From positions 815,736 through 879,735 of the forward strand of contig CBDCMS010000004.1 of assembly GCA_965219005.1 (NCBI GenBank): DNA of 64,000 nt, given 5' to 3'. A program made the translations under genes and the position numbers. Source of the DNA: Acidobacteriota bacterium (lineage in GTDB: Bacteria > Acidobacteriota > UBA6911 > RPQK01 > JAJDTT01). Position 1 is the first letter of the stretch; each line of letters begins with the position of its first letter. The notes under the pieces are model-generated. The model was given only the letters and a program-made list of their open reading frames with translations, ran no database searches and was not told the DNA's origin. Below, one piece after another: positions 1 through 64,000 of this stretch.

Positions 1-21
1 GACGATCCGACAATTCAACCG

Positions 22-219
22 CTAGCCACGATCGGAGCCGAGAAACTCAGGAAAGATCGGCTGCGTGTGTTCGACCTTGATCAGGAACCTACGCGTGTTG
101 AGGCGGATTTTGTGATCTGGCCAGCGGACCTTGACTACCCGTCCATGGCACGAAGTCACGATCCCTACCAGGTCGGACCCTGGAAGGGTCACCCTCGAGC
201 CCTTATGAATCTTCTCCAC
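22..219 (-). CDS. Small hypothetical protein, possibly SH3/KOW-like beta-barrel
   Basis: 65-aa ORF with a GTG start and alternating hydrophobic beta pattern (GSRVTL...VGIVT...VVKVRW); no family motif recognised. Confidence 0.3.
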   Translation of the reverse strand: MEKIHKGSRVTLPGSDLVGIVTSCHGRVVKVRWPDHKIRLNTRRFLIKVEHTQPIFPEFLGSDRG

Positions 220-632
220 CGGCCCCCCAGTCGAGCGACGAGTCCCATAGCATCAGCTACCATCTTAGCAGTTTGGTCCGACAAGCTTCTTGTTTCCATG
301 TACTTACCGGTTTTTGAACTATTCCGCAAATGGGCTCGCGGGAACCTACTCGAACTAGAATGACTAGTGGCCGGCGTTCCCCTGGCCGAGGTGAACCAGG
401 GTCTCCTGCCCCTGTTGTACCTTCGCAGGCAATCAGGATACGGTCATCAATTGGTATGCCTCCACATTCCAGTTTGAGTCACTCGACTCTGACCCTTCGA
501 CATTCGCCTGTTCGATATTCTGCGGTTTGTGATTCGGCAGTTGCAGCCTCCAGAGGAGGAAGAAGGCTGAATATGAAATGACGAACCGCAGAACACCGAA
601 CAAGCGAACTCCGAAGTGAACGCAAGACCTAT

Positions 633-890
633 CAAGTTTCAGCTCAGTGGGGCCCCCAGTGGTGCTGGCCACATTCGAGAAAGAAACTTCAGTCGGGATA
701 GGGGAGATTCTGCTGTTGTCCAGCTCTCTCCTCGGAACTTGGGTTCCTATTGCCGAACGGTCAAGTCGTTCGCGGCTCTGCCGGATTTGGCTTCGCAATG
801 CTGGCAGTCTATTCGTACACGGCAACACCTCTTTCCGAACACTGTTCACTGCTCACTGCACTACTGCTCACTATTCAAGTTTCAGCTTAG
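633..890. repeat. Dispersed modular intergenic repeat, copy A
   Basis: Bounded by direct repeats CAAGTTTCAGCTYAG (633-647, 876-890). The core GCTGTTGTCC..CTCTCTCCTCGGAACTTGGG...GTCGTTCGCGGCTCTG and the ACTGTTCACTG-type short repeats align with 48934-49151. Confidence 0.75.
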
Positions 891-934
891 TCCCATCCCC
901 TCGCTTGCGCTTCAGGCTCCTATGGTTTTCGCAT

Positions 935-3900
935 TCATCGAGAGCCTGGACCTGTCACCGTCCTCTGCAACTCGGCCTGCCGGAGCACCCAGGCCCGGAT
1001 AGTCTGGTAGCCCGCATCGTCGGGCTGGTAGCGTCGGCCTCCTTGATGTCCTTCCTCCTGGGGGGTCTGCAGGTCCAGTGGTTTACGCAGGAACCTGCTT
1101 TCCTCCACCTCGTCCAGATTCACCCTCTCCTGCATCTTTCGATAGTTGGCCAGAAGCTCCGCCGGGGCGATGTAGCCGATGGCGTCAGGAGGGTTCAGAT
1201 ACAGGGTTGGCACCCGGCCCGGGACCCCATGACAAGAGATGCAGGCTCTCCCATCGCGCTTGCTGAGCCGCGTCATTTCGGCGAACACCTGGTCCCGGAA
1301 ATCGAGTATGTCCTGGATGAATACCGGCGAAGTCTCCACTCGCGGACCCTGTTGGAGATCGTCGCCGAGCAGGGAATCAATCAGCTTCTGAAGTTCTTCT
1401 CCGTACACCTCGTCGTCGCTGTTGAGGATGTTCTGGATCTGCTTGCGCAGTTCGGGCACTGTTTCTTCTTCCACGTAGTCCGCGAGTGTAGACCGGATGT
1501 CTGGGTTGCGTCGCAGTGTGGTCTTGTTGGCGAGCCTGATAACGGTCTTTCGATCCTTCTCCCGGGTCCGTGGAGAGAACCAGCCAAGAAACATCTGGAC
1601 GACTTGGTGCTTGGTCTGGGTCAGAGGGTCCACCACCTTGATTCCCTGTTCGTTCTCGGTCAGGAGGGAGCCTCGGGCCTGGTCCGGAACTGCTGCCAGG
1701 TAGTCGAGACCGAAAATATAAAGCCGTTCGGCCTCGGGTTGGGCACCCAGCATCCGGATGGTGAGGAGGTTCTTCCCTTCCTGGAATTGATGGACGCCCA
1801 GAGAAACGGGGCCGGTAGGTGTCTGGTCGGGTCGGTACCCCTCCATCTGCTCCACGATCGTTTTCCCATTGAGGGAGAGCGATACATCACCCACATCTCG
1901 GTCATATAGGAAGGCTGCCACCAGTTCGTGAGGACCCGCCTTCTCAACCGGAATCGCGAAGGTAAGGGTCGCTCCCGGAAGTCCTTCTCTCCACCAGAGG
2001 ATGGTGTTCTTGCTGGTGAGGCCGTTGGGGACTATCTGCTCGGTGGTTCTTCCGGCCGTTAGCTCAACCAGCTCCAGGTCTTCCGCTTCGGTGGCTCCCT
2101 CGAGGGCTTGTTCCTGGTTCAGGTCTCTTTCCTGAAACCCAAGCATCCACTCGGTTGAGGGAAGCCAGAATCGGGGAAGCTCGTCCACGAAATCAAAGAC
2201 CAGCTTGCGCTGGAGCGTGGAGTTTTCTCCTAGGATCTGTCCCAGGAGCGTCTCCCTCAGCTCGTCCGTGGTTTCTGTGTACTCCGGCTCTTGGCTCAGG
2301 ATAGGGCGGAAAAGGACGCTGCCCTTGGATGAGGGCCCCTGGCTGGTGGCTCTGATTTAGGGAACCAGCAGGCGGTAGAACTTCTTTTCTCCCCGCTCAT
2401 CCACACCATCGAAGTTCCATTGGATCCTGGCCAGGAAGTTGGTCAAAGCCTGCGCGTCCTCCTGGCGATCCCTTTCCAGGAACGCCCCTAGCTTGGCCAG
2501 AAAAGGCTTGAGGGTCTCAACCGAAGCAGGAAGTGAAAGAGTCCGTGGATTGGACAGAGCTCGGGACGCTGCCGCTACCAGGTCGAGATCTCCGGTCATC
2601 AGGAGGTTAAGCATCTCCTTCTGAAGGGGTGGGTAGCTGGTGTTGGCAGCTGCCTCCAGAGACAGCTGGTCCCAAGGGACCCCAGATCCATCCTCTCCCA
2701 GATGGTAGGTCGCTAGGATGGATCGGCCTACCACTTCGGTGCTTCCTGAGGTGCTGTAGCCGAGTTGGCCGGGTCCACCATCACCGGCGCGCTCCAGGAA
2801 ATGAGTCCCAGCCACAGCCGTAAGTCCCCGGTCCAGCCGCTTCCGGTTTGGGGGCGAAGCAGAAGCGCGTCGCTGGGCTAGCTCTGCGTAGAAGCGGGCT
2901 AGCTCCGGATATTGTTGATCTATGCTCTCGCCTCCGGTCTGATTGGCAATCTGACCGTTGACGATCAGAAGAGACGCGGTGGAGTAGCGGAAAGCCATCT
3001 CTGCCAGCCGCTCGTTCTCTCCCTGGAGCAGGGAGTCGATCCAGGCCCGATTGATGCCGTCGCGCAGGGGAGGATTCCAGACCCACCAGTGCCAAGCCGC
3101 CTTGTGGGCCCAGGCCCGCACGCCTGCGAAAGGATCCTGCATTCCTGCAGAGAGGACATCACCAAGCCGGGATACGGCAGGGCTGCCCGAACCCACGAGA
3201 TCCGCCCGGGTCACCAGGGCCTGCTGGACGGACTGACGTGCCAGCTCGCTTCCGCTTCTGAAGGCCTCCAGGGTCTCGTCCCAGCCCACTCCGTCCAGCA
3301 TCAGTTGCCTCAGGGACCAGAACGCCGCCTCCCGGCAGGACTTGACGGGATCGTCGAGGTGCTCGATCAGGGCCGCGAGACCCTCTGGAGCCAGGGCCCC
3401 TCCAAGACCCAGCAGGGCGTAGTAGCGGATCTGGGGATGGGGGCTGTCGGCTTCCGCGATCATGAGGCGCGCTAATTCCTTGTTGCCGGTTGCTTGCAAG
3501 CGTCGCAAACGCGAGAGCGTGTCGAGGAAGCCCTCCCCAGGCGAAGCTTTCAGCTCCAGTGCACTGGCACGTTTTCGTACCTCGGGGAAGAGTTGGCCCA
3601 ACGCTCGAATCGCATAGGCGGTGGTCACGAAGCCGGTCTGGGCAGCTTTGTTCCAGAGGCCGTAGGGAAATTGATTGGCCATCAACCAGCCCACGGCCCG
3701 CTTTAGGACCGGATCTTCGGCGGTACGGCCGGCGGAGTGGAGGGCAATCAGGGCGACGGCGGTGGGGGCAGCATCTCCCGTCTCCTGCACTCGTCTCCAT
3801 GTCTTTCCCTCGTCCCCAGTCAGCCCCGGTTCAAATCCCCAGCTTCCATCTTCCTGCTGCAGGGCTAGCAGGCGTTGCAGGTCCCTTTGGACCTGGGCCT

Positions 3901-5743
3901 CGAACAGCTTCTGAAACTCTTGCGCCTCGCGGACGCGCTCCTCGTCTTCGGTTAGATGTGCGACCACCTCGGGGTAGTTCCGGGGCCAGAGGCGATGAAA
4001 AAATTCGATCCGGTGGCCCAGGTCATCGCTGACTTTGATCTTGTCATCGCCGGTGTCGACGATCCTTTTTGCCTTCTCCTCCAGACCGAAAAAGTACTTG
4101 GGATCTTCGGTATCCTTCCAAGCCCGGTGCAGGATCTCACCCGCAAACTTGAAGACTACGTTGGGACCGAAGTTGGACCCTCGACCAGCAGCGTTGATGC
4201 CCTTGGGGTCATCGGTCTGGAGGACATAGTTGGCCGTGCGGCGCTGCTGGTAGCGATGGAGTTTCTTGGGACGAAAGGCCCGTTCGTGTAGGACGATGTT
4301 GCGCCCCGCCACGCGGCTCCCAGCCGGGCCATCCCCGAGGTCGTTCGGAGGAAGGCTCGTGTTGACCGCCGCATCCTGCAGCTTTACGGTGGGGCGCAGA
4401 CTTTCGTACATCGTGTTGACCAGGCGGCGCCAGTTCTGTACGGTGCCGTCTGGCCAGTAACCGTTGCGGAAGGCGTCGGCCACTCCCCAGACGCCGGCCT
4501 GGGTGTGACAGCTCATGCAGTTCTCGCCAAACAGACTGGTGCCGTCCCGGACCCGGCGGTGGAGTGCAATGTTTCGGGGCCGATGGATCAGCCAGGCGTC
4601 TACCTGGGCCAGGTGGTAGTAGATGGCGTGCCGCAGGGCTCGCCGTGGGTCGTTGTAGGGAGCCGGCTTTACTAGCCGCAACTCGAGCTCGTAGGCCGGC
4701 TGATTGGCCTCTACCCTTAGAAAGTAGACCCCTCCCGGTTCCAGCTCACGGGTGACAAAAGAGCGAAAGTTCCTGTCCTGCTGGTGGATCCGCTCATTGA
4801 TGTCGCGGCCCTCGTAGTAGCTGAACACGGGGACGGGTCCGGGGATGACCTCGACCAGCGGATGGACGTAGGGGACCTGGGCATTGTTACCCACCTGTTT
4901 GATATCTGGGACCTCCGAAGGTCCGAGCTCTTCTGGTGTGGGCACGCCCAGCCGATACACCCTCAAGCGGGCACTGACGATCGGTTCCACCATCTGGAGA
5001 TTGGCTGTGAGAACCCGGGGCTGCCTTCCCCGGTGTTCAACGCGGAACCAGTCGTCCGGAGAGGCGCCGGAGCGGGTGTTGTTGTAGTACTCCAGATCGT
5101 CGGCACCACCCACAACCCGGATCACCTGGTCCTGGTCCGTGTCCTCAAAGGGCACCAGAACGGCTTGCTCGGGCGTGTTGTTGGGCTCGGCTTCCAGCAG
5201 GAGATCTCCCTTGGAAATCGCGGGAACAGAGGTGACGGATACCCTGATCGGAAGCTGGCTCACCTGGGGGGTTCGAACCGGCAGAGAGGTGGCCCGTTGG
5301 GCCAGACCGGTGTCGCGCCAGATCTTGCCCAGGGGTTGGGAGCGGTCTGTCACGGTTTCCAGGTTGAGGTGGTAGGGGCCAGCCGTGGGGGCCCTGTAGA
5401 CCAGATGCAGGTCCGGGTCCAGCGCATGCAGCGTCTTCTCCCACCCGGTCGAAGCTTTGGCGTCGAGGTCTCCTCGCTTCCCATCGAAAGCCAGATCAGG
5501 AAGATCGGGTCCCCGCCAACGTACCTCGATGCGGGCATTGGGAGGAAGAGAGGAGGGTTCGGGGATGCCCACCGACATCTGAAGGATCTGGTCCCGCTGG
5601 AGTTGCCACTGACGCTCCCAACTGCCTTCGAAAACAACCCACTTCTGGAAGTCGAACGCTCGGTTCCTAGCCAGCTGCGAAGCTCCCAGGCCGATCGCCA
5701 TGAAAGCACAGGCTGGCAGCAGTAATATCCTTCGGCCCGTCAC
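935..5743 (-). pseudogene. Giant exported multidomain protein (PPC-like EPNN domain, CxxCH, QW/prenyltransferase-like repeats, HEAT repeats, CBM-like domain, C-terminal CxxCH), interrupted by one in-frame TAA at 2357-2359
   Basis: ORFs 2357..5743 and 935..2188 are in the same frame (gap 168 nt) and the gap translates openly after the TAA (IRATSQG...LVFDFVDEL). Signal peptide; motifs CMSCH, QQEDGSW, QFPYGLW, CISCHG...KPL...HQGG. Confidence 0.75.
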
Positions 5744-5844
5744 TCAAAATTCCCCGTTAGCGCTTCGAGCAGCGTGAGATCGTAGATTAGATGATAGCCC
5801 CGTTTTTCAAATTCTTCCATGAGGAAAGTTGAGCTGTTGTCCAT
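5740..5844 (-). CDS. Possible 34-aa small ORF translationally coupled to the giant gene
   Basis: AGGAGAGAG directly before ATG; MDNSSTFLMEEFEKRGYHLIYDLTLLEALTGNFE; its TGA overlaps the GTG start at 5743. Confidence 0.35.
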   Translation of the reverse strand: MDNSSTFLMEEFEKRGYHLIYDLTLLEALTGNFE

Positions 5845-5942
5845 CTCTCTCCTGGTGATAGCATTCACGCTAGCTGTTGTGCTGTCGCACCCACCATCGG
5901 GGTCTATCAATGGCTGCGTCTCAGTAGTAGACTGACGGGAAG

Positions 5943-7046
5943 ATGGAGCGACAAAAGCTCGTCTGTGTTGGGATTGTTGTCGTCGCCCTGGGGGCGGTGC
6001 TCGCCCAACAACAGGACCACCAGTCTCGCTACCAATACCACTCAGGAGAGATTTCCATTCCGCCCGCATCGGAAACCGAGCCGTTCCTGCTGGAGTTCTC
6101 TCCTGCCCGAGCCGTCGCCTATATGGAAGAAGGGGCTACGGCCTGGACTCGGGAACGCAAATGTCTGTCCTGTCACACCAACGCCACTTACATGGTCACT
6201 CGCCCGGCGCTGACCAGCAGCCTGGGAAGGCCGTCGGAGGAGCTTCGTGCCTTTGCCATTCAGCAGTTGACTGAATTTCAATCGACCGATCTCGAGAAAC
6301 TCAGGTCGGGCATCAGACCGACCCAGGTGGCCTATCTGGCCCAGGGTATGGCTGAATGGGACGCCCACGTCACCGGCAAGCTCTCTGCCGAAACCGAGGA
6401 CGCTTTGGATTTGATGCTCCAGGTTCAAGGGGAAAGCGGCGACTGGGGCAACACCGATGCATGGCCGCCTTTCGAGTCGAGCAACTATCACTCCACCACG
6501 GTGGCGGCGCTGGCGATGGCCACGGCTCCGGGATGGTTGGCGGTGCGAGCCAAGGACGAGGCCGTAGAGAAGGTGAAAAACTACCTTAAAGGGGGTGCGC
6601 CCCACGACTATGGTCGGCTGCTCCTTCTCTGGGTGGCGACGCGTTGGCCTGGGTTGCTTGACGAGGATGTGAAGCAGAAGTTGATCGCGAACGTCTGGCG
6701 ACATCAGCGAAAAGACGGAGGATGGTCCATTCGTACCTTTTCTTCTCCCGACAAATGGGGAAGGGGCAATCGTGCCGAGAAGCTTCGGGCCGAGGACGAG
6801 TTCCAGAATCCTCCCAGTGACGGTCACCAGACAGGCCTCTGTTTATTGGTGCTGAGGCAGGCTGGGGTTCCGGCAGCCGATCCTCGACTCCAGCGGGCTG
6901 TGAAGTGGCTGTTGAGCCACCAGAGAGAGTCGGGCCGTTGGTGGACACGGTCCCTCAATACCGACAAGTTCCACTTCATCACCTACAGCGGCACCTGTTA
7001 CCCGCTCCTGGCCCTGGACAGCTGCGGGCTGCTCGAAGCCATGTAA
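5943..7046 (+). CDS. Exported prenyltransferase/squalene-cyclase-fold protein with a CxxCH motif
   Basis: Signal peptide (VCVGIVVVALGAVLA), CLSCHT, and QW-type repeats QGESGDW, QRKDGGW, QRESGRW; no DxDD cyclase motif. Confidence 0.85.
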   Translation: MERQKLVCVGIVVVALGAVLAQQQDHQSRYQYHSGEISIPPASETEPFLLEFSPARAVAYMEEGATAWTRERKCLSCHTNATYMVTRPALTSSLGRPSEELRAFAIQQLTEFQSTDLEKLRSGIRPTQVAYLAQGMAEWDAHVTGKLSAETEDALDLMLQVQGESGDWGNTDAWPPFESSNYHSTTVAALAMATAPGWLAVRAKDEAVEKVKNYLKGGAPHDYGRLLLLWVATRWPGLLDEDVKQKLIANVWRHQRKDGGWSIRTFSSPDKWGRGNRAEKLRAEDEFQNPPSDGHQTGLCLLVLRQAGVPAADPRLQRAVKWLLSHQRESGRWWTRSLNTDKFHFITYSGTCYPLLALDSCGLLEAM

Positions 7047-7106
7047 CCCTGGGTCAAATTCGGTCTTGTAGCTTCATCGGGGTTATTGCAGTCCGGGAAG
7101 GTCTTG

Positions 7107-7210
7107 GCAATAACGCTTACAGCGTAGAGACTGAAATGGGTATGACTAGACCCAGGGTAGCTCGCTTCGCATCGCAACCCTGGGCTACACGCAGTAACGC
7201 CTTCGGCGTA
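7107..7210. repeat. REP-like palindromic element
   Basis: CCCAGGGT...ACCCTGGG inverted repeat (7151-7184) between two related short hairpins, GCAATAACGCTTACAGCGTA and GCAGTAACGCCTTCGGCGTA. Confidence 0.55.
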
Positions 7211-7235
7211 TGTGATAGGCCCACTGATCCACGTA

Positions 7236-7325
7236 AAGTTTCTTTCCTGTACGATCCAGCGCAGTCGGTGGCGTCGCTAAACTGAAAGTTCATTCGCTAA
7301 CGTGGCTTCGGTCTCCAGGCCGAAG
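7236..7325 (-). repeat. Dispersed modular repeat, copy B (inverted)
   Basis: Its reverse complement contains CTTCGGCCTGGAGACCGAAGCCACG, TGAACTTTCAGTTTAG and GGATCGTACAGGAAAGAAACTT, matching 48778-48948. Confidence 0.7.
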
Positions 7326-7502
7326 GTCTAATCGCGAAATATCGCAGTTGGCAACCGTCGAATCACAAACCGCAGACGTCGAACGTGCGAGGTGTGAAGG
7401 GCAGAATCGCGGCCTTTCTTCGCGCAGAAGCCCCGCGACGTCGATCTAGTCAATTTAAACTTGCCGACGCTCGGGGCGTGATTGTGTACTATCGGTAGGG
7501 CC

Positions 7503-8837
7503 ATGGACGAAAGATCGGGCACGGCGGTATCATTGGCAGCTTCTTCCAAGATTCCCCTCTTCCCAGTCCTGCTGGTGAATTTCATCGGGTCTCTCGGTTT
7601 TAGCATCGTATTGCCCTTCCTTGTGTTCGTCGTCCTGAAGTTCGGAGGCAACCCCGTCGTCTATGGACTGGTAGGAGCCACATATCCGGCTCTCCAGCTT
7701 CTGGGCGCACCGATTCTTGGCCGCTGGTCGGATCGCTACGGCCGAAAGAGGATCCTGCTGATCAGCCAGATAGGAACACTGATTTCCTGGGTCATCTTCG
7801 CAGCTGCCCTGTTTCTTCCTCGGACCATCCTCGCGAGTGTCGAGTCTTCCCTGTTGGGCAGTTTCACCCTGACGCTTCCGTTGGCGTTGGTCTTTGTAGC
7901 CCGAGCTCTGGACGGTCTCACGGGTGGCAACGTCTCGGTTGCAAATGCCTACGTGGCTGACATCACGTCGGAAGAGGAACGCAGCCAGAGTTTCGGCCGC
8001 ATGGGTGTAGCCTCGAATCTGGGATTCATCGTTGGTCCGGCCCTGGCAGCGTTACTGGGAGCGACGGCCCAGGGTGAGAGTCTCCCCATTTTTGCAGCTC
8101 TTCTGATTTCGCTCGTGGCCGCCGTTCTGATTGCGGTCCGGTTGCCGGAGTCGAACCCCTGTGCTCTCGAGCACGGCCCCGAGGTAGCCGACCTGAACCG
8201 GGTATTCGGGCACGAACACAAGGACTGTGTTGAGTTTCAGGACGGCGATGAAGCCAAGCTCAAGGACGCATTGGACAGACCGGGCATGGTATCCATCCTG
8301 GCGCTCTATTTCGTGGTGTTCCTTGGATTCAACTTCTTCTACACGACATTCCCGGTGCATGCAGCCGGAGTCCTCAGCTGGACGGTCATCGATACCGGCG
8401 TGTTTTTTGCTACTCTCAGCTTTTTCCTGGTGTTGGTACAAGGACCCGTTCTGGAACGGCTTTCCAAAGTAGTCTCGGAGGATCGACTGATCCTCGTTGG
8501 CAGTCTGGTTCTGGGCAGTAACTTTCTGCTGATGCTGTCACACGATGCTGGCGTCATCTACATGGCGGCCGTTCTCTTTGCTGTGGGCAACGGAATCATG
8601 TGGCCTTCGGTACTGTCGTCGCTCTCGAAACTAGCTGGAGAGCGATATCAAGGTGTGGTGCAAGGCTTTGCCGGTGGAATCGGTGGACTCGCCAGCGTCC
8701 TCGGTCTCATCCTCGGCGGTCTCCTCTACGAAAGAATCGGAGGGTTGACCTTCGCGGTATCGGCGGGACTCATCTATCTGAGCTCCGTGATTTCCCTACG
8801 GCTACTCTCGCCTGCCAAGCGCGCAAGAAAGCAATGA
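7503..8837 (+). CDS. MFS transporter (TetA/DHA1-like)
   Basis: About 12 hydrophobic helices, motif A GRWSDRYGRKR, ARALDGLTGGN and motif C GFIVGPALAALLG; ATG 7503 preferred over the upstream GTG. Confidence 0.9.
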   Translation: MDERSGTAVSLAASSKIPLFPVLLVNFIGSLGFSIVLPFLVFVVLKFGGNPVVYGLVGATYPALQLLGAPILGRWSDRYGRKRILLISQIGTLISWVIFAAALFLPRTILASVESSLLGSFTLTLPLALVFVARALDGLTGGNVSVANAYVADITSEEERSQSFGRMGVASNLGFIVGPALAALLGATAQGESLPIFAALLISLVAAVLIAVRLPESNPCALEHGPEVADLNRVFGHEHKDCVEFQDGDEAKLKDALDRPGMVSILALYFVVFLGFNFFYTTFPVHAAGVLSWTVIDTGVFFATLSFFLVLVQGPVLERLSKVVSEDRLILVGSLVLGSNFLLMLSHDAGVIYMAAVLFAVGNGIMWPSVLSSLSKLAGERYQGVVQGFAGGIGGLASVLGLILGGLLYERIGGLTFAVSAGLIYLSSVISLRLLSPAKRARKQ

Positions 8838-8877
8838 GTGCACTGTTTCAGTTCCACACAGGAGTAGTCTGACAAGG

Positions 8878-9429
8878 ATGTTTTCCAGAATGATCCTGAT
8901 GATTTTGCTAGGCCTCTGCTCCACCCCTTGCTCTTCCACCCCTTGCTCGCAGGAAAGCGAAGAACCTTCTCACAGTGGAGTCGAGACAAGTCAATTCCGA
9001 TTGAGCCTCCGGGATACCGACTATTCCATGGCTCGCACCAGGATCTACCAGCTGACGAACGATCAGCTTTCCATCACGGTAGGTGGCATTCAGCGCGATC
9101 AGGATAGGCTCGTTTTCAAGCACAAATTCGATAGTGAAGAGAAGGCAGAAGTCGTCCGTTTGCTCGACCCGATTGATTTCGAAGGGTTGAAGAAACGATA
9201 TTCGAATGACTGTATGGATGATGGCTCACAGATCGTCTTGGATTTCAGAAGAGACACCTTGGAGCGATCGGTTCATCTGAACAACTATTACCTCGAAGAG
9301 GTCGCAGGAATAGTGGAGTTCACAAACTCGATCGCTCCTAAGCACCTTGCGATCTGGTACGACCGCGAACGATTGCTCAAGGCTTTGGAGCGCTGCGAGA
9401 AGCGGCGGGCTGCTCCTTCCCGAAGGTAG
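8878..9429 (+). CDS. Hypothetical exported protein or lipoprotein
   Basis: ATG start, hydrophobic signal ending LLGLC; co-oriented downstream of the MFS gene. Confidence 0.7.
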   Translation: MFSRMILMILLGLCSTPCSSTPCSQESEEPSHSGVETSQFRLSLRDTDYSMARTRIYQLTNDQLSITVGGIQRDQDRLVFKHKFDSEEKAEVVRLLDPIDFEGLKKRYSNDCMDDGSQIVLDFRRDTLERSVHLNNYYLEEVAGIVEFTNSIAPKHLAIWYDRERLLKALERCEKRRAAPSRR

Positions 9430-9634
9430 AACCCAGACTCTCGGCGCCACTGAAGGACTTCCGCCAGGTTTCGCTGGACAGGAATCTGCCCGGGGGTACA
9501 GTGATGCCAAATCCAATCCAGAATTCTTCAAATGGCTGAACACCAGAGCTGAGGGATGTACGGGTCGCCGCTACCCACGACAGCGGTTGTCGACCGAGAT
9601 GTCTAAAACCGAGATGTCTAAAAAGGAGGAGTCC

Positions 9635-12600
9635 ATGTCCGGAACTCGCCTTCTGAACGTAATCTATAAGGGTCCAGCAGCTGGCAGAACGAACAGAGAT
9701 CGTTGGCGTGGGGCACGCCTGGGGATCATTCTCATCCTCTTTGTCGCAGTGGGCTTGTTTCCGGAAGTCGTCGTGGCCCAGAGTGCAATGGGCGAAATCG
9801 AAGGCCGGCCTGCACCTGTGAGCCGGCGCCAGTGTATCGGAGGGGCGAACGCGGGCAACCTCTGCAATCAGAACTCCGACTGTCCCGGTTCCTCTTGTCA
9901 GCCGACCAACATCTTCAACGTAACCGTGGCTGTCCGGTTCAATGCCAGCGCAGCTCAACTGACTCAGATCCAGAATGCCTTTTCGGGTGCCTCTCAGGTC
10001 CTGTTCGACGCCACCGATGGGCAGGCGCAATTCGGCCAGGTCTCGATCTTCAACAACTCCACTGGCAGCAACGGTCACTTCTGGATCAACAGCACCGGTG
10101 GCTGCTCCGCTGATACAGGTAGCTGGGGCAGCTACAGCGGCGGCAACGTCGATATTGGAATTGCTGCCGCGACGGGGGCCAACGGGCCTTCCTGTATCGC
10201 GCACGAGTTTGTGCATCTGACCTACGACGCGCGCGACGAGTACGAAGCCCGGGCAGCCGGTTGTGGCGCGCTTTCTGGAGGAGCAATGTGCCCGGATCCG
10301 ACCCAAGGACCGAACAGCACTGCCGCCGAGGCCTGTCTGATGGAGTGCTGTGGCCGGGTCGGCACCGAATTGTGTTGGGGGCAGGCGGCAGGCGACAATC
10401 TGGCTGCCGGTAACCACGACGCCACCAATGTCACCGAACAGCCGGTTTGCCGCTCAAACCGTTCCTGCTGGGATCAGGTTGGCTGGTCCTGGCCCAATAC
10501 TCATCTGGTGCCCGCTGGAGCCCCCGACCCTGGGACGGGGGGCCAGGTCCACACTCCGGTTGTCTTTCTGCAGCCGCCTTCCAACGCACGTCTGGTGATG
10601 GTGCTCGATCGTTCGGGTAGCATGTCGCTCGATTCGCCGACCCGGCTGGCGCAGCTTCAGACAGCGGCTCTCGACGTCGTGGATATAGCAGAGAATGGCG
10701 TGGAGTTGGGCATTGTGTCTTTTGCCACGACGGCTAGTGACGACAAGACCATCATGGCGCTGGGGGCGAACCGCAACGCCTGGACGACTCCAGTCAACAA
10801 TCTGACTGCGGTCGGTGCCACCAACATCGGCGACGGACTGCAGCACGCCTACGACATGATCATTGCCGCCGCCGGCGTAACCGGCAGCACCGGGGTCATC
10901 TTGATGACCGATGGCGTCAATAATCGGCCTTCAGGCATGGCAGCGACCGACTTGCAGAGTAAGATCGATTTGCTGTTGATGAACAACATTCCGGTCTGGG
11001 TGACCTGTACCGGTGACGATCTGGGACTCGATTCCCAGTGTGCCGAGATCGCCTCCGGGACCAACGGAAGCTATGTCGACTCCTCCGATTCGGCTGAGGT
11101 CCCAGAGAGGTTTGTGGGCTTCTACGAGCAGATCGCTGGTCGATCACCCACCAAGAGCGTGCGCGGTGATGCCAAGGGCACGGAGCAGCCCCTGCAGTTC
11201 CTGGTGGAGAAGGGAGCCCGCGTAGCCACGTTTACGGTGCAGTGGACAGCTCCCAACGCGGAGGCAGTGGTTCTAGTGCTTGACCCCTCGGGGCAGACCC
11301 TCCAGACCCTCGACATCAAACAAGGCCGCTACTTGCGGGTAATGAAACCGTCTCCGGGGATCTGGAACGTCCGAATCGACTTTATCGGTAACTTTCCGGC
11401 GGATGAGGAATATGTGGTCAAGACCTATGTGGACAATCCCCAGGTCAATGCTCTGGCGGCGCTGCGTCAGCCCGTCATCCAACCCGGGGAAACCTTCGAG
11501 ATTTGCTCACGGCCACTCCTGGAGGTTCCGCTGAACGGCCTCACCATTTCTGGGCACGTCCAGACTCCCAGCGGCAATCTTATCCCCATCTTCCTCTTCG
11601 ATGACGGTGGCCTCCAGTCGTCCAGCCTGGACGAGATAGCCGAAGACGGCAAGTACTGTGCAACCTTCAAGGATACCGACGAACGAGGAGCCTACATCTT
11701 TCACCTGGACGTCGTTGCGAACGGGGCAAAGGCGGTCGAACATGAGCATCCCGGCATCGAGTTCATTGCACCCGAAGTAGTGGATTTCGAACGCTTGATC
11801 GAACTTTCCGGAACCGTCGTCGATCGTCCCCGAAAGCAGTCCACGGAACTGTGGAATTTTGAGGGGAAAGCCTTGGGTGGAAGAATAGCCGCTACCATCA
11901 ACGGCTGTTTGGTCGCTATCAGCACTGAACCTGGACAATCGGCCCAGGAAGTCGCGGCGAAGTTTGCCGCTGCTATCAATGAGAATGAGTGTCTAAAGGC
12001 TCAGGGCATCACGGCGACGGCGACGGGTGGAATCGTTTCTGTCTCCGGACTGGACGTTGACGTCACTGACACCATCATCACGGACCAGGGGATCAGACAT
12101 GAGACGATCCCGACCTTGCCGGTTCAAGACTTCGCAACCGCGGTACGGGGCGACAACAGTCTGACTGAAGTGGTCTTCGTGCAGGGTGCAGATACGCTTC
12201 CGAAGACCGCTGCTTCGGCGGTGTTCCGGTCGCAGCAGGGAGAGGCCCTGGATGCCAAGTCGGTAGAGCTGACTCCGAACTCCACCTCCTCGGTGCTTTT
12301 CAAGAGTGAGAGGGGTCTTGAGGTTGGACACGTCGAGACGGTGGTGAGTCCGGGAGTGGTCGCGTCGGAGATCATTCGCCTTTCAATCCCCGGCGTCGGA
12401 GAGCTCCCTCCAATTGGAGTTCCACCTTCTCCGCCCTGCGAGAAGCCGGTCGTCGCACTGAAAAAGAACGCTGAGCTCGACACCGGAGTGGCCCTTGCCA
12501 ACACGACCGGGGAGAACGCCTCCTGTGATTGGGCGATCTATTCCGGCACCGAGGGGTCTCTGGTCGGAATGGGAACCACGGCGGTTCCTGCCTTGGGGCA

Positions 12601-12805
12601 GACTCAGTTCTTCCCCCTCAGCGACCCGTCGCTGCCTAAGCTCTCGCTACCATTCGAGGGAAATGTCCAATATGAGTGCAGCGTGCCGGTTCATCCATTC
12701 TCCCTCTTCCAGAGACAGGAGGACGGAGCTCTCTTCTCGAACGCAGCAGGCTGTCTCGACGAATCGCCGGCTCCGAATAACCTGACAGGAGGAGGCGCGA
12801 ACTAG
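9635..12805 (+). CDS. CLCA-like exported protein: zincin domain, Cys-rich region, VWA, beta-sandwich domains
   Basis: RBS AAGGAGG before ATG 9635; signal peptide; AHEFVHLTYDARDEY; MIDAS DRSGSM...GATNIGDGL...LMTDG; LFDDGG...AEDGKY motif. Confidence 0.85.
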   Translation: MSGTRLLNVIYKGPAAGRTNRDRWRGARLGIILILFVAVGLFPEVVVAQSAMGEIEGRPAPVSRRQCIGGANAGNLCNQNSDCPGSSCQPTNIFNVTVAVRFNASAAQLTQIQNAFSGASQVLFDATDGQAQFGQVSIFNNSTGSNGHFWINSTGGCSADTGSWGSYSGGNVDIGIAAATGANGPSCIAHEFVHLTYDARDEYEARAAGCGALSGGAMCPDPTQGPNSTAAEACLMECCGRVGTELCWGQAAGDNLAAGNHDATNVTEQPVCRSNRSCWDQVGWSWPNTHLVPAGAPDPGTGGQVHTPVVFLQPPSNARLVMVLDRSGSMSLDSPTRLAQLQTAALDVVDIAENGVELGIVSFATTASDDKTIMALGANRNAWTTPVNNLTAVGATNIGDGLQHAYDMIIAAAGVTGSTGVILMTDGVNNRPSGMAATDLQSKIDLLLMNNIPVWVTCTGDDLGLDSQCAEIASGTNGSYVDSSDSAEVPERFVGFYEQIAGRSPTKSVRGDAKGTEQPLQFLVEKGARVATFTVQWTAPNAEAVVLVLDPSGQTLQTLDIKQGRYLRVMKPSPGIWNVRIDFIGNFPADEEYVVKTYVDNPQVNALAALRQPVIQPGETFEICSRPLLEVPLNGLTISGHVQTPSGNLIPIFLFDDGGLQSSSLDEIAEDGKYCATFKDTDERGAYIFHLDVVANGAKAVEHEHPGIEFIAPEVVDFERLIELSGTVVDRPRKQSTELWNFEGKALGGRIAATINGCLVAISTEPGQSAQEVAAKFAAAINENECLKAQGITATATGGIVSVSGLDVDVTDTIITDQGIRHETIPTLPVQDFATAVRGDNSLTEVVFVQGADTLPKTAASAVFRSQQGEALDAKSVELTPNSTSSVLFKSERGLEVGHVETVVSPGVVASEIIRLSIPGVGELPPIGVPPSPPCEKPVVALKKNAELDTGVALANTTGENASCDWAIYSGTEGSLVGMGTTAVPALGQTQFFPLSDPSLPKLSLPFEGNVQYECSVPVHPFSLFQRQEDGALFSNAAGCLDESPAPNNLTGGGAN

Positions 12806-12821
12806 ATTTCAGATGGTCTGC

Positions 12822-14057
12822 CTATAGGTAGGTGTTGAACCACTCATTGATTCTGAGCTCGACCTCCGATGGGATACTGTGTCCTTGACCGTGATTGAGA
12901 AGTCCGAGCCTGGCTGGGTCGCCGTAGAGCCGATAGGCTGGCATCGCAGCGTGGATGAAGGGGGAGCTCTTGACACCGTCTGTGCCTTCACCGGCTAGCA
13001 GCAGAAAGGGGCGAGGAGCGATCAGGGCCATCACTTCCTGGTGGTCGTGACCGAACTGTTTGATCCCGGGGCCCAGGTACCAGGAGGCGTACCAGTTGGA
13101 AAAGTGAGCTCCAATTCCAGGTTCACTGGAGATGGCAGCACGGACCCGCTCATCGAAGGCCGCCAGATAGAAAGATTCTTTGGCGCCTAGAGAGTGTCCG
13201 AAGGCTCCTAAACGGCTGCTGTCCACTTCGTCCACCTGCTCCAGGACGTCCAGACCGCGTTGGGCGTCGAAAAGCATCTTGGCCATCCCCGTGGAGTTGG
13301 GATGCCGCACCTGGAATTGGTGGACTCGGACTTCCCAGGCATGACGAACCCAATTACTCGGTGGCTTGAACCAATGTGGGTCGTTCTGGCTTCCGGGATG
13401 CTGTTCCTGGCAGGAGGAGGGCAGCGCGCCTTCGTCGACATCCTCCCACAAAAAGCAGGCGGGAGAGAACGTCACGAAACCCTGCTGGGCCAGCTTGAGG
13501 CCGAGGGCCAGCTGGTTTTTCCCTTCCACTCCCGCCGGCTGTCGAATGGTGTTATGCGTGGTCGCGTGGAGGACCACGATGCCGGGGGCTTTTCCGGATA
13601 GCTTCCTGGGTTTGATCAGGTAGCCGCGGACCCTGCGGCCAGGCTCGCCCTCGTACTCTACCAGTTGACGAATAACCCCAGGGGGCGACTGGACCGGACC
13701 CGTGCCATTGCTGGCGGGTTGTTCGGTGATGAACTCCAGCCGGGGAGGGTTGGGATTCTGGGGTAAGGGACCCAGGTAATCCAGCCAGGAGCGTCGTATC
13801 TCGTCGCGGCGTTGACGCCAGGCGTGGAGAGATCCAACCAGGGTCCCGTCTTCCCTCGCCAAGGCAGAGGCAAGAGGCGTTTGTCCTTCCATACTCGGAC
13901 GCTGCACCTGGGCCAGCCAGGGGACGTTCCGGGCATGCGACTGACCTCGGGCAGAGAAGGTGGATGCCGCCGCCGCACCCAGCGAGGCCACCAGACACTC
14001 CCGACGAGAAAGGACTCGACCAGATTTAGGATAGCTACGAGACGTGGATTGTTTCAT
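12822..14057 (-). CDS. Alpha/beta hydrolase (dienelactone hydrolase-like), probably Tat-exported
   Basis: SRRECL twin-arginine-like signal, nucleophile elbow GAFGHSLGAK, C-terminal H..GH. Confidence 0.85.
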   Translation of the reverse strand: MKQSTSRSYPKSGRVLSRRECLVASLGAAAASTFSARGQSHARNVPWLAQVQRPSMEGQTPLASALAREDGTLVGSLHAWRQRRDEIRRSWLDYLGPLPQNPNPPRLEFITEQPASNGTGPVQSPPGVIRQLVEYEGEPGRRVRGYLIKPRKLSGKAPGIVVLHATTHNTIRQPAGVEGKNQLALGLKLAQQGFVTFSPACFLWEDVDEGALPSSCQEQHPGSQNDPHWFKPPSNWVRHAWEVRVHQFQVRHPNSTGMAKMLFDAQRGLDVLEQVDEVDSSRLGAFGHSLGAKESFYLAAFDERVRAAISSEPGIGAHFSNWYASWYLGPGIKQFGHDHQEVMALIAPRPFLLLAGEGTDGVKSSPFIHAAMPAYRLYGDPARLGLLNHGQGHSIPSEVELRINEWFNTYL

Positions 14058-14292
14058 TTGATTCAGAGTACGGATCTAGGGATCTAGAAACAAGCCTGAG
14101 GTGCGGATCTCGGCGTGCTTCGCTGGAACCACGACCTATCGAAGCATCGTTTATCTGTCTCCTTGCAAGCACCCGGGAGTCCCAGTAGACTCCGAAGACG
14201 GTTCATTTTTTGCCGGTCTTTTATCCCTGATCGGGTGGTCAGGTCCTGTTGGCCTCTTGTGATCGGGCCTTTGGCGCCTCGGGAGAAGGAAC

Positions 14293-16170
14293 ATGAGAGA
14301 GAGAATTATCTTGTCAGCTCTAGTGATGGTGGTGGTCCTCGTGATCGGGATGGGCTCACCTGACGGCCTCCTTTGGGCTGGGAAGGGAACCCGCACCGCG
14401 GTTCGGGGACTGCGTGGAGCTGTGACGGCCGGGCACCCTCTGGTGGCAGATGTGGGGATGGAGATCTTCAAGCGGGGGGGCAACGCCGTGGATTCTGGCG
14501 TGGCCATGTTGCTAGCGGCCTCTGTTGTTGAGTTCAACTCCTTCGGGTTCGGAGGGGAGATGCCGACTCTCATCTACTCGCCCCGAGAACGGCGTGTGGT
14601 AGCCGTCAACGGCAATACCCGGGCTCCCAAGGCGGCCAGCATCGGCTGGTTTCGGGAGCAGGGATACACGCTCATCCCGGCGGATGGATTCATGCCGGCG
14701 GGTGTGTGCGCAGTGCCAGCAGCCATTGTGCTCAGTCTGGAGCGCTATGGTACGCTTTCCTTCTCTGAGATTGTCCAGGGTGCCATTCGGTTGGCAGAGG
14801 GATTCCCTGTGGACGCACGCTGGCGAAAGTACGTCGGGAGGAAGGAAACGGCGAAGTATCGGGGACCCAAGACCTTCCGTACGGAGTGGCCCAGTTCGGC
14901 CGCCGTGCTGCTCCACGACGGCAGGGTGCCGGGAGTGGGAGAGGTCACTCGCAACCCGGACCTGGCCGGCACCTTTCGACGCCTGGCGAAAGCGGAGAAG
15001 GACATCTTGAAGAAAGGCGGTGACCGGAAATCGGCACTCAGGGCGGTTCACGACTATTTCTACAAAGGCCCAATCGCCCAGGAGTTGGTCGAGTTTTCCC
15101 AGGGGTTCAAGGTTCGTGACGGTGAGGACGGCTACCATCACGGCCTTCTGACAATCGAGGATTTCGCCGATTACGAGGCCAGGATCCAGGAGCCCTGGAG
15201 CATCGACTACCGGGGCTATCAGGTCTACAAGTGCGGACCCTGGACCCAGGGGCCTGTATTCCTCCAGCAACTCGCCTTGCTGGAAGGCTACGATCTTGCC
15301 TCCCTGGGACACAACAGCGCCGACTACCTGCACCTCTGGCTGGAGACGGCCAAACTGGCTCACGCCGATAAGGAGAAGTACTACGGCGATCCCGACTTCG
15401 TGTATGTTCCGCGCCAGGGTCTACTGTCCAAGGGGTACGCCAAGTTGAGGAGGCAGCTCCTCGATTGGACGAAAGCCTCCCTGGATCTGCGTCCAGGAGA
15501 TCCTTTCCCCTTTGATGCCCATCCCGAGAAACGGCCGTCCAATCTGAGTCTGGCTCCTGTCGAGCCCGGGTTGAAAGATGACGGTACCACCGGCGTCCGT
15601 GCGGTGGACTCTCACGGGACCATCTTCTCCTCTACACCCAGCGGCGGGTGGCCAGCCTCCTCACCTATTGTCCCGGGACTGGGCTTCTGCCTTGGCAGCC
15701 GAGTCCAGATGTTCTATCTGGAGGAGGGACTGGCCAAGTCCCTGGCCCCGGGCAAACAGCCTTCCACCAGCCTCACCCCTAGCCTGGTCATGAAGGACGG
15801 TCGCCCCTGGATGGGTTTCGGCATGCCGGGAGGAGATCAACAGGATCAGGGAACGCTTCAGTTCTTCCTGAACGTGGTGGACTTCGACATGCGATTGCAG
15901 GACGCGCTGGATGCCCCCAAGGTCTGGACCAAGCATTTTCCCGGTCTCTTCTATCCCCACAAGGCGGACCCCGGCCGAGCCTTCCTGGAAGGGCGACTCG
16001 CCAACCTGGAGGAGATCGCTGTTGATCTGCGCCAACGGGGTCACAAGATCACGGTGGCCAATCCCTGGAGTGGCGACAACACCATGGTGGTGATGATTGA
16101 TCCCAGGACGGGCACCCTGGTGGCGGCAACCAATCCACGCATGGAGGGCAGCACGGCGCTCGCCTGGTAG
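14293..16170 (+). CDS. ggt: Gamma-glutamyltransferase family protein
   Basis: GGNAVDSGVA, GFGGE, autoproteolytic GTT..AVD nucleophile region, PGKQP..SLTP, GMPGGDQQ. Confidence 0.92.
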   Translation: MRERIILSALVMVVVLVIGMGSPDGLLWAGKGTRTAVRGLRGAVTAGHPLVADVGMEIFKRGGNAVDSGVAMLLAASVVEFNSFGFGGEMPTLIYSPRERRVVAVNGNTRAPKAASIGWFREQGYTLIPADGFMPAGVCAVPAAIVLSLERYGTLSFSEIVQGAIRLAEGFPVDARWRKYVGRKETAKYRGPKTFRTEWPSSAAVLLHDGRVPGVGEVTRNPDLAGTFRRLAKAEKDILKKGGDRKSALRAVHDYFYKGPIAQELVEFSQGFKVRDGEDGYHHGLLTIEDFADYEARIQEPWSIDYRGYQVYKCGPWTQGPVFLQQLALLEGYDLASLGHNSADYLHLWLETAKLAHADKEKYYGDPDFVYVPRQGLLSKGYAKLRRQLLDWTKASLDLRPGDPFPFDAHPEKRPSNLSLAPVEPGLKDDGTTGVRAVDSHGTIFSSTPSGGWPASSPIVPGLGFCLGSRVQMFYLEEGLAKSLAPGKQPSTSLTPSLVMKDGRPWMGFGMPGGDQQDQGTLQFFLNVVDFDMRLQDALDAPKVWTKHFPGLFYPHKADPGRAFLEGRLANLEEIAVDLRQRGHKITVANPWSGDNTMVVMIDPRTGTLVAATNPRMEGSTALAW

Positions 16171-16226
16171 GAGGAACCCCCTATTCTCGGGGCTTCGCTT
16201 GGAGTGTCAAGGTTGGGGAGACTGCA

Positions 16227-16292
16227 CTGTTGTCCGACTCTCTCCTCGGAACGTGGGCTCATGTTGCAGACGAGTAAAGTCGTTCGCGGCTC
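16227..16292. repeat. Dispersed modular repeat, copy C (core only)
   Basis: CTGTTGTCCGACTCTCTCCTCGGAACGTGGGCTCATGTTG...AAGTCGTTCGCGGCTC matches the cores in copies A and D. Confidence 0.7.
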
Positions 16293-16467
16293 CGTGGACT
16301 TGGTTTGCTTTCCGGCAGTTCTGGTCTTTGTCGTTCTCTTTGACCGCAAACGATCGCGCCGTTGCCCTTGGCTTAGACCATAGGGTCATGCGGCTTTGGT
16401 ACGATCTGCGGAATCGTCCTGGTCCAGGCGCTGGGATTTCGCACCTACTCAGATCCGGAGGCTATCA

Positions 16468-17202
16468 ATGGAGTCGAATAGTGGGGAAAGAGCTGTAAGA
16501 TTCGGAGAGTGGACTGCTGGCTGCTACAACATTGCCAAGATCGTTGCTCTGTTGGGCGCGGCACTCTGGACCTTGTTCGAGTGGAACGTTTCGATCTTCC
16601 CCAGAGAGTCGCACCAGGATTTCTTGCGGAAGGCCCAGAAGAGAACCGACCTCGCAGTGAAGATGGGCACGATTAGGCCCGAGCGCCTGGATCGACCGGC
16701 AGGGCAATCCGGGTCTGAATCGGGTGCACGGCACGATCTACTGATTCAGGGCGAGTGCACTTTTACCAATGAAAGAGATTTTCCGATCGCTCTGCAGTCG
16801 AAAGCTCTGGTCTTGAGATTTGCTACGGGTATCGAGGAGCTTGCTGCTCCAGACATGGGGGAAACCACGGGGTTTGCGCCCTTTCAGATCAACTGGTCGC
16901 GAGACCACAAGGTCGAGACGGAGGCGGCGTTTGGTCCCGTCAACGAAGGCGAAGGAGCGTCGATTCTTGAACAGGGTGGGATGAATGTCGTTCCCTTTTT
17001 TGCGCCTGTGTCAGTCCTCTGGCAACCCTCTGAGCAACAGAGGCTAGTGGAGCTGGACCTCGAGTTCTACGTCTACGGTGTCCATCCGGAGACCAGCGAA
17101 GAGATTGAAGGTTCCCGACAGGTCAAACGTATTGCCCACCGAATGCTGCTCAAGCGGATCGGCCAGAGTCGGACGATAGGTCGGACTTCCCGCCGGCGCT
17201 AG
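16468..17202 (+). CDS. Hypothetical membrane-anchored protein
   Basis: ATG preceded by GGAGG; one N-terminal TM helix (IVALLGAALWTLFEW); no recognised family. Confidence 0.6.
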   Translation: MESNSGERAVRFGEWTAGCYNIAKIVALLGAALWTLFEWNVSIFPRESHQDFLRKAQKRTDLAVKMGTIRPERLDRPAGQSGSESGARHDLLIQGECTFTNERDFPIALQSKALVLRFATGIEELAAPDMGETTGFAPFQINWSRDHKVETEAAFGPVNEGEGASILEQGGMNVVPFFAPVSVLWQPSEQQRLVELDLEFYVYGVHPETSEEIEGSRQVKRIAHRMLLKRIGQSRTIGRTSRRR

Positions 17203-17374
17203 GGCTGGTATCCAGCCTTGTCGACGACGTTCTTCAAGGGTAGGATCAAAGCTGTCGGCCTTGATGTGGTTCGGACGAGGGCGCGACTGGAGGCGTTGGA
17301 GTTGTGGGTTAATCCTTAATTTGCGGGCGCACGAGCATTCTCAATCGAGGACCCCGTTTTCCGGAGGTAGAATC

Positions 17375-17782
17375 ATGAAGGCGCTAGAACATGCAGCGAT
17401 TATCGCAGACGACCCTGAGGCCCTGGTTGACTGGTATTGCACCACTCTGGGTTTTGAATTGATCACCAAGGGTGATCTGGTTCTCGATGGCAATCAGCTC
17501 ACCTACCATTTTCTGGGCTTGCCTGGAGGAGCACTGCTCGAGGTCCTTCCTTCGAACAAGAAATCCCGCTCCAAGAAGGCCCCCGACGACGCAGGGATTC
17601 GGCACCTGGCTTTTCTGGTTGAGGACTTTGAAGCGTCTTGCCAGTCGCTTCGGGAAAAGGGACTGGATCTCGGCACTGAGCGGGAGTTGCCCGACGGGAC
17701 CAAGCTGGTGTTCTTCCCTGATCCAGAGGGAAACCTATTGCAGCTGGTCTATCGCACCAAGGTTCTTCGTCCCTGGCTGTAG
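17375..17782 (+). CDS. VOC family (glyoxalase-like) protein
   Basis: LEHAAI...WYCTTLGF, LLEV, GIRHLAFLVED, FFPDPEGNLLQL; GGAGG RBS. Confidence 0.9.
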   Translation: MKALEHAAIIADDPEALVDWYCTTLGFELITKGDLVLDGNQLTYHFLGLPGGALLEVLPSNKKSRSKKAPDDAGIRHLAFLVEDFEASCQSLREKGLDLGTERELPDGTKLVFFPDPEGNLLQLVYRTKVLRPWL

Positions 17783-17822
17783 GGAACTTGACCGGGGATC
17801 GGTGGCGCTGGCCCGATAGAAG

Positions 17823-18851
17823 TCAGCGCGCTCTCCAGTAGCGGTAGTGAGCCAATCCCACGAGGGCATTGCAAGTAGTGTTCAGGCGGAGCTCCAGTGA
17901 TTGTTCGTTGCCGTCCCCTCCCACCGCATCACCCCACCACTGTCCGTCGGGCTGCTGGTGTTGGAGGATGTAGGAGGCAATTTGCCTTGCCGCCACCCGA
18001 TAGGGTTCATCGGGTGCCACCTGGTACAACTCGGCCAGGCCCCAGAGGAACTTGTGGGCTTCGACACAGCTGTAGATCCCTTCGGCCCCGGTCAAGATAG
18101 TGTTCGTGTATTGCCGGGCAGCCTCGAGGTACTTGTTCTCCCTGGTCAGGCGGTAGAGCTTGACCAGGAACACCTGAACTGGTCCCAGGCGGGCAGGGCG
18201 CTGTTTGATTCCCCCTCGATCCACGTAGTCCCGGCTTGTCTGCTGTAGCAGCAGCTGACGGGTTCCATCTGATTTGTATTCGAGGGCCAGATAAATCCCG
18301 CTCTCGCGGTCAGGTTGCATCTCCAACAGGGCGATCAAGAAATCCGCAGTTCGCCGTGCCGCGGTCACGTGACCCGTGGCCAGTAGCCCGAGTCCCGCGA
18401 ATCCAGCGGTCATTGCATGCTCGACGCTATTACCACTATCGAGCGCGGCCTTGGTGTCCCGGAGTCCACCCGTGTCCGGATTCTGATGGGTAAGGATGTC
18501 TTGGGCCAGCGGAAGGGCAATATCATATCGGCCGCACATCTCGGCACCCCACACCAGCCAGCCGCGATCGTAGGTATTGGTCCATCGGGACGCTTCCTGC
18601 TCTGCCGGGATTTCCAGCTGACCACGGTCTCCCAGGAATCGGGAGGCGATCCAGTCCAGGCTGGAGAACGCCGACTGGAACGCGCCATTGATGGCGAGAC
18701 TCGCTGGAACCTTGTAGTAGAGCCCAGCCTGGTCCGAAGCGAGAATGCTGCCCCGCTCATCCATCATAGATTCGATCCAGCGGCAGCCTCTGTCGAGGCT
18801 CTCAGCCAACTGCTGCTCGCCAGGGGTCTCGTTCGGTTCTGTCACGGACAT
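17823..18851 (-). CDS. Hypothetical (alpha/alpha)6-barrel protein
   Basis: QxxDG-like repeats (QNPDTGG, QQPDGQW) and helical periodicity; GGAGGGG RBS upstream of ATG 18851. Confidence 0.7.
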   Translation of the reverse strand: MSVTEPNETPGEQQLAESLDRGCRWIESMMDERGSILASDQAGLYYKVPASLAINGAFQSAFSSLDWIASRFLGDRGQLEIPAEQEASRWTNTYDRGWLVWGAEMCGRYDIALPLAQDILTHQNPDTGGLRDTKAALDSGNSVEHAMTAGFAGLGLLATGHVTAARRTADFLIALLEMQPDRESGIYLALEYKSDGTRQLLLQQTSRDYVDRGGIKQRPARLGPVQVFLVKLYRLTRENKYLEAARQYTNTILTGAEGIYSCVEAHKFLWGLAELYQVAPDEPYRVAARQIASYILQHQQPDGQWWGDAVGGDGNEQSLELRLNTTCNALVGLAHYRYWRAR

Positions 18852-18879
18852 GGAGCCCCTCCGCTTTGATTGGTCATGG

Positions 18880-19839
18880 CTAATAGGAGAGTGCACTGAT
18901 TCGCCACGGGGCTACCCGAACGGGAATTGTCCTTGGCATTGTTGCCTCAAGGTAACGCGGATAATCCTCTCTGGGCGGACTTTGTGGGGCTGCCTCCAGC
19001 TCCAGCAGACGCTGAATTCGCTCCTCGGTCTCGGGGTGCGTGCGAAACAGAGACAGGGACGGTACTCGGTGTCCAACTGGGAAGATCCGTTGTAGCCATC
19101 CTTTTTGGATGCGTTCCATTTTCGCCAATGCTCTTGCCAAACCGCGTGGATTGCCTGTCAAGCGGGCGGCGTCCAGGTCGGCTTCAAACTCTCGGGTTCG
19201 AGAGAGTGCCAGTTGCAGGAGCGCGCTGGCTGTCGGCGCGCTGATCAGGAGCAAGACGAGCAGCCAGGGGAACTGGTACGCATCCATCATCAACATGGGA
19301 AGATTGAATAGCAGCATAAGCTGTCCAATCCAGGAAAGAGTCCCTGTCACCCGGCTGACCCCGTCGGCGAGCCCCATGACCCAGAGGTCGTTGTTGCGAA
19401 TGTGGCTGACTTCGTGGGCGAGAACACCGGCCAACTCCTCCTGGTTGAGAGTCCGGAGGAGGCCATCGGTGAGGCCCAGGGCGGCATCATTGCGCCCCCC
19501 GACAGCGAACGCATTGACCACTCGGCTGGGTACATAGTAGAGGTTGGGCAAACCAGGCAGTTGTGCTCGTTTAGCCAGAGTGCTTACGATACGGAACAAG
19601 CCGGGGGCTTCATAGGGCGAAAGCGGGCGGGCCTGATGCAGACGAAGGACTAGTCTCGGCGAAACCTTTGGCCCGAGTAGGAGAAAGAGCGATCCCAGTA
19701 GCATCAGCCACAGCAGTCCATCGCTGCCAGTCAGAGACCACCCCATCGCTGCCAGCAACCCCAGCATCCCCGTAACCAACAGGACCGACTGCAAGAAATT
19801 GGCGACTTTCCGTTTCACAACTCGTTCTCTGCGAATCAT
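18880..19839 (-). CDS. htpX: M48 family zinc metalloprotease (HtpX-like)
   Basis: NAFAVG, LAHEVSHIRNND (HExxH), SRTREFEAD, THP; N-terminal TM helices. Confidence 0.88.
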   Translation of the reverse strand: MIRRERVVKRKVANFLQSVLLVTGMLGLLAAMGWSLTGSDGLLWLMLLGSLFLLLGPKVSPRLVLRLHQARPLSPYEAPGLFRIVSTLAKRAQLPGLPNLYYVPSRVVNAFAVGGRNDAALGLTDGLLRTLNQEELAGVLAHEVSHIRNNDLWVMGLADGVSRVTGTLSWIGQLMLLFNLPMLMMDAYQFPWLLVLLLISAPTASALLQLALSRTREFEADLDAARLTGNPRGLARALAKMERIQKGWLQRIFPVGHRVPSLSLFRTHPETEERIQRLLELEAAPQSPPREDYPRYLEATMPRTIPVRVAPWRISALSY

Positions 19840-20045
19840 GGACCTCTCCTTCGATCCTTCGGTTTAGACGATTCTTGCGGGACCCTTACTATTTAAGATC
19901 TGATCGGTTCGGTTCCAAGTCAGCAGCCAAACTTTCTCGAAACTCGCCAATCGGTGGCACCGCACAGATGTACTCTGTCCCCAATTCCCGAGACCCGGTC
20001 GCTGACTTGGTGGAGTCGGCGTCTTTCGCTACGAGCTTAGTGTAC

Positions 20046-21839
20046 TTAGTACAGGGGCCAAATCACTGGGATGAGAAGCGAGGCGATGATCCAAAGCAGG
20101 ATGTTGAGGGGGACGCCTACCTTGACGTAGTCCGAGAACCTGTAGTTGCCTGGCCCATAGACCATCAGGTTGGTGTGGTAGCCGAAAGGCGTGCTCAGGG
20201 CCGAGGAGGCCGCAAAGGTGATGGCCATAAGGATGGGCAATGGGTTGAGCCCAAGATTCTGAGCGAAGGCGACCCCGATAGGCACCAGCAGAATGGCCGC
20301 GGCGTTGTGAGACATGATCGAAGCGAAAACAGTAGACAGTAAATAGAAAACGGAGACAATTGCCACCGGGCCGAGGTTCTTCGTCAGGCTGAGAATGCCG
20401 CTCGCGATGACGGCGGCGGTCCCGGTGTTTTCCATTGCCACACCCAGAGGGATCACCCCAGCCAACAGAAAGATCACGAACCAGTCGATGGATTCGTAGG
20501 CTTCCTGCAGCTTGATGCATCCGAAGAGTCCCATCAGGATACATCCGACGATGGCTGCAACCAGGATCGGCATAATCTTGAAGGCTGCCAAAACCACCAC
20601 CAGCGCGATGACTGCCAGGGCGTAGGGTGCCTTCTCCCTGCGGACGGTAGGCGCCTCCACTTCCTGCAGCATCAGAAAGTCCCGGTCACGGTTGAGCTCT
20701 CGCATGTACTCGCGTCGTCCCTGTAGAAGGAGCATGTCTCCGGCATCCAGTCTTATGTTGCCAACGCGCTCCTTGATGGTCTCGCCGTGTTTCTGGACGG
20801 CTAGTGCGAAGACTCCGTAGTGATGTCTGAAGTTCGCTTCCCGCAAGGTTCTTCCAATCAGCGAAGAACCGGGAGAGATCATTACCTCTGCCAGCATCAC
20901 CTCCTCTGTCATCAGGTCGCGATCGGCATATTTCACCTGGGACCTTATGGAAAGACCCTCCAGCGCCTTCATTTTCATGATGCTGTGGATGGATCCACGC
21001 ACCAACAGCTCGTCGCCCTCGTGAAGCTTGGTGTCCCGAAAGCCCGACCAGATGCGCTCCTTGCCTCGAATGATCTCCAGAATCGTGACATCGTATTTTT
21101 CATTCAATCTCGATTCAGCCGGTGTTCGCTGAACCAGAGAGGACTTCTTTTCCACCACCAGCAGAGTGAAGTAGCGGCCGACCTCATACTTTCCCGTCAA
21201 GTCGTCGGAGGCCCCACGGTCAGGCAGCATCCTCGGTGCCACCAGGGTGAGGTAAAGAAGCGTAACAACCAGGAACACGACTCCGAGCTTGGTCAGTTCG
21301 AACATCCCGAATTCCCGGGCGCCATGGTCTGCTGACATGGAGCTCACCAGGATATTCGTGGACGTCCCAATCAAGGTGCAGGTACCTCCCGCAATCGAGA
21401 CAAACGACAAGGGGAGGAGCAGGCGAGACGGACTGGTGCCGTGCTGATGGCACACTGAGAGCGCGACAGGAATGAAGACGGCCACCGCAGCAGCGTTGTT
21501 GATGAACGCTGAGGCAACCCCGGCTGTAATCAACAGCAGCAGGAACAATCGAGTTTCACTGCCACGACCCAGATGGATGAGTTTCTGGCTGATCAGGTTG
21601 ATGGCTCCCGTCTTCACCAATCCACTGCTGAGAATGAACATCGCGGCAATGGTAATGGTGGCCTTGTTGCTGAAACCTGAAATCCCTTCCTGGACGGTCA
21701 AGAAGCCTGGCCGGAAGAGCCCGATGACGATCAGAGCGGTCATGATCAGAATGGCAACCATGTCGACTCGGAGCTTTTCCGAGACGAAGAGAACCATTGC
21801 GGTGACAATGATCAGGCAGACGAGGATGATGTCGAGCAT
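20046..21839 (-). CDS. SLC13 family permease with two TrkA-C domains
   Basis: SAFINN, GGTCTLIGTSTN, central RCK_C repeats, STPFGYHTNLMVYGPGNYRFSDY. Confidence 0.92.
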   Translation of the reverse strand: MLDIILVCLIIVTAMVLFVSEKLRVDMVAILIMTALIVIGLFRPGFLTVQEGISGFSNKATITIAAMFILSSGLVKTGAINLISQKLIHLGRGSETRLFLLLLITAGVASAFINNAAAVAVFIPVALSVCHQHGTSPSRLLLPLSFVSIAGGTCTLIGTSTNILVSSMSADHGAREFGMFELTKLGVVFLVVTLLYLTLVAPRMLPDRGASDDLTGKYEVGRYFTLLVVEKKSSLVQRTPAESRLNEKYDVTILEIIRGKERIWSGFRDTKLHEGDELLVRGSIHSIMKMKALEGLSIRSQVKYADRDLMTEEVMLAEVMISPGSSLIGRTLREANFRHHYGVFALAVQKHGETIKERVGNIRLDAGDMLLLQGRREYMRELNRDRDFLMLQEVEAPTVRREKAPYALAVIALVVVLAAFKIMPILVAAIVGCILMGLFGCIKLQEAYESIDWFVIFLLAGVIPLGVAMENTGTAAVIASGILSLTKNLGPVAIVSVFYLLSTVFASIMSHNAAAILLVPIGVAFAQNLGLNPLPILMAITFAASSALSTPFGYHTNLMVYGPGNYRFSDYVKVGVPLNILLWIIASLLIPVIWPLY

Positions 21840-22169
21840 AAGGCGCTCTGGAATTGCTAAAGTGGACTATATTCTCAGCATCTGCAACAGGCGATCCAAG
21901 GGGCGAGTACTGTCAACTCCCCGGCTAGACTATGGGAACAGATTGCCCCTCGATTCTCAAGGGTACTTGTGAGCGCGCCGAAACCCATTTTCCCGCCTCA
22001 GGCTTCGACCATGTCCCTTTTGAGGTCCGTTCTGCGTTTATCTGGTTGCAGCGCTGTCCAAAACGAATTCGAAAGAAGGAAGGAGTAAGGAGGTCTGAGC
22101 ATGTTGGTTTAGCTAGCAGCGTAGGAGTCTTAAACCCCAAACAACCTAGATTTCTAGGAGGCAAGAAGA

Positions 22170-22877
22170 ATGAAACCAGGAAGGATTACCGCACTTCTGA
22201 TCGCAGCCACTTTCGGTTTCGGAACGAATGCGACCGCTATAGACAAGTCCAAGGGTGTCTATCGGATTCCCTACAAGAATGGCACCAAGGTCAAAGTTAC
22301 GAACAATCACGACAAACACAAGCCCAAGGGCAGAATCGACATGCACGGAACGGGTGGCAGCAAGCCGTACAAGATCGTCGCGGCGGCCGATGGGACCGTG
22401 CGTTATATCGTCGACAACCAGAGCAAGCAGGTCGACAGCAAATCGGGCGACCCCTGTACCAACAACTATGTCAGGATCGAGCACGCGGATGGAGAGTGGA
22501 CCAAGTGCTCTCACATGACGAAGAGCTCCGCCACCAAGAAGGCGAAACTCAAAGTCGGAAAATTCGTGAAGGCCGGTACCTATCTCGGCGATGAAGGGAA
22601 GGTTGGCTGTGCCTCGGGTGATCACCTGCATTTCGAAGTCGGTGTGCCCAAAAGCAGCGACCCCATCAGCGCGACGGGCGGCTTCCTCAGGGACAATTCG
22701 GGCAGCAAGCGCAACCGGATCCCCCGAATCTGCGGGATCTCCGGAGGTATCTTCGCCAGCGGCACCAGCTACGATGCGCGGAGAGTTCCCGGCAACATAA
22801 AAAAGGGTAGCTCAGAAGCCAGTATCAATCCGAGTGGCAGAAAGCGACGAAGGCTGGATACCGCACTCGGAACGTGA
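22170..22877 (+). CDS. Exported M23 family peptidase, probably C-terminally truncated
   Basis: Signal peptide; H...D (HKPKGRID), IVAAADG, SGDHLHFEV; the last ~20 codons look non-coding and abut a duplicated block. Confidence 0.75.
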   Translation: MKPGRITALLIAATFGFGTNATAIDKSKGVYRIPYKNGTKVKVTNNHDKHKPKGRIDMHGTGGSKPYKIVAAADGTVRYIVDNQSKQVDSKSGDPCTNNYVRIEHADGEWTKCSHMTKSSATKKAKLKVGKFVKAGTYLGDEGKVGCASGDHLHFEVGVPKSSDPISATGGFLRDNSGSKRNRIPRICGISGGIFASGTSYDARRVPGNIKKGSSEASINPSGRKRRRLDTALGT

Positions 22878-22951
22878 CTGGTTATGATGCCGGTAAGTCT
22901 GTGATGTACGGTGGGGTTTGGCGAAAATAGAGGAAGTCGGTTGATCTCGAT

Positions 22952-23533
22952 CTACCCGGCTTGCCCGCAGGCGAGGGTCAACTCCAGGAGCTTGAGCGTC
23001 GTCTTCCAGTTCCGGAAGGTACTCGGGGTCCCCAGCTTGGAGTCGAAGTAGGTGTTGGTCAGCTTTGATCGTGCAAGGCCGTGGGGACACTTGAGGTAGA
23101 CCTCACGGCCTTGGACAACAAACTCGTCGGGCCGTGAGCGCCGAGGGTCCAAGCCAGCGATCCTGTCGGTGCTGGGTCGGCTGGCTAGGAAGGCGACGTG
23201 CAGTTCTCGATCATCGCCGCCGCCTCGTAGGAACGGATTGGTACGGACGATTTTGCCGAGCTCCTGGGCGGTACGTGTGATGAAGGGTGTTTCCCAGCCG
23301 AAGCGCCTGGAAATGTCCTGCACGATATCGGCGCTTATCCGGGAAACCTCACTTGTTTCCGCCTCGTAGATGACATTGCCACTCTGGATGTACGTCTGAA
23401 CCTGTCTGGCACCCGCGTCTTCGAAGATCGAGACGAGATTCTCCATCGGCAGTCTGTGTCGGCCGCCGACGTTGATGCCACGCAAGAGCGTGATCTGGAC
23501 CGTTGGCGCCTGGGGCTTTTTCGGTGCGGCCAT
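22952..23533 (-). CDS. DUF1697 family protein, copy 1
   Basis: LLRGINVGG, VQTYIQSGNV, TFRNWKT; near-identical to 42924..43505. Confidence 0.88.
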   Translation of the reverse strand: MAAPKKPQAPTVQITLLRGINVGGRHRLPMENLVSIFEDAGARQVQTYIQSGNVIYEAETSEVSRISADIVQDISRRFGWETPFITRTAQELGKIVRTNPFLRGGGDDRELHVAFLASRPSTDRIAGLDPRRSRPDEFVVQGREVYLKCPHGLARSKLTNTYFDSKLGTPSTFRNWKTTLKLLELTLACGQAG

Positions 23534-23671
23534 TCTCAAGTCAAGGCTTCGCCGACCGGCTAGTCCTGACCTTCCGGATTCTCTCGCTCTGTGCTCTCTG
23601 TCGCACCACTCTCCCGAGAACTGCGAATTGAGCAACTTAAATTGGAAGCCGGAAGAATCCCGGGAGGAATC

Positions 23672-23760
23672 ATGAGAAGACCATGCCGAGCCGTCGTTGT
23701 CTGGACCGCCTTATCCCTGTCGCTGTTCGTCCTGGTGCCTGCGTCCCAGCACGAGGGCGT
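23672..23760 (+). pseudogene. 5' remnant of an exported-protein gene
   Basis: GGAGG RBS + ATG + signal peptide (RRPCRAVVVWTALSLSLFVLVPA), then degenerate hairpin-rich sequence. Confidence 0.3.
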
Positions 23761-24115
23761 TCGCCACATCGGCACCCGAAAGCGGACAGTCAGGTCTTCC
23801 CAGAAAACGTCGAATGAACTGCCGCAAACGGCCAGCAGCCGGCATTCAAACTTCCCACGCGACAGCTCCCGGATCTGCATCCGGGAGCTGTCGACATCGG
23901 CGACCCATCGGAATGAACGGACCCTTCACTCGCCGGCCCAGATGGTTCTAATGAACCGTTTGCTGTGGGTCGTTCTGTGCCTGTCGGCATTGTGCGGGTC
24001 GAACGTCCGCTTGCCCAACTGGGACGTGGGCTGACGCTGACTGCGCGGTCGGATCTCGATTGTCCTAGGTGCTATAGTCGATCGCGACGGGTGGTTGCCG
24101 TGACGGGATACCTAT

Positions 24116-24910
24116 ATGCAAGTATCGGCATCAGAGGCGGCGTTGCTCAATTTCCACGAACGTCGTGCCGGCGCGAGTGCATTCGTTTTCGGCGACGCGG
24201 CAGACGAGAGTGGCGCTAGCAGCTATGAACGTTTAGTACAGCGCCTACCAGCGAGCCGTGTACGCATTCTCGACCTCGCATGCGGCGATGGCATGCTGCT
24301 TTCGTTGATTGGAAGCAACCACGACGCGATCGGGCTCGACCTCTCGTATCATGAGCTACGTGCCGGTCGGGCACGGACTAGCCGCCCACTAGTGCTCTCT
24401 CGTGCGCAGCGATTACCTTTCACGACGGCCCAGTTCGAATGCCTGGTCTGCCATATGGCGCTTATGCTGTTCGACGATTTAGACGAAGTAGTGGCCGAGC
24501 TCGCTCGTGTCTTGGCGCCAAGGGGTCGTCTTCTCGCCGTGGTCGGACGAAGCGGCGACATGGGGGACTCGGCAAGACGCCTGTCGGTTCTCTCAACGCA
24601 GTGGCGGCGCGACACCACGCTAACGATTGGCGATGTTCGCGCTGGATCACCTGAGGGTCTGGCGGAGGTATTCTCGGGAACTAGCTGGTGCGACCTTGAA
24701 GTGGAGGATTTCTCGGTCAGGCTTCGCGTGCCGTCCGATGAGATTTTCCGATGGCTCGAAAACGCGTTCTATCACATCGATCTGATGCCGCAAGACGCCA
24801 AGCTCCGGTTGTCCGAGTTCGTCGAAAAAAATCAGCGTGAGCTCGCCGAAAACGGCTTCATGCCCTGGACACTGAACATGCGGTTGGTCTCCGTCACTCG
24901 GGCCTCATAG
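24116..24910 (+). CDS. Class I SAM-dependent methyltransferase
   Basis: Motif I ILDLACGDG, GLDLS, FECLVC, RVLAPRG. Confidence 0.85.
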   Translation: MQVSASEAALLNFHERRAGASAFVFGDAADESGASSYERLVQRLPASRVRILDLACGDGMLLSLIGSNHDAIGLDLSYHELRAGRARTSRPLVLSRAQRLPFTTAQFECLVCHMALMLFDDLDEVVAELARVLAPRGRLLAVVGRSGDMGDSARRLSVLSTQWRRDTTLTIGDVRAGSPEGLAEVFSGTSWCDLEVEDFSVRLRVPSDEIFRWLENAFYHIDLMPQDAKLRLSEFVEKNQRELAENGFMPWTLNMRLVSVTRAS

Positions 24911-24951
24911 ATCGGCTTGCTGCAAGCGCTTGGTGCCGACCGATAATTAAG

Positions 24952-25119
24952 ATGCATCGCGGCTATCTCATCACGTCCGGTCTGATCTTCGCGACGGTGA
25001 CGATCCTCCACTTCCTGCGCTTGGTCAACGACTGGCCCCTTGTGCTGGGACCCTAGTCTATGCCCAAGTGGGTTTCCTGGGCTGGTACCGCGTTTCGCCC
25101 CTCTTCCGCCGCTCCTTGA
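24952..25119 (+). pseudogene. Small two-helix membrane protein with an in-frame TAG (25054-25056)
   Basis: MHRGYLITSGLIFATVTILHFLRLVNDWPLVLGP*SMPKWVSWAG; coding-like sequence continues in frame past the stop, consistent with TGG->TAG. Confidence 0.55.
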
Positions 25120-25301
25120 CCATCAGAGAGAAGCCGCCTTCAGTGACGGCCGGCCAGTGGCCGCTGGAAAGCATTCAATACCTGCAGGAAAGAGGTCCCG
25201 GGATCTGAATATTTCACATTCGTGATCTTGGATTTACCGTAGACAGTTCCCAGGAGAAAGTGGTCGTCTCCGACACGACACTGAGCGCGTCGAAGTTTTT
25301 C

Positions 25302-25585
25302 CAACTACGGTGGCTGCGCCACAAGTACAAGGTCAGGCGACGCAGGGGCGGGACGTATCCCCTCTCGCACCTCTACGGGCACTTCGGACTCGTACGCCTG
25401 ACCCAACTTGGGCGCGGCGAGCCGTGGGTGAAGGCGTGAGGTCTGATGTGGGAGATCCTCATGTCCGGTTCGATGAGGAGGATGTGGAAACGGAGTGATG
25501 GTCCGGCTATTGAGGCACCGCCAGACGAAAGGGGCGGTAACGGATAGGCCGAACCCAAGGCCACCGCGCCACATCCGTACTCTAC
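25302..25585 (+). mobile_element. Group II intron 3' remnant (IEP C-terminus, damaged domain V, domain VI)
   Basis: [42 protein letters not shown], then ATGTCCGGTTCGATGAG (3' half of DV), GGATGTGGAAACGG...CCGCGCCACATCC and a terminal CTCTAC. Confidence 0.85.
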
Positions 25586-25789
25586 CGACAGCTGTCTTGT
25601 CGAGTACGCGGACACTAGGGAATGAGCAGAAATGGGATCGGACCCAGGACCGGCGACACCTGCTCGACATGGCGCTTGCGCTTCGTCGGCAAAGACGCGA
25701 AGCTAGTCCATTGAGATCCACCCCGGGAGTTGAATATGCGGTACATTGCACAGGCGCGTCGCGTCACCGTCCGTTTTTCGGATTCAGGC

Positions 25790-27544
25790 ATGAAGTCAAG
25801 GTCCTGCCGTAGCGTGGTCTTTCCGGCCCTGGCCGGTTCGATCCTGTTGAGCCTGGTAGGGTACCTCCCGCTGACAGCCACGGCCGCCTGGAAGCCGGAG
25901 GAGCCGCTCCCGATCGGCTCCTCCAAACAGCTTTTCCTGGGCCCCTGGACGCAGGATGGGCGTGACGACCACCTCGTGGCCTCCATGCAGAACGTGACCC
26001 TGACGATGCACCAGGCACAGGTGGTGGACCAGAAGCTGGTGGTGCGGGACCGCCCCTGGGAAGGTTCCCGCCTGCTGGACATGTCCACCTTCGTGATCAA
26101 GGACGGCGATGTCTTTCGCCTCTACTACGGCGCCCTGGCCAAGTATCCCAAGCTCTGGGAGGAGCCCAACTGCCGAATCATCTGTTATGCCGAGTCCCGC
26201 GACGGGATCCACTGGGAGAAGCCGAATCTGGGTCTCTTCAGTTGGGAGGGTTCGCGCCAGAACAACATCATCATTCCCAACGATCAGTTTCCCTACGTGA
26301 TGTCCGAATTCGCCGGACCCGGCGTGTTCATCGACCCCGTGGCGCGGGTGCCGGAAGAGCGCTACAAGATGATCCTCAAAGCGACCCCGGTCCGAGGGTC
26401 CGGTGAGCTCCAGCAAGAGGCGTTGCCCAAAGGCCAATATCTGTTTGCCTCGGGAGACGGAGTCCGCTGGAGGCTCCTGAGCCCCAGGAAGGTCAACCCT
26501 GGCGCCAGCGACACCAAGTTCTCGGTCTTCTGGGACGCGGAATCCAGGCGCTACGTCACCTACACCCGGGTCAAGCATCAGCAGCCCGATTCCCCCAAGG
26601 TCCTGGATCTGAGCCGGTACCATCTGAAGCAGTACGGACTGAAGCTCCACGTGGCCGGGCGGCTGGTAGGTCGGATCGATTCGCCGGACCTGTTCAACTG
26701 GAGTGAGGAGCGGGCCGTACTGGCGACGGATGCCGCCGATCATCAGGGGCTCAGTGAAGCCGTCCTACACCACGATCAGGAGGATGGGGGCCGGGGAGAG
26801 GCATTCCGTGGCGGCGTGGACATCTATGGGGGCAATATCTCGCGCTATTCGGAGGCGGAGAATGCGTACGTCGGCCTACCTCTCTTCTTCTACCACTGGA
26901 AGAAAGGTCCGGCGCGGGTGGGGGAGCATGAGGTGGCCGACTATAGCTTTCCAGGAACGGTGGATGTTCAGTTGGTGACCAGCCGCGACGGCATCCGCTT
27001 CCACCGGGCTCCGGGCCGGCGGCCCTTCATTCGCCTGGGCCCCCGGGGGTCCTGGTGGAGTCGGATGATCTGGCCCGCCGGCAGCGTGATCCGGGTGGGA
27101 GACGAGCTCTGGATCTACTTCTCGGGTCACGACGTGGCCCACAACCAGGAACAACAGCTGCTGGTGAGTAACGGCGCACACGGTAGGGCCGTTCTGAGGC
27201 TGGATGGATTCATCTCAGCCGACACCGACTACCAGGGAGGCGAGTTGGTGACCCGTCCCCTGGTATTCGACGGGGAAAGACTCCAGCTCAACCTGGACAC
27301 CAGCGCCGGCGGGGTCGTCCGGGTGGAGCTGCAGGACGTCCAGGGCAGTCCGCTGGAAGGCTTCGAGCTCTCCCGGGCCACTGAGATCAACGGCAACTAC
27401 GTCCGGGTGACGGCGTCCTGGGAGGGCGGGAGCGACGTGGGGCCCCTGGCCGGGCGGCCGGTCCGCCTCCGATTCGTGATGCGCGACTCCAGGCTCTACT
27501 CCTTCCAGTTTCTCCCTGGTGCATCTGTGGGTTCCGACGGGTGA
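25790..27544 (+). CDS. Exported beta-propeller glycoside-hydrolase-like protein
   Basis: Signal peptide; YAESRDGIHWEKP, ERYKM, SRDGIRF, LRLDGFIS; C-terminal LAGRPVRLRFVMRDSRLYSFQF. Confidence 0.82.
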   Translation: MKSRSCRSVVFPALAGSILLSLVGYLPLTATAAWKPEEPLPIGSSKQLFLGPWTQDGRDDHLVASMQNVTLTMHQAQVVDQKLVVRDRPWEGSRLLDMSTFVIKDGDVFRLYYGALAKYPKLWEEPNCRIICYAESRDGIHWEKPNLGLFSWEGSRQNNIIIPNDQFPYVMSEFAGPGVFIDPVARVPEERYKMILKATPVRGSGELQQEALPKGQYLFASGDGVRWRLLSPRKVNPGASDTKFSVFWDAESRRYVTYTRVKHQQPDSPKVLDLSRYHLKQYGLKLHVAGRLVGRIDSPDLFNWSEERAVLATDAADHQGLSEAVLHHDQEDGGRGEAFRGGVDIYGGNISRYSEAENAYVGLPLFFYHWKKGPARVGEHEVADYSFPGTVDVQLVTSRDGIRFHRAPGRRPFIRLGPRGSWWSRMIWPAGSVIRVGDELWIYFSGHDVAHNQEQQLLVSNGAHGRAVLRLDGFISADTDYQGGELVTRPLVFDGERLQLNLDTSAGGVVRVELQDVQGSPLEGFELSRATEINGNYVRVTASWEGGSDVGPLAGRPVRLRFVMRDSRLYSFQFLPGASVGSDG

Positions 27545-27808
27545 GGCGCAGTCATGCTCACCTCATCATCAACAGAGTTGCCCCCGTAATCGTCATGCAG
27601 AAAATCAAGCCGGCCGATGATGCCCAGGAAGCGTCCAATACCGCATGAATCGGAGAATCCGACCAGAAAGCGGGCTTCAGGTCGTGTGGTACGAGAATCC
27701 CGCTAAGCAGCGAGGAAGGACCAGCAATCGCTTCAACCCGACGCGCTGAGCCACGTCACGGTCTTTCGCGACGGCGATGTGATTCGGATGTTATACCGTC
27801 GCAAATCT

Positions 27809-28150
27809 GAACGTCCGCTTCTAAGGTCGGAACCGGTTATTCAGGGGCGATCTACCCTGAGACCGTTTTTACGGTCAGATCTGCGCTATCACACCGCCGC
27901 TCGATTTGATCGCAAGCCGACGGCGGCTTCCGCCTGAGACTGTGTGAAAAGTCCAAAACCTCTTCGATTTAGGGGTCTCTTTACCCTTCCTACGACGGAG
28001 ATCGTGGCTTGCACGCGATCCTACGAAGTCAAAATTTCAAATCCGAAATCATGAATGACTTTTCACACAGCCTCGCCTAAGAGCGGTCACTCAAATCTTC
28101 CTCGGAAACGTCTGCACTAACGACCGCAAACAGGCCAAGAGCGGTTATTC
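27809..28150. repeat. Cluster of three ~32-bp imperfect hairpins (approximately RAAYGWCCGC-N12-14-GCGGTYAYTC)
   Basis: Copies at 27809-27842, 27918-28092 (split by the MITE) and 28118-28150; relatives at 23756-23791, 23816-23847 and 24001-24012. Confidence 0.45.
27936..28074. mobile_element. 139-bp MITE with 18-bp terminal inverted repeats and a 4-bp target duplication
   Basis: GAGACTGTGTGAAAAGTC (27936-27953) and GACTTTTCACACAGCCTC (28057-28074) pair at 17/18; GCCT flanks both sides. An IS1182-like origin is inferred from memory of similar ends. Confidence 0.8.
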
Positions 28151-28253
28151 CGCGCAGACCTTCCGACTTCTATATACGCCCCTCCTGACATTGCCCTTCG
28201 AGATCCAAAGATCTAGTATTGCCACATACGCTCTCCAGCAGTCTGGAGGTTCG

Positions 28254-28451
28254 TTGATAGGCCAAACCATCTCCCACTACAAGATCACCTCCAAGCTCGG
28301 CGAAGGCGGCATGGGCGAGGTCTATCGAGCCACCGATACCAAGCTCAACCGGGATGTGGCCCTGAGGGTCCTGCCTGATGCCTTTGCCGCCGATCACGAA
28401 CGCATGGCCCGCTTCTCCCGGGAAGCCCAAGAGCTGGCCCTCCTGTCCTAA
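28254..28451 (+). pseudogene. Truncated Ser/Thr kinase N-lobe
   Basis: GGAGG + TTG, MIGQTISHYKITSKLGEGGMGEVYRATDTKLNRDVAL...RFSREAQ, then a stop. Confidence 0.8.
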
Positions 28452-28544
28452 GAACTCACTCCCCAGGACAATGTTAGGGAGTGGGGGGACGTGGATAAGC
28501 GGGTTTAGGTTGTTGACTCTCCCTGGAAGACAAGGAGCTATACA

Positions 28545-29306
28545 ATGCTGGGTATGAATCCCATTGAAGACCCCGATGAGCGCATCCGGCAGAATGCCCC
28601 TCAGTTCGCAACAACACATTGGAGCCTGGTTGTTTCTGCCGGCAGTCCCGATGAACCCGCCGCACAGCGTGCGTTGTCGGAACTTTGCAATGCGTATTGG
28701 TATCCGCTCTACGCTTACGTCCGTCGGCGAGTTGACGATGTTCACGACGCACAAGATCTGACACAGGCTTTCTTCTCACACCTGCTAGAACAACAAACAA
28801 TCGCGCGCGCCGACCCCACGCGCGGTCGCTTCCGGGCATTTCTGCTTACGGCTCTCAAAAACTTCCTTGCGGGCGAGTGGCAGAAAGGTCGCGCCAGAAA
28901 GCGGGGCGGTGGCAGGGCAATATTGTCGTTGGATTTTGACTCGGGCGAATCCCGGTATCAGATTGAGCCGGCTGACCATCTGACGCCGGAGAAACTTTAC
29001 GAACAACGTTGGGTACTGACACTCCTGGATCATGTTCTCGATCGGTTGCAGGTAGAAATGGTGGAGACTGGTAGGAGGCAGTACTTCGAGCAGCTAAAAA
29101 CAGCCATCACGGGGGACGCCACGGCTCACGAGTACGAGCAGGCTGGTCGGGCGCTTGGTATCACAGCGGCAGCGGCCAAGCAAGCAGGATACCGCATGCG
29201 CAAACGATATCGTCAACTGTTTCGCCTGGAGGTTCTCCGGACTTTGGCAGACGGCGGGGATGTCGACGATGAAATCCTACAGATTTCGGAAATCCTGGCC
29301 AACTAG
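28545..29306 (+). CDS. ECF sigma factor (Planctomycete/Verrucomicrobia kinase-associated type)
   Basis: FATTHWSLV, ALSELCNAYWYPLYAYVRR, AQDLTQAFF, RGRFRAFL, RMRKRY. Confidence 0.87.
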   Translation: MLGMNPIEDPDERIRQNAPQFATTHWSLVVSAGSPDEPAAQRALSELCNAYWYPLYAYVRRRVDDVHDAQDLTQAFFSHLLEQQTIARADPTRGRFRAFLLTALKNFLAGEWQKGRARKRGGGRAILSLDFDSGESRYQIEPADHLTPEKLYEQRWVLTLLDHVLDRLQVEMVETGRRQYFEQLKTAITGDATAHEYEQAGRALGITAAAAKQAGYRMRKRYRQLFRLEVLRTLADGGDVDDEILQISEILAN

Positions 29307-29378
29307 CGAGCAGAATTTGTGTTACCGAGTTGGCGCGATCCTGTAGTAGAGGGTGGATCACAATTGGAGGGAATCGCA

Positions 29379-31004
29379 ATGACCGGAACGTCTGACTGCC
29401 CCAAGTGTGGTGCCCGATTACCTGGAGATGCGCCCGCCGGACTATGCCCGAGATGCCTGGTTGAAGCAGGAAAGGAGAGTGAGCGTGGAGCGGAAGCAGC
29501 GACTGCGCTGCCCAGTCGAGGGGCTTCTCCGAGAAGTGGACTGGGCTCCCGATTCGAGCCACCTGCGGTCGACGAACTGGCGCCCCTGTTTCCTCAACTC
29601 GAAATCCTTGAACTTCTGGGGACAGGCGGGATGGGTGCTGTCTACAAGGCCCGGCAGCCTGGACTTGATCGCCTTGTGGCCGTGAAGATCCTACCTCGGG
29701 AAATCGGCGATGATCCTGCGTTCGCCCAACGGTTTACACGGGAGGCTCAAGCGATGGCCCAGCTGAGCCACCCTCACATCGTCTCTGTGTACGATTTCGG
29801 CAATACGGATGGGACCTTTTACATTGTCATGGAGTACGTCGACGGGCCGAACCTGCGGCAGATGATTCGGGCGGGTAAGCTCCAGCCCGAGCAGGCTTTG
29901 GCCATCGTGCCTCAAATCTGTGAGGCTCTGCAATATGCCCACGACGAGGGCATAGTCCATCGGGATATCAAGCCGGAGAACCTACTGCTGGACAAGAAAG
30001 GCCGGCTGAAAATCGCCGACTTCGGTTTGTCGAAGCTTCTGCGTGAAGATCGGCAGGAAGTCTCCCTTACTGGTACCCACCAGGTGATGGGGACGCTCCG
30101 CTACATGGCACCCGAACAGATGCAAGGATCGAGTGCGGTCGATCACCGGGCGGACATTTATTCACTAGGGGTTGTGTTCTACGAGATGCTGACGGGCCAG
30201 TTACCGATCGGCCGATTCGAACCACCGTCGAAAAAAGTGCAGGTGGACGTCCGGTTGGATGAAGTCGTTCTGCGGTCTTTGGAATCGGCACCCGACCGGC
30301 GCTATCAGCACGCCAGCGACGTGAAGACCGACGTCGAATCGATCGTGGGCGCCAGCGACACCCGACTCCCGCCCGCAAAACCGGTCACGGTAGAGTTGGA
30401 GTCATCGGTCCGCCGTCGACTGAAGATCCCGGCAATCGGAATGCTGGTTGCTGGCATCGTGAACCTGCTCGCAACACTGGTGGTTCTTCTGATCCCCGTT
30501 TTGGTTAAGGCTTCAGGAGGTTTCGCTGACGGTTTAGAAGGTTTCGTTGAGGGTTCAGGAACTTTCGCCAAGGCGGTTTTCCTAAGCGTCATAGTCGCGT
30601 TTTTGAGTTTGGTGTCGGGCATCATTCTGGTGCTCGGCGCGGCCAGAATGTTTGACCTGCAGTCCTATCCAATCGCGCTGATCGCGGCCGTGGTAGCGAT
30701 CTTGCCACTCGCCTTTGGATTCCCGATCAGCCTGCCGTTCGGCATTTGGGCGCTGATTGTGGTGTTGAGGCGCGACGTGAGGACCGCGTTTGCCGGGGAA
30801 TCTGAACGGGAACAAATGATGAAGGAATCGGCTTCGGCGGTCGGCGGGACGATGGTAGTTGGCCTCACGGCTGGCCTCGCGGTGGGATTGGCTCTGGGCA
30901 CAGCGATGGACAACATTCCGCTCTACATGACTCTTGGGATCGCCCTCGGTTTTCTGTTCGGCTGGGGTATCGACATAAACAACCGCCGAAAATCCAAAGA
31001 CTGA
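29379..31004 (+). CDS. Membrane-anchored Hanks-type Ser/Thr kinase with N-terminal zinc ribbon
   Basis: CPKC...CPRC, LGTGGMGAVY, VAVK, HRDIKPEN, IADFG, YMAPEQ; C-terminal TM helices; GGAGG RBS before ATG 29379. Confidence 0.92.
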   Translation: MTGTSDCPKCGARLPGDAPAGLCPRCLVEAGKESERGAEAATALPSRGASPRSGLGSRFEPPAVDELAPLFPQLEILELLGTGGMGAVYKARQPGLDRLVAVKILPREIGDDPAFAQRFTREAQAMAQLSHPHIVSVYDFGNTDGTFYIVMEYVDGPNLRQMIRAGKLQPEQALAIVPQICEALQYAHDEGIVHRDIKPENLLLDKKGRLKIADFGLSKLLREDRQEVSLTGTHQVMGTLRYMAPEQMQGSSAVDHRADIYSLGVVFYEMLTGQLPIGRFEPPSKKVQVDVRLDEVVLRSLESAPDRRYQHASDVKTDVESIVGASDTRLPPAKPVTVELESSVRRRLKIPAIGMLVAGIVNLLATLVVLLIPVLVKASGGFADGLEGFVEGSGTFAKAVFLSVIVAFLSLVSGIILVLGAARMFDLQSYPIALIAAVVAILPLAFGFPISLPFGIWALIVVLRRDVRTAFAGESEREQMMKESASAVGGTMVVGLTAGLAVGLALGTAMDNIPLYMTLGIALGFLFGWGIDINNRRKSKD

Positions 31005-31129
31005 CGCCAGCAACACTCCAGCCGTCGAAATTGTGAGATCAATGACACAAGTTCTGACAGCCGTTCGAACTGTGCGAGGGAAGAGTAACACAAGCACCAC
31101 GAAAGGACAGACATGTTCATAATCAAGTG

Positions 31130-31300
31130 GGGCAGCCCGGTTTCATGGGCCTCTATACTACACCGCCGTTCCATTTGATCGCTCCTGACCGGCTGCTTCC
31201 GCCTAAAATCGGTCATTCTGGTTTTGCTCGCGGGGAGATCGGAGGCTTCGGTATGGGATCCGATCTCACCTGGAATGCCGAAGCATGGCTGGGCTTCACT
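31130..31300 (+). pseudogene. Fragment of an outer-membrane beta-barrel gene
   Basis: ARGEIGGFGMGSDLTWNAEAWLGF resembles a recurring bacterial porin-like segment; no start or full ORF. Confidence 0.3.
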
Positions 31301-31589
31301 CGACGGAGTTATTGTCAAATGTTATATACAGCGGATCGCATCCACGGGATATTAGGTCCTGTCCCGGGGGTGTCAGGGGCCACAGGACCGTACCCGTACC
31401 GGCTTCCAGGGAAGCCCTAAGCACCTACCTACCGGACGTGCATCAGAGGGTGGGTGGGGCTTCTCTCGCTGGGATGTTGGGAAGCCGATGCCAACGACAT
31501 AAAGCCGCCCATTTTCGATCGCAAAGCTTCTTCCTGGCCACAAAAGGACCACCTGAAAGCAGTTCATCATCGTCTCCGTGACCGGGCTT

Positions 31590-32945
31590 TTATCGAGTGG
31601 CGGGAGGTGACTTGTGCCCGCTAAGTAGAGCTGTGTGCCCAACTCGGGGAAAAGCTCTCGGGTCAAGTCGATTGACAATGAACTGGAACTTTTCCCGGTC
31701 GCGCACTGGAACCTGGTCCACCAGAGTCACCTGGATGATCATCTGCTGTCCCAGCTTGCGCTTCAACCCGCGTACAAGATCCCTTCCGACCCTGTTTTCA
31801 TAGTCGGAAGCCGGAACCAGATAGACATCCACCCTTTCTGGCTGGGATTGTACCAGCTGTGCGAAACGAATTCCGCTGAACTCGACCAGGTTCATGCGCA
31901 GACCCGAGACCCAGTTGCCGCGAGTGTCCAGGAGATAGTCGGCTCGTAGGCCCGAAAAACTCTCAACCAATGGAAGCGTTCTTCCGCAGGAACAGACCCG
32001 GTCCGAAGCCACGGCCGTATCCCCGGTGTCGTAGCGCAGCAGGGGGAATGCCTTGTTGTGTAGTCCCGTGGCGACGACACGTCCTTCCTCTCCTGGTTTC
32101 GCGGCTTCCCCGTCGGGTCGGAGAATCTCCACCACTCCATATTCCACGTTCACGTGGTAGCCGCCCTCGAGACACTGCGTAATCAGGGCATTATGTTCCT
32201 TGAGTCCATAGCTATTGCAGACCGTGACGCCCGAAAAAGCCTCGATGAACTCTCTCTGGCGCGGCAGCAACGGCTCTGAACAGCTCACCACTGCCTTGGG
32301 TTTCAAGTCCTGGATGCCCGCCTCTTCCAGGCCCTTGCAGAAGGTATAAATTGCAAGCGGGTGGCCTCTCCAGAGCACCGGTCCGAATCGTCGTACCAAC
32401 CGTGCCAGGTCTTCGACGCGTGCTGCCACGATCCCATCGGTCGACACCGCAAGAGTTCGGCAGCCAGCGTGCCATTCGTAACCTCGAGGGTTGTCTATCA
32501 ATCTGCTGCGGAGATCCAAGATGGTCTGTCCCAGTCGATAGCCGGGCCAAGACATGTGGCGCCACTGACAGGTCAGTTCGATGACATTGGACCCGCTGTC
32601 CCAATAGACAATACGGGGAGAACCAGTACTGCCGGAGGTGCGGATGGGACGGGGACTGTATCGCTTGAAGTCTCGGGCCTTGAACTCATCCAGGTATTTC
32701 GAAACCGTGTCCTTGTTCAGGATCGGTATCACGGAGAGATCTTCCAGCCGCTCAAATCTCAGGGAGTCCAGATGGATCTCGTAGTAGGGGACTTTGCGAC
32801 TGCAGTGCTTCAGCATTCGGGAGAGAAGATGCCACTGCAGGGACTTCAGTCGCCGAGGTGTATAGTATTGGCTGCGCCAGAGAGTGTGTCGCCAGTAGGC
32901 CAGGCCGAGAGGGTGCAGGTATTCGGTTGGATAGAACTTCATCAT
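31590..32945 (-). CDS. Phenylacetate-CoA ligase/CapK family adenylate-forming protein
   Basis: RTSGSTGSP, SYGLKE, LLRYDTGD, CSCGRTLP...GLRADY. Confidence 0.87.
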   Translation of the reverse strand: MMKFYPTEYLHPLGLAYWRHTLWRSQYYTPRRLKSLQWHLLSRMLKHCSRKVPYYEIHLDSLRFERLEDLSVIPILNKDTVSKYLDEFKARDFKRYSPRPIRTSGSTGSPRIVYWDSGSNVIELTCQWRHMSWPGYRLGQTILDLRSRLIDNPRGYEWHAGCRTLAVSTDGIVAARVEDLARLVRRFGPVLWRGHPLAIYTFCKGLEEAGIQDLKPKAVVSCSEPLLPRQREFIEAFSGVTVCNSYGLKEHNALITQCLEGGYHVNVEYGVVEILRPDGEAAKPGEEGRVVATGLHNKAFPLLRYDTGDTAVASDRVCSCGRTLPLVESFSGLRADYLLDTRGNWVSGLRMNLVEFSGIRFAQLVQSQPERVDVYLVPASDYENRVGRDLVRGLKRKLGQQMIIQVTLVDQVPVRDREKFQFIVNRLDPRAFPRVGHTALLSGHKSPPATR

Positions 32946-33512
32946 GGCAGAGCACTACTCTACGCCAACACAATGATCTCTGTCCTCAATTCGGTCTCGG
33001 TCCGCAGTCGAATCCGGCGATCCTGGACCGCGGCCAGCGGTATGGTATCTCTTGGGATTCAGTCTGCCTGACCGCCACGAGCTGACTGGTCCTGCCGAAT
33101 CCTTCGCTTTGCCGATACGGTTGGCAGACTACCGTGGATATCTACAACGACACAGGAGAGACCGTAACGTATAAGATCTGGAATCATCTCTGGAGCGGCC
33201 ATCATGGTGATGAATCAGACTGTGAACTAGATTGTCTAGCGACACATATCGCACCGAAATTTTGGACGATCAGGATAATGAAGCGATAGACGCCTTCAGG
33301 GGCCATATCGTGAACGAAGATGCATTTTCTGACCACGACAGTGCTATCTCCGTAGAAGTGACCAGCCCATCTCCCATTCCTTCCGGAACCACTTTCGCGG
33401 GCACTCTCACTCCCAACAGTAGCGGTACGGATTCTTGCTGTGGCGGGGAAGGTTGCTCCGGGTCTTCGAGTTGTCCATAGAAACTGCCTTTTCCCGCCTC
33501 AAGCAATGGGCT

Positions 33513-34860
33513 TCACGAGATTCCTTTTCGAACCATCAGGAAGGCGGCTAAATAGCATCCTGAGCCAATCCAAGAACCTGCCGAAATACCAGCTGTTAAG
33601 GAAATAAGTGCACCTGCCACCGAAGCAAGAGTTGAGAAGGCTGCGTTGATTGACCAGAGCCAGGGTGTGATTCTTGGATTATGCGCCGTCGCGAATCTGA
33701 TGCCTGCCGGCAAGGGCATACCCATAACAACCGCAGGTAAACTTATGGCGGCGATTGCAATCAATACGCGGACCGGGCTACTCGACGCCTGGAAGTGCTC
33801 AACTAGGCCCGGCGTTAGAGCACCCAGCAAGGCGATCCCAATCGCAGCGGAACAAAGCAGTTTCCTGACAAAGCCATAGATGTCATCGATTCTTCTTGTG
33901 AGATAGCTCCCAAACCCAGCTGATAGCAACAGAACGAACAATACGACTGAAAGAGCGTACGTCGGATGACCGAGTAGCACGAGCATCCGTTGGACTAGAG
34001 CAACCTCTACAAACATGAAACCGAGGCCGATAGCCGCGAAATAAGTGAGCAGCCTGGCGTAAGCAAACCGGAAGATGCTAGCCCTTTTCAGCCGCAAGGG
34101 TAGTATGACGCAGACTGCCACCAGTACAACTACCGTCAAAAGCAGTGACGTCAGGATGAATACAGGACTGGTTCTGTCGACGTAATCAATCAGGCGTGCC
34201 GTGTTGAAGAAAAACGGTCTATCGTCCGTCGGTGGACTTATGTCTTTTGGGTAGCGATTTACAAACTGCGATGACATCTGAAGGGAAATGATTTCATGGA
34301 GATTGCTATCAGCAACTACGTTGGGCGACAGCAACACTTCAAAGCCCAGCCGATTTGTAAGCTGGGTTAGTGTGGACAGGTCCCTCGAAGTCAAGGGCTC
34401 GTTACTGAGTAGCAAGTTTGCAATGCCATCCGGGCCGTCCTCATTGGGACTCGAATTCTGAGATCGGACAATTGCAAGATGTTGTTTTGGACTAGTGATT
34501 CTGGCCTGAGAGATCACAGCGTGAGCCAGGGATGCCAAGCGGTAGATCTCGAGTGGTTCGCTTTCTACGTAATACCTGGATACACTCAAGAAGCCTCCCG
34601 GCCTCAAGCGCTTCATAAGCGTCTCCCAGGCTTCAACTGTATAGAGTGTGTTCTCCGTCAGACAAAAAGCACCAGCGGCGGTTGCGGCCCAAGTATCGGT
34701 AAGAGACATTTGGATAATGTCGAAAAGCTCCTCGGTTCGGGCTGCATAACTCCTCGCCTCATCGTTGACAAGAGTCACTCTTGGATCGAGGTCAAAGCGT
34801 CCAGAGAATTGACCAAAAGAGTCGGTGACCGCCTCAACTATGCTGGTGTTAACCTCAGCT
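33513..34860 (-). pseudogene. 5'-truncated spermidine-synthase-like SAM-binding membrane protein
   Basis: AEVNTSIVE, DEARSY, FDIIQMSLTDTWAA, LYTVEA, PPTDDRPFF, YFAAIGLGFMFVE; N-terminal half missing; visibly more AT-rich than neighbours. Confidence 0.75.
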
Positions 34861-35124
34861 GCCGTCGGGCAGGGCGAACATGGGGCATGGGTCGTGGGCC
34901 TGCTCAGGGCCGTCAAGCTCGCCCGTGGCTTTCCCCATCAGTTCCAGGCATCCGCGCTTCTCCCGGATGGCACTCAGGGCGAGGCGCATGTCGCCGTTGG
35001 CCACACTCTCGGCATAGATGGTGTCGGTCCGAGCCAGCAGTGCCTCGACCTCCCCCAGCAGGCTGTCGGCTCGGACAATCTCCTCGGCTTCGGACGCCTT
35101 GACCAGTGCCTTCAGCCGTGCCAC
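34855..35124 (-). pseudogene. Fragment of a phage/integrative-element helical protein
   Basis: LVKASEAEEIVRADSLL...GDMRLALSAIREKRGCLELMGKATGELD resembles a family I associate with integrated elements (recognition only); no RBS. Confidence 0.4.
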
Positions 35125-35137
35125 AAGGGTTTTCGCG

Positions 35138-38100
35138 TCAGAAGGAGAACTTCAGGGCAAGCTGAATCTGTCGTGCAGCCAACGCTTTTCCCAGGACTCC
35201 GAAGCCACCGGTTCCGTATTGGAGGGTCTGATGACGATTGGTGATCAGGAAGTTGGCGCGATTGGTGGCGTTGAAGGCCTCCAGTCGAACCTCCAGCCTT
35301 CGCCCTTCCCCCAGCAGGAAGGTCCGCCTCAGTGAAATATCCAGATTGAACAGCCCCGGGCCTTCCACGGCTCCCCTACCTGCGTTTCCGTATTGAAACG
35401 GTGGCGGCAGGACGAAGGCAGTCGTGTCAAACCATCGGGCCGCTGTCCTTTGAGCATTGGGCAGGTTGGCATCCCGGAGCCGGTCCGGCCACTGGGAGGT
35501 TTCAGACCCAGCATCGACAGGATCACCAGGCAGCGTCACAGTGCGCCAACCGCCGTCCTGGAAATTGGAGATGGCCCGGATGGACCAGCCCTCCAGCAGG
35601 CGAGAGGCGACGCCCTGACGAACCAGGGCCCTGGTCGGTCCAAAGGGCAGATCGAAGCCACCCGAGAGCATCACGTGCATGGGTACATGGAAGTCGGCCA
35701 CTCCCCGGGTCGCCTCCAGAGGCAGGTTGCGGGATCGGAATGTCCGGAGACTCTGGAAGCCCGTCGTCCCGCCTCCGGTCTGGATGAGTCGGGACCAGCT
35801 GAGGGAGGCCAGCAGGTAGAGGCCCTCGGGCCCGGCGGCCTTTTCCAGCTGAAGATGCATGCCCTGGTACCACGAATCCGCGTCCGCCATGGGGAAGTAG
35901 ATGGCCTGAAGATGGGGCAGAGGGCGTCGAAGTTGACGGTCCTCGGTCCCTGGAACGGCGTCGTTGAGGGAGACCGTCTCGATTCGGTGGGTGGAGCGGG
36001 AACCGTGATAGCCCCCATCCAGGAGCCACCGGCTGCTGAGTTCGTGCTGCAGGCTGAGACCCCAGGAGTGGGTTCTCGACAGCGGCAGGGGTGTCTCCAT
36101 TCCGAAATGGTCGGGAACGGCTTCACCCAGTCCATCCTCGGGAAAGGGCGTGGACAGGAAGAGGGACGGTGTATCGAGGGCACTGTTGAAGGTGGGGCGC
36201 TCCGCCCCGGGACGGGGATTACGGCTCAATCGCAGCACGTTGTTGAGGTCCGGTTCGTTGGAGTGGATGCCATATCCCGCACGCACCACTGTCTTGTCGG
36301 CCAGTCGGAGGGAAAGGCCGAGGCGCGGCAGGAACCCCTCCAACTGGTTCCAGCGCACCAGGGGATAGTCGGGCAGGAAACGGCCTGTTTCACCGGGTTT
36401 CAACTCCAGATCCTGCAGCGGAGGAAAGACCTGCCCCGTCGCCGGGTCCAGGTTGGACATGAATCCCCGCTTGTCCTTCCAGGGGAGCCGCAGCTCGTAG
36501 CGAAACCCCAGGTTCAGCGTCAGGCTTGGACTGGCTTTCCAGCTGTCCTGGAAGTACACGTAGTAGCTGTCCTGATGAAATCTGCCCCGGGAATCCTCTC
36601 CTCCAAGGTGGCTCTGGACCAGAGAACCCAGGAGAAAATCGGCGAATCCGTTGCCCGAGTAGCGATCGAAGAACGTGAATCGACTACGCCGCTCGGTCAC
36701 GTAGTGGTTGTAGTGTCTGCGGTAGTGGAGGCCGATCTTCAAAGCATGATCCCCCTGCAGGAGGGAGAGATCGTTCTTGACCTGCCAGTTGCCCAGGGAG
36801 GATGGGCCCAGGTAGGGGTAATCCCCGATCCCGGTGTAGCCCTGGACCTCCACCGCTGGGATTCCAGTCCGATCCACCTCGCTCTCCAGCAGCTCCGGGA
36901 TGCCGAGATCCTCCACCCCCCGACTCGGAGGCCGTGCGGTCTCGTAGGGTCTGCGGAACCAGTGGAAGCTGGCAACGTTTTGGGCCTTGGCCCCCAGGCT
37001 CCTGTCATAGGACAGAACCTGCCCCCAGGTGCTCATGGGGTGGCGCGCAGAGAAGGTGCTGAAGGGTCGGGTCGAAGTCCAGTGGTTGGAGTCCCAGACG
37101 AAGCGGCCGGCCCAACGGCTCACGTCCGAGGTCTTCAGGTCGACACGAGCGATGACCTGGGGATTGTCCACAGGACTTCTGGAATCGGGACTCGTGAAGT
37201 TCAGGGCGCCTGAAGTGTTGGGTTCGGGCCAGTAGGGGAGCAGCTTCGAGGCCACCGGATCCACGCGGCTCGGGGGGATCTGGTTTCCGGGGAAAGGCTT
37301 TCCAGTCAGCGGATCCACAATTGGTTCGGAGAACTGTCCCCGCTTCTCCTCCAGGGTGGGGACGACTGCCGTCAGGGGCTTGGTCTCCCGAACGGATCGC
37401 AGCTGGTAGGAGCAGAAGAACCAGGCCTTGTCTCGGCTGCCCAACAGACCCGGAATCACCAGAGGTCCTCCCAGCGTCGCTCCCAGTTGGTTGCGTTTGA
37501 ATTCCGCCTTCTCCTGTTCGAAGAAATTCCGGGCATCCAGGTTGTCGTTGCGGTGGAACCAGAAGAGATTGCCATGGAGATCGTTGCTTCCGCTCTTGGT
37601 CACCGCGACGATCTGCCCACCTGGTCGGATACCGTACTCCGGCGAGTAGTGGCCCGTCTTGACATCGAACTCCCGGATGGCATCCGGGCTGGCCTGGAAG
37701 GAGGCGCCGCCGTCTCCGTGGGTGAAAAGCGTGCCGTCGATATAGGTCAGATTGTCCCGACTCCTCATACCCAGCACCTTGACGGTGCGGCTTCGGCTCT
37801 CGCTGCTGGGCGTCGCCCCCGCCGCCAGACCGGCCAGTTGACCCACGTCTCGGGTGTTGACCGGGAGGCTCTCCAGTTTTTCCTGATCGATGACCTGACC
37901 CCGGTCCTGTCGGCTGGCTCCCGAGAAGACGGACCGGCTCCTGGTCGTCTGAGTGACCCCGGCACCTCCTCCAGAGAGGCGAAAGTCCTCCTGGCAAATC
38001 TGGCCCACCATCAGTCGAACGTGGGTACGCAGCTGGGTGCGGTATCCCGGCAACGATGCCCGGATCTCGTAGCTGCCCGGGGCCAGGCCGCTTCGCCGAT

Positions 38101-38332
38101 AGTCTCCTTTTGCATTCGTCAACAACAGGAAGCCTTCATTGGTTTCGACCCGGTGGATCGTGACCTCCACGCCAGGAACAGGCTGGCCCAGATCGTCACG
38201 AATGCTGCCCAGGAGGGTTCCCGTACCCATCTGAGCGGGGAGCCGGTGGGAAAGACAGGCCAGGAGTGCCAGCAATGCCAGCCCTGCACCGACCCAGACT
38301 CTTCGATCACGAGGATTTCGCTGAAACCACAT
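35138..38332 (-). CDS. TonB-dependent receptor with N-terminal carboxypeptidase-regulatory-like domain (Oar/Acidobacteria type)
   Basis: Signal peptide, GSIRDDLGQPVPGV, TKSGSNDLHG, RNDNLDARNFF, YFQDSWK..LTLNLGFRYE, terminal RQIQLALKFSF. Confidence 0.92.
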   Translation of the reverse strand: MWFQRNPRDRRVWVGAGLALLALLACLSHRLPAQMGTGTLLGSIRDDLGQPVPGVEVTIHRVETNEGFLLLTNAKGDYRRSGLAPGSYEIRASLPGYRTQLRTHVRLMVGQICQEDFRLSGGGAGVTQTTRSRSVFSGASRQDRGQVIDQEKLESLPVNTRDVGQLAGLAAGATPSSESRSRTVKVLGMRSRDNLTYIDGTLFTHGDGGASFQASPDAIREFDVKTGHYSPEYGIRPGGQIVAVTKSGSNDLHGNLFWFHRNDNLDARNFFEQEKAEFKRNQLGATLGGPLVIPGLLGSRDKAWFFCSYQLRSVRETKPLTAVVPTLEEKRGQFSEPIVDPLTGKPFPGNQIPPSRVDPVASKLLPYWPEPNTSGALNFTSPDSRSPVDNPQVIARVDLKTSDVSRWAGRFVWDSNHWTSTRPFSTFSARHPMSTWGQVLSYDRSLGAKAQNVASFHWFRRPYETARPPSRGVEDLGIPELLESEVDRTGIPAVEVQGYTGIGDYPYLGPSSLGNWQVKNDLSLLQGDHALKIGLHYRRHYNHYVTERRSRFTFFDRYSGNGFADFLLGSLVQSHLGGEDSRGRFHQDSYYVYFQDSWKASPSLTLNLGFRYELRLPWKDKRGFMSNLDPATGQVFPPLQDLELKPGETGRFLPDYPLVRWNQLEGFLPRLGLSLRLADKTVVRAGYGIHSNEPDLNNVLRLSRNPRPGAERPTFNSALDTPSLFLSTPFPEDGLGEAVPDHFGMETPLPLSRTHSWGLSLQHELSSRWLLDGGYHGSRSTHRIETVSLNDAVPGTEDRQLRRPLPHLQAIYFPMADADSWYQGMHLQLEKAAGPEGLYLLASLSWSRLIQTGGGTTGFQSLRTFRSRNLPLEATRGVADFHVPMHVMLSGGFDLPFGPTRALVRQGVASRLLEGWSIRAISNFQDGGWRTVTLPGDPVDAGSETSQWPDRLRDANLPNAQRTAARWFDTTAFVLPPPFQYGNAGRGAVEGPGLFNLDISLRRTFLLGEGRRLEVRLEAFNATNRANFLITNRHQTLQYGTGGFGVLGKALAARQIQLALKFSF

Positions 38333-38446
38333 TCAATGTGCCCCGATCCGTCGAGTCAGTCTACCACGCAGCCTGGGACTCTCCTCCATGCGGAGACCGT
38401 CCGTGGGCCGACCCGGGCGCCTCAAGTCCGGTAGGATTTTCACTAG

Positions 38447-38917
38447 AGCCGGGATGGGATCGAGTGGAAGAAGCCGTCACTGGGTCTATATGAGTTCCAG
38501 GGATCCAAGGACAACAACATCGTGGGACCGATCATGGGGATTCCCATCCTGGACACCAGGCCCGGGGTCGACCCCTCCCAGCGCTACAAGGCGGCAGGCG
38601 GGACCGGGGACTCGGGCGGCGAGTTCGTGACCCGGCCCCTGCGCTTCAGCGGCTCCGAGCTGTTCCTGAACTACTCGACCTCGGCCGCCGGCAGCATCCG
38701 GATCGAGATCCAGGACGAGGACGGACAGCCGATTCCGGGTTTCACGCTGGAGGAATCTCCCGTCCTCTTCGGGGATCACATCGAGAGGCCCGTCAAGTGG
38801 CAACGCCCCGGCACCTCCATCACGGATCCCATGAGATTGGACCGATTAGCGGAGAAGCCGGTGCGCCTTCGTTTCGTCCTGAAGGACGCCGATCTGTACT
38901 CTTTGCGGTTCAAGTAG
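38447..38917 (+). pseudogene. Beta-propeller GH-like gene with lost 5' end and a large in-frame internal deletion
   Basis: SRDGIEWKKPSLG...RYKAAGGTG is fused directly to DSGGEFVTRPL...VRLRFVLKDADLYSLRF; these segments are about 290 aa apart in the paralogue at 60315. Confidence 0.8.
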
Positions 38918-39006
38918 GAGAGGGCAAGGTAGCACGCCCCCTGGGCCCAGCATCCCTGGGGGAGTACCCGTTGCATCCGCCCCCGGGCTGTGTTCCCATT
39001 CGAGGC

Positions 39007-40437
39007 ATGGCTAAGAAAAGGACAAACCAGCGGAGAGACCGGACGAGCCGGCGGCGGTTCCTTGCAAGCGGCGTCTTGGCAGCTGGATCCGGGGCCGGCC
39101 TTTCACTTGCCCGTGCCAGCCCGGCTGCGCCATTGCGGTCTGCCACCCCATCCATAGCAACGTCGCCGGATCTGTCCGTCAGTCGAGTCGAAACGGTGAC
39201 GGTGGATGTCCCCTTCCGGGATGTGCCGGCCCGCAACATGATCCGGGAGCTGCCTCACTGGACCATCTTCGAGATCTGTAGGATTCAGCTTGAGTGTGGA
39301 GTCGAGGGTTTCGGTGAGACCATGGAGTTCTACACCTGGGGCAGGGTCTCGGAGAAGAATCTGAAGAGGGTCCAGGGGAGAAACGCCGCGGATTTGATGT
39401 GGGACGACTCCTTGGGGGCCGGTCTTCAGATGGCTTTGTTCGATGCCGTGGGCAAGGCCTGGGACGTCCCCTGCCATCGCCTGCTGGGACACCAGATCCG
39501 GGACCGGGCAGGGGTGAGTTGGTGGTCGATTGATATGCCGGGGGAGGACTGGGTCCTGGAGTGCGCCCAGGCTCAGCGCGAAGGATATCGCGCTTTCAAG
39601 ACAAAAGGCCGACCCTGGTTCGACCTGGACCACCAGCTGGCAACCCTGATCCCGACCCTTCCAGAGGACTTCGAGGTCGATATCGACTTCAACGGACTGC
39701 TGATGGATGCCAACCAGGGGGCCCCGCTGCTCAAGCGTGTCGAAAAGCATCCTCAGGTAGCAATCTATGAGACTCCGATTCCGCAGGGGGACATCGAGGG
39801 TAACCAGCGCCTGCGGGCGGCGACCCGTGTGCCGTTGGCCATGCACTACGGAAGTCCCAAGCCGGCGGTGGCCGTGCGGGACGAGGTTTGCGATGGTTTC
39901 GTGGTGGGGGGAGGCACCTCGGGTGTCCTACGAGCTGGTCACTTTGCAGAGGAGGCCGCCATGCCCTTCTGGCTCCAGTTGGTTGGGACCACTATCACGG
40001 CGACGTTCTCGCTCCATCTGGCCGCGGTATTGGGGCAGGCGGTTTGGCCAGCGGTGAACTGCCATCAGCTCTACACTCGAGCCATGGTGCGCCAGCCCAT
40101 GCGGGTCCGGGAGGGTACCGCACCCATTCCCGAGGGTCCCGGCCTGGGCGTGGATTTGGATGACGAGGCAGTGGAACAGCTGCGTGTAGACCCACCCAGA
40201 GACAAGCCCTACCCTGCTCCAGGACTGCTGATCGGGATCCGCTGGCACTCAGGGAAGACCAGTTACTACAGTCACACACGCCAGTACTGGGACGACTTCG
40301 GTGAGGGAAAGCTTCCCGTCTTTGAGCCTGGCGTGGAGCTGAGGCGGATCCCAGACGACGGGACGATCCAATGGAAAGATCTTCAGCAGCGAGCTCAGAG
40401 GGGCGGGGTGCACTCAAAAGAGACAATATTATGGTAA
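39007..40437 (+). CDS. Tat-exported mandelate racemase/muconate lactonizing enzyme (enolase superfamily)
   Basis: RRRFL signal, GFGE, MALFDAVGKAWDVP..LLG, KxK motif KTKGR, DFN, ETP. Confidence 0.88.
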   Translation: MAKKRTNQRRDRTSRRRFLASGVLAAGSGAGLSLARASPAAPLRSATPSIATSPDLSVSRVETVTVDVPFRDVPARNMIRELPHWTIFEICRIQLECGVEGFGETMEFYTWGRVSEKNLKRVQGRNAADLMWDDSLGAGLQMALFDAVGKAWDVPCHRLLGHQIRDRAGVSWWSIDMPGEDWVLECAQAQREGYRAFKTKGRPWFDLDHQLATLIPTLPEDFEVDIDFNGLLMDANQGAPLLKRVEKHPQVAIYETPIPQGDIEGNQRLRAATRVPLAMHYGSPKPAVAVRDEVCDGFVVGGGTSGVLRAGHFAEEAAMPFWLQLVGTTITATFSLHLAAVLGQAVWPAVNCHQLYTRAMVRQPMRVREGTAPIPEGPGLGVDLDDEAVEQLRVDPPRDKPYPAPGLLIGIRWHSGKTSYYSHTRQYWDDFGEGKLPVFEPGVELRRIPDDGTIQWKDLQQRAQRGGVHSKETILW

Positions 40438-41215
40438 ATCCGTTCAGCCACGCCACTAGTACTGCTGGAATGGAAAACCTGAATCGCCAGTGCCTGAGCG
40501 GCCCTCGAGCGCCCCTACTCAGCCAAACTGAAGGAGTAGAACCAGGGCCTCCTCGGCCGGCACGACTCCCCTACACTCTGCCAGGAGAAGCAACACCATG
40601 ACTCTCAACAGACCAGGAATCCTACTCATCGTTCGCCTTCCTTCTGGGAGATGCGCAGCTGGCACCATCGGGCTCCAGAGCTCGTGAGACTCACCGCACT
40701 GAGTATCGACAAACCGTTCGTTATTATGAGCAAATCTTTGTGCATAAAATAGAATTTATAGTCTGAGTATATCTCGAAGGACATCGTCCCTCTCAGCCGG
40801 GCTCGGGCGGTAGAATCGGCCCATATTTCCCCGATTTTTCGAGAAATAGAACAACTATGCCCCTCAAAATCGAGAAAATCTGGCCTCGATTCCCCGCTTT
40901 CTCGCTACGATCGTTTCTACCGCGCAGACTCCGCACTTTGGTCGAGGTTCAGGACAGGCTCGGGCTGCGACGGTTCTACAGCCAGCTGGGTCAGGACAAG
41001 AGGTTGACGAAATCAATAGGACTTTCCTTTTGGATTGAGTTCTAGGAGAGAGGGTAGAAACACCCGAAAGGAGCCCAAAAGGGGCTGAAATGAGGTGGAT
41101 GGGGAAATCGAAGGGGATCCACAGGGTTGAGATCGTGTAACGGGGGTGGGAGCGGAGGCGGGGCGATGCCAAAGGGCCAGTCGGGAGGAAAAACAGACAC
41201 AAGGATATGGCAAGC

Positions 41216-41247
41216 CCCCACTGAAGAGCTCGAGCTCTTCAGTGGGG
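41216..41247. repeat. Perfect 32-bp loopless palindrome over the transposase stop codon
   Basis: CCCCACTGAAGAGCTC|GAGCTCTTCAGTGGGG. Confidence 0.9.
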
Positions 41248-42594
41248 CCAATCCGGAACCTCGTCCCAGAACAGCGAGTCGTCGGAGGCTCGAACGGCTT
41301 GAGCCTGCTGGGGGGAAAGTTCCGCCAGAAAGTGTTCCAGCTTCTGCGGAAACAACCGGGGTGGGGGCGCCCGTTGCGGCCCTTGCCCCAGCTTCAAATG
41401 CGCCAGAATCCGGCGGATCACATGAGGCTGCTCGATCACCGCGATCACGCGCAGAGAGCTGCCGCAACCACAGCGCAAGGGATCGACGTCATAGATCTTG
41501 CGGAGCAGACGAGCCCAGCTACGACGGCGCCTGAAGCGCTCGGCCGCGGACTCCTCCTCGACGGAGCGGTCCTCGGAGAGCGGGCCGTGGACGGCTTTCT
41601 GCTGCTGCCGTCGTTTCCCACGTGAGGCGCTAGCGTAACGGCCATAGTAACGGATTTGGTGCTCATTTCGATCGGGGATATGCGAGCAGACCCGGGCCCT
41701 CCAGTCCAAGGCATCCAGCGACTGCAGCGTCCCCTTGCCGGTGCGGTAGAGGATCTGGCCGCGATCGCTCTGATAGTCGAGGCGGGAGGCGGCGAAACTG
41801 GGACGTCGAATGTAGGCGGCCAGACGCTCCAGAGCCGGGCGATCCTCGGGGGGAACACCTCGAGAGGAGTAGACCCCGAATCCGGAGGGAGACCAGGCGC
41901 GCAACTTCTGGGCGAACTCCGGACTGAGTCGATGCTGCTGGACCATCATCTCCAAGACCCGGTGTTGGAACAGGCGGCTGAGTAAAGAGGAGTCGAAGCC
42001 GCCGATCGAGACCCCACGGCCGTCCCCATTCCAGGCCGTGTCGCTGACCAGCCCATGGAGGTGAGCGTGAGGTCGCAAGTTGTCGCCCCAGGTCTGGGTG
42101 GTCAGGATGGCCCCCGGAACCGAGCCGGGCCCCAAGCGGCTTTGGACATAGTCCCGGAGACTGGCCCAGGCGCAGCGGCAGAGCTCTCCCAAGAGCTTTC
42201 GGTCTTTGTAGAAGGCCGGACGCAGGACCCTCGGAATCGTCCACACCAGCTGCCGGTGGTCGACCTCCTCGAGCACCTCCTCCAGCACCTGTTCCAGGAA
42301 AGCAGCCACCTGCTTGGCTTGGCAACTCGGACAAAAACAGCGCGTTTTGCATGAAAATGCCAACAACTGCTCCCGTCGACAGTCGGAGCAGCGCAGGCGG
42401 GCGAATCCATGACGAAGGATCCCACATTGGAGGAAACGTTCGACGGTTTTCTCCACCACCGGACGCCAGGGCCCATAGTCTCTCTCGTAGAAGTAGGGAT
42501 AGGCCTCCTTGAACTCTTCCCAGTAGTCCTCCAGACACTGGTAGAAGGCGGTGTGCTCGGGATGACGGGGCCGGTAGGTGCCAGCGAGGGGCAT
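41239..42594 (-). CDS. IS91-family HUH transposase (zinc-binding domain + Y2_Tnp-like domain)
   Basis: CGILRHGFARLRCSDC...FSCKTRCFCPSC, HUH PHAHLH, RLAAYIRRP, IRYYGRY, CGCG...IRRILAHL...RAPP. Confidence 0.92.
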   Translation of the reverse strand: MPLAGTYRPRHPEHTAFYQCLEDYWEEFKEAYPYFYERDYGPWRPVVEKTVERFLQCGILRHGFARLRCSDCRREQLLAFSCKTRCFCPSCQAKQVAAFLEQVLEEVLEEVDHRQLVWTIPRVLRPAFYKDRKLLGELCRCAWASLRDYVQSRLGPGSVPGAILTTQTWGDNLRPHAHLHGLVSDTAWNGDGRGVSIGGFDSSLLSRLFQHRVLEMMVQQHRLSPEFAQKLRAWSPSGFGVYSSRGVPPEDRPALERLAAYIRRPSFAASRLDYQSDRGQILYRTGKGTLQSLDALDWRARVCSHIPDRNEHQIRYYGRYASASRGKRRQQQKAVHGPLSEDRSVEEESAAERFRRRRSWARLLRKIYDVDPLRCGCGSSLRVIAVIEQPHVIRRILAHLKLGQGPQRAPPPRLFPQKLEHFLAELSPQQAQAVRASDDSLFWDEVPDWPH

Positions 42595-42923
42595 GCCCTA
42601 CCGGAAACGTTTGCCGAAGCGAATCTACGGAGGATTCTCTACTCCATGAGCGTCAGGATCAAGTTTCCATATCCTCTTCGCCGACATCGGGAACGCCTGC
42701 CGAATGACGATTGCCGACCTGGACGCCGACCGGAAAAGCGAAGCCGTCCGTCTGCGTCCCGGATCAGCTCAGAGTCCTCTTTTTACACGGAGGTACGGAT
42801 GCTCCTTACAGGGTAGGACGGTAGTTTCATGGCCATCCAGGATATAGGGTGCTAGACCGTCACTGAGCTTACAGCACGTTCACCACCGCTCATTGAAATC
42901 AGAGGAAGCCGGTTGATCTTGAT

Positions 42924-43505
42924 CTACCCGGCTTGCCCGCAGGCGAGGGTCAACTCCAGGAGCTTGAGCGTCGTCTTCCAGTTCCGGAAGGTACTTGGGG
43001 TCCCCAGCTTGGAGTCGAAGTAGGTGTTGGTCAGCTTTGATCGTGTAAGGCCGTGGGGACACTTGAGGTAGACCTCACGGCCTTGGACAACAAACTCGTC
43101 GGGCCGTGAGCGCCGAGGGTCCAAGCCAGCGATCCTGTCGCTGCTGGGTCGGCTGGCTAGGAAGGCGACGTGCAGTTCTCGATCATCGCCGCCGCCTCGT
43201 AGGAACGGATTGGTACGGACGATTTTGCCGAGCTCCTGGGCGGTACGTGTGATGACGGGTGTTTCCCAGCCGAAGCGCCTGGAAATGTCCTGCACGATAT
43301 CGGCGCTTATCCGGGAAACCTCACTTGTTTCCGCCTCGTAGATGACATTGCCACTCTGGATGTACGTCTGAACCTGTCTGGCACCCGCGTCTTCGAAGAT
43401 CGAGACGAGATTCTCCATCGGCAGTCTGTGTCGGCCGCCGACGTTGATTCCACGCAAGAGCGTGATCTGGACCGTTGGCGCCTGGGGCTTTTTCGGTGCG
43501 GCCAT
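42924..43505 (-). CDS. DUF1697 family protein, copy 2
   Basis: Same 582-nt length as 22952..23533; three amino-acid differences seen (PVIT/PFIT, PSSD/PSTD, LTRS/LARS). Confidence 0.88.
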   Translation of the reverse strand: MAAPKKPQAPTVQITLLRGINVGGRHRLPMENLVSIFEDAGARQVQTYIQSGNVIYEAETSEVSRISADIVQDISRRFGWETPVITRTAQELGKIVRTNPFLRGGGDDRELHVAFLASRPSSDRIAGLDPRRSRPDEFVVQGREVYLKCPHGLTRSKLTNTYFDSKLGTPSTFRNWKTTLKLLELTLACGQAG

Positions 43506-43531
43506 TCTCAAGTCAAGGCTTCGCCGACCGG

Positions 43532-44590
43532 CTAGTCCTGACCCTCCGGATTATCTCGCTCTGTGCTCCCCCGCGATAATGCCTTTCTCATCCTGATCAA
43601 GATGTCTGGCGATGCAACCGTGTCGTGTTTCAAGATGAGGAGCGCGAAGTTGTCAGCCAGGATCTCCTCTGGATGGATGATGTATTTTGTGTTTCTGCCG
43701 ACTTGCTCGAAGAAACTCGAAATCCCGTCCATCCCTACCAGGGCTGGATTGGTGCCATCATATTTTGGGTGCACCACTAGCGGATCGGAGTCTCGATCGA
43801 CCAACAGGAACTTGAATTGTAGGTAGTCAAAGAGCCCTTTGCCGCTTTCCATCTCGTACTTCTCGCGGTTGGAAAAGAGAATGGGGACAGCCCAGGTGGG
43901 TTCTCCGTCGACCCCTATTCGAATGCAGTGCTCGTGTCTGGGTGCGTCGGGATTCGTGATCCTTCGGGATCGGAGCGCGGCCGGAAACCGAAATCCGGGA
44001 CATTTCCTGAAGCCGATGCCTCGATAGAGGCGGTCCTTCAGCTCCGGGTTCGCCCGTGAAAGGATGTGGAATAGCTCGTGGCAGATGATCCGCTGGATTT
44101 CCCAGGGCTCTGCCATGAGTTTGGTGACGGGTAGGACGATGGCCTGCCCGCGCGTGTAGGCTGCCTCGCTTTCTTCTTTTCCAGTGGTCTTGACCAGGTA
44201 GATCCTCTCAGGCAACGGGAGCGCCAGCTTCTCCAGAGCTGATCGTACGCTGTCGAGAGCGGCACCCATCTGCTCCTTCTCTCGCCCCGTCCAGGCAAGC
44301 ACCTGTCGTCCGACGAACAAGAGGAATTTCGATTCGGAGACCTCGCGGTCCGTCTTCAGACGTAGCGCTCGATCGAATGGGCTGAGCCGCTCGACGAAAT
44401 CGTCTCGTTGTTCTAGAGCCTTCCGTCCCTCAGCAACGGTTGCGAAGACGAGGGTAGTATCCCCCACTATCACTCCGTCAGGGCTCGCCTCAAGGTACCG
44501 GGCACACACGATGAGTGCTGTCAGGCATAGAACGCTTGACCGTGATCGCCCGAAGAAACGGAAAAGATTGTTGCGCACTGTCAACTTCAT
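43532..44590 (-). CDS. Exported hypothetical protein with a HExxH zincin motif
   Basis: Signal-like N-terminus; ICHELFHILSR; distal IHPEEILADNF glutamate motif. Confidence 0.78.
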   Translation of the reverse strand: MKLTVRNNLFRFFGRSRSSVLCLTALIVCARYLEASPDGVIVGDTTLVFATVAEGRKALEQRDDFVERLSPFDRALRLKTDREVSESKFLLFVGRQVLAWTGREKEQMGAALDSVRSALEKLALPLPERIYLVKTTGKEESEAAYTRGQAIVLPVTKLMAEPWEIQRIICHELFHILSRANPELKDRLYRGIGFRKCPGFRFPAALRSRRITNPDAPRHEHCIRIGVDGEPTWAVPILFSNREKYEMESGKGLFDYLQFKFLLVDRDSDPLVVHPKYDGTNPALVGMDGISSFFEQVGRNTKYIIHPEEILADNFALLILKHDTVASPDILIRMRKALSRGSTERDNPEGQD

Positions 44591-44689
44591 GAACTTTTGA
44601 TCGCAGATCTAAAAGAGTCCCTGTCATTGTGCAAGAGATCGAGTCCCAAGTACATCTGGCGTGAAGAGGTCGCAATTTCCACTTCTCGC

Positions 44690-44737
44690 TTGACAAGGGC
44701 GATGAGATTTATTGAAATTGAAATTCAATTTCAATAA
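44690..44737 (+). promoter_or_regulatory. Sigma70 promoter with an overlapping Fur-like palindromic operator
   Basis: TTGACA at 44690-44695; perfect 13-3-13 inverted repeat TTATTGAAATTGA-AAT-TCAATTTCAATAA (44709-44737) upstream of porin-feoAB. Confidence 0.75.
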
Positions 44738-44772
44738 GGCCCTGGGCCGCTGGTCCTGGCTGAGTTGATTTT

Positions 44773-44916
44773 GAGGAGAGAGTTGCTGAGGGGGGATCCG
44801 CCGGCCGTGTCGGCGCAGCCCTTGGCTTTTGGGGCCCTCGAGAGAAGGCCGACCTTCAGTACATGGCTCCCATGGCAGTCGGCAAGCGGGAGCCGCTCCA
44901 AGCGCCCCGAGGAGGA
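44773..44916 (+). promoter_or_regulatory. Structured 5' leader, candidate metal-sensing riboswitch (yybP-ykoY-like features)
   Basis: GGAG-AGAGTT-GC start, branched hairpin, GCCGAC/GTCGGC stem enclosing TCAGTAC + ATGG/CCAT, and a CTCC able to pair with either the 5' GGAG or the SD GGAG. Confidence 0.35.
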
Positions 44917-44920
44917 TTGT

Positions 44921-46348
44921 GTGTACAGAACCGCATCAAGACGTCGGATAGTCTTCGCGTTATTCAAATATGGGGTGCTGGCCTCGTGGCTCAGCCTGCT
45001 GGTGCCTTCAGCTCTGAGCTCAGAGCAGGACCAGCTGAAGGCGAAGCTGGAGGAGTTGGAGCGCAGATTGGAGGCGCTGGAGGCTCAGAATACCGCGGAA
45101 AGGGTGGCGGCGACTCCCCCGAGCCCGGCCCCGGGAACTCAGTCGGCGGAGCTCCAGGAACTGCGACGGCAGCTCGACATCCTGGCCGCCGAGGTGGAGC
45201 TCATTAGAAGCGGAGAGCCGCTCATCGAGGTGACCAATGAAGAGGCCCGAGCCCGGGGCCTGGGACCCGCGGCGGCTTCTGTCTATCGGCGACAGGAGGG
45301 TGTTTCGATCGCCGGCTACGGTGAAATGCTCTACAACAACTTCAGCGCCGAGAACGAACTTGGAGATCCCGTCAGGCAATCCACCCAGTTCGATTTCCTG
45401 CGGGCCATCATCTATGCTGGCTACCGCTTCAACGACCGCTTCGTATTCAATTCCGAGATTGAGTTCGAACATGCTTCGACCAGCCTGGAGGGATCTGCCT
45501 CGGTCGAATTCGCTTATCTGGACTTCATTGCGAATGACTACCTCACATTGCGGGGCGGACTTCTCCTGGTTCCAATGGGATTGGTCAACGAGCTGCACGA
45601 GCCTACCGTTTTCATGGGGGCGCTGCGTCCCGAGACCGAACGCCGGATCATACCCTCCACCTGGCGAGAGAACGGCGTCGGTGCTGTCGGATCGGTCGGA
45701 ATTTTCGACTATCGGGTCTACATGATCAATGGCTTGCAGGGCTCCCGCTTCAGCTCCAATGGTCTTCGGGGAGGACGTCAAAAGGGTTCCGAAACGACCG
45801 CTACGGATATGGCGGTGGTGGCGCGTCTGGACGTCAATCCGACGCCGGGCGTTTTCTTTGGTGGTTCCATCTACAACGGCGCTTCGGATCAGGGCGCGCT
45901 TTTCGAGGGCAACGAGCTGGACGTTGGAACGACGATCGGCGAGCTACACGGCCAGGCCCAACTGCGGGGTTTCGATGTACGAGGGTTGTACGCCTGGTCA
46001 CGCCTGGACGATGTGATCCGTTTAAACCAATCATTGGGTCTCACGGGCAGTGGTAGCATCGGTGAAAGACTCGAGGGGGGATACTTCCAAGTCGGGTACA
46101 ATCTGCTGTCCCAATTCAGGGCCGATGTTCGGGTGACGCCTTACTACCGGTACGAGATCCTCGATACCCAGAAGGCGGTCCCCAGGGGTTTCTTCCGGAA
46201 TCCCAGCAGAGATCGTACCTTTCAGACCCTGGGACTGGAGTTCAAACCCATCCCCAATATCGTCATCAAGTCGGATTTCGTTTGGAGTCGGAACAAGTCG
46301 CAGACGGGGGTGAATCAGGTCAACGTCGCCCTGGGTTACAACTTCTAG
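44921..46348 (+). CDS. Outer-membrane beta-barrel (porin-like) with N-terminal coiled coil
   Basis: GGAGGA + GTG, signal peptide, heptad ELERRLEALE, IAGYGE, FNSEIEFEH..VEFAYLD, terminal ALGYNF. Confidence 0.85.
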   Translation: MYRTASRRRIVFALFKYGVLASWLSLLVPSALSSEQDQLKAKLEELERRLEALEAQNTAERVAATPPSPAPGTQSAELQELRRQLDILAAEVELIRSGEPLIEVTNEEARARGLGPAAASVYRRQEGVSIAGYGEMLYNNFSAENELGDPVRQSTQFDFLRAIIYAGYRFNDRFVFNSEIEFEHASTSLEGSASVEFAYLDFIANDYLTLRGGLLLVPMGLVNELHEPTVFMGALRPETERRIIPSTWRENGVGAVGSVGIFDYRVYMINGLQGSRFSSNGLRGGRQKGSETTATDMAVVARLDVNPTPGVFFGGSIYNGASDQGALFEGNELDVGTTIGELHGQAQLRGFDVRGLYAWSRLDDVIRLNQSLGLTGSGSIGERLEGGYFQVGYNLLSQFRADVRVTPYYRYEILDTQKAVPRGFFRNPSRDRTFQTLGLEFKPIPNIVIKSDFVWSRNKSQTGVNQVNVALGYNF

Positions 46349-46433
46349 CGGACTCGTTCTTGTTGTCGCTAGACTATGGGGGACGAATGAGAGTTAATGG
46401 TTAGCGCATCTTCGCTCCAGGACTGAAACGCCT

Positions 46434-46691
46434 ATGCCCCCGCTCACGCTTGATGATCTAGTTAAGGGCGAAGAAGGGATCCTCGATTCCATCGAGCTGC
46501 CGGAAGCAGAGAGCCGCCGACTGATGGAGCTGGGATTCTTGCCGGGCACCTTGGTTGCCGCAGCCGGCCGCTCGCCTTTTGGCGATCCACGCATCTTCCG
46601 CGTCGATGGCTCAGAGGTTGCGCTGCGTCGTGAGACCGCCGCCCGCCTGATGCTTCGTCCATCCCAAGCGATTCCCGAGAAGGATTCATGA
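46434..46691 (+). CDS. feoA: Ferrous iron transport protein A
   Basis: RLMELGFLPG, SPFGDP, VDGSEVALRRETA. Confidence 0.92.
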   Translation: MPPLTLDDLVKGEEGILDSIELPEAESRRLMELGFLPGTLVAAAGRSPFGDPRIFRVDGSEVALRRETAARLMLRPSQAIPEKDS

Positions 46692-48580
46692 GCCAGCGCC
46701 AGCCTGAGGTCGTGGAGTTTGGTGCCACCTCGGCAACTCGGCAGCCGGCTTCGGGCGGCGTTCGTACGGTAGCCGTTGTGGGTCCACCCAACGCGGGCAA
46801 GTCTACACTCTTCAATCGCCTCACCGGACTGCGTCAGAAGGTGGCCAACTACCCTGGCGTGACGGTAGAGAAGAGAGTAGGACAGGCCCGTCTCTCCGGT
46901 AGCGTGGAAGTCGAACTGGTCGATCTGCCGGGGATCTACAGTCTGAAGCCGATGTCAGAGGATGAACGGGTCGCCCATGATGTTCTGACGGGTCGTATGG
47001 CGGGAGTCTCCCCTCCCGATGCCATCGTCCTCATTCTCGACTCCACGAATCTGGGGCGTCACCTCAGTTTCGCCGCACCCATTCTCAGCTTGGGAGTGCC
47101 GACTCTGGTGGTTCTCAACATGGCAGATGATCTTCGAAGGCGGGGCGGGAATCTCGAACTTGACAAGCTCGCAGATCGTCTTGGAGCTCCCGTCGCCTTG
47201 ATCAGTGCCCGAACTGGCGAGGGAGTTCCTGCCGTCGAAGAGTTTCTGGAGGGGGCCCTGGGTGTCCCAAATCCGGTGGAACTCCCGGTTATTCAGGATA
47301 TTCCCAAGTGCCGCGAATGGTCAGCCCGGGTTGGAATTGAAGCAGATTACGCTGCGCCGGCTCCGCCCCTTTGGACGCGGCGCCTGGACGCCCTCTTTCT
47401 CCATCCGCTGGCTGGTCCGCTTATCTTCGGGATCTTGGTGGTTGCGGTGTTCCAGACGGTGTTCACGGTGGCCGTACCCCTGATGGATGGGGTGGATGCC
47501 GCCGTTTCGACTTCCGGCAGTTGGCTGAACTCTCTGCTGCCCGATTCCTGGTTTCGGAGCCTCCTGATCGAAGGTGTGTGGGGCGGGGTGGGTTCGGTCG
47601 TGGTTTTTCTGCCCCAGATCCTTCTTCTCTTTATCTTCATTGGGGTTCTGGAGGATTCGGGCTATATGGCCCGGGCCGCCCTGATCGCGGACCGTACCAT
47701 GAGGAACGTGGGACTGCAGGGGAAATCCTTCATTCCGCTGCTTTCGGCCTATGCCTGCGCCGTCCCCGCCATAATGGCCACTCGGACCATCGAGAGCAAA
47801 CGTGATCGTATGGCTACCATCCTGATCGCGCCCTTCATGACTTGCTCGGCGAGGCTGCCGGTCTACACGCTGGTGATTGCGGCGTTTATCCCCGAACAGC
47901 CGCTACTGGGTGGAATTCTCGGTACCCGTGCGGTGACGATGCTGGGCCTATATCTGCTCGGTTTCCTGGCGGCGTTTTTCACGGCCTGGGCTCTCAAGTC
48001 GTCCGTCTTGCGCAGCGGTGGCTCCTCTTTCGTACTGGAGATGCCTCCCTACCGATTACCAAGCCTACGGTCCCTGGGCCTTCGTCTATTCGATCGTGCC
48101 CGTATCTTCTTGAGGCGCGCTGGGACCGTGATCATGGCCACCAGCATCATCTTGTGGATTCTGGCCAGCTTGCCGCTCCAGGATGGCGAACCTCCTCCCA
48201 TAGCTGAGAGTGTCGTTGGGACGGTGGGTCGCACCATAGAGCCCGTCATTGAACCCCTGGGGTTCAATTGGAGAATTGGCGTTGGACTCATCACCTCACT
48301 TGCGGCTCGGGAAGTCATCGTCGGAACTCTGGGCACCCTCTACGGGATGGAGGAGGATGAGGGCTCGCGTGATTTGCAAGAGGCTCTGAAAAGCGAATTA
48401 GACCTGGGTGGGGCCGTGGCCCTTCTGGTGTTCTTCGCCTTCGCTATGCAGTGCATGTCCACGGTAGCAGTCGTGCGGAGGGAGACGGGAAGCTGGAAGT
48501 GGCCTGTGATCCAGTTTGCCTACATGACCTTGCTAGCCTATGTCGCAGCGTTTTTCGCAAACGCGCTGATCCGCACATGA
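46688..48580 (+). CDS. feoB: Ferrous iron transport protein B
   Basis: G1 GPPNAGKST, G2 NYPGVTVE, G3 DLPG, G4 NMAD, gate motifs CAVPAIMATR, MTCSARLPVY, QCMST; ATGA overlap with feoA. Confidence 0.95.
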   Translation: MSQRQPEVVEFGATSATRQPASGGVRTVAVVGPPNAGKSTLFNRLTGLRQKVANYPGVTVEKRVGQARLSGSVEVELVDLPGIYSLKPMSEDERVAHDVLTGRMAGVSPPDAIVLILDSTNLGRHLSFAAPILSLGVPTLVVLNMADDLRRRGGNLELDKLADRLGAPVALISARTGEGVPAVEEFLEGALGVPNPVELPVIQDIPKCREWSARVGIEADYAAPAPPLWTRRLDALFLHPLAGPLIFGILVVAVFQTVFTVAVPLMDGVDAAVSTSGSWLNSLLPDSWFRSLLIEGVWGGVGSVVVFLPQILLLFIFIGVLEDSGYMARAALIADRTMRNVGLQGKSFIPLLSAYACAVPAIMATRTIESKRDRMATILIAPFMTCSARLPVYTLVIAAFIPEQPLLGGILGTRAVTMLGLYLLGFLAAFFTAWALKSSVLRSGGSSFVLEMPPYRLPSLRSLGLRLFDRARIFLRRAGTVIMATSIILWILASLPLQDGEPPPIAESVVGTVGRTIEPVIEPLGFNWRIGVGLITSLAAREVIVGTLGTLYGMEEDEGSRDLQEALKSELDLGGAVALLVFFAFAMQCMSTVAVVRRETGSWKWPVIQFAYMTLLAYVAAFFANALIRT

Positions 48581-48624
48581 CGGCTAAGGGGGTGGAAGTC
48601 AGTTAAAAGGATAATAAACTGGCG

Positions 48625-49151
48625 TCGTCCTCGACTGCCGGAACCTGGGCTCATGTTGACAACGGGTCGTTCGCGGCTCTGTCGGATCGCCAAGGGTTGA
48701 TGATCGGCGATCGTTTGGAACTTGGTGCTTGTGATTTGGAGCTTGTTTGTATCTTGTTTCTTGTATCTTGGGATTTTCAAGTTTCAGCTTAGCACCGGCT
48801 CCGGCTGCGCCGGATCGTACAGGAAAGAAACTTCAGTCGAGGAACGTATTGGTGGTCTCCGTACCGCCGTGTTCTTTCGTTCGAGCCTTTGGCTCGAAGC
48901 CAGAACTTCGGCCTGGAGACCGAAGCCACGTTTGAAGTTTCAGGTTAGCCCCGCCCCCAGCGATGCTGGCCCCATTCGAGAACGGAACTTTTCGGGGTCA
49001 ACAGAGATCTTGCTGTTGTCCGGCTCTCTCCTCGGAACTTGGGCTCATCTTGCAGGCAAGTCAAGTCGTTCGCGGCTCTGTTGCCTGCAGCTGTTTCCGG
49101 TACTGTTCACTGATCACTTCATCACTGTTCACTATTCAAGTTTCAGCTTAG
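48625..49151. repeat. Tandem cluster of three modular repeat units (copy D)
   Basis: Units end in CAAGTTTCAGCTTAG (48778-48792), GAAGTTTCAGGTTAG (48934-48948) and CAAGTTTCAGCTTAG (49137-49151); lies between convergent feoB and oxidoreductase genes. Confidence 0.8.
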
Positions 49152-49178
49152 CCTTCCGCCCTTGAGCATCTGCATCTC

Positions 49179-50489
49179 TCACACCTTCTCCGGCAGCTGG
49201 AACTTGGGATGGTACTGGCGCGTGAGCAGCTTGTTGGCTTCCTTGTCTCCTGGAAACGTCTCCGTCTCGGGGTCGAACCTCAACTCCCTGCCCAGCCGGT
49301 AGGAAATGTTGCCCAGGTGGCAAAAGGCATTGGAGAGGTGGATGTCCTCGATCTCGGCGTTGAGGATGTCAGGCCGTTCCTCTCGAATGGCCTGGAAGAA
49401 GTTGCTGAACTGAATTCGGTCGACCTTCTGGATTTTGCCGACCGGCGGCAGGTCCCCCAGACCCGGCTCTGGCTTCTTGCTCCGCCCCAGGAAGACCTCG
49501 AAGCTCCCGCCCGAGAAAATCCGCATGTGCCCCTTGCTTCCATAGAAATGCCAGCTTCTGGGTTCTCCGGTGTAATAACCGCGGATCTCCCCCACCACAA
49601 TGGTGCCGTCTGGATACTGATGGGTTACAGTCAGGGTGTTGGGAGTCTGAGCCTGGTCGCGGTAGCCGAACCGGCCCCCCACTGCATCGATGCGGGTGGG
49701 AAGCCCCTTGGACTTGCCCAGTCCCCAGTGGCAGACATCTACGGAGTGGCTCCCGTTGTTCCCCATTTCGCCACCTCCGAAGTCCCAGAACCAGTGCCAG
49801 TTGTAGTGGACCAGGTTCTCGTGAAAGGGCTGCTCCACAGCGGGTCCCCGCCAGAGGTTCCAGTCGAGCGAAGCGGGTGGCGTCGTCGGTTTCTTGAAGC
49901 CAATGGACTCGCGGGGGCCGGGCAGCAGCCAACGGGTCATGTAGATGTCGCCAACGATCCCTTCGTGGATCAGGCCGATGGCCTTGCGGAAATTGGGATG
50001 GGAACGGCGTTGGGTCCCGCCCATGACCACCCGCTGGTACTTCCGAGCCGCCTGGACCAGCATCCGGCCTTCCTTCAGATTGTGGGAAATCGGTTTCTCG
50101 ACGTAAGCATGCTTGCCCGCCTGGCAGGCCCAGATTCCTGCCGGAGCATGCCAGTGATTGCAGCAGGTCATGATCACGGCATCGATCTCTGGATCTTCCA
50201 TGATCCGCCTCAGATCCACCTCGGTCGCGGGTCTTCGTCCGGTCAGGGTTTCCAGCTCTGCGGCCCATTTCTCCCGCCGGTCCTGGTCCGGATCACAGAC
50301 CGTCGCCACCTGGACCCGGTCCAGGGCATTCACCGTCTTCATGACGCTTCCGCCCCGACCGCCCATGCCGATGATGGCGACGTTGATACGGTCGTTGGCC
50401 CCGGCCCAGGAGGCAGGGCCCACCAGGGAAGCAGCTCCAGCGGCCAGCGTCGTATTCTTCAGAAACTCGCGGCGCTTGAGATTCGCCAT
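49179..50489 (-). CDS. Tat-exported Gfo/Idh/MocA oxidoreductase
   Basis: KRREFLK, IIGMGGRG, NHWHAP, HAYVEKP, GTQRRS, HYNWHWFWDFGGG. Confidence 0.92.
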   Translation of the reverse strand: MANLKRREFLKNTTLAAGAASLVGPASWAGANDRINVAIIGMGGRGGSVMKTVNALDRVQVATVCDPDQDRREKWAAELETLTGRRPATEVDLRRIMEDPEIDAVIMTCCNHWHAPAGIWACQAGKHAYVEKPISHNLKEGRMLVQAARKYQRVVMGGTQRRSHPNFRKAIGLIHEGIVGDIYMTRWLLPGPRESIGFKKPTTPPASLDWNLWRGPAVEQPFHENLVHYNWHWFWDFGGGEMGNNGSHSVDVCHWGLGKSKGLPTRIDAVGGRFGYRDQAQTPNTLTVTHQYPDGTIVVGEIRGYYTGEPRSWHFYGSKGHMRIFSGGSFEVFLGRSKKPEPGLGDLPPVGKIQKVDRIQFSNFFQAIREERPDILNAEIEDIHLSNAFCHLGNISYRLGRELRFDPETETFPGDKEANKLLTRQYHPKFQLPEKV

Positions 50490-50627
50490 CACTCAGTCCT
50501 TTCTCGGTTTGTGATCCTTGGATCAGAGAGCTCCTGAGACGTGATAGTCCACGGAGGCTTAAGACGGCGGCTTTGGAGCGATCGGCATCGTCCACGGCAA
50601 GCAGCCGCTATCTATGCTTCCGTGACG

Positions 50628-51214
50628 TTATCTCCTTCGGCCTTTCTTACGGCCCCTATGTCGGTCGTCATCATCATCGTCATCACCGTCATCGTCGTCG
50701 TCATCTCCTACGTCAGGGATGCAGATCCGACCGACGTAGGTGCCAGTGGTCATACCCGCGTTGAGGTCGATCTCGCCAATAGCGACGATGCGGCCAGAAG
50801 CTCCCGCCAATTTCCTGGTTCCATCGGTGATCGAGATGTGGTGATGAAGTTTCCATTGCTGCTGTCGATGGCACCCATATCGGTACCCAACAGGGTATTT
50901 CCGCGCTCCGTCCGAATGACGCTCTCTCCAGTAAAGAACACAGCCGGCTGGATGGTCGTAGTGGCAGTCATCATGAACGCGAAGGTTCCGCCAATGTCGC
51001 CCTGTAGTATGCCCCTGGTGCAGATCAGGGGGGGGCTGACGGGGCAGCTCTGTGGTGGCAGGACTATCGATTCGAAACGGCCATGAACAGGCTCGCAATC
51101 GCCCCGGGCCAGGACCAAGTTGGGCGAAATTGCGAGGGCTAGGACAGCTACTGTGAAGAAGGCTCTTTTGGGATTAGGGAATCTGTTTCTAGTGTTGAGG
51201 CTGCTGTGGTGCAT
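50628..51214 (-). pseudogene. Small exported beta-barrel protein with an Asp-rich tail, frameshifted near 50840
   Basis: GAGGAGGAG RBS and signal peptide; one frame reads to ...NGNFIT and the adjacent frame continues ISITDGTRKLAGASGRIV...GRICIPDVGDDDDDDG. Confidence 0.65.
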
Positions 51215-51274
51215 GGGGTTCTCCTCCTCTTGCCTCCCCACAATCTACCTCCCACAATAATCTTTTCCGTCCAC

Positions 51275-52726
51275 TTATGCCAGAAGCTTGTCTACCACCT
51301 TGCCGCTTACGTCGGTGAGGCGGAACTCCCGTCCTTGAAAGCGGTAGACCAGGCGGGTGTGGTCCAGACCCATAAGGTGCAGGACGGTGGCGTGCAGATC
51401 GTGAACGTGTATGGGGTCCTCCACCACCTCGTAGCCGAGCTCATCTGTCTCCCCGACGGTGACCCCGGGCTTGATACCGCCTCCGGCCAGCCACATGGTG
51501 AAGGCGTAGGGGTGATGGTCTCGACCGGGATACTTGCCCGGGTGCTCGTTCATGGGGGTGCGTCCGAACTCACCGCCCCAGACCACCAGGGTCTCGTCCA
51601 GCATGCCCCGATCCTTGAGATCCTTGAGCAGTGCAGCCGCAGCCTGGTCCGTTTCCATGCAGCGCGTCTTCAATCCGGCGTCATGAGTGATCGACCCCAT
51701 CGCCACCTGGCCGTGGTGGTCCCATCCGTGATGATAAAGCTGAACGAAGCGAACACCCCGCTCCACCAGCCGCCGTGCCAGTAGGCAGTTGTTGGCGAAG
51801 GAAACCTTGCCCGGCTCGATCCCGTAGAGCTTCTGGATGTGCTCTGGCTCCTGCCCGATCTCCATCAGCTCAGGGACACTGGTCTGCATCCTGTAGGCCA
51901 GCTCGTAGGAGGCGATCCGCGTCTGGATTTCCGGATCTCCTACCGCTTCGTAGCGCTTCTGGTTCAGCTTCCTCAAACTGTCCAGGGAGCGCCGCCGCAT
52001 CTGCCGACTCATCCACTCGGGATCGGACACGAAGAGCACCGGATCACCTTGGGAGCGGAATTCTACCCCCTGATAGAGCGTGGGCAGGAAACCCCCACCC
52101 CAACAAGAATTGCCTGCGAAAACCTGGACAGGACCCGACTGCAGCACCACGAAACCGGGTAGATCGACGTTTTCGCTGCCCAGGCCGTAGGTTAGCCAAG
52201 ACCCCATGCTGGGACGACCGATCAGCCGATGTCCCGTATTCATGAAGAGCTGAGCTGGCGCGTGATTGAACTGCTCGGCGTGTAGCGACTTGACGATGGC
52301 GATGTCGTCTGCCACTTCAGCCAGATGGGGCAACAGCTCCGAAATCGCAGCGCCCGAGTTCCCATAGCGCTTATAGGAATAGGGAGAACCCAGAATCTGG
52401 GGGGTACCGCGAAGGAAGGCAAAGCGCTTTCCGTCCAGGGTTCCCTCAGGAACCTCCTGGCCGTCCAGCTGGTTCAGCTTGGGCTTGTCTTCGAACAGGT
52501 CGATTTGGGAGGGTCCGCCCGACATGAAGAGGAAGATGATGTTCTTGGCCTTGGGTGCAAAGTGGGAAGGCTTCAGCGCCAGAGGATTCTTGGCGCTCAG
52601 CGATGGAGCGGAAAAGAGATCCTGGTCCATGAGTCCCGCCAAGGCAACGGATCCGATGCCCATGCCGCTATGGAAGAAGAAGTGGCGGCGAGTAATGGCT
52701 TTCAGGACCTCTGTCTTGCGATTCAT
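51275..52726 (-). CDS. DUF1501 domain protein
   Basis: TRRHFF signal, [62 protein letters not shown]. Confidence 0.93.
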
Positions 52727-52741
52727 GGCTGTCTCCTCGAA

Positions 52742-53018
52742 CTAGTACCCTGTAGCACAGATTATGACGGATTTGTGGCGAGCGCGACGGGTCGAGATCG
52801 CGAAGAGACGACGAATGCCATGCTTTGCCATAGTGGAGGAGGAGCGACAAAGATATCGGCCCGTCCCGTCGCCACCCGTAGGGCAGATGGGGGTTGCGGA
52901 CGATCTCTGCGTTGGTCGTCGTCGAAGATAGCCAAGCATCATCTTCCTCCTCCTGCCTTGATCTCGCCTCACAAGCCCCATCTGCAAATCCATCATAATC
53001 TGTGTTACAGGGTACTAG
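52742..53018. mobile_element. ~270-bp MITE with 34-bp terminal inverted repeats at a CTAG site
   Basis: CTAGTACCCTGTAGCACAGATTATGACGGATTTG (52742-52775) vs the reverse complement of 52985-53018: 32/34; no internal ORF. Confidence 0.85.
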
Positions 53019-56000
53019 GGTCGGGAAATGGTCTCGTCCAGGTTCAGCAGGACCTGGGCCACAGTGGTCCAGGCCACGAGCTCCCTGGTTGGGATCTCAG
53101 CGTCCACAGCGCCGCGGGTCGCTGAGTCTGTCGTTTGAGAGCGAAGGTGTCCCAGCTGATCACGGTAGAGGGAGGTCAGTTCTTCCACTTCCTCCTGCTG
53201 AGGGCGCCGGCCCAGACTGAGACGAAAGCCGTGTGTGATCTTTCTCTCCACCTCCGGACCCGCTTCTGAAACCATGCGCCTGGCCAGTCCTTGGGCCGCC
53301 TCCAGAAACATCTCATCATTCATGAGGTTCAGCGCCTGCAATGGCGTGTTGGAGCGGGTGCGGGCCACACAGGTAGTCTCCCGGCTGGGAGCGTCGAAGT
53401 TGGCGTAGAAGGGGAAGGGCCGGATGCGCTTCAAAAAGGTGTAGAGGCCTCTGCGATAGCGGTCCTCACCCTCCCCGGTAACCCAGGTATCGGGGACGTA
53501 GAGGTTGTCCCAGAGACCGTCGGGCTGCGGAGGAAAAACACTGGGCCCATACATGCGCAGGTTCAGTAGCCCTGCGATACTCAAGGTGTTGTCCCGGATC
53601 ATCTCCGCGTCCATGCGGAATCTGGGACCTCGGGCGTAGAGTTCGTTGTAGGGATCACTTTCGAGAAGCTCAGGTGTCACCCGGGTGTCCTGTCGATAGG
53701 TGGCCGAGGTGACCATCAGGCGATGCATTGCCTTCATCGACCAGTCCTGTCTCACGAACTCGGTGGCGAGCCAGTCCAGTAGTAGGGGATGACTGGGTCG
53801 AGCCCCCTGGGTTCCCAGATCCTCGGCTGTCTTCACCAGAGGTCGACCGAAGTGGTGATTCCAGAACCGATTCATGGTGACCCTGCCCACCAGGGGGTTC
53901 TGCGGAGAGACCAGCCAGCGTGCGAGGGTGAGGCGATTGGGCTGGCCCTCCTCTCGAGGCAGAGGATGAAGAACAACGGGCACTCCTGGTTGGACTTCCT
54001 TGCCCGGGTTGAGAAAGCTGCCCTTGACGAAGACGTGGGTTTTCCGCGGTTGGTCCAACTCCTTCATCACCAGACTCCTGGGTGAGGTGAGTTGACCCCA
54101 GAACGTCAGCAGCTCGGACAGTCGCGTTCTGACCGGCTCCAGCAGGGGAGCGATGGAACGGTAGTACTCTGCCAGGGCCTTCTTCTGCTCCTCGGTTTTC
54201 TGATCTGAGGGAACCAGGAGCACCCTCTCGACCCAGCTTGGGAGCTTGACGTTTCGCGCCGGATCCTTCTCCTGCGTCAGGGAGAGGCGAAATCGGCCGA
54301 TGATCTGCTGGGGAGTCTTCCCTTCGTGCCGGATCCGAAAGGTAAGGCGAGTCCCTCCTGCAAATCCAAGGGCGGCCTCGGGAAGGAAGATCGCCTGGCG
54401 ATCTACTCTCAACTTGTCCTGGTCACCCGCGATAGACCAGCCTGTACTGGAAGCTCCATCCAAGGTCCGCCGAACGTCGAACTCTCCGCAGCCTCCCCCC
54501 TTCTCGTACTCGGCGGCGGCCGAGTCAAAGCGGATGGCTGTGGGTGAGCCCGATGCTTGGAGCGGCTTGGCACTGACCTCGAAGCCACTGAGTAGGAACT
54601 CTCCGCTGGGACTCCTACTGGATCCGCCGTGCGGTAGGCTGGGATGTGTCAGTGTCTCCAGTCGGATGGCGGTGATCCCCTGGAGCTCAGTTTCCGCTGC
54701 AACCAGATACGTATCTCTCGACGGCGTCGGCCCTCCAGCCAGGAGGGAGCCGTCCTCAAGCTTGGTCAGATCGGTGTCTGCCAAGGAGAGGTAGGTCGTG
54801 GGGTCGAGCAGTTTCCAGGAGACGATGCTGCTCGATTTTTCAGTCTCCCACTTGGCCTGGGCGGCCGCCAGCTCGGGCGTGGTGCGCTTCAGGGTTGCTT
54901 TCAGCTGGATGACTTCCTGCTCTACGTCGGATCGCTGCGGCTTCAGGTAATCGGGGGGTGCGAGGGTCAGGGTGGCATTTTTCTTTACCGGTTTGTTCTC
55001 GTCCATGGTGCTGTTGAAGAAGGCGAACATCCGGTAATACTCTTCCTGGGTAAAAGGGTCGTACTTGTGGTCATGGCACTGGGCGCAGCCAACGGTGCTT
55101 CCCAGCCAGACGGTCGCGGTGGTCTCGACCCGATCGAGGATAGCCGCCACCCGGTATTCTTCGTCGTCGGTGCCTCCTTCAGTATTGATCATGGTATTGC
55201 GGTGAAACCCCGTGGCGACCTTTAGCGAAATCTCGTCGCAGGAGCCGCGACAATCGAATTCTGGAAGCAGGTCTCCGGCGATCTGCTGGATGGTGAACTG
55301 GTCGAAGGGCATGTCCGAGTTCAGCGCCTTGATCACCCAATCCCGGTAGGGCCACATACTGCGCCGGCGATCGTGGATATAGCCGTTGGTGTCAGCGTAG
55401 CGCGCCAGATCCAACCAGGGACGAGCCCAACGTTCGCCGTAATGGGGAGATTCCAGGAGCTGGTGTACCAGCTTATCGTAGGCGTCGTCGGCAGGATCGG
55501 CCACGAAGGCGTCCACTTCCTCCGGAGTCGGAGGAAGTCCGACCAAGTCCAGCTTCACCCGGCGAATTAAGGTTTCCCTGGAAGCCTCAGGTGCCGGTTC
55601 GAGGCCCTCCTGATACAGCCGCCTCAGAATGAACCGATCGATGGGATTCCGCACCAACCCTGGCTTCTCCAGCTCGGGCGGTTCTGGCCTTTCCGGCAAC
55701 ACGTACGCCCAGTGCTTGGCAGGGGCGGATTGGGCTTGACTGCTTTCCGGCCACGGTGCTCCCTCGTCCAGCCAGGCACGGATCAGACTGATCTGGTCCG
55801 GCGCGAGCTGGCCCGAAAGCGGCATAGGAGAGCCCTCGGCTTCACCCAGTAGCTTCTGATAGAGAAGGCTGCCCGCACTGTTTCCTGGGAGGATGGCGAG
55901 ACCTGACTTGCCTCCCTCGAGGGCAGGCTGTCTGGTGTCCAATCGGAGGCCGTTCATCTGCTTCTCCGATCCGTGACACTGGTTGCACTTGGTCTCAAAG

Positions 56001-56128
56001 ATGGGCCGAATGTCCTTAGCGAAGTCCACCGCTGGCGGAGCTGCTCCAGCTCCACTTACCATGCCCAATACCCCCAGCGGAAGAAGCAGCACGGTAGACC
56101 TGACCCGTCGAGCTGAATTCTGTTTCAT
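53015..56128 (-). CDS. Planctomycete cytochrome c/DUF1549/DUF1553 (PSD1) protein
   Basis: CNQCH, HWAYVLP, NPIDRF, GERWARPWLDLARYADTNG, CAQCHDHKYDP, HPLLLDWLA, SNTPLQALNLMND. Confidence 0.93.
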   Translation of the reverse strand: MKQNSARRVRSTVLLLPLGVLGMVSGAGAAPPAVDFAKDIRPIFETKCNQCHGSEKQMNGLRLDTRQPALEGGKSGLAILPGNSAGSLLYQKLLGEAEGSPMPLSGQLAPDQISLIRAWLDEGAPWPESSQAQSAPAKHWAYVLPERPEPPELEKPGLVRNPIDRFILRRLYQEGLEPAPEASRETLIRRVKLDLVGLPPTPEEVDAFVADPADDAYDKLVHQLLESPHYGERWARPWLDLARYADTNGYIHDRRRSMWPYRDWVIKALNSDMPFDQFTIQQIAGDLLPEFDCRGSCDEISLKVATGFHRNTMINTEGGTDDEEYRVAAILDRVETTATVWLGSTVGCAQCHDHKYDPFTQEEYYRMFAFFNSTMDENKPVKKNATLTLAPPDYLKPQRSDVEQEVIQLKATLKRTTPELAAAQAKWETEKSSSIVSWKLLDPTTYLSLADTDLTKLEDGSLLAGGPTPSRDTYLVAAETELQGITAIRLETLTHPSLPHGGSSRSPSGEFLLSGFEVSAKPLQASGSPTAIRFDSAAAEYEKGGGCGEFDVRRTLDGASSTGWSIAGDQDKLRVDRQAIFLPEAALGFAGGTRLTFRIRHEGKTPQQIIGRFRLSLTQEKDPARNVKLPSWVERVLLVPSDQKTEEQKKALAEYYRSIAPLLEPVRTRLSELLTFWGQLTSPRSLVMKELDQPRKTHVFVKGSFLNPGKEVQPGVPVVLHPLPREEGQPNRLTLARWLVSPQNPLVGRVTMNRFWNHHFGRPLVKTAEDLGTQGARPSHPLLLDWLATEFVRQDWSMKAMHRLMVTSATYRQDTRVTPELLESDPYNELYARGPRFRMDAEMIRDNTLSIAGLLNLRMYGPSVFPPQPDGLWDNLYVPDTWVTGEGEDRYRRGLYTFLKRIRPFPFYANFDAPSRETTCVARTRSNTPLQALNLMNDEMFLEAAQGLARRMVSEAGPEVERKITHGFRLSLGRRPQQEEVEELTSLYRDQLGHLRSQTTDSATRGAVDAEIPTRELVAWTTVAQVLLNLDETISRP

Positions 56129-56232
56129 ATGGCGGCTCCACCCTGAAATCGGCTTCCGCCAAGTATAGCGAAAGAGGACGTTTACGGAAAGACAGGCAAC
56201 TCGGTCTAGCTACCGGGATACATCCCTCGAAC

Positions 56233-56262
56233 TTGACAGACGACGAGGGAAAGCAGTACGCT
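56233..56262 (+). promoter_or_regulatory. Putative sigma70 promoter of the RRM gene, giving a ~190-nt 5' UTR
   Basis: TTGACA-18 nt-TACGCT. Confidence 0.5.
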
Positions 56263-56456
56263 AAGCGTCTCTTCGGTACAGGGCCTCCTGAAGTTATCTA
56301 TGAGAAGAGTTGAAGGCCCAATCAGATTCATCCCTGCGAAGGTCCTCCCTGAGGATTAGCCGACCAGATCGTGGCCACCAGCAAAGCAACCATATTCTGC
56401 TCCCTTTGCGGTACCTACCCAGGGTTGATATCTGCCGTTTCTCTTAGGAGGGGAAC

Positions 56457-56753
56457 ATGAGTAAGAAGTTGTATGTCGGTGGTTTGCCGTATGCTGTTAC
56501 TGACCAGCGCTTGGAGGAAGTCTTCTCAGAGCACGGAACTGTTGAATCGGCCCGAGTAATTACAGATAGAGATACTGGACGGTCGAGAGGGTTCGGTTTC
56601 GTGGAGATGGAGGCTCAAGCAGAGGCTGAGAGTGCGATCTCGGCCTTGAACGGGACAGATCTTGAGGGTCGGACCCTTACCGTGAACGAGGCAAAGCCCC
56701 GCGAGAATCGGTCGGGTGGCGGCGGCGGTGGTCGCGGCGGTGATCGCTGGTAG
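56457..56753 (+). CDS. RRM (RNP-1/RNP-2) RNA-binding protein with Gly-rich tail
   Basis: KLYVGGL (RNP2), RGFGFVEM (RNP1), GGGGGGRGGDRW; AGGAGG RBS. Confidence 0.95.
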   Translation: MSKKLYVGGLPYAVTDQRLEEVFSEHGTVESARVITDRDTGRSRGFGFVEMEAQAEAESAISALNGTDLEGRTLTVNEAKPRENRSGGGGGGRGGDRW

Positions 56754-56993
56754 CCGAAGGGACGTAAACCGACTGTTTCAAGGGGTGTGAGTTGGTGCAC
56801 CCCTCTCATGGGGCTCTTCTGAGCGAGCCGCAGTCGTTGTTCCAAGGTACGGCGAAAACACTCTTTCCCCATCCGTTTCCATAGGGTTGAGTCGGCTCGA
56901 TACCGACAGCCGATCAAGGCCCGCACAAGATTGCGGATTCGATCGGATTCCCCTGATATTGACTCTCGCAGTCAGTCCGTGGAGATGCTTGAT

Positions 56994-57416
56994 ATGGCCA
57001 AGAAAAAATCCAGGCAAACGTATCTCAAACGCCAGCGTGAACTGCAAAGAATGGAAAAGGCGGAACTCAAGCGTCAGAGACGATTGGGACGGAAAAGAGG
57101 TGAGTTCCCGATCGAGAGTTCACCCTACGGCGATGTCGAGAATCGGGGACTGGAATCTGGCGATCCACGGGCGGTGGTACCGGAGGGCGAGTCCGGTGTG
57201 TCCGCTGAGCCTCGCGCATCCCGGGAGTCTGTTGAGCCGGGCGCACCCACACAGTCCATTGACATTGATGCCTTTAAAAAGTCCCTCGATCTTAGTGCCC
57301 TCAGGAGGTCCGTTGCCCCTGTGGCCCCCAAGAAGCGTATTGAGCCTGTTGCCCCCAGGAAGTCTGCTGAGTCTAGTGAGTCCGAGCCTCCGCCGCCTGA
57401 CGTCAAACCATCATAG
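56994..57416 (+). CDS. Small basic/low-complexity hypothetical protein
   Basis: MAKKKSRQTYLKRQRELQRMEKAELKRQRR; disordered Pro/Ser/Glu-rich tail. Confidence 0.65.
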   Translation: MAKKKSRQTYLKRQRELQRMEKAELKRQRRLGRKRGEFPIESSPYGDVENRGLESGDPRAVVPEGESGVSAEPRASRESVEPGAPTQSIDIDAFKKSLDLSALRRSVAPVAPKKRIEPVAPRKSAESSESEPPPPDVKPS

Positions 57417-57587
57417 AGTCGGTCTCAGGGCCGGTTTTTTGAGATCTTTGCCAGCCCAGCCAAGGGTTGGGATCACGTGTGTTACAATTTGCGAAACTGG
57501 ACGATCGGCCTAACGGCTGGACTTTGGGGGATTGTCGGGTAGTGAATTCGAGTCACGCACACATCGAGTTCTAGCGTTGAGTTGTAA

Positions 57588-58442
57588 ATGATCATTGGGC
57601 TGCATCGAAGTTGGATTGTCCAGAGGTTGGTCTTCGTGCTTGCGGCCGTCAACTTCGCCAGCGCCATGGACGGGGATCCCGATCAGCCCCCGGCCAGGCC
57701 TTCCACCTGGGAGTCCGCCCCCACCCCTCAAGTACTCGGCAAACCCGCGGTTACTCCGGCTTCGAATGCAAAACGGCAGCCAAGCTTTTTCAAGCAGCTC
57801 GGGATTGATTTCAAGAATATCTTTACGACCCGGGAGAATCTTTGGATTCTAGGCGGAGGCCTGGGCGCGAGTCTGGCTCTGAAGCCCCTCGACGACAATA
57901 TCTCCAACGGTCGATTCAACTCTGAGATTTCCCAAGGAACCGGCCTGGACCACGTCTTCGAATCGGGTGAGATAGTCGGGGGAGCTCTATTTCAGATCGG
58001 TAGCGCGGTGACGACTTTCGGGTTGGGTAAGCTGGTCGCGAATCCCGGGCTCGAGAACTTCGGTCGTGATCTGGTGCGAGCCCAGATCATAACTCAAGGT
58101 CTCACCCAGGCTGGTAAGCATGCCGTGCGTCGAATGCGACCCGACGGAAGCTCCAAGAAGTCTTTTCCTTCCGGACACTCCTCCGGTACTTTCGCCACCG
58201 CTACTGTGATTCAACGCCACTTTGGCTGGCGGCTGGGTGGCCCAGCATATGGGATCGCCGCCTATGTAGCGGCCTCCCGGTTGAGTGAAAACAAGCACTA
58301 TCTGAGCGATGTGGTCTTCGGTGCTGCCGTAGGTGTCCTGGTAGGACGAACGGTGACCTTCGGCGTCGGCCAATCGAGATTTCAGATTTCTCCCGCGGCT
58401 GTGCCTGCCGGTGCAGGTCTTCGGCTGTCCCTGGCTCCCTAG
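57588..58442 (+). CDS. PAP2 family phosphatase
   Basis: K..VRRMRP, SFPSGHS, SRLSENKHYLSDV. Confidence 0.88.
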   Translation: MIIGLHRSWIVQRLVFVLAAVNFASAMDGDPDQPPARPSTWESAPTPQVLGKPAVTPASNAKRQPSFFKQLGIDFKNIFTTRENLWILGGGLGASLALKPLDDNISNGRFNSEISQGTGLDHVFESGEIVGGALFQIGSAVTTFGLGKLVANPGLENFGRDLVRAQIITQGLTQAGKHAVRRMRPDGSSKKSFPSGHSSGTFATATVIQRHFGWRLGGPAYGIAAYVAASRLSENKHYLSDVVFGAAVGVLVGRTVTFGVGQSRFQISPAAVPAGAGLRLSLAP

Positions 58443-58779
58443 GGCTCCTTGGTCGAGAAAAAGTTCACAAACTGATCAAGTTTCCTGCCTCGGCGTGATG
58501 TAGTTGCCACGAGGCCGCTGAAGCGGCCTTCCTGGACAGTGCTCTTGCCCTATAGGTCAGTGTTCCTCAGCGGTATCAGGTCGCTCGCTAGGGCACTAGT
58601 ATCGGAAATGGGTTCCATCAAGACCAAGCGAGGGCAATCCCAACGGGATTGTGCCTTTCAGCTCGGGGCTTCCGACTTGTGTATGAGTCGCCGCGATTTC
58701 GTACCGTATTCTGAGCCCGAAACCTGGCTCAATGCCCATTCCCTGACTCGGAACGCTTGATGAGTTAGGATGTTGGTCC

Positions 58780-59737
58780 ATGGCCGGAACACATCAGTCT
58801 AGCTCCCTGGTCATGACTGTTACCGGGCCGGTTGGGGCCGATGAGCTTGGGTTCACCCTGATCCACGAGCACATCTTCCTGGACCTTCGCAACGACCTCT
58901 GGCTGAGCGACCGGATGTTGAACGACCAGGATCTAGCCTATCGGGAGCTGATGCTTTACAAGGAAGCGGGCGGCTTGACCCTGGTCGACCAGACTTCGGG
59001 AGGTCTGCGCGGCAACCGGAATCGCATTCTGCCGACCAAGCACCCCTTGGCGATTAGAGAGATGGCACGGCGCACCGGGCTCAACATCGTTCTGGGCAGT
59101 GGATGGTATCGAGAGCCCTATTACGAGCCCTATCTGTGGCACGCCAGCACCAATCAGATCGCAGAGGAGATCGTCGCCGAGGTGACCGACGTTCGGGCCG
59201 GTCTTATCGGCGAGATTGGAGCCCACGCCAACTACATCCTGCCAGTGGAAGAGAGAGTGCTTAGAGCCGCCGCCCGGGCCCAGCTCAAGACCAATCTCTC
59301 CCTATCGACACACCAGTCAGAGGGTACGGTGGCACTGGAGCAGCTGGGTATTCTGGAGGAGGAAGGCGTCGACCTGAGGAGGGTGATCTGCAGCCATGTC
59401 AACACCTATCCTCACCACGAGTATCACGCCGCGCTCGCCAGCAAGGGCGCGTACGTGTCCATGGAGGGCCTGGGTAGTCGCCAGCCGGTGGACGCGGAGC
59501 GCGAGATGGAGATGATGTTGGCCATGATCAACAACGGCTTCATCGATCATCTACTCCTCTCGCACGACGTGTGTGTCAAGCCTATGTACACCTGCTACGG
59601 GGGGGGGCGGCTACGAATTCATTCCTCGGACATGGCTCGGCGCGATGAAGGAGCGAGGTGTCAGCGATGAGCAAATCCACCTGATCATGGTGGAGAATCC
59701 ACGGCGATTCCTCACCGGCGGAGGACCGATTAGCTAG
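58780..59737 (+). pseudogene. Phosphotriesterase-related amidohydrolase, frameshifted in a G9 run (59599-59607)
   Basis: IHEH, GEIG, HQ, SHV, SHD motifs. Removing one G restores YGGGGYEFIPRTWLGAMKERGVSDEQIHLIMVENPRRFL, ending 2 nt before the next ATG. Confidence 0.85.
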
Positions 59738-59739
59738 CC

Positions 59740-60318
59740 ATGAATGACAACAGGCCACGCTGCTCTTGGATGGGAAACGACGAAGTGATGCTTCGGTACC
59801 ACGACGAAGAGTGGGGGGTGCCGGTTCACGACGACCAGAAATGGTTTGAGTTCCTGGTTCTCGATGCCTTCCAGGCAGGACTCTCCTGGAGAACGGTCCT
59901 GCACAAGCGGGAAGCGTTTCGGGAGGTGTTCCACGGTTTCGACCCCGCTCGGGTGGCCCGAATGACGCAGATCGAACTGGAAGCCGCACGGCAGAACCCG
60001 GCCATCATTCGGAATCGCCTGAAGATCCAGGCCACAGTAAAGAACGCCGTTGCCTTCCTGGATCTGCAGGACAAACAGCGCTCATTTGATTCCTTCATCT
60101 GGTCCTTCACCGATGGATCGGTCATACACAACGAGTGGGAAAAGCTGGAGCAGATACCGGCCTCCACACCCCTCTCGGATACGATAAGCAAAGCCCTCAA
60201 GGAAAACGGCTTCTCGTTCGTCGGCACGACCATCTGCTACGCCTTCCTACAGGCTGCAGGCGTCGTCAACGATCATCTGTCCCACTGCTTCAGGTGGAAG
60301 GATCTGCGAAATCCATGA
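59740..60318 (+). CDS. tag: DNA-3-methyladenine glycosylase I
   Basis: RCSW, YHDEEWG, FQAGLSW, IIRNRLKI, GFSFVGTTICYAFLQAAGVVNDH...C. Confidence 0.95.
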   Translation: MNDNRPRCSWMGNDEVMLRYHDEEWGVPVHDDQKWFEFLVLDAFQAGLSWRTVLHKREAFREVFHGFDPARVARMTQIELEAARQNPAIIRNRLKIQATVKNAVAFLDLQDKQRSFDSFIWSFTDGSVIHNEWEKLEQIPASTPLSDTISKALKENGFSFVGTTICYAFLQAAGVVNDHLSHCFRWKDLRNP

Positions 60319-61754
60319 GAAAAACCCTGCTCTTATGTTTGCTTGGATCCTCTCTGGCACTCGGCGGAGGAAGCTTCATCGAGGTGGGGTCCGAACGCCA
60401 GCTCTTCCTGGACCGGCATCTGATCGATGAGATGCGGGGCCTCGAGCTGAAATTGCATCGACCGCTACCCCGCGAAGAAGTCCTGCGCTTCGATCAGCCC
60501 TGGGAAGGCGATACGTCCTGGCATCCGATCGTGATTCAGGATGGCGACCTCTTTCGAATGTGGTATCGAGTGTCCTCTGGGAACGAGGATCGAGGAAGGA
60601 AGACGGCCTATGCCGAGAGCCGGGATGGAATTAACTGGAAGCGGCCCGCGTTGGGCCTCATCGAATTCCAGGGTTCCACTGAAAACAACCTGATCTGGCC
60701 CACCCCTGGGAACAAGGGAATCAACATGTGTGTCTTCCGGGACCCCAATCCTGAAGTCCCGGAGGCGGAGCGCTACAAAGCGATTGTCCAGACCCGGGAT
60801 ATCCATGGCCTGATCTCATCGGATGGACTACGCTGGAAGCCGATAAAGCCAGATCCCCTGATCCCGCGCCTGGAGGATCAAGTCAATGACGGCCCTCACG
60901 CCGCTTTCTGGGATCCCTGGCAGTCCCAATATGTCGTTTTTAAGCGAGGCTGGTGGGGGGAAACGCCAGAGAAGCAGTTGGACGCTGCAGGAACCAGGGG
61001 GGCGGCCAATCGCACTGTCAGACGGTTCACCTCCAAGGACTTTCGTAGTTGGCAAGGCCCCGAGTGGGTGGAGATTCCGTTCGGAACCCAACCTCGGGAA
61101 CAGTTCTACACCAGTGCTGCGCTTCCCTATCCATGGGCTCGGGATGTCTACCTCATGTTCCCCATGCGTTTCATCCTGGATCGGAGCGGTCGAGGCTGGC
61201 CCTATCCCGGTCTTTCCGACATCTGCTTTCTCAGCAGTCGCAATGGCCTGCGTTGGTACAGAAGCTTCCGTGAAGCCTGGATCCGACCCGGCATGGATCA
61301 GAAGAACTGGCACGAGCGCTCCATGGCCTTCGGCTCGGGTTTAGTCGAGACGGCGCCGGGAGAGCTTTCCATGTATATGATCGAGAACTACCGTACGCCG
61401 GAAGCCCACATTCGACGGATGACGTTACGGAAGGATGGATTCATATCGGTGCACGCGTCCGATCTGGGGGGAGAGCCCACCACCCAGCCCTTGAAATTCA
61501 AGGGCAGCCTCCTGAGGATCAACTATTCCACCTCGGTGACCGGATCCGTTGGAGTGGAGGTCCTAAACGACTTTTCCCGTCCGGTCCTGGGTTTCACGCT
61601 CAAGGATAGCGGCGAGATATTCGGAGACCATTTGCAGCAACGGGTCCGCTGGAGCGGCCGAGACGATTTGAGTTCATTGGAAGGACAAGTCGTTCGTCTC
61701 CGTTTTGTTCTTCGGGATGCGGACCTCTACTCCTTTCGCTTCTCGGAGCGTTAG
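60315..61754 (+). CDS. Exported beta-propeller glycoside-hydrolase-like protein
   Basis: ATGA overlap with tag; signal peptide; RQLFLD, YAESRDGINWKRP, SRNGLRW, LRKDGFIS, VRLRFVLRDADLYSFRF. Confidence 0.85.
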   Translation: MRKTLLLCLLGSSLALGGGSFIEVGSERQLFLDRHLIDEMRGLELKLHRPLPREEVLRFDQPWEGDTSWHPIVIQDGDLFRMWYRVSSGNEDRGRKTAYAESRDGINWKRPALGLIEFQGSTENNLIWPTPGNKGINMCVFRDPNPEVPEAERYKAIVQTRDIHGLISSDGLRWKPIKPDPLIPRLEDQVNDGPHAAFWDPWQSQYVVFKRGWWGETPEKQLDAAGTRGAANRTVRRFTSKDFRSWQGPEWVEIPFGTQPREQFYTSAALPYPWARDVYLMFPMRFILDRSGRGWPYPGLSDICFLSSRNGLRWYRSFREAWIRPGMDQKNWHERSMAFGSGLVETAPGELSMYMIENYRTPEAHIRRMTLRKDGFISVHASDLGGEPTTQPLKFKGSLLRINYSTSVTGSVGVEVLNDFSRPVLGFTLKDSGEIFGDHLQQRVRWSGRDDLSSLEGQVVRLRFVLRDADLYSFRFSER

Positions 61755-61788
61755 TACACTGGACGGTTCTAATCCCTGATCAGGTTGC

Positions 61789-63699
61789 TTGACGAGGTGC
61801 AGACACTTGAATCGCAATTATCCCTTACCTAGGAGTTTCAAGCGCAGATCAGAACTAGTTCTGGCCCTGATCCTGATCGGTGCCTGCAACGGTTCCCAGG
61901 ATGGTGCTCCCAAGCCAGATCCTGCTGCGACGAAGGTTCAAGAAAAGGCGGCTCCGCCGATCTATCTGACCGACCTGGATCGATCCCAGCCTCAGTCGTC
62001 CCTTTCTCGGAAGTGGAGACGGGGAACCTGGCGGCTTCTCGACTACACTGGGGAAAGGGATTCCGACGGTTCAGGGATCTCCCAGATGCACGACGCGTTC
62101 GAGCAGAAGCCCGACCCGGACCGTTCTTTCAGCGGCACCCTGTTGGTGGCGACCGACGGCAACCAGGCCCCCGAGATTAGCTACTCGCCCGATCGCTCCG
62201 GCTGGTACCGAATCTACATTGGCCTCCTTCGCAAACCCTTCGAAGACAGCAAGGCAGTTCAAATGCGTCTTTCTCGAGACGAGGTTTTTACGACTCTTTC
62301 CGGACGAGAAGGGGAAAAGGACCATCAGGAAGGCTGGCTCGATGAGATCTACTGGAAGACAGCTGACCTGACGGGACAGGACATTCACTTCCGGCAGATC
62401 ACCTATCCCCGGATTCGGCACGCCTGGGTGGGCTTCGTGAAACTAGTTCCCTTGTCCGAGGACCAGGTAAGCGAGCTGCAGGCAGATCGTCGCAACCCTG
62501 AGCACCGGAGGCTGTTCGTTCACACCGATCCCGGCGTCCCCAATGAGGAGGGTTCCAGGGAAGCGCTGCTGGCCCACTTGGAACCGCTGCGTCATGGGGA
62601 CGTGGCCCGACTCTACTGGGAAACGGGTTTTGGTGACCGGGTCTTCTATTTCTCCAGTATTGGCAAGGATCAGACCCGCATGGGCAGGCTCGAGGATGAT
62701 TCAGACGAGCCTTTTTACGTCCGTGACTACGACCGAGTGGGCATAAAGACCTGGCAAGCCTACCGGGAGAATGGCGTCGATCCGCTGGCGGTGGCGGTGG
62801 ATTTCGCTCACCAGCACGACATCGAACTGCACGCGGCCTATCGGGTGGGTGGCTTTCTCTTTCCGGCTCCACACTATGCCGATAACCGGGACAGCTTCTT
62901 CGAGCGACATCGGGAAATGGTGTGTCTCGACCGCGAGGGTAAGCCGCTGCCCCGGATCTCCTACGCTTTCCCCGAGACCCGGAAGTACGCCCTATCCCTG
63001 CTTCGGGAGATGGCGTCCAACTACCCGATAGATGGCGTGGCTCTTCTCTACAACCGCCGGCCTCCGCTGCTGGCCTATGAGGCTCCGCTGGTGGAGGGAT
63101 TCCAGGCCCAATACGGTGAAGATCCTCGAAAGCTGGATCCCTCGGATGAGCGTTGGCTCTCTTTCCGAGCCGGATTTCTGACCCGGTTCATGCGAGAGCT
63201 GAGGGCGATGCTGGATGAGGTGGCCCGGGACCAGGGCCGCGGCCGCCTGACAGTGACGGCGGTGGTGTCCAGACCAGGTGAGAATCTGCTGCACGGCATG
63301 GACCTGAAGACCTGGATCCGAGAGGGTCTGGTCGACACGCTGGTGCCCTATTCTTCCTCCGTCCGGCTGAACAGCTTCGTGCCTGCCTGGGATGATCCCA
63401 AGGACGTGACCCATTTCGTCTCTCTCGTAGAGGGCACCGACTGCAAGCTGGCGATGAACCTGATGCCACGGGACCTGAGCACTGCCGAGTATTACCGTCT
63501 GGCACACAGCCTGTACGAGTCCGGCGTTGAGCGTTTCTTCTTCTGGGACGGTCTCAGTCGGGCACGAAAGGCGCTCAGGTTGGGACACCGCGACGAAGTA
63601 GAAGCATGGTTCCAGCAAGGAGAGCCCAGCCTGCTTCCTTCAGCGGTGCGTCTTTGGAGTGTGGATGGCTGGGATCTTCGAGTCGAGACTCCGGGCTAG
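61789..63699 (+). CDS. Putative lipoprotein with a TIM-barrel (GHL10-like) hydrolase domain
   Basis: Lipobox-like LIGAC; GVDPLAVAV..AHQHDIELHAAYR, SYAFPETRKY, YPIDGV, W..EGLVD; the exact start codon is uncertain. Confidence 0.75.
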   Translation: MTRCRHLNRNYPLPRSFKRRSELVLALILIGACNGSQDGAPKPDPAATKVQEKAAPPIYLTDLDRSQPQSSLSRKWRRGTWRLLDYTGERDSDGSGISQMHDAFEQKPDPDRSFSGTLLVATDGNQAPEISYSPDRSGWYRIYIGLLRKPFEDSKAVQMRLSRDEVFTTLSGREGEKDHQEGWLDEIYWKTADLTGQDIHFRQITYPRIRHAWVGFVKLVPLSEDQVSELQADRRNPEHRRLFVHTDPGVPNEEGSREALLAHLEPLRHGDVARLYWETGFGDRVFYFSSIGKDQTRMGRLEDDSDEPFYVRDYDRVGIKTWQAYRENGVDPLAVAVDFAHQHDIELHAAYRVGGFLFPAPHYADNRDSFFERHREMVCLDREGKPLPRISYAFPETRKYALSLLREMASNYPIDGVALLYNRRPPLLAYEAPLVEGFQAQYGEDPRKLDPSDERWLSFRAGFLTRFMRELRAMLDEVARDQGRGRLTVTAVVSRPGENLLHGMDLKTWIREGLVDTLVPYSSSVRLNSFVPAWDDPKDVTHFVSLVEGTDCKLAMNLMPRDLSTAEYYRLAHSLYESGVERFFFWDGLSRARKALRLGHRDEVEAWFQQGEPSLLPSAVRLWSVDGWDLRVETPG

Positions 63700-64000
63700 G
63701 CTAGGAAGCGAGTTCCAGGTTCCTACGGCAGAGCGCGATGAGCTTCACAGTCTGCGGTGAGGTTCCGAACATCTCCGCGATTTCCTGGGTCTGGGGTGCT
63801 TCCCACTGCTCAGCTGCTGGTAAACTACGAACGTATTAGTGAAAGGCAATCACCCCTTCGCTTCTTCAAGCTCCTACCAGCGCGAATTTTGAGGGGGGGG
63901 AATTGGTGGAATATGCGTGCTTCTGGGTTGGAGTGTGTCCCCGAAGCCGGCCCCAATGTGACGCGTGGATCACCGCACGTATGCTAGGCCGAATGGGTTG

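Follow-up and report, generated by a model that had tools for sequence, protein, structure and literature searches.

Head-to-tail arrays of small non-coding repeats that appear to be mobile elements of marine and sponge-associated Acidobacteriota

In a 64,000-nt stretch of an Acidobacteriota genome (the window) we analysed four intergenic loci, A to D, whose repeats appear to be small mobile elements without coding sequence, members of a family that is abundant in marine and sponge-associated Acidobacteriota and has not been described before. All units follow one order: a TYAG, a head (GC mini-hairpin and CCCATTCGAGAAAGAAACTT), variable cargo, heptamer repeats and a tail, TTCAAGTTTCAG-CTTAG. 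As judged by sequence comparison, units have dispersed to unrelated sites and have been turned over at orthologous sites. HUH mobilisation of the head-tail units is our leading interpretation of this movement. We consider it somewhat probable that the units are non-autonomous elements moved by an HUH enzyme, that their arrays arise via the TYAG recreated by each tail and that their core module is a TIRtron repeat.

The preliminary description of this DNA had reported interchangeable modules at the four loci, shuffled around a fixed 15-mer, CAAGTTTCAGCTTAG. The loci and the named modules were all present (Table 1). With up to two mismatches the 15-mer was found at 633, 876, 48778, 48934 and 49137, always on the + strand; 0.03 matches were expected in the window, and five matches were reached by 0 of 100 shuffles. 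A sixth copy with three mismatches lies inverted at 7277-7291. The module order, which had been said to differ between loci, was the same in all units. Locus B, read on its own strand, consists of the 3' part of one unit and then the head of the next.

Table 1. Head-tail units, their parts and a neighbouring element in the window.
Feature	Position	Strand	Details
Locus A, orphan tail ATCAAGTTTCAGCTCAG	631-647	+	Supplies the TYAG preceding unit A1; probably a remnant of an earlier unit
Unit A1, complete, core-type	648-890	+	Head 648-695, core 706-788, heptamer repeats 841-873, tail 874-890
Core remnant, 21 nt	5833-5853	+	Full core at the orthologous site of a relative (L088)
Locus B, 3' part of a three-hairpin-type unit	7277-7329	-	CTTCGG...CCGAAG arm 7299-7325, tail variant GAACTTTCAGTTTAG 7291-7277
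Locus B, type-2 head (GGATCGTACAGGAAAGAAACTT) of the next unit	7231-7276	-	Truncated by a GTAG-tagged REP-like palindrome 7107-7230
Locus C, decayed core-type unit	16171-16301	+	Degenerate head, core 16221-16301, no tail; starts directly 3' of the gamma-glutamyltranspeptidase TAG stop 16168-16170
Locus D unit 1, 5'-truncated, core-type	48625-48792	+	Half core (partial, 48639-48687), TTGTATC repeats, tail 48776-48792
Locus D unit 2, complete, three-hairpin-type	48793-48948	+	Type-2 head, tail TGAAGTTTCAGGTTAG; its orthologue is the sole unit of the L211/L212 spacer
Locus D unit 3, complete, core-type	48949-49151	+	Core 49006-49087; adjoins the TTAG that closes the tail of unit 2; missing from the orthologous L211/L212 spacer
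Separate MITE, ~31-nt terminal inverted repeats (CTTCGACATTCGCCTGTTCGATATTCTGCGG)	495-616		Neighbour, outside the head-tail family

Further copies beyond the window, which the preliminary description had called for, were found. The exact 17-mer was present at 35 loci in six Acidobacteriota MAGs; outside those MAGs about 30 single matches were obtained, which equals the chance expectation. Modules recurred in at least six Acidobacteriota MAGs and in deep-sea metagenomes, a 19-mer of the head matched more than 120 metagenome stretches, and 123-131 core matches were counted in ~1.8 Mb of sampled repeat-selected loci (four in the window). In sponge metagenomes the depth of the repeats was 200-300x that of their flanks. 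In viral contigs the 15-mer gave single chance matches only, a literature search with a 14-mer found nothing relevant, and the GFO and FeoB proteins of the window had no exact-sequence match on record. The earlier view of the repeats as non-autonomous mobile DNA was supported; they are neither chance sequence nor gene remnants.

To judge movement we compared copies and sites. Among the units, 58 pairs were at least 93% identical and had unrelated flanks on both sides, coreless units included. Of the orthologous feoB-GFO spacers, that of the window contains three units and those of L211 and L212 contain one. Together, the near-identical pairs and the differing unit sets of this spacer indicate that units move. 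The extra unit adjoins the TTAG of the resident tail exactly (window versus L211). In this comparison of empty and filled sites in relatives, as had been proposed, the empty sites are deduced across species. In L219 a unit separates the stop of the HUH gene described below from its last sense codon, providing a new TAG (compared with the orthologues in L215 and L222). Among near-identical contigs no within-population empty/filled pair was found for a head-tail unit; three indels were seen, none of them a head-tail unit and one of them a different nested palindromic element.

The ends of the units were well defined. The tail is the 17-nt 3' end, (T/A)T(C/G)AAGTTTCAG(C/G)T(T/C)AG, and has a sharp boundary: conservation dropped abruptly 17 nt from the end, and neither conserved sequence nor structure was detected upstream of it. 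The tail has no hairpin. The head comprises ~45 conserved nt at the 5' end, in which CCCATTCGAGAAAGAAACTT or GGATCGTACAGGAAAGAAACTT comes after a short, imperfect, GC-rich hairpin; 103 of 175 hairpin variants had a perfect stem of 4 bp or more, versus 58 expected from shuffles. An independent, REP-like target role for this hairpin was rejected, as it was never found apart from the rest of the head. Units are 65-520 nt long, with a head-to-tail spacing of mostly 150-250 nt, are non-coding and orientation-specific, and enclosed no ORF among the sampled copies. Terminal inverted repeats are absent, and head and tail are unrelated in sequence. The 4-mers to the left and right were the same in just 13 of 73 units, which argues against a target duplication of 4 nt or more; a 2-nt (AG) duplication may occur. 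By inspection, the GTTRRRY and RYYYAAC boxes of integron attC sites did not match.

NTYAG precedes heads even where no tail stands upstream. Sequence that is not tail-like was found before 93 of the 213 heads, at times TYAG alone; 47 of these 93 flanks carried TCAG or TTAG, and all carried AG by construction of the boundary. Such flanks often keep CAGGTCAG, and the landing TYAG often lies within CAG(G/C)TYAG. Arrays are direct, head to tail. The 15-mer is the 3' terminus of the element and also its preferred landing site; its suspected role as a special site was thus borne out, as element boundary and insertion point. Part of this pattern could have another origin. A site-specific recombinase of the tyrosine, serine or IS110-type DEDD kind could integrate small circles at an att-like core equal to the tail, which would leave an 8-17-nt core on both sides and by repeated integration give tandem arrays. 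The frequent retention of CAGGTCAG agrees with this, as does the orphan tail with which many arrays begin (tail-head-tail), and the tail-head junction within arrays resembles a circle junction. The unit ends are also not inverted. We nevertheless regard such integration as unlikely: no recombinase gene was recurrent near the arrays of the sampled loci, the heads after non-tail-like sequence do not fit it, and some orphan tails have extra upstream homology to the 3' regions of units, like 5'-truncated units.

A candidate enzyme for HUH mobilisation was found next to the core. The core is one of the commonest inner modules and also forms an inverted repeat around a gene of 174 aa. In L215 and L222 the inverted arms are 72-73 nt long, 89% complementary and 631-642 nt apart. 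This architecture was seen in two different genomic contexts, between which homology stops at the outer ends of the cores. Only cores, and neither heads nor tails, flank this gene, and inverted core pairs occur nowhere else. It is low-copy and partly syntenic, and one such gene was present in 1.8 Mb of repeat-selected DNA. The folding z-scores of the core were -0.6 and +0.2 on the two strands, no better than shuffles.

Searched singly against Pfam and NCBIfam, the 174-aa protein gave no match. Its AF2 model (pLDDT 60, pTM 0.64) was used in a structure search, in which 24 of the top 25 PDB matches, including all of ranks 1-22, were IS200/IS608/ISDra2 TnpA and the E. coli RAYT 4ER8. The family of the protein comprises more than 3,000 representative clusters; Pfam Y1_Tnp (PF01797) was matched by 46 of 50 family relatives, and the family profile aligned HvHvv to HIHLF of the IS200 transposase 2F4F. 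Within the family H98 is invariant, and H100 and Y158 are conserved at 90% or more, Y158 being the putative catalytic residue. By fold and profile the gene falls with Y1 HUH transposases as a divergent (IS200/RAYT-like) homologue, and the core-flanked gene is a TIRtron/RAYT-like arrangement. The suggestion that the repeats are HUH-mobilised thereby gains a concrete candidate. Because the gene is flanked by cores only and many units are coreless, the link between the enzyme and head-tail mobility is indirect.

Other partners were searched for as well. No autonomous element with head and tail was found in the ~1.8 Mb of sampled loci. All head-to-tail spans above 420 nt were checked for an autonomous copy; the two cases of ~1,075 nt were one locus in two samples, filled by nested repeats and without a credible ORF. 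Multi-copy ORF families in the loci were considered as transposases and turned out to be ordinary paralogues (DUF1501, PSD1, GFO and others). The IS91-family transposase of the window (41239-42594) was rejected as a partner, as nothing in its flanks resembles head, tail or core.

We then examined the position of units relative to genes. Of the 119 arrays that could be classified in the wider sample, 105 touched the 3' end of at least one gene. Convergent genes have their stops 44 nt from the tail of locus A and 27 nt from that of locus D, and locus C directly follows a TAG, so that the earlier placement of the loci just downstream of stop codons was roughly right. In 17 of 87 terminal tails the TAA of the tail is the stop of a convergent ORF of 100 aa or more, versus 11 and 15 in the other two frames; stop-codon targeting was rejected, as these counts show that tails are near gene ends but favour no frame. 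Array orientation had no bias relative to the local GC skew (65 with, 65 against). Since stop codons lie within TTAG/CTAA on either strand, copies at gene ends may be tolerated and could regenerate the stop.

The preference for gene 3' ends would also suit functional structured RNAs or 3'-end/terminator signals that are selected there and do not transpose, and structured RNAs of the 3'-UTR had been proposed for these loci. Modules were indeed found in sponge metatranscriptome contigs, the module 48710-48791 being over-represented, in contigs that may include DNA and are strandless. RNAalifold paired the head with the tail (GAAACTT with AAGTTTC); this pairing is invariant and thus gives no evidence of covariation. 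Units occur in both orientations and in tandem contexts were antisense 43 times and sense 21 times. Across the whole window no Rfam match reached the gathering score, and up to E = 10 only two chance-level matches to eukaryotic snoRNAs were obtained (E ~6). The fold z-scores were -0.3 to -1.5, the cargo of subfamilies is unrelated and the unit content differs at orthologous sites. We therefore judge an RNA or terminator function without transposition to be quite improbable.

Some exchange of modules, as the preliminary description had proposed, is real, but at another joint than the named 15-mer. Otherwise near-identical units have swapped the ~20 nt that open their head: copies that are otherwise 96-97% identical had 65-83% identity in their first 20 nt. 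The variants of the 5' hairpin are few and conserved, and they assort freely with the cargo types. Cargo is unrelated between subfamilies, and many units have no core; the types include REPIN-like palindromes, a palindrome with a 13-bp stem and, most commonly, the 80-nt core. Variable 5' ends, constant 3' ends and 5' truncations could point to SINE-like copying by target-primed RNA or template switching. Truncated copies with intact tails do exist (48625-48792 and a remnant in L211), the former having a full-length version in L089 (97.6% identity over the shared 127 nt), and simple heptamer repeats directly precede the 3' end. However, no reverse transcriptase was found in any locus examined, random filler would not give a small conserved set of 5' variants, and we know of no bacterial precedent; we see little chance that the units are copied in this way. 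Least probable of all is that an old repeat has changed only by homologous recombination, duplication and decay, since the many fragmentary copies (C, D1, B) and the free assortment of the 5' module, which recombination could give, stand against 58 near-identical pairs in unrelated flanks, constant precise boundaries at TYAG and tail, and one unit placed exactly at a stop codon.

In our reading, each new copy lands just after a TYAG, most often one that closes a resident tail. Head-to-tail arrays form because the 3' end of the unit recreates its TYAG landing sequence, so that later copies come to lie beside earlier ones, and the cargo is other repeats acquired by insertion. Under HUH mobilisation, the units would travel in single-stranded form after cleavage by the core-flanked HUH enzyme or a relative of it, as IS200/IS605 elements do. 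The 5' hairpin module could be exchanged at two joints, the 20-nt conserved block of the head and the 17-nt tail. More tentatively, the units may represent an undescribed 'carrier' class, without terminal inverted repeats and duplication-free, in which single-strand Y1 HUH movement is combined with self-assembled arrays, captured cargo, a swap of the 5' module in each round via the 20-nt block, and regeneration of stops on either strand that lets the units saturate gene ends harmlessly. The Y1 HUH branch concerned would be one whose members here have no Pfam match.

IS200/IS605 elements insert 3' of a short target without duplicating it, and normally have hairpins at both ends. The units share with these elements, and with PATEs, asymmetric ends, no inverted repeats and no target duplication (for the units, of 4 nt or more), and they resemble IS200/IS605 in one-orientation insertion directly 3' of a short specific sequence (L219 versus L215/L222; window versus L211). 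The enzyme family used by IS200/IS605 is likewise Y1 HUH. The units differ in that they have no right-end hairpin and a weak, partly conserved left one, in that their right end repeats the target and so gives tandem arrays, and in the lack of strand bias. In the ~1.8 Mb of loci no autonomous copy with these ends was found. DDE-type MITEs (IS5/Harbinger/ISAzo13-type) of the same genomes are also small and non-coding, prefer TTAG/CTAG/CTAAG sites at gene ends and nest with the units mutually; in contrast to the units they are bounded by distinct terminal inverted repeats and duplicate their target, as exemplified by a CTAG duplication around an IS in L211 versus L212. A fragment of the 495-616 MITE type was seen at 7351-7376.

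TIRtrons, or TIRYT, are tyrosine transposase genes flanked by long inverted repeats, and a sharply defined acidobacterial TIRYT group has been noted (Di Nocera, De Gregorio and Rocco 2013, PMC3733652). The core-flanked gene is like them in being a low-copy, small Y1 HUH homologue within 72-nt inverted repeats rather than GTAG REPs, and in that the flanking repeats belong to a dispersed intergenic family. It differs in that the 174-aa protein itself lacks a Pfam Y1_Tnp match and that the core mostly occurs as single copies inside head-tail units; with at least 131 copies per ~1.8 Mb the core also seems to exceed the 'moderately abundant' TIR families (PMC3733652).

With REP/BIME and REPIN-RAYT systems of E. 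coli and Pseudomonas (PMC3116915, PMC5581495) the units have in common that they are abundant short extragenic repeats forming mosaics with other motifs, that a single-copy, vertically inherited HUH tyrosine transposase is flanked by the repeat, and that a 4-nt tag stands beside a hairpin (GTAG in REP, TYAG in the units). The REP/BIME-like part of the earlier proposal did not hold. Units measure 150-250 nt compared with the 20-40-nt REP palindromes, and in place of such palindromes they contain a tail, a 20-nt head block and a core that are non-palindromic, a short stem on the TYAG side being confined to the head (in the 103 of 175 variants above). Their arrays are direct and not alternating, with inverted core doublets just at the transposase gene.

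To the REP/RAYT and TIRtron picture the family would add two things, a transposase homologue that Pfam and NCBIfam miss when it is searched singly, and a cognate repeat that mostly travels as cargo in another element whose 17-nt end is also its landing site. If an HUH enzyme moves the carriers, they would provide a simple test system in which target and end share one recognition sequence, and would illustrate the origin of mosaic, BIME-like arrays. In these uncultured marine and sponge-symbiont Acidobacteriota the units reach a density of ~1 per 7-15 kb, and the same genomes carry several further small repeat families that favour TTAG/CTAG-type sites. Such a density of units has consequences for how these MAGs are assembled, binned and annotated at gene ends.

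The repeat family is real and abundant. The 15-mer CAAGTTTCAGCTTAG was found five times in the window with at most 2 mismatches, against 0.03 matches expected, and a sixth copy lies inverted at 7277-7291. Self-comparison of the window confirmed the core, a repeat of about 80 nt, at 706-788, 16221-16301, 48639-48687 and 49006-49087, with a 21-nt remnant at 5833-5853, while the GGATCGTACAGGAAAGAAACTT block and the CTTCGG hairpin were common to 7236-7329 and 48779-48932, inverted relative to each other. We concluded that the four loci with common modules noticed in the preliminary description exist. Beyond the window, the evidence rests on loci totalling about 1.8 Mb, which were selected by sequence pattern or protein orthology or taken from relatives. 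The exact 17-mer TTCAAGTTTCAGCTTAG occurred at 35 loci across six Acidobacteriota MAGs, and unrelated phyla gave about 30 single matches, the number expected by chance. The head 19-mer had at least 120 matches in a metagenome scan. In the sponge metagenomes that contain the window, the summed contig depth over the repeats was 200-300x that of the flanking single-copy genes. The DUF1501 and PSD1/PSCyt genes of the window at first pointed to a planctomycete. All real matches outside the window were in Acidobacteriota MAGs (one labelled UBA6911) and in deep-sea and sponge metagenomes.

When all tails and heads were laid out, they followed one grammar: (N)TYAG, head, cargo, short tandem heptamers and tail. 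A head consists of some 20 nt rich in G and C, in many cases forming a 4-5-bp hairpin, and then of the almost invariant CCCATTCGAGAAAGAAACTT, in place of which "type 2" heads carry GGATCGTACAGGAAAGAAACTT. Conservation of the tail spans exactly 17 nt, (T/A)T(C/G)AAGTTTCAG(C/G)T(T/C)AG; no sequence conservation was found upstream of it, and head and tail have no inverted-repeat relation. Units measured 65-520 nt from head to tail, most commonly 150-250 nt. Of the 73 units with a non-tail left flank, only 13 have the same 4 bases before the head and at the end of the tail, thus a 4-nt target duplication does not account for the TYAGs flanking a unit; duplication of 2 nt (AG) at insertion is possible. 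Since the non-tail left flanks still often read CAGGTCAG, the preferred landing site is similar to the final 8 nt of the tail. The heptamers before the tail behave like a microsatellite. Those of the CACTGCT type differ in repeat number between window 841-873 and the orthologous L088:1-72, from a species whose DNA is about 86% identical to window 964-7044.

Repeat units and neighbouring elements in the window (locus A, 633-890; B, 7236-7325; C, 16227-16292; D, 48625-49151)
Position	Locus	Strand	Feature	Remarks
495-616	A		Unrelated MITE	31-nt inverted ends
7351-7376			MITE	Fragment, same type as 495-616, whose inverted ends are of about 31 nt (CTTCGACATTCGCCTGTTCGATATTCTGCGG)
631-647	A		Orphan tail	
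648-890	A		Complete core-type unit	
7107-7230			GTAG-tagged REP-like palindrome	GTAGCCCAGGGTTGCGATGCGAAGCGAGCTACCCTGGGT, flanking ACGC hairpins
	B	-	End of three-hairpin unit and head of next unit	Head truncated by the GTAG-tagged palindrome
	C		Decayed core-type unit	Adjoins the gamma-glutamyltranspeptidase gene, beginning right after its TAG stop
41199-41264			Palindrome at IS91-family gene	
41239-42594		-	IS91-family Y2 transposase gene	Zn_Tnp_IS91 + Y2_Tnp
48625-48792	D		5'-truncated unit	Full-length form in comparison locus L089
48793-48948	D		Complete three-hairpin unit	
48949-49151	D		Complete core-type unit	
52742-53018			MITE-like element	34-nt inverted ends, 94% complementary, 209 nt apart

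Modules had been described as shuffled around a fixed junction. The differing module order was not borne out, because locus B is an array read upside down and across a unit junction. What remains of the shuffling is the 5' hairpin, which is swapped as a module, probably at the conserved 20-nt block. Units paired at 96-97% internal identity were only 65-83% identical over their first 20 nt and 85% over their last 5 nt, and the assortment of hairpin class and cargo subfamily was almost random (chi-square p = 0.12). A head hairpin without the remainder of the head was never found, therefore the hairpin as an independent target was rejected. The cargo is wholly different between unit subfamilies: the three-hairpin type holds an inverted repeat of 13 bp, in which some changes are compensatory, and in other units a palindrome with ACAGAGCCGTGAC... 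arms is nested, which is polymorphic in one pair of near-identical contigs. A REPIN-like palindrome of about 160 nt with ACAGAGCCGTGACTGCAAAGGAGCGG arms was seen inside a unit at L163:2790-2945 and was absent at L199:729-735 (contigs 98% identical); its arms resemble the inverted repeats around a distant Y1 homologue in L225.

The 167 distinct complete units include 58 pairs, core-less units among them, with an identity of 93% or more across 90% or more of the unit length and with unrelated distal flanks on both sides. Orthologous sites in relatives, a comparison proposed in the preliminary description, also differed in unit content. The FeoB of these relatives is 95-96% identical, and the feoB-GFO spacer contains the three-hairpin unit alone in L211 and L212, a different set in L210 and three units in the window. 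The extra core-type unit of the window lies exactly between the TTAG of a resident tail and the conserved right flank, which reads CCTTCCGCCC in the window and TCTTTCCGCCC in L211. In L219 a unit was inserted between the last sense codon of a gene and its TGA, the unit end providing a new TAG; the orthologues in L215 and L222 are without the unit. No within-population empty/filled pair was found for a head-tail unit, and three indels among near-identical contigs, considered as unit polymorphisms, all proved to be other things. The closeness of units to gene ends is real, about half of the terminal tails being overlapped by a convergent ORF end. Frame-specific stop-codon targeting was rejected, as the three frames were about equally used (17, 11 and 15 of 87 terminal tails).

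Further elements lie among the units. The IS91-family gene was rejected as the partner of the repeat family, its flanks having nothing in common with the repeats. A 300-nt direct repeat of 98% identity (22923-23222 and 42895-43194) overlaps the 3' parts of DUF1697 paralogues at 22952-23635 and 42924-43511, one of which adjoins the IS91-like gene. Copies of the element at 52742-53018 were 91-95% identical in L036, L073 and L047. The GTAG-tagged palindrome, which also neighbours a unit in L041 (minus strand, about 7600-8000), looks like a classical REP family, which should have its own RAYT. The CTTCGACATTCGCCTGTTCGATATTCTGCGG MITE is present in L073 (minus strand, about 2100-2450) as two tandem copies, each with TTAG on its flanks, so that this MITE seems to share the site type of the head-tail units. 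A 2.1-kb IS with clear inverted ends (591-aa ORF, weak DDE_Tnp_1_4 match) occupies L211:17960-20060, where its CTAG target was duplicated on insertion, and is absent at L212:17957, L211 and L212 being two samples of the same species. At L210:12080-12330 a palindromic MITE (GGGTCTGTCAGGAAGTAACCGAT...), with CTAAG on either side, was inserted at a TYAG-equivalent directly before a head.

A motif scan of all ORFs yielded one 176-aa ORF with an HvH motif, in comparison locus L128. Searched alone it gave no Pfam, NCBIfam or PDB sequence match; it is a conserved gene with homologues 72-78% identical on multi-Mb contigs. AlphaFold on a seven-sequence alignment gave a beta-alpha-beta-beta-alpha-beta-alpha model (pLDDT 60, pTM 0.64), and 24 of its top 25 PDB matches, including all of ranks 1-22, were IS200, IS608 or ISDra2 TnpA or 4ER8, the REP-associated transposase of E. 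coli. A profile search recovered 3,256 representative relatives (clusters, E up to 0.001), Y1_Tnp-like proteins of about 170 aa. Pfam Y1_Tnp matched 46 of 50 sampled relatives, and the HvHvv of the family profile aligned to the HUH strand of 2F4F. The members closest to the window (the P0121-P0127 group) fall under Pfam and NCBIfam detection; they and relatives have the N-terminal motif YLITFxCYGTxLHGDxRGSVDR in common.

In every orthologue the Y1 gene lies between inverted cores (arms of 72-73 nt, 89% complementary), the arrangement of the TIRtron/TIRYT described by Di Nocera et al. 2013 (PMC3733652). Two neighbourhoods were found, BNR/Ldh_2 and MauE/peptidase M14, the latter common to deep-sea and sponge lineages, and homology between them stops exactly at the outer core ends. 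In another organism, a homologue with 36% identity lies between 25-nt inverted repeats, GAGCCGCGACCGTGAGGGAGCG, which resemble the core's outer end (GAGCCGCGAACGAC) and the nested-palindrome arms. This Y1 gene was the only one found in 1.8 Mb of repeat-selected DNA, close to the pattern of RAYT genes, which are low-copy and vertically inherited (PMC5581495). The reverse complement of the core (containing TTGACT...GAGGAGAGAG) was also seen at window 5744-5942 (minus strand) and L088:4870-5115. As it lies 20-110 nt upstream of ORF starts in the window, in L088 and at the Y1 gene, it may also be a promoter or leader module.

The observations of the preliminary description are thus confirmed in part. 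Its proposal of a REP-like, HUH-mobilised element has partial support and gains a concrete candidate in the core-bracketed Y1 gene. For recognition of heads and tails the gene is a candidate only, because the core was negative as a hairpin in a folding test, no heads or tails lie beside the gene and many mobile units are without a core. From the footprints we favour an HUH mechanism, in which units would be cut and moved as single strands. As in IS200/IS605, the ends are asymmetric and insertion is 3' of a short sequence without duplication; furthermore the hairpin adjoins TYAG and an HUH system is demonstrably tied to the repeat complex. Counting against it, the units have no right-end hairpin, array orientation showed no bias relative to GC skew (65:65) and no autonomous copy of a head-tail unit was found in the loci sampled. 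In the main rival explanation, a site-specific recombinase would use the tail as an att-like site. The structured-RNA alternative is weak: modules are present in metatranscriptome contigs, but units lie in both orientations relative to genes, have no Rfam match, fold poorly and keep an invariant head-tail pairing. As far as a literature search for the sequence could find, the family is undescribed; we class it within the REP/BIME, TIRtron and IS200-like world and not as a new kind of system.

Follow-up and report, generated by a model that had tools for sequence, protein, structure and literature searches.

It is reasonably likely that two neighbouring, divergently oriented genes, here called S and B, encode independent, uncharacterised exported heme-c proteins in which the heme site would lie in or on a toroid that resembles the terpene cyclases and lacks their acid motif. 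Both genes are located in a stretch of 64,000 nucleotides from an Acidobacteriota bacterium (GCA_965219005.1 CBDCMS010000004.1:815736-879735), referred to here as the window. The case is built from motif conservation, fold and domain homology in each family, and from the genomic distribution of the two genes.

The S family and its cyclase-like toroid

The following features were assigned to gene S.

5943..7046, + strand: gene S, an exported single-toroid protein with one CxxCH (open reading frame and translation, 367 amino acids)
5943..6008, + strand: signal peptide or N-terminal anchor, residues 1-22, MERQKLVCVGIVVVALGAVLAQ (read from the sequence; model helix 2-22)
6162..6176, + strand: putative heme c attachment motif CLSCH, residues 74-78 (C74, C77, H78), followed by T79 (conservation)
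6102..7022, + strand: (alpha/alpha)6 toroid of 12 helices, residues 54-360 (AF2 secondary structure)

The signal peptides originally predicted for both proteins agree with N-termini in which, on reading the sequence, a basic n-region is followed by hydrophobic residues and an end rich in Ala, and with an N-terminal helix in both AlphaFold (AF2) models. As S is without a twin-arginine motif, its export would be of the Sec type.

More than 1,481 homologues of S were retrieved, and counts are given for the best 120 of these, which are 52-86% identical. Each of the 120 contains exactly one CxxCH, for which the amino-acid composition gives a chance expectation of 0.0026, and C74, C77, H78, and T79 are all invariant in an alignment of 99 sequences (the cysteines of S are at positions 8, 74, 77, 300, 352, and 361). 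About 55 residues are invariant, many of them polar or aromatic and clustered in the loops that precede the inner helices, among them W174-P-P-x-E178-S, D222-Y223, S292-D-x-H295, N339, and H344; the same alignment holds no invariant Met. Sub-threshold matches to Pfam Cytochrome_CBB3 are found in 20 of the 99 members, and S from the window has no cytochrome Pfam match at E below 0.1. The family spans more than 1,400 clusters at 90% identity, mainly from Planctomycetota, and cultured planctomycetes, Gimesia and Symmachiella among them, have members of it.

In the AF2 model, which has a pLDDT of 92.9, S folds into a single (alpha/alpha)6 toroid of 12 helices. Its CxxCH lies in the loop that joins helix 54-72 to helix 80-94, before the second of these; this would put the motif on the active-site face of the toroid. 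Foldseek returned class II terpene cyclases as the best matches to this model, along with thioester (TED) domains and a GH toroid, at a TM of about 0.5, and the S profile matches squalene-hopene cyclase with an E of 8e-17. In the profile alignment, D293-G-H295-Q of S is placed against P310-V-W312-D313 of squalene-hopene cyclase, which we take to be cavity-lining residues. The Pfam model SQHop_cyclase_C scores 28.9-31.1 bits in S and B, above its cut-off of 26.1, and is matched by 99/99 S members and 30/30 B members; in each helical module the match is confined to the final 90-120 residues. A pattern search for QxxxGxW-type strings located QW-type repeats at residues 160-168, 255-261, and 327-333 of S and at residues 629-635 and 691-697 of B, so that the predicted order of a CxSCHT motif upstream of QW repeats is borne out in both proteins by the motifs, the pattern search, and the Pfam match together.

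Class II terpene cyclases (squalene-hopene cyclase, drimenyl diphosphate synthase, MstE) thus have the alpha/alpha toroid and the QW repeats in common with S and B, but the structural likeness stops at a TM of only about 0.5, and neither S nor B has a DxDD or DxD acid motif. As predicted, DxDD does not occur in S or B of the window; none of the 120 S homologues has it, and where it turns up among B homologues its position is scattered and not conserved. The NCBIfam hopene_cyclase model gives 28-38 bits against a cut-off of 431. Whereas the cyclases are beta-gamma didomain proteins (about 600-700 amino acids) that are cytoplasmic or monotopic, S is one toroid of 367 amino acids, and S and B are both exported and have an invariant CxxCH. 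The missing acid motif, the single toroid of S, and the export of both proteins uphold the earlier view that these are not hopanoid enzymes. Alpha-2-macroglobulin and complement thioester proteins also combine beta-sandwich modules with an alpha/alpha toroid within about 1600 amino acids, as B does, and Foldseek matches to C5, A2M, and TEP1 were obtained; the TM is low, at 0.2 or less for B, B has few sandwich domains, and, from Cys positions and sequences, no Cys of S or B is found in the context of a CxEQ thioester motif.

Domain architecture and putative heme motifs of B

Gene B is larger and modular, with the following features.

935..5743, - strand: gene B, a multidomain exported protein with two CxxCH and one nonsense codon (translation, about 1602 codons, one frame)
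5669..5743, - strand: signal peptide, residues 1-25 (sequence; model helix 9-25)
5354..5650, - strand: N-terminal beta-sandwich, residues 32-130 (AF2 strands, pLDDT about 90; without a family match)
4670..5254, - strand: second beta-sandwich, PPC-like, residues 164-358 (AF2 strands; EAEPNN at 5177..5194)
3584..4648, - strand: helical cytochrome-plus-toroid-like module, residues 366-720 (AF2 helices, Pfam, hhalign, invariant columns)
4505..4519, - strand: CMSCH, residues 409-413 (motif)
4400..4417, - strand: invariant Met445 within NTMYES (invariant columns)
2366..3562, - strand: HEAT/ARM solenoid, residues 728-1126 (Pfam, alphaRep, Foldseek)
1664..2101, - strand: CBM-like beta-sandwich, about residues 1215-1360 (profile against PDB)
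938..1351, - strand: C-terminal cytochrome c domain, residues 1465-1602 (homology)
1229..1243, - strand: CISCH, residues 1501-1505 (motif)
1037..1048, - strand: HQGG, residues 1566-1569 (motif)

The original prediction gave B a length of about 1600 residues if its stop codon were repaired, and homologues are indeed single proteins of 1585-1607 amino acids; B of the window aligns to residues 29-1598 of one of them (P0132) with 63% identity. The family comprises more than 600 clusters at 90% identity, from soil, marine, and sponge-associated Acidobacteriota. HEAT repeats, also predicted, are recognized by Pfam (HEAT in 30/30 members, HEAT_2 in 29/30), by alphaRep profile matches down to an E of 2.4e-16, and by Foldseek, which likewise supports a solenoid. 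For the CBM-like sandwich, profile positions 1254-1354 match residues 37-135 of 138 in the xanthan-binding module MiXBM (7ehg; E 4.9e-8), and a further match is to residues 769-910 of a Paenibacillus xanthan lyase (6f2p; E 5.9e-6). The sandwich anticipated here is borne out as a sequence homologue of xanthan-binding-type carbohydrate-binding modules and may bind a ligand. The EPNN/PPC-like domain fared less well: an EAEPNN...DDWF pattern and a beta-sandwich in the model speak for it, and Pfam PPC (PF04151) matches only 1/30 members (E 0.0016).

Two CxxCH motifs are present in 117/120 B homologues, against a chance expectation of 0.0004 from amino-acid composition, and four of the only six cysteines in 1602 residues (12, 409, 412, 803, 1501, and 1504) belong to them. 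Around the first motif, CMSCHTQ is invariant in 50 sequences, and the context G-x-x-L-F-x-x-x-C-x-x-C-H-T mirrors class I cytochromes. Cytochrome_CBB3 matches there in 30/30 members, with E no higher than 0.05 and as low as 6e-7, and Cytochrom_C in 28/30. In B of the window, the Cytochrome_CBB3 match spans residues 397-445, ending at the invariant M445, and scores 18.9 bits, below the curated cut-off of 27, while SQHop_cyclase_C covers residues 615-705. The AF2 model of B is poorly defined round CMSCH (pLDDT about 41 for residues 388-411).

The second module, foreseen as CISCH followed by HQGG, was located with both motifs at a fixed spacing: the C, C, and H are invariant in a 30-sequence alignment, and HQGG lies 61 residues past the motif histidine in 116/120 homologues. 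Only 101 representative proteins match the C-terminal domain. Outside the B family, these are cytochromes of several domains, among which Cytochrom_C, PSCyt1, or PSD is found, and the matching stretch in them overlaps Cytochrom_C or CBB3 matches. By sequence, this module is homologous to the cytochrome c domains of PVC-type multidomain cytochromes, and no PSCyt match (including PSCyt1, PF07635) at E of 0.1 or less and no PSCyt or PSD Pfam match was obtained in S or B. Invariant across hundreds of homologues, in proteins that would be exported by a Sec-type route, the CxxCH motifs of both families fit the original proposal that they are heme c attachment signatures.

Class I c-type cytochromes (Cytochrom_C / Cytochrome_CBB3) share with S and B a CxxCH(T) after an N-terminal helix and Sec export, and probably also the distal ligand, which would be Met for heme 1 of B and His for heme 2, but the class I fold takes up roughly 100 residues, whereas the motif of S and the first motif of B are followed by a helical toroid of roughly 300. 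We know of no heme c described on an alpha/alpha toroid, and literature searches for one found nothing. In Cellvibrio, Cbp2D and Cbp2E join a secreted c-type cytochrome domain to CBMs and are thought to be electron carriers to or from polysaccharide-bound chemistry; they resemble B by description and are without its toroid and HEAT modules. PVC-type multidomain cytochromes, which are large and exported, join small cytochrome c domains to CBMs and to modules for protein interaction, and are without an assigned function (PMC5615132). These proteins (PSCyt1-3 / PSD1-5; DUF1549-DUF1553 with DUF1501) are like B in size, export, cytochrome c domains, and CBM and are abundant in the same kinds of bacteria as S and B, and distant relatives of the B C-terminal domain carry PSCyt1, PSD2, or PSD5, but the toroid plus HEAT core of B is absent from them. 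One PVC-type pair (DUF1549-DUF1553 with DUF1501) lies within the same window.

Genomic independence of S and B and the nonsense codon

Two further features concern the gene pair and the integrity of B.

5744..5942, unstranded: divergent intergenic region between B and S, 199 bp (coordinates)
2357..2359, - strand: in-frame TAA at codon 1129, within the poorly conserved linker that follows the HEAT domain (translation)

The original prediction made S and B partners in a two-component, heme-dependent redox system located in the periplasm or outside the cell, and this part did not stand. The adjacent, divergent arrangement is found here and at 3 of 80 B loci (L005-L007), in relatives 87-88% identical to the window, and S and B both place a CxSCHT motif before QW repeats, two points in favor of such a partnership. 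But the pair is missing from the other 77 B loci, among them those of the next-closest relatives, L008 (78%) and L009 (84%), and B is near S at 0/81 S loci. S is mostly a planctomycete gene, abundant in a phylum from which no B homologue was retrieved, B having been recovered from Acidobacteriota only; the S and B loci have no conserved neighbours in common and none that point to a substrate or redox partner; and B is disrupted in this genome while S is intact. A joint system is thus very improbable, and the adjacency seen here is lineage-specific gene order only. No sigma-70-like site was found in the 199-bp intergenic region. Direct comparison of B with the S family by hhalign finds residues 622-718 of B (probability 96.6%), with no homology detectable beyond the last 95 residues or so, so that a common heme-on-toroid design is suggested by the parallel motif order and predicted helices only.

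The TAA divides B into a 1128-amino-acid reading frame (2357..5743) and 473 further codons, and it recurs in a second assembly (contig L165). It replaces a GAA (Glu) codon in L005-L007, and the four closest homologues have Glu at the site. As dN/dS is 0.14-0.16 upstream and 0.16-0.17 downstream, the lesion appears recent, and B in this genome is probably a recent pseudogene produced by a GAA-to-TAA nonsense mutation. It could be argued instead that the stop marks programmed read-through or a deliberate split into short and long isoforms: it sits in a poorly conserved linker, the 473 codons beyond it are intact and under purifying selection equal to that on the upstream part, and an in-frame stop occurs about 50 residues further on in another lineage (L166, L167), as does a frameshift nearby in L047. 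Yet B is uninterrupted at 74/82 loci, the disruptions in 6/82 others are scattered along the gene (near residues 100, 197, 230, 404, and 505, approximately), the codon is GAA in the three closest relatives, and a C-terminal product translated on its own would lack a signal peptide, which together leave read-through or a split hardly credible. Without a signal peptide of its own, the C-terminal third would be neither exported nor matured, and B is for this reason probably non-functional here, S being intact.

Proposed heme function and its alternatives

For S, we propose that heme would be held covalently at C74 and C77 and ligated by H78, in the loop leading into an inner helix, on the face where toroid enzymes hold their active sites and beside the invariant polar and aromatic loop residues. 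From that location the heme would cap a ligand pocket, with H295 or H344 as the likely sixth ligand or catalytic residue. B presents, in order, a signal peptide, two beta-sandwiches (one PPC-like), a putative heme-plus-toroid core, a HEAT solenoid, a CBM-like module, and a terminal cytochrome c. Its first heme would be class-I-like, probably with His413/Met445 ligation, and the second, in the small terminal domain, probably His/His through HQGG; a six-coordinate His/Met heme 1 would be an electron carrier rather than a catalytic heme. As a working model, it is most likely that the protein acts in the periplasm or outside the cell, as an oxidoreductase or an electron relay. Its ligand would not be a protein but a glycan, or else an isoprenoid or lipid, bound by the toroid pocket together with the sandwich and CBM modules, and the hemes would move electrons between the ligand site and the respiratory chain.

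Some observations count against the reading as heme-c proteins on a toroid. The cytochrome Pfam matches of the window proteins fall below cut-off, the B model is ill-defined at CMSCH, neighbours are not conserved, and the homology between S and B is short. Separately, conservation of B at 57-65% across an order, over 1600 residues, is unusually high and counts against a glycan-acting secreted role.

The same motifs might be read as a site for a metal (Zn, Fe, or Cu) or a redox disulfide on the toroid. LanC cyclases, with a Cys/Cys/His zinc site, and protein prenyltransferase beta subunits, with an Asp/Cys/His zinc site, are both alpha/alpha toroids that alkylate thiols, and the modelled motif of S lies N-terminal to an inner helix, a position that the zinc ligands of these enzymes also take; the cytochrome Pfam scores of S are, moreover, only sub-threshold. 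Against this, the zinc ligands in LanC and the prenyltransferases are spread over different helices rather than contiguous, no fourth conserved Cys or His adjoins the motif, and CxxCH(T), where it is contiguous and invariant in proteins exported by the Sec route, is the canonical signature of heme c. In B, moreover, the first motif has a class-I-like context with cytochrome HMM matches in 30/30 members, and the domain that carries the second is a homologue of genuine cytochrome c domains. A metal or disulfide site would accordingly be quite improbable. Another alternative, which we consider unlikely, would make the toroids binding or scaffold modules only, similar to TED domains or CBMs, in pure electron shuttles or structural envelope proteins whose toroids catalyze nothing. 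The probable His/Met ligation of B heme 1 is typical of electron carriers, Foldseek matches to TED domains are as good as those to enzymes, B is rich in binding and scaffold modules, and CBM-bearing PVC cytochromes without an assigned function are a known theme (PMC5615132). In S, on the other hand, the loop-clustered set of about 55 invariant residues resembles an active site more closely than a docking surface, and there is no invariant Met for carrier-type ligation.

Beyond the favored reading of S and B as exported heme-c proteins on a cyclase-like toroid, a more ambitious proposal may be entertained, though it is doubtful at present: the S family and the B core could form a new class of periplasmic heme enzymes, in which covalently bound heme c caps the central pocket of a terpene-cyclase-derived toroid. 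A fold whose evolution suited it to holding isoprenoids or glycans would thereby serve as a redox catalyst, for example in the cell envelope of Planctomycetota and Acidobacteriota, where it could oxidize or cleave an isoprenoid lipid, a quinone, or a glycan. S offers a tractable entry, as it is small, has a high-confidence model, and has homologues in cultured planctomycetes, which makes a heme test and a knockout straightforward. Existing annotation of both families goes no further than 'prenyltransferase/squalene oxidase repeat' or 'HEAT repeat', and many S homologues are labelled 'squalene-hopene cyclase' by JGI; consequently, domain-count surveys of hopanoid cyclases may miscount them. If the hemes are real, S and B would be c-type cytochromes on a scaffold that no described cytochrome uses, and a terpene-cyclase-derived fold would have a role other than carbocation chemistry.

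Predicted heme attachment motifs and the cyclase-like fold of S

Two genuine genes, oppositely oriented and 199 bp apart, make up the interval: a smaller one (S), with a single CxxCH motif, and a larger, multidomain one (B), with two. The remaining ORFs called here were treated as spurious because they overlap S or B, which have hundreds of conserved homologues.

Genes and motifs of the S-B interval
5943..7046, + strand: S, 367 aa
5743 to 935, - strand: B, one reading frame of 1602 codons with a single in-frame TAA
2359..2357, - strand: TAA in B, dividing the frame into an ORF of 1128 aa and the remaining 473 codons
S residues 74-78: CLSCH, predicted heme c attachment motif of S
B residues 409-413: CMSCH, first B motif
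B residues 1501-1505: CISCH, second B motif
B residues 1566-1569: HQGG, after the second B motif

The CxxCH motifs named in the original prediction are present, lie far above the number expected from composition (0.0026 in S and 0.0004 in B), and are conserved in both families. Exactly one occurs in all 120 retrieved S homologues, and two occur in 117 of the 120 retrieved B homologues, the other three having one. C74, C77, H78, and T79 are invariant in the S alignment (n = 99), as is CMSCHTQ in the B alignment (n = 50); four of the six B cysteines sit within its two motifs, and the spacing from the second heme histidine to HQGG is exactly 61 residues in 116 of 120 B homologues. Read from the sequence, both N-termini resemble Sec signal peptides, in agreement with the export proposed for the two proteins. 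The conservation supports the prediction of S and B as exported c-type hemoproteins, formed on a cyclase-derived toroid without cyclase chemistry. Both show the sequence hallmarks that define c-type cytochromes, on a scaffold other than a cytochrome fold.

Pfam SQHop_cyclase_C exceeds its cut-off in both proteins, which bears out the QW-type repeats, but the match is confined to the final third of the helical module in each. As originally claimed, DxDD is absent from both window proteins; it is also missing from every retrieved S homologue and is found at no conserved position among B homologues. DxDD, a didomain architecture, and a full-length model match belong to class II terpene cyclases, and because all three fail for S and B, the two proteins fall outside the terpene cyclases, and the view that neither is a hopanoid enzyme holds.

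The AlphaFold2 model of S (99 homologues; pLDDT 92.9, pTM 0.89) consists of an N-terminal signal helix, a short beta hairpin, and twelve helices forming one (alpha/alpha)6 toroid. Foldseek matches in the PDB include drimenyl diphosphate synthase, squalene-hopene cyclase, MstE-type cyclases, and a mycobacterial polysaccharide hydrolase, together with the thioester domains of A2M, C5, and TEP1, all at TM of about 0.4 to 0.55. The fold class of S is clear from the model and agrees with the cyclase-like fold proposed earlier, and the S family profile matches squalene-hopene cyclase with an E value of 8e-17. Single-protein and profile sequence searches returned no close solved structure.

The CxxCH of S lies in the loop joining helix 1 (54-72) to helix 2 (80-94), and the strongly conserved loop motifs are all ahead of even-numbered helices, with WPPxES and NTDxxH preceding helices 6 and 12, respectively, and HDY and SDGHQTG located at helices 8 and 10. 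In the alignment to the cyclase, SDGHQTG falls on residues 309-315, including W312 and D313, which line the cyclase cavity. From this topology, that is, the CxxCH loop, the conserved loops before even helices, and the cavity-residue alignment, we infer that the even-numbered helices are the inner ones and that a putative heme site would be placed on the active-site face amid the invariant loops. The 99-sequence S alignment contains no invariant Met.

Domains and interrupted reading frame of B

The first 1128 residues of B were modeled with a pLDDT of 80.6 and a pTM of 0.83.

Domains of B in the model
N-terminal: signal helix
Residues 32-130: beta-sandwich
Residues 164-358: second sandwich, with the EAEPNN...DDWF pattern of PPC domains
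Residues 366-720: helical part, about 13 helices
Residues 728-1126: HEAT solenoid

The HEAT repeats foreseen for B are recovered as the modeled solenoid. The proposed PPC-like domain is a tentative assignment: the characteristic pattern falls on a modeled sandwich, and Pfam PPC matches only 1 of 30 B members. Foldseek of the 1128-residue model is dominated by HEAT/ARM solenoids and yields no information on the core. Pfam Cytochrome_CBB3 matches at the first CxxCH in all 30 members tested (best E value, 6e-7); in the window protein, the match covers residues 397-445 and ends on the invariant Met445, which is proposed as a candidate distal ligand of heme 1. Model confidence is low around CMSCH (388-411), which may reflect a loop that requires its cofactor.

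Past the TAA, a xanthan-binding module (7ehg; E value, 4.9e-8) and a xanthan lyase domain are hit by the B family profile, in keeping with the CBM-like sandwich originally described. The last 138 residues have only 101 relatives among 1.84 billion representative proteins. Apart from B-like proteins, these are multidomain cytochromes, some bearing PSCyt1, PSD2, or PSD5, and because the regions matched in them fall on Cytochrom_C or CBB3 hits, the C-terminal end of B is a divergent small cytochrome c domain.

At the position of the TAA, the four closest homologues have Glu and the loci L005-L007 have GAA, so that the stop is a single G-to-T change. A sequencing error is unlikely, since the same base recurs in a second contig (L165; 99.93% identical over 9 kb), the two assemblies possibly not being from independent reads. 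As dN/dS against three relatives is alike on both sides of the stop (0.14 to 0.16 upstream and 0.16 to 0.17 downstream), the nonsense lesion is recent. Lacking its own signal peptide, the part beyond the stop could be neither exported nor loaded with heme.

The gene is likewise broken at six of 82 other B loci, about 7% of copies, with lesions in various places. A programmed recoding event at the TAA was considered on account of a nearby stop in a second lineage and was rejected as the main reading because the disruptions are scattered along the gene; the pattern looks instead like recurrent decay of a dispensable, often duplicated gene. That nearby stop lies in frame about 50 residues past the one in the window, in two assemblies carrying the B homologue P0153 (L166, about 7520..7560, and L167). 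Elsewhere, the L047 copy has a frameshift in the same linker as the window TAA, about 1.17 kb is inserted in L081, the L020 and L051 frames stop near residues 404 and 505, and L009 is also among the disrupted copies. L165 (contig ctg249476_4x_l), a second assembly of the same population, was aligned to window positions 1..9000 with 4 mismatches and 2 gap openings; frameshifts, and also errors, may be among these differences. Its B is split by the gene caller into several pieces (403, 596, and 126 aa).

Distribution and neighborhood of S and B

Scanning one genome per species gave 80 B loci, all from Acidobacteriota (Bryobacterales, Terriglobia, and UBA6911) and often with two copies per genome. 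S adjoins B only in L005-L007, three relatives that are 87 to 88% identical; it is absent beside B in L008 (78%), L009 (84%), and the other 75 loci, and no B is present at 80 metagenomic S loci or in Gimesia aquarii. Acidobacteriota MAGs, "UBA6911" among them, are the nearest relatives of both genes, and the named S homologues are from Planctomycetota (Gimesia, Symmachiella, and Pirellulaceae). De novo clustering of all ORFs within 10 kb of the 80 B and 81 S loci identified no conserved neighbor of either gene and no functional lead: around B, recurrence is limited to particular lineages (an acyl-CoA synthetase at 27 of 80 loci and an FAD oxidoreductase at 22 of 80), and around S, it involves only highly paralogous families (DUF1501, sulfatase, DUF1553, and SDR). 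The genes flanking the pair in the window, which encode an MFS transporter, a VWA protein, an esterase, a gamma-glutamyltranspeptidase, and others, suggest no operon, and a promoter and terminator scan of the S-B region gave no signal exceeding shuffled background. Homology between S and B by BLASTP and hhalign is limited to the last 95 or so residues, the QW repeats, which leaves a full S-like module inside B as a hypothesis. With the divergent arrangement confined to three of the 80 B loci and B missing from the 81 S loci, the two-component system originally envisaged is not borne out, and S and B are best read as independent.

In several marine loci (L099, L106, L087, L088, L086, and L090), S directly follows, in the same orientation, either a DUF1553-DUF1501 pair or a DUF1501 gene. 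This is commoner than we would expect for an immediate neighbor, but the families are highly paralogous and several of the loci are interrelated. The consecutive DUF1553-DUF1501-S order of a few marine loci is a weak lead.

Other features of the window
17823..18896, - strand: third alpha/alpha-toroid-like ORF, 357 aa, with weak Pfam GH88 and SQHop_cyclase_C matches and one QW-like string; it has neither CxxCH nor a signal peptide and is therefore unrelated to the heme idea
24440..24454, + strand: CLVCH in a 268-codon open frame overlapping a 264-aa SAM-methyltransferase ORF (24116..24910); probably a chance occurrence or metal site and not a heme site
35138..38332, - strand: large TonB-dependent-receptor-like outer-membrane beta-barrel with an N-terminal CarboxypepD_reg domain, consistent with a polymer-scavenging lifestyle
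41239..42594, - strand: IS91-family transposase (Zn_Tnp_IS91 and Y2_Tnp)
51275..52726 and 53015..56128, both - strand: classic "planctomycete-specific" pair in an acidobacterial genome, a PSCyt1-PSCyt2(DUF1549)-PSD1(DUF1553) cytochrome, whose two CxxCH lie at 55973..55987 and 55073..55087, and a DUF1501 protein

Possible function

Besides the two-component system and recoding, a non-heme metal site and a pure shuttle or scaffold were weighed as less probable rivals of the main reading. On the preferred reading of two separate hemoproteins, S would hold one heme capping the toroid pocket, with H295 or H344 as candidate distal or catalytic residues. B would be a modular diheme protein in which the sandwiches and CBM bind ligand, the core combines a heme, probably His/Met, with the toroid, the HEAT domain serves as a scaffold, and the terminal cytochrome, probably His/His, relays electrons. 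The proteins would likely carry out redox chemistry, or deliver electrons, at a bound glycan or an isoprenoid or lipid ligand, either periplasmically or extracellularly.

In theme, S and B come closest to the CBM-bearing "planctomycete-specific" multidomain cytochromes, likewise a group of unknown function (PMC5615132). An "SHC-like" clade has been placed among cyclase clades (PMC12324236); no heme is mentioned there, and the clade is apparently a different family. Full-text literature searches turned up no account of a cyclase-like protein or toroid that bears heme. The sequence evidence supports a predicted c-type cytochrome site carried by an unusual, cyclase-like scaffold, a surprising combination that occurs in two large families, both uncharacterised; the B representative is broken in this genome.

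Follow-up and report, generated by a model that had tools for sequence, protein, structure and literature searches.

The 64,000-nucleotide stretch of DNA that we analysed (the window) probably carries one half of a two-operon, Fur-type iron-starvation regulon, whose products would form a route from a porin with the OprP fold through a periplasmic flavin reductase to FeoB. The porin gene stands before feoA and feoB in the window. Genes for an FMN-binding (FMN_bind) protein, a 4-TM protein and ApbE occur on another contig of the same genome, at a distance on the 2.9-Mb scale, behind a near-identical operator and promoter. Given that the same predicted iron-repressor site precedes both halves, pore, reductase and importer are tied into one predicted iron-uptake route. 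The observations consist of the gene identities, folds and synteny, and of an operator that is duplicated and conserved. What is new here is an arrangement that is split and yet predicted to be co-regulated. The porin operon and its surroundings comprise the following features (coordinates in the window):

43532-44590, minus strand: divergent gene for a secreted HExxH (zincin-like) protein, with HELFH in the sequence and only weak Pfam matches
44690-44695, plus strand: −35 hexamer TTGACA of the porin-feoAB promoter, read from the sequence and kept in the related loci L009 and L010
44709-44737, no strand: 29-bp palindrome (14-1-14) that, by its symmetry and consensus matches, appears to be two overlapping Fur-type boxes with a 6-bp shift
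44713-44718, plus strand: putative −10 hexamer TGAAAT, separated from the −35 hexamer by a 17-nt spacer and located within the operator's left arm
44762-44906, plus strand: lineage-specific insertion of about 145 nt in the 5′ leader, absent from L009 and L010 and single-copy in the genome
44909-44915, plus strand: ribosome-binding site GAGGAGG, recognised by inspection of the sequence and invariant in L009 and L010
44921-46348, plus strand: porin of 475 aa, with a signal peptide, a periplasmic coiled coil, a 16-strand OprP-fold barrel and invariant Glu/His motifs
46434-46691, plus strand: feoA (PF04023, E 2.8e-16, 59.8 bits against a cut-off of 23)
46688-48580, plus strand: feoB, 630 aa (TIGR00437, 471.9 bits against a cut-off of 315.65)

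The two arms of the palindrome (44709-44722 and 44724-44737, 14 nt each) are 100% complementary. An earlier note on this DNA had described a 13-3-13 AT-rich palindrome over the promoter, which is contained within these 29 bp. The chance expectation of the 23-nt operator core with up to 3 mismatches is 0.00 in the 64-kb window. Two boxes 6 bp apart match the delta-proteobacterial FUR box WTGAAAATNATTTTCAW at 15 and 14 of 17 positions, respectively, and the operator matches the E. coli Fur 19-mer consensus at 13 of 19 positions (PMC545781). Overlapping Fur boxes with a 6-bp shift were also described in that study. The operator is thus Fur-box-like, which supports its prediction as a Fur-type site overlapping the promoter. 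The palindrome covers the putative −10 hexamer. Assignment of this hexamer is weak, and a consensus promoter scan called no consensus promoter here; the scan missed it because the −10 hexamer lacks an A at position 2. The −35 hexamer also occurs at the second operator of the same genome (L003, 7510-7515) and in L097 and L098, and TGAAAT recurs at the second operator (L003, 7533-7538) with identical spacing and sequence. The insertion in the 5′ leader has no Rfam match and no detected function, and its fold energy is not better than that of shuffled sequence (z = +0.97).

The second operator precedes the genes for the FMN-binding protein, the 4-TM protein (154 aa) and ApbE, again with the layout TTGACA-17-TGAAAT. 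There are just two perfect operator 19-mers in the 8.8-Mb genome, and the next-best site has 3 mismatches. Two relatives (G001 and G002) exhibit the same split and have exactly two perfect sites each. The ApbE of the second operon is clearly recognisable (PF02424, E 7.8e-57). The FMN-binding protein scores 20.6 bits for FMN_bind, just under the 22-bit Pfam cut-off, and contains a GATLT flavinylation-type motif that varies little or not at all across 45-73 sequences. Five histidines of the 4-TM protein (H41, H51, H69, H118 and H132) are invariant or nearly invariant. No Pfam family, PepSY_TM, MsrQ-like and DUF4405 included, matches the protein at E ≤ 0.1, and a profile search found no sequence relative of it in the PDB. 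Its structural model (pLDDT 95.7) is most like the di-haem cytochrome b subunits FdnI and HyaC (TM 0.57-0.66, probability 0.98-1.0), but with an E of only about 0.2. Judging from the model, it is probably a small, cytochrome-b-like, di-haem protein.

The open reading frame of the porin as listed begins at TTG 44765. However, alignments with homologues and relatives start at GTG 44921, downstream of the GAGGAGG site, and we therefore place the gene at 44921-46348. Its AlphaFold2 model (mean pLDDT 89.6) has long helices at residues 31-63 and 73-96 and 16 β-strands within residues 127-474, so that the β-barrel with an N-terminal periplasmic coiled coil proposed earlier is indeed seen. We compared this model with known structures using Foldseek and Z-scored structural matching (VIA). 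OprP and OprO come out on top (Z 27.3 for 2o4v and 27.2 for 4rjw, with rmsd 3.2-3.4 over 309-318 aligned residues), and general porins score about 3 units lower (Z about 24). The porin matches no Pfam or NCBIfam family, and there is no match to Porin_O_P (PF07396) even at E ≤ 10. Two fused homologues have partial Porin_O_P matches (28.8 and 23.1 bits) that are confined to profile positions 16-95. The family is large, with 2673 representatives at E ≤ 1e-3.

OprP and OprO of P. aeruginosa (PDB 2o4v and 4rjw) are selective for phosphate and pyrophosphate, and the 16-strand barrel is common to them and the window porin. However, sequence identity is 14%, and the window porin has the N-terminal coiled coil and lacks the Porin_O_P match. 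The title of PDB 2o4v refers to an arginine ladder in OprP, whereas the invariant residues of the window porin are largely Glu and His: E179, E181, E183 and H184, as well as N223-E224-x-H226-E227-P228, in 45 sequences at 33-52% identity. Several Arg residues are also among the invariant positions. The alternation of residues along the modelled strands suggests that the Glu/His residues line the pore. Given the coiled-coil stalk and the OprP-like fold, the porin, which was modelled as a monomer, is likely to be a trimer. The regulons differ as well, the predicted one of the window porin being of Fur type, in contrast to a phosphate-related one for OprP and OprO. A specialised rather than generic channel, as part of an iron-linked gene set, is supported.

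We surveyed the synteny of the porin family in 80 related loci, mostly from Acidobacteriota and Gemmatimonadota, 78 of which were informative. An FMN-binding protein is encoded downstream of the porin in 74 of the 78 informative loci, a four-histidine 4-TM protein in 71 of 80, and ApbE adjoins the porin in 59 of 80. FTR1 is found near the porin in 4 of the 80 loci. The porin and flavin-module genes often overlap, and their synteny is tight across phyla. In the database gene calls, 10 long forms were tested, 9 of which fuse the porin with ApbE and one with FTR1. By contrast, feoAB follows the porin in only 2 of the 80 genome loci and in one metagenome contig, all with proteins 79-92% identical to that of the window. 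The earlier note had proposed a Feo-specific channel, to be abandoned if the family were not linked to feo elsewhere; this is largely what we found, and we rejected Feo specificity as a property of the family, since the porin-feoAB order is confined to the clade of the window.

In the iron-uptake route that we consider probable, a Fur-family repressor would bind the palindrome covering the −10 region of porin-feoA-feoB when iron is sufficient. Upon derepression, the porin, with its OprP-fold barrel and coiled-coil stalk, would let iron into the periplasm in the form of Fe2+ or of a small complex of Fe3+. ApbE would flavinylate the membrane-anchored FMN-binding protein, which would receive electrons via the small cytochrome-b-like protein and reduce the iron or keep it reduced. 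FeoB, with FeoA, would then import Fe2+. Here, we infer the iron substrate, the identity of the regulator, the binding of haem and flavin, the direction of electron flow and the selectivity of the pore. As to evolution, the porin and flavin module would form one operon in most relatives, and this clade would have detached the porin and set it before feoAB, with the operator being retained on both halves. We also entertain, as a tentative reading that falls somewhat short of probable, that the porin is an OprP counterpart with selectivity for metal cations, in which a constriction lined by Glu/His replaces the arginine ladder, and that it opens, at the outer membrane, a reductive iron-uptake pathway that spans the envelope and has not been described so far. 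This pathway would lead from the porin through a flavinylated periplasmic reductase, which would obtain electrons from a novel mini di-haem cytochrome b, to FeoB or FTR1. It would be widespread in Acidobacteriota and Gemmatimonadota, and in this genome would be controlled by an unusual Fur protein fused to a di-iron (rubrerythrin-like) domain.

Regarding the regulator, a degenerate Fur-like pattern with up to 2 mismatches, partly shaped by sites from the same 80 loci, occurs upstream of the operon in 21 of them (34.5 kb searched) and has only 4 matches in the remaining 1.13 Mb. Operators of this kind also occur in relatives, before the gene of an FbpA-type binding protein in G003 and before a ferritin-like gene in G005, an unpublished genome. 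The Fur-type box suggested previously has therefore gained in support from the consensus matches, its conservation upstream of the porin family and the boxes at other iron genes. The genome's sole Fur-family gene (L008:1441-2412) encodes a fusion of Fur to a rubrerythrin-like domain. Its DNA-binding part scores best as Fur, it is full-length in 5 of 5 relatives, and it is the likeliest candidate for the repressor. Two strong sites make a small regulon for a global Fur. One DtxR-family regulator gene is also present in the genome, and a DtxR-family gene immediately precedes that of a distant porin relative; for this reason, with Mn as well as Fe in question, Fur and iron stay candidates. It is unlikely, though conceivable, that a non-Fur regulator such as the genome's DtxR/MntR-family protein controls a regulon for Mn or some other divalent metal, in which FeoB would import Mn(II) or a mixture of metals. 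Having two strong sites per genome would suit such a narrow, specialised regulator, and the genome's porin paralogue has an IdeR-like TTAGATTAGGCTAAAT sequence upstream. However, the IdeR/DtxR consensus is TTAGGTTAGGCTAACCTAA, and the hexamer repeats, 9-1-9 symmetry and GAnAWTGAW half-site of the operator fit the Fur consensus instead. Moreover, the related boxes before FbpA-like and ferritin-like genes argue for iron, and FTR1 and FeoAB are iron transporters. The Fur-type operators conserved before the operon, and the linkage of the module to FTR1 and FeoAB, also count against a respiratory or extracellular electron-transfer conduit with an incidental feoAB neighbourhood. Flavinylated FMN-binding proteins are used in extracellular electron transfer too (PMC8238504), but the module is small and has a single flavin, the loci contain no partner with multiple haems or flavins, and we regard a non-assimilatory role as very improbable.

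The porin itself could be explained differently. It is doubtful that it is a dedicated Fe(II) channel for Feo whose periplasmic coiled coil bridges the outer membrane to FeoB. The order porin-feoA-feoB behind one operator in the window, L009, L010 and L089 would fit such a channel, and so would the finding that no Fe(II) importer other than FeoB is recognisable in the genome. However, feoAB is limited to a narrow clade (at least 79% identity), relatives at 66% identity have the porin alone, and the flavin module is what is found at 74 of the 80 loci. In addition, the helices (about 66 residues) would span roughly 10 nm, as estimated from the model. Such a span would fall short of the inner membrane. 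Given that the coiled coil occurs throughout the family, with or without feo, nothing points to the bridge to FeoB that the earlier note had envisaged. We likewise have little belief in an OprP-like pore, whether general or anion-selective, that shares only its regulation with iron genes, e.g., as a substitute major porin in starvation, and has no specific iron role. OprP and OprO are the closest folds, with general porins close behind, and the weak Porin_O_P matches of two homologues also fit this explanation. The tight synteny with the flavin module, with its frequent gene overlaps, the invariance of the Glu/His motifs at this level of divergence and the failure of the window protein to match Porin_O_P argue against it.

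A porin-reductase-FeoB route, which we continue to prefer, has partial precedents. Iron crossing the outer membrane toward Feo or FTR1 is usually put down to general porins, and there are few specific examples. Porins with Fur boxes next to feoAB were predicted in Geobacter in 2004 (Rodionov et al., Genome Biol 5:R90, PMC545781). The FUR-box hypothetical porins of Geobacter and Desulfuromonas comprise “psp”, which is weakly PF07396-like, and an OprB-family porin in X-feoA-feoA-feoB2 (PMC545781). In G. sulfurreducens, as in the window, a porin behind a Fur-type box lies directly upstream of feoA/feoB (PMC545781). However, this feo-linked porin belongs to the OprB family, which differs from the window family, and no flavin module is mentioned for either of the two porins (PMC545781). 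We found no experimental test of the Geobacter prediction in the literature. An assimilatory iron-reductase role is documented for flavinylated systems that include membrane cytochromes, and some of these are Fur-repressed (PMC8238504, PMC11334425). Known clusters include PepSY-like proteins with DUF2271 and ApbE, MsrQ-like proteins, DUF4405/FezC cytochromes and P19-FTR1 with FMN_bind (Meheust 2021, PMC8238504; Huang 2024, PMC11334425). Such clusters bring together ApbE, an exported protein that can be flavinylated and a small haem protein of the membrane, and are associated with ferrous transporters, as would be the case for the predicted regulon of the present genome. The membrane partner in our genome, however, matches none of PepSY_TM, MsrQ-like and DUF4405 in Pfam, but its modelled fold resembles the FdnI/HyaC-type cytochrome b, and the module is split from the porin. 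The word “porin” is absent from the main text of both PMC8238504 and PMC11334425. Outer-membrane proteins that are functionally paired with FeoB in the uptake of ferrous iron are Francisella FupA (PMC4905997, PMC7432831) and E. coli OmpC (PMC7315122). Their families are unrelated to the window porin, and their genes are not in one operon with feoAB.

If the proposed route is correct, the natural split with the operator on both halves, together with porin-feoAB, would be genetic evidence for a single porin-reductase-Feo pathway. A large, unannotated family of Fur-box porins would, with the flavin reductase, then constitute a TonB-independent reductive iron route in abundant soil and sediment phyla. 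As experimental handles, the split regulon offers two promoters, one operator, one candidate regulator and a defined set of invariant pore residues.

We now note some properties of feoAB and the adjacent genes. No intrinsic terminator is predicted between the porin gene and feoA, and the feoA stop overlaps the feoB start by 4 nt. The FeoB_N, Gate and FeoB_C domains of FeoB score 164.9, 131.7 and 60.7 bits, respectively. This is apparently the sole true FeoB in the genome; the remaining FeoB_N matches are weak and score like generic GTPases. A search of the genome, at 94% completeness, yielded no FTR1. A compact feoB without feoC had also been remarked upon earlier. The gene order agrees, and the single downstream ORF that we tested gave no FeoC-like product, but this is not a notable feature. 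Outside Gammaproteobacteria, feoB genes generally come without feoC. On the other side of the operator, the divergent HExxH gene shares the operator-bearing intergenic region and is a conserved neighbour in L009 and L010.

The porin encoded upstream of feoA and feoB had been proposed in the earlier note to be a Feo-specific channel, but a synteny survey of its family argues against this. With a 12-sequence alignment and one genome per species, we found 586 loci containing relatives of the porin, and examined the best 80 of these with 8-kb flanks. The phyla represented are Acidobacteriota, among them Vicinamibacteria and Thermoanaerobaculia, and Gemmatimonadota; Latescibacterota and Planctomycetota contribute one locus each. 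Among these best 80 of 586 loci, an FMN_bind gene lies directly after the porin gene in 74, a gene for a protein with four transmembrane helices (4-TM) follows the porin in 71, and ApbE is adjacent to it in 59 (32 downstream, 27 upstream). An FTR1 iron permease is near the porin in four, and feoB is downstream of it in two. Two of the six loci that lack FMN_bind are contig ends, so that the gene is present in 74/78 informative loci. Given FMN_bind in 74 loci versus feoB in two, the usual partner of the porin family is the flavin module (FMN_bind, 4-TM and ApbE), not Feo. The adjacency is also seen independently of this survey, since all ten long database "fusions" that we tested join the porin to a partner, nine to an N-terminal ApbE and one to FTR1. 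Beyond the four core genes, all-against-all ORF clustering of the 80 loci revealed only lineage-specific neighbours, namely a Na/H antiporter, a glycosyltransferase, a glyoxalase and P5C reductase.

In the window, the porin gene and its promoter are followed by feoAB:

44690-44695, -35 element TTGACA, followed by a 17-nt spacer
44709-44722 and 44724-44737, arms of a perfect inverted repeat (14 nt each, 1-base spacer), in the intergenic region 44591-44920
44713-44718, putative -10 element TGAAAT, inside the left arm of the repeat
46434-46691, same strand as the porin, feoA, 85 nt after the porin gene
46688-48580, same strand as the porin, feoB, overlapping feoA by 4 nt

No terminator is predicted between the porin gene, feoA and feoB. 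This feoB encodes the only real FeoB of the genome, and FTR1 was not found in the 8.8-Mb assembly (94% complete). The two feoB-bearing loci of the survey come from the nearest relatives, at 92% and 89% identity, and the arrangement porin-feoA-feoB also occurs on a metagenome contig with 79% identity. In relatives with 66% identity, the porin gene stands alone. The porin thus became linked to feoAB recently, by a rearrangement within a single clade. Two apparent cases of an independent linkage in Gemmatimonadales (L064 and L067) were rejected, as the weak "FeoB" matches are generic MMR_HSR1 GTPases beside clpP and tig.

The flavin module is present in the genome behind a second, near-identical operator. 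The 19-nt operator core has exactly two perfect copies in the assembly (4 contigs). The second copy, on another contig (C3:823530-823554), has the identical layout of TTGACA, 17-nt spacer and TGAAAT, and is followed by three genes, encoding a 202-aa FMN_bind protein, a 154-aa membrane protein and ApbE. The next-best sites in the genome have three mismatches and lie in ORFs or across a start codon; we set them aside as chance matches. Shuffling of the window gives an expectation of 0.00 occurrences for a 23-nt core when three mismatches are allowed. Each of the two nearest genomes likewise has exactly two perfect sites, one before porin-feoAB and one before FMN_bind, 4-TM and ApbE. What is specific to the window is that the four-gene cassette is naturally split, with the operator kept on both halves and the porin placed before the sole feoAB. 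These features link porin, reductase and importer into one predicted pathway. The promoter itself is absent from the listing of a simple sigma-70 scan because its -10 element does not have an A at position 2, and its assignment therefore depends on conservation at the other copies.

The FMN_bind protein of the second operon scores just under the cut-off (20.6 bits); it is membrane-anchored, and its GATLT motif is invariant. ApbE is matched with E 7.8e-57. In the 154-aa protein, which has four helices, His41, 51, 69, 118 and 132 are invariant or nearly so, and helices 2 and 4 carry two of them each. The structures most similar to its model (pLDDT 95.7) are di-haem cytochrome b subunits, those of formate dehydrogenase-N and hydrogenase-1 (TM 0.57-0.66, Foldseek probability 0.98-1.0, although E is only about 0.2), and a language-model search pointed weakly to Ni_hydr_CYTB. 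Published flavinylation systems use PepSY_TM, MsrQ-like or DUF4405 partners (PMC8238504, PMC11334425), whereas the 154-aa protein matches neither these groups nor any other Pfam family. According to the same papers, the pairing of an ApbE-flavinylated protein with a small membrane cytochrome is a recurring theme of iron assimilation, and such clusters adjoin ferrous transporters and are in some cases Fur-repressed. The word "porin" is missing from the main text of both papers, and we found no publication describing the four-gene porin/flavin cassette.

The operator resembles Fur boxes. Its central 19-mer, GAAATTGAAATTCAATTTC, lines up with the E. coli consensus in the same register and agrees with it at 13/19 positions. 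Within the 29-mer, two 17-mers offset by 6 bp fit the delta-proteobacterial FUR box, WTGAAAATNATTTTCAW, one at 15/17 and the other at 14/17 positions (both consensus sequences are from PMC545781). In 21 of the 80 loci, the 450 nt before the first gene of the operon contain the pattern GANAWTGAW-N-WTCAWTNTC with up to two mismatches (34.5 kb searched), versus only four matches in the remaining 1.13 Mb, an enrichment that is somewhat optimistic because the pattern was partly derived from these very sites. Many individual upstream sites are near classical Fur boxes, e.g., AAGAATGATTCTCATTCTC. Upstream of the distant family members L091, L093 and L094, palindromes yielded nothing informative. Judged by its sequence, the operator is Fur-type and iron-linked, and to this extent the Fur-type box suggested in the earlier note is supported.

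The sole Fur-family gene of the genome (L008:1441-2412, at about 91.8-92.8 kb of G000:C2) encodes a candidate regulator of 323 aa. It combines an N-terminal Fur domain (107.5 bits), whose best NCBIfam matches are Fur models and not PerR or Zur, with a C-terminal rubrerythrin/ferritin-like four-helix domain of di-iron type with ExxH motifs. Full-length orthologues with 62-94% identity occur in 5/5 relatives, part of this conservation resting on one unpublished genome, G005. Our literature search found no paper on a fusion of Fur with a rubrerythrin/ferritin-like domain. A non-Fur regulator, e.g., of the DtxR family, is a live rival, because the genome carries one DtxR-family gene and a distant porin relative in a Candidatus Eisenbacteria MAG (L093:4444-6353, 36% identity) lies 33 nt downstream of a DtxR-family (Fe_dep_repress) gene.

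The porin gene as listed, from 44765, is probably too long. Its close homologues all have 475 aa, and their alignment begins at residue 1 if GTG 44921, which GAGGAGG precedes, is taken as the start. This 475-aa protein belongs to no Pfam or NCBIfam family, its sole match being coiled-coil noise; Porin_O_P gives partial matches in two homologues and no match in a Pfam search with the window porin itself. The family comprises 4,988 proteins in a word-indexed search, and its cluster representatives number 2,673 at E <= 1e-3 and 585 at E <= 1e-30. Few members are named, almost all being "hypothetical". An AlphaFold2 model built from a 45-sequence alignment (mean pLDDT 89.6) has a signal-peptide-like N-terminus, long helices at 31-63 and 73-96, 16 beta-strands within 127-474 and a C-terminal Phe. 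Foldseek places it among trimeric porins. The top VIA-align ranks are OprP and OprO (Z 27.3 and 27.2, rmsd 3.2-3.4, 309-318 aligned residues), while general porins score about 3 Z units lower.

Several positions are conserved throughout the 45 sequences, which share only 33-52% identity. E179, E181, E183 and H184, all on one strand, are invariant or nearly so, and their alternating spacing would put them on a common face of the strand, presumably the lumen. The long loop that joins strands 5 and 6, where porins have their constriction loop, holds N223-E224-x-H226-E227-P228, R236-P237 and E240, which are conserved to the same degree, as are several Arg. This pattern reads as the signature of a substrate-specific channel, with selectivity being predicted. 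The earlier note had also suggested that the coiled coil bridges to FeoB. It has approximately 66 helical residues (roughly 10 nm by our estimate) and is found throughout the family, with or without feo. A stalk for trimerisation or peptidoglycan spacing is more plausible than such a bridge. A profile search against PDB sequences gave only coiled-coil (FtsB, GCN4) and small-barrel noise, and this explains why one homologue carries the stray label "cell division protein FtsB".

A mechanism can be proposed from the observed gene identities, folds, synteny, and operator duplication and conservation, with substrate, selectivity, cofactors, electron path and regulator as its predicted parts. When iron is sufficient, a Fur-type repressor would bind both operators and so cover the -10 region of each promoter. 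During iron starvation, the porin would admit iron to the periplasm, the ApbE-loaded flavoprotein, with electrons from the cytochrome-b-like protein, would reduce it or keep it reduced, and FeoAB would then import Fe2+. Rodionov et al. (2004) predicted FUR-box-controlled porins in Geobacter and Desulfuromonas, namely PF07396-like "psp" and an OprB-family porin in an X-feoA-feoA-feoB2 operon, and proposed that they take part in transporting ferrous iron (PMC545781). The general idea of the earlier note is therefore not new, and it appears to be still a prediction.

We now note properties of the surrounding regions. About 145 nt of the window leader (roughly 44762-44906) are missing from the two closest relatives, L009 and L010. 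A riboswitch or structured leader was rejected, as Rfam has zero matches at E <= 1 in 44300-49300, the insertion is missing in these relatives, and its fold stability is no better than that of shuffles. An origin from a repeat or MITE was likewise rejected, because the segment is single-copy in the genome. We treat it as a neutral insertion. Two genes upstream of the operon are:

43532-44590, minus strand, divergent from the operator region, secreted protein of 352 aa that belongs to no Pfam family and contains HELFH (an HExxH motif)
41239-42594, minus strand, intact IS91-family transposase (Zn_Tnp_IS91 and Y2_Tnp), 2 kb upstream of the operon and beside a DUF1697 gene

The HExxH gene adjoins the porin gene in L009 and L010 too. 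It shares the operator-containing intergenic region and might be co-regulated with the porin operon. Just upstream of the second operator are a NifU-like/Fe-S-biosynthesis fusion (L003:5256-5858) and a solute-binding protein, which may be mere neighbourhood. An IS110-type mobile element flanks the second operon.

Similar operators occur elsewhere in relatives. In G003 (66% porin identity), they precede an FbpA-type solute-binding-protein gene (L099:1501-2556) and a porin paralogue (L103). In G005, the unpublished genome that is also the source of L015, L100 and L104, one precedes a ferritin-like gene (L104:1501-2054), an observation that rests on this genome.

The window's own genome also has a porin paralogue (L096:4967-7991, minus strand, at about 2.275-2.278 Mb of G000:C3), which scores 318.8 bits against the family profile. 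The next gene on that strand encodes a di-haem oxidoreductase (DHOR, PF06537). Upstream of the paralogue (L096, about 8052-8068) are TTGACT and TTAGATTAGGCTAAAT, which resembles an IdeR/DtxR box. The paralogue may belong to a second porin operon that is likewise controlled by metal, but through another regulator. IS1595- and DDE-type mobile elements flank the paralogue.
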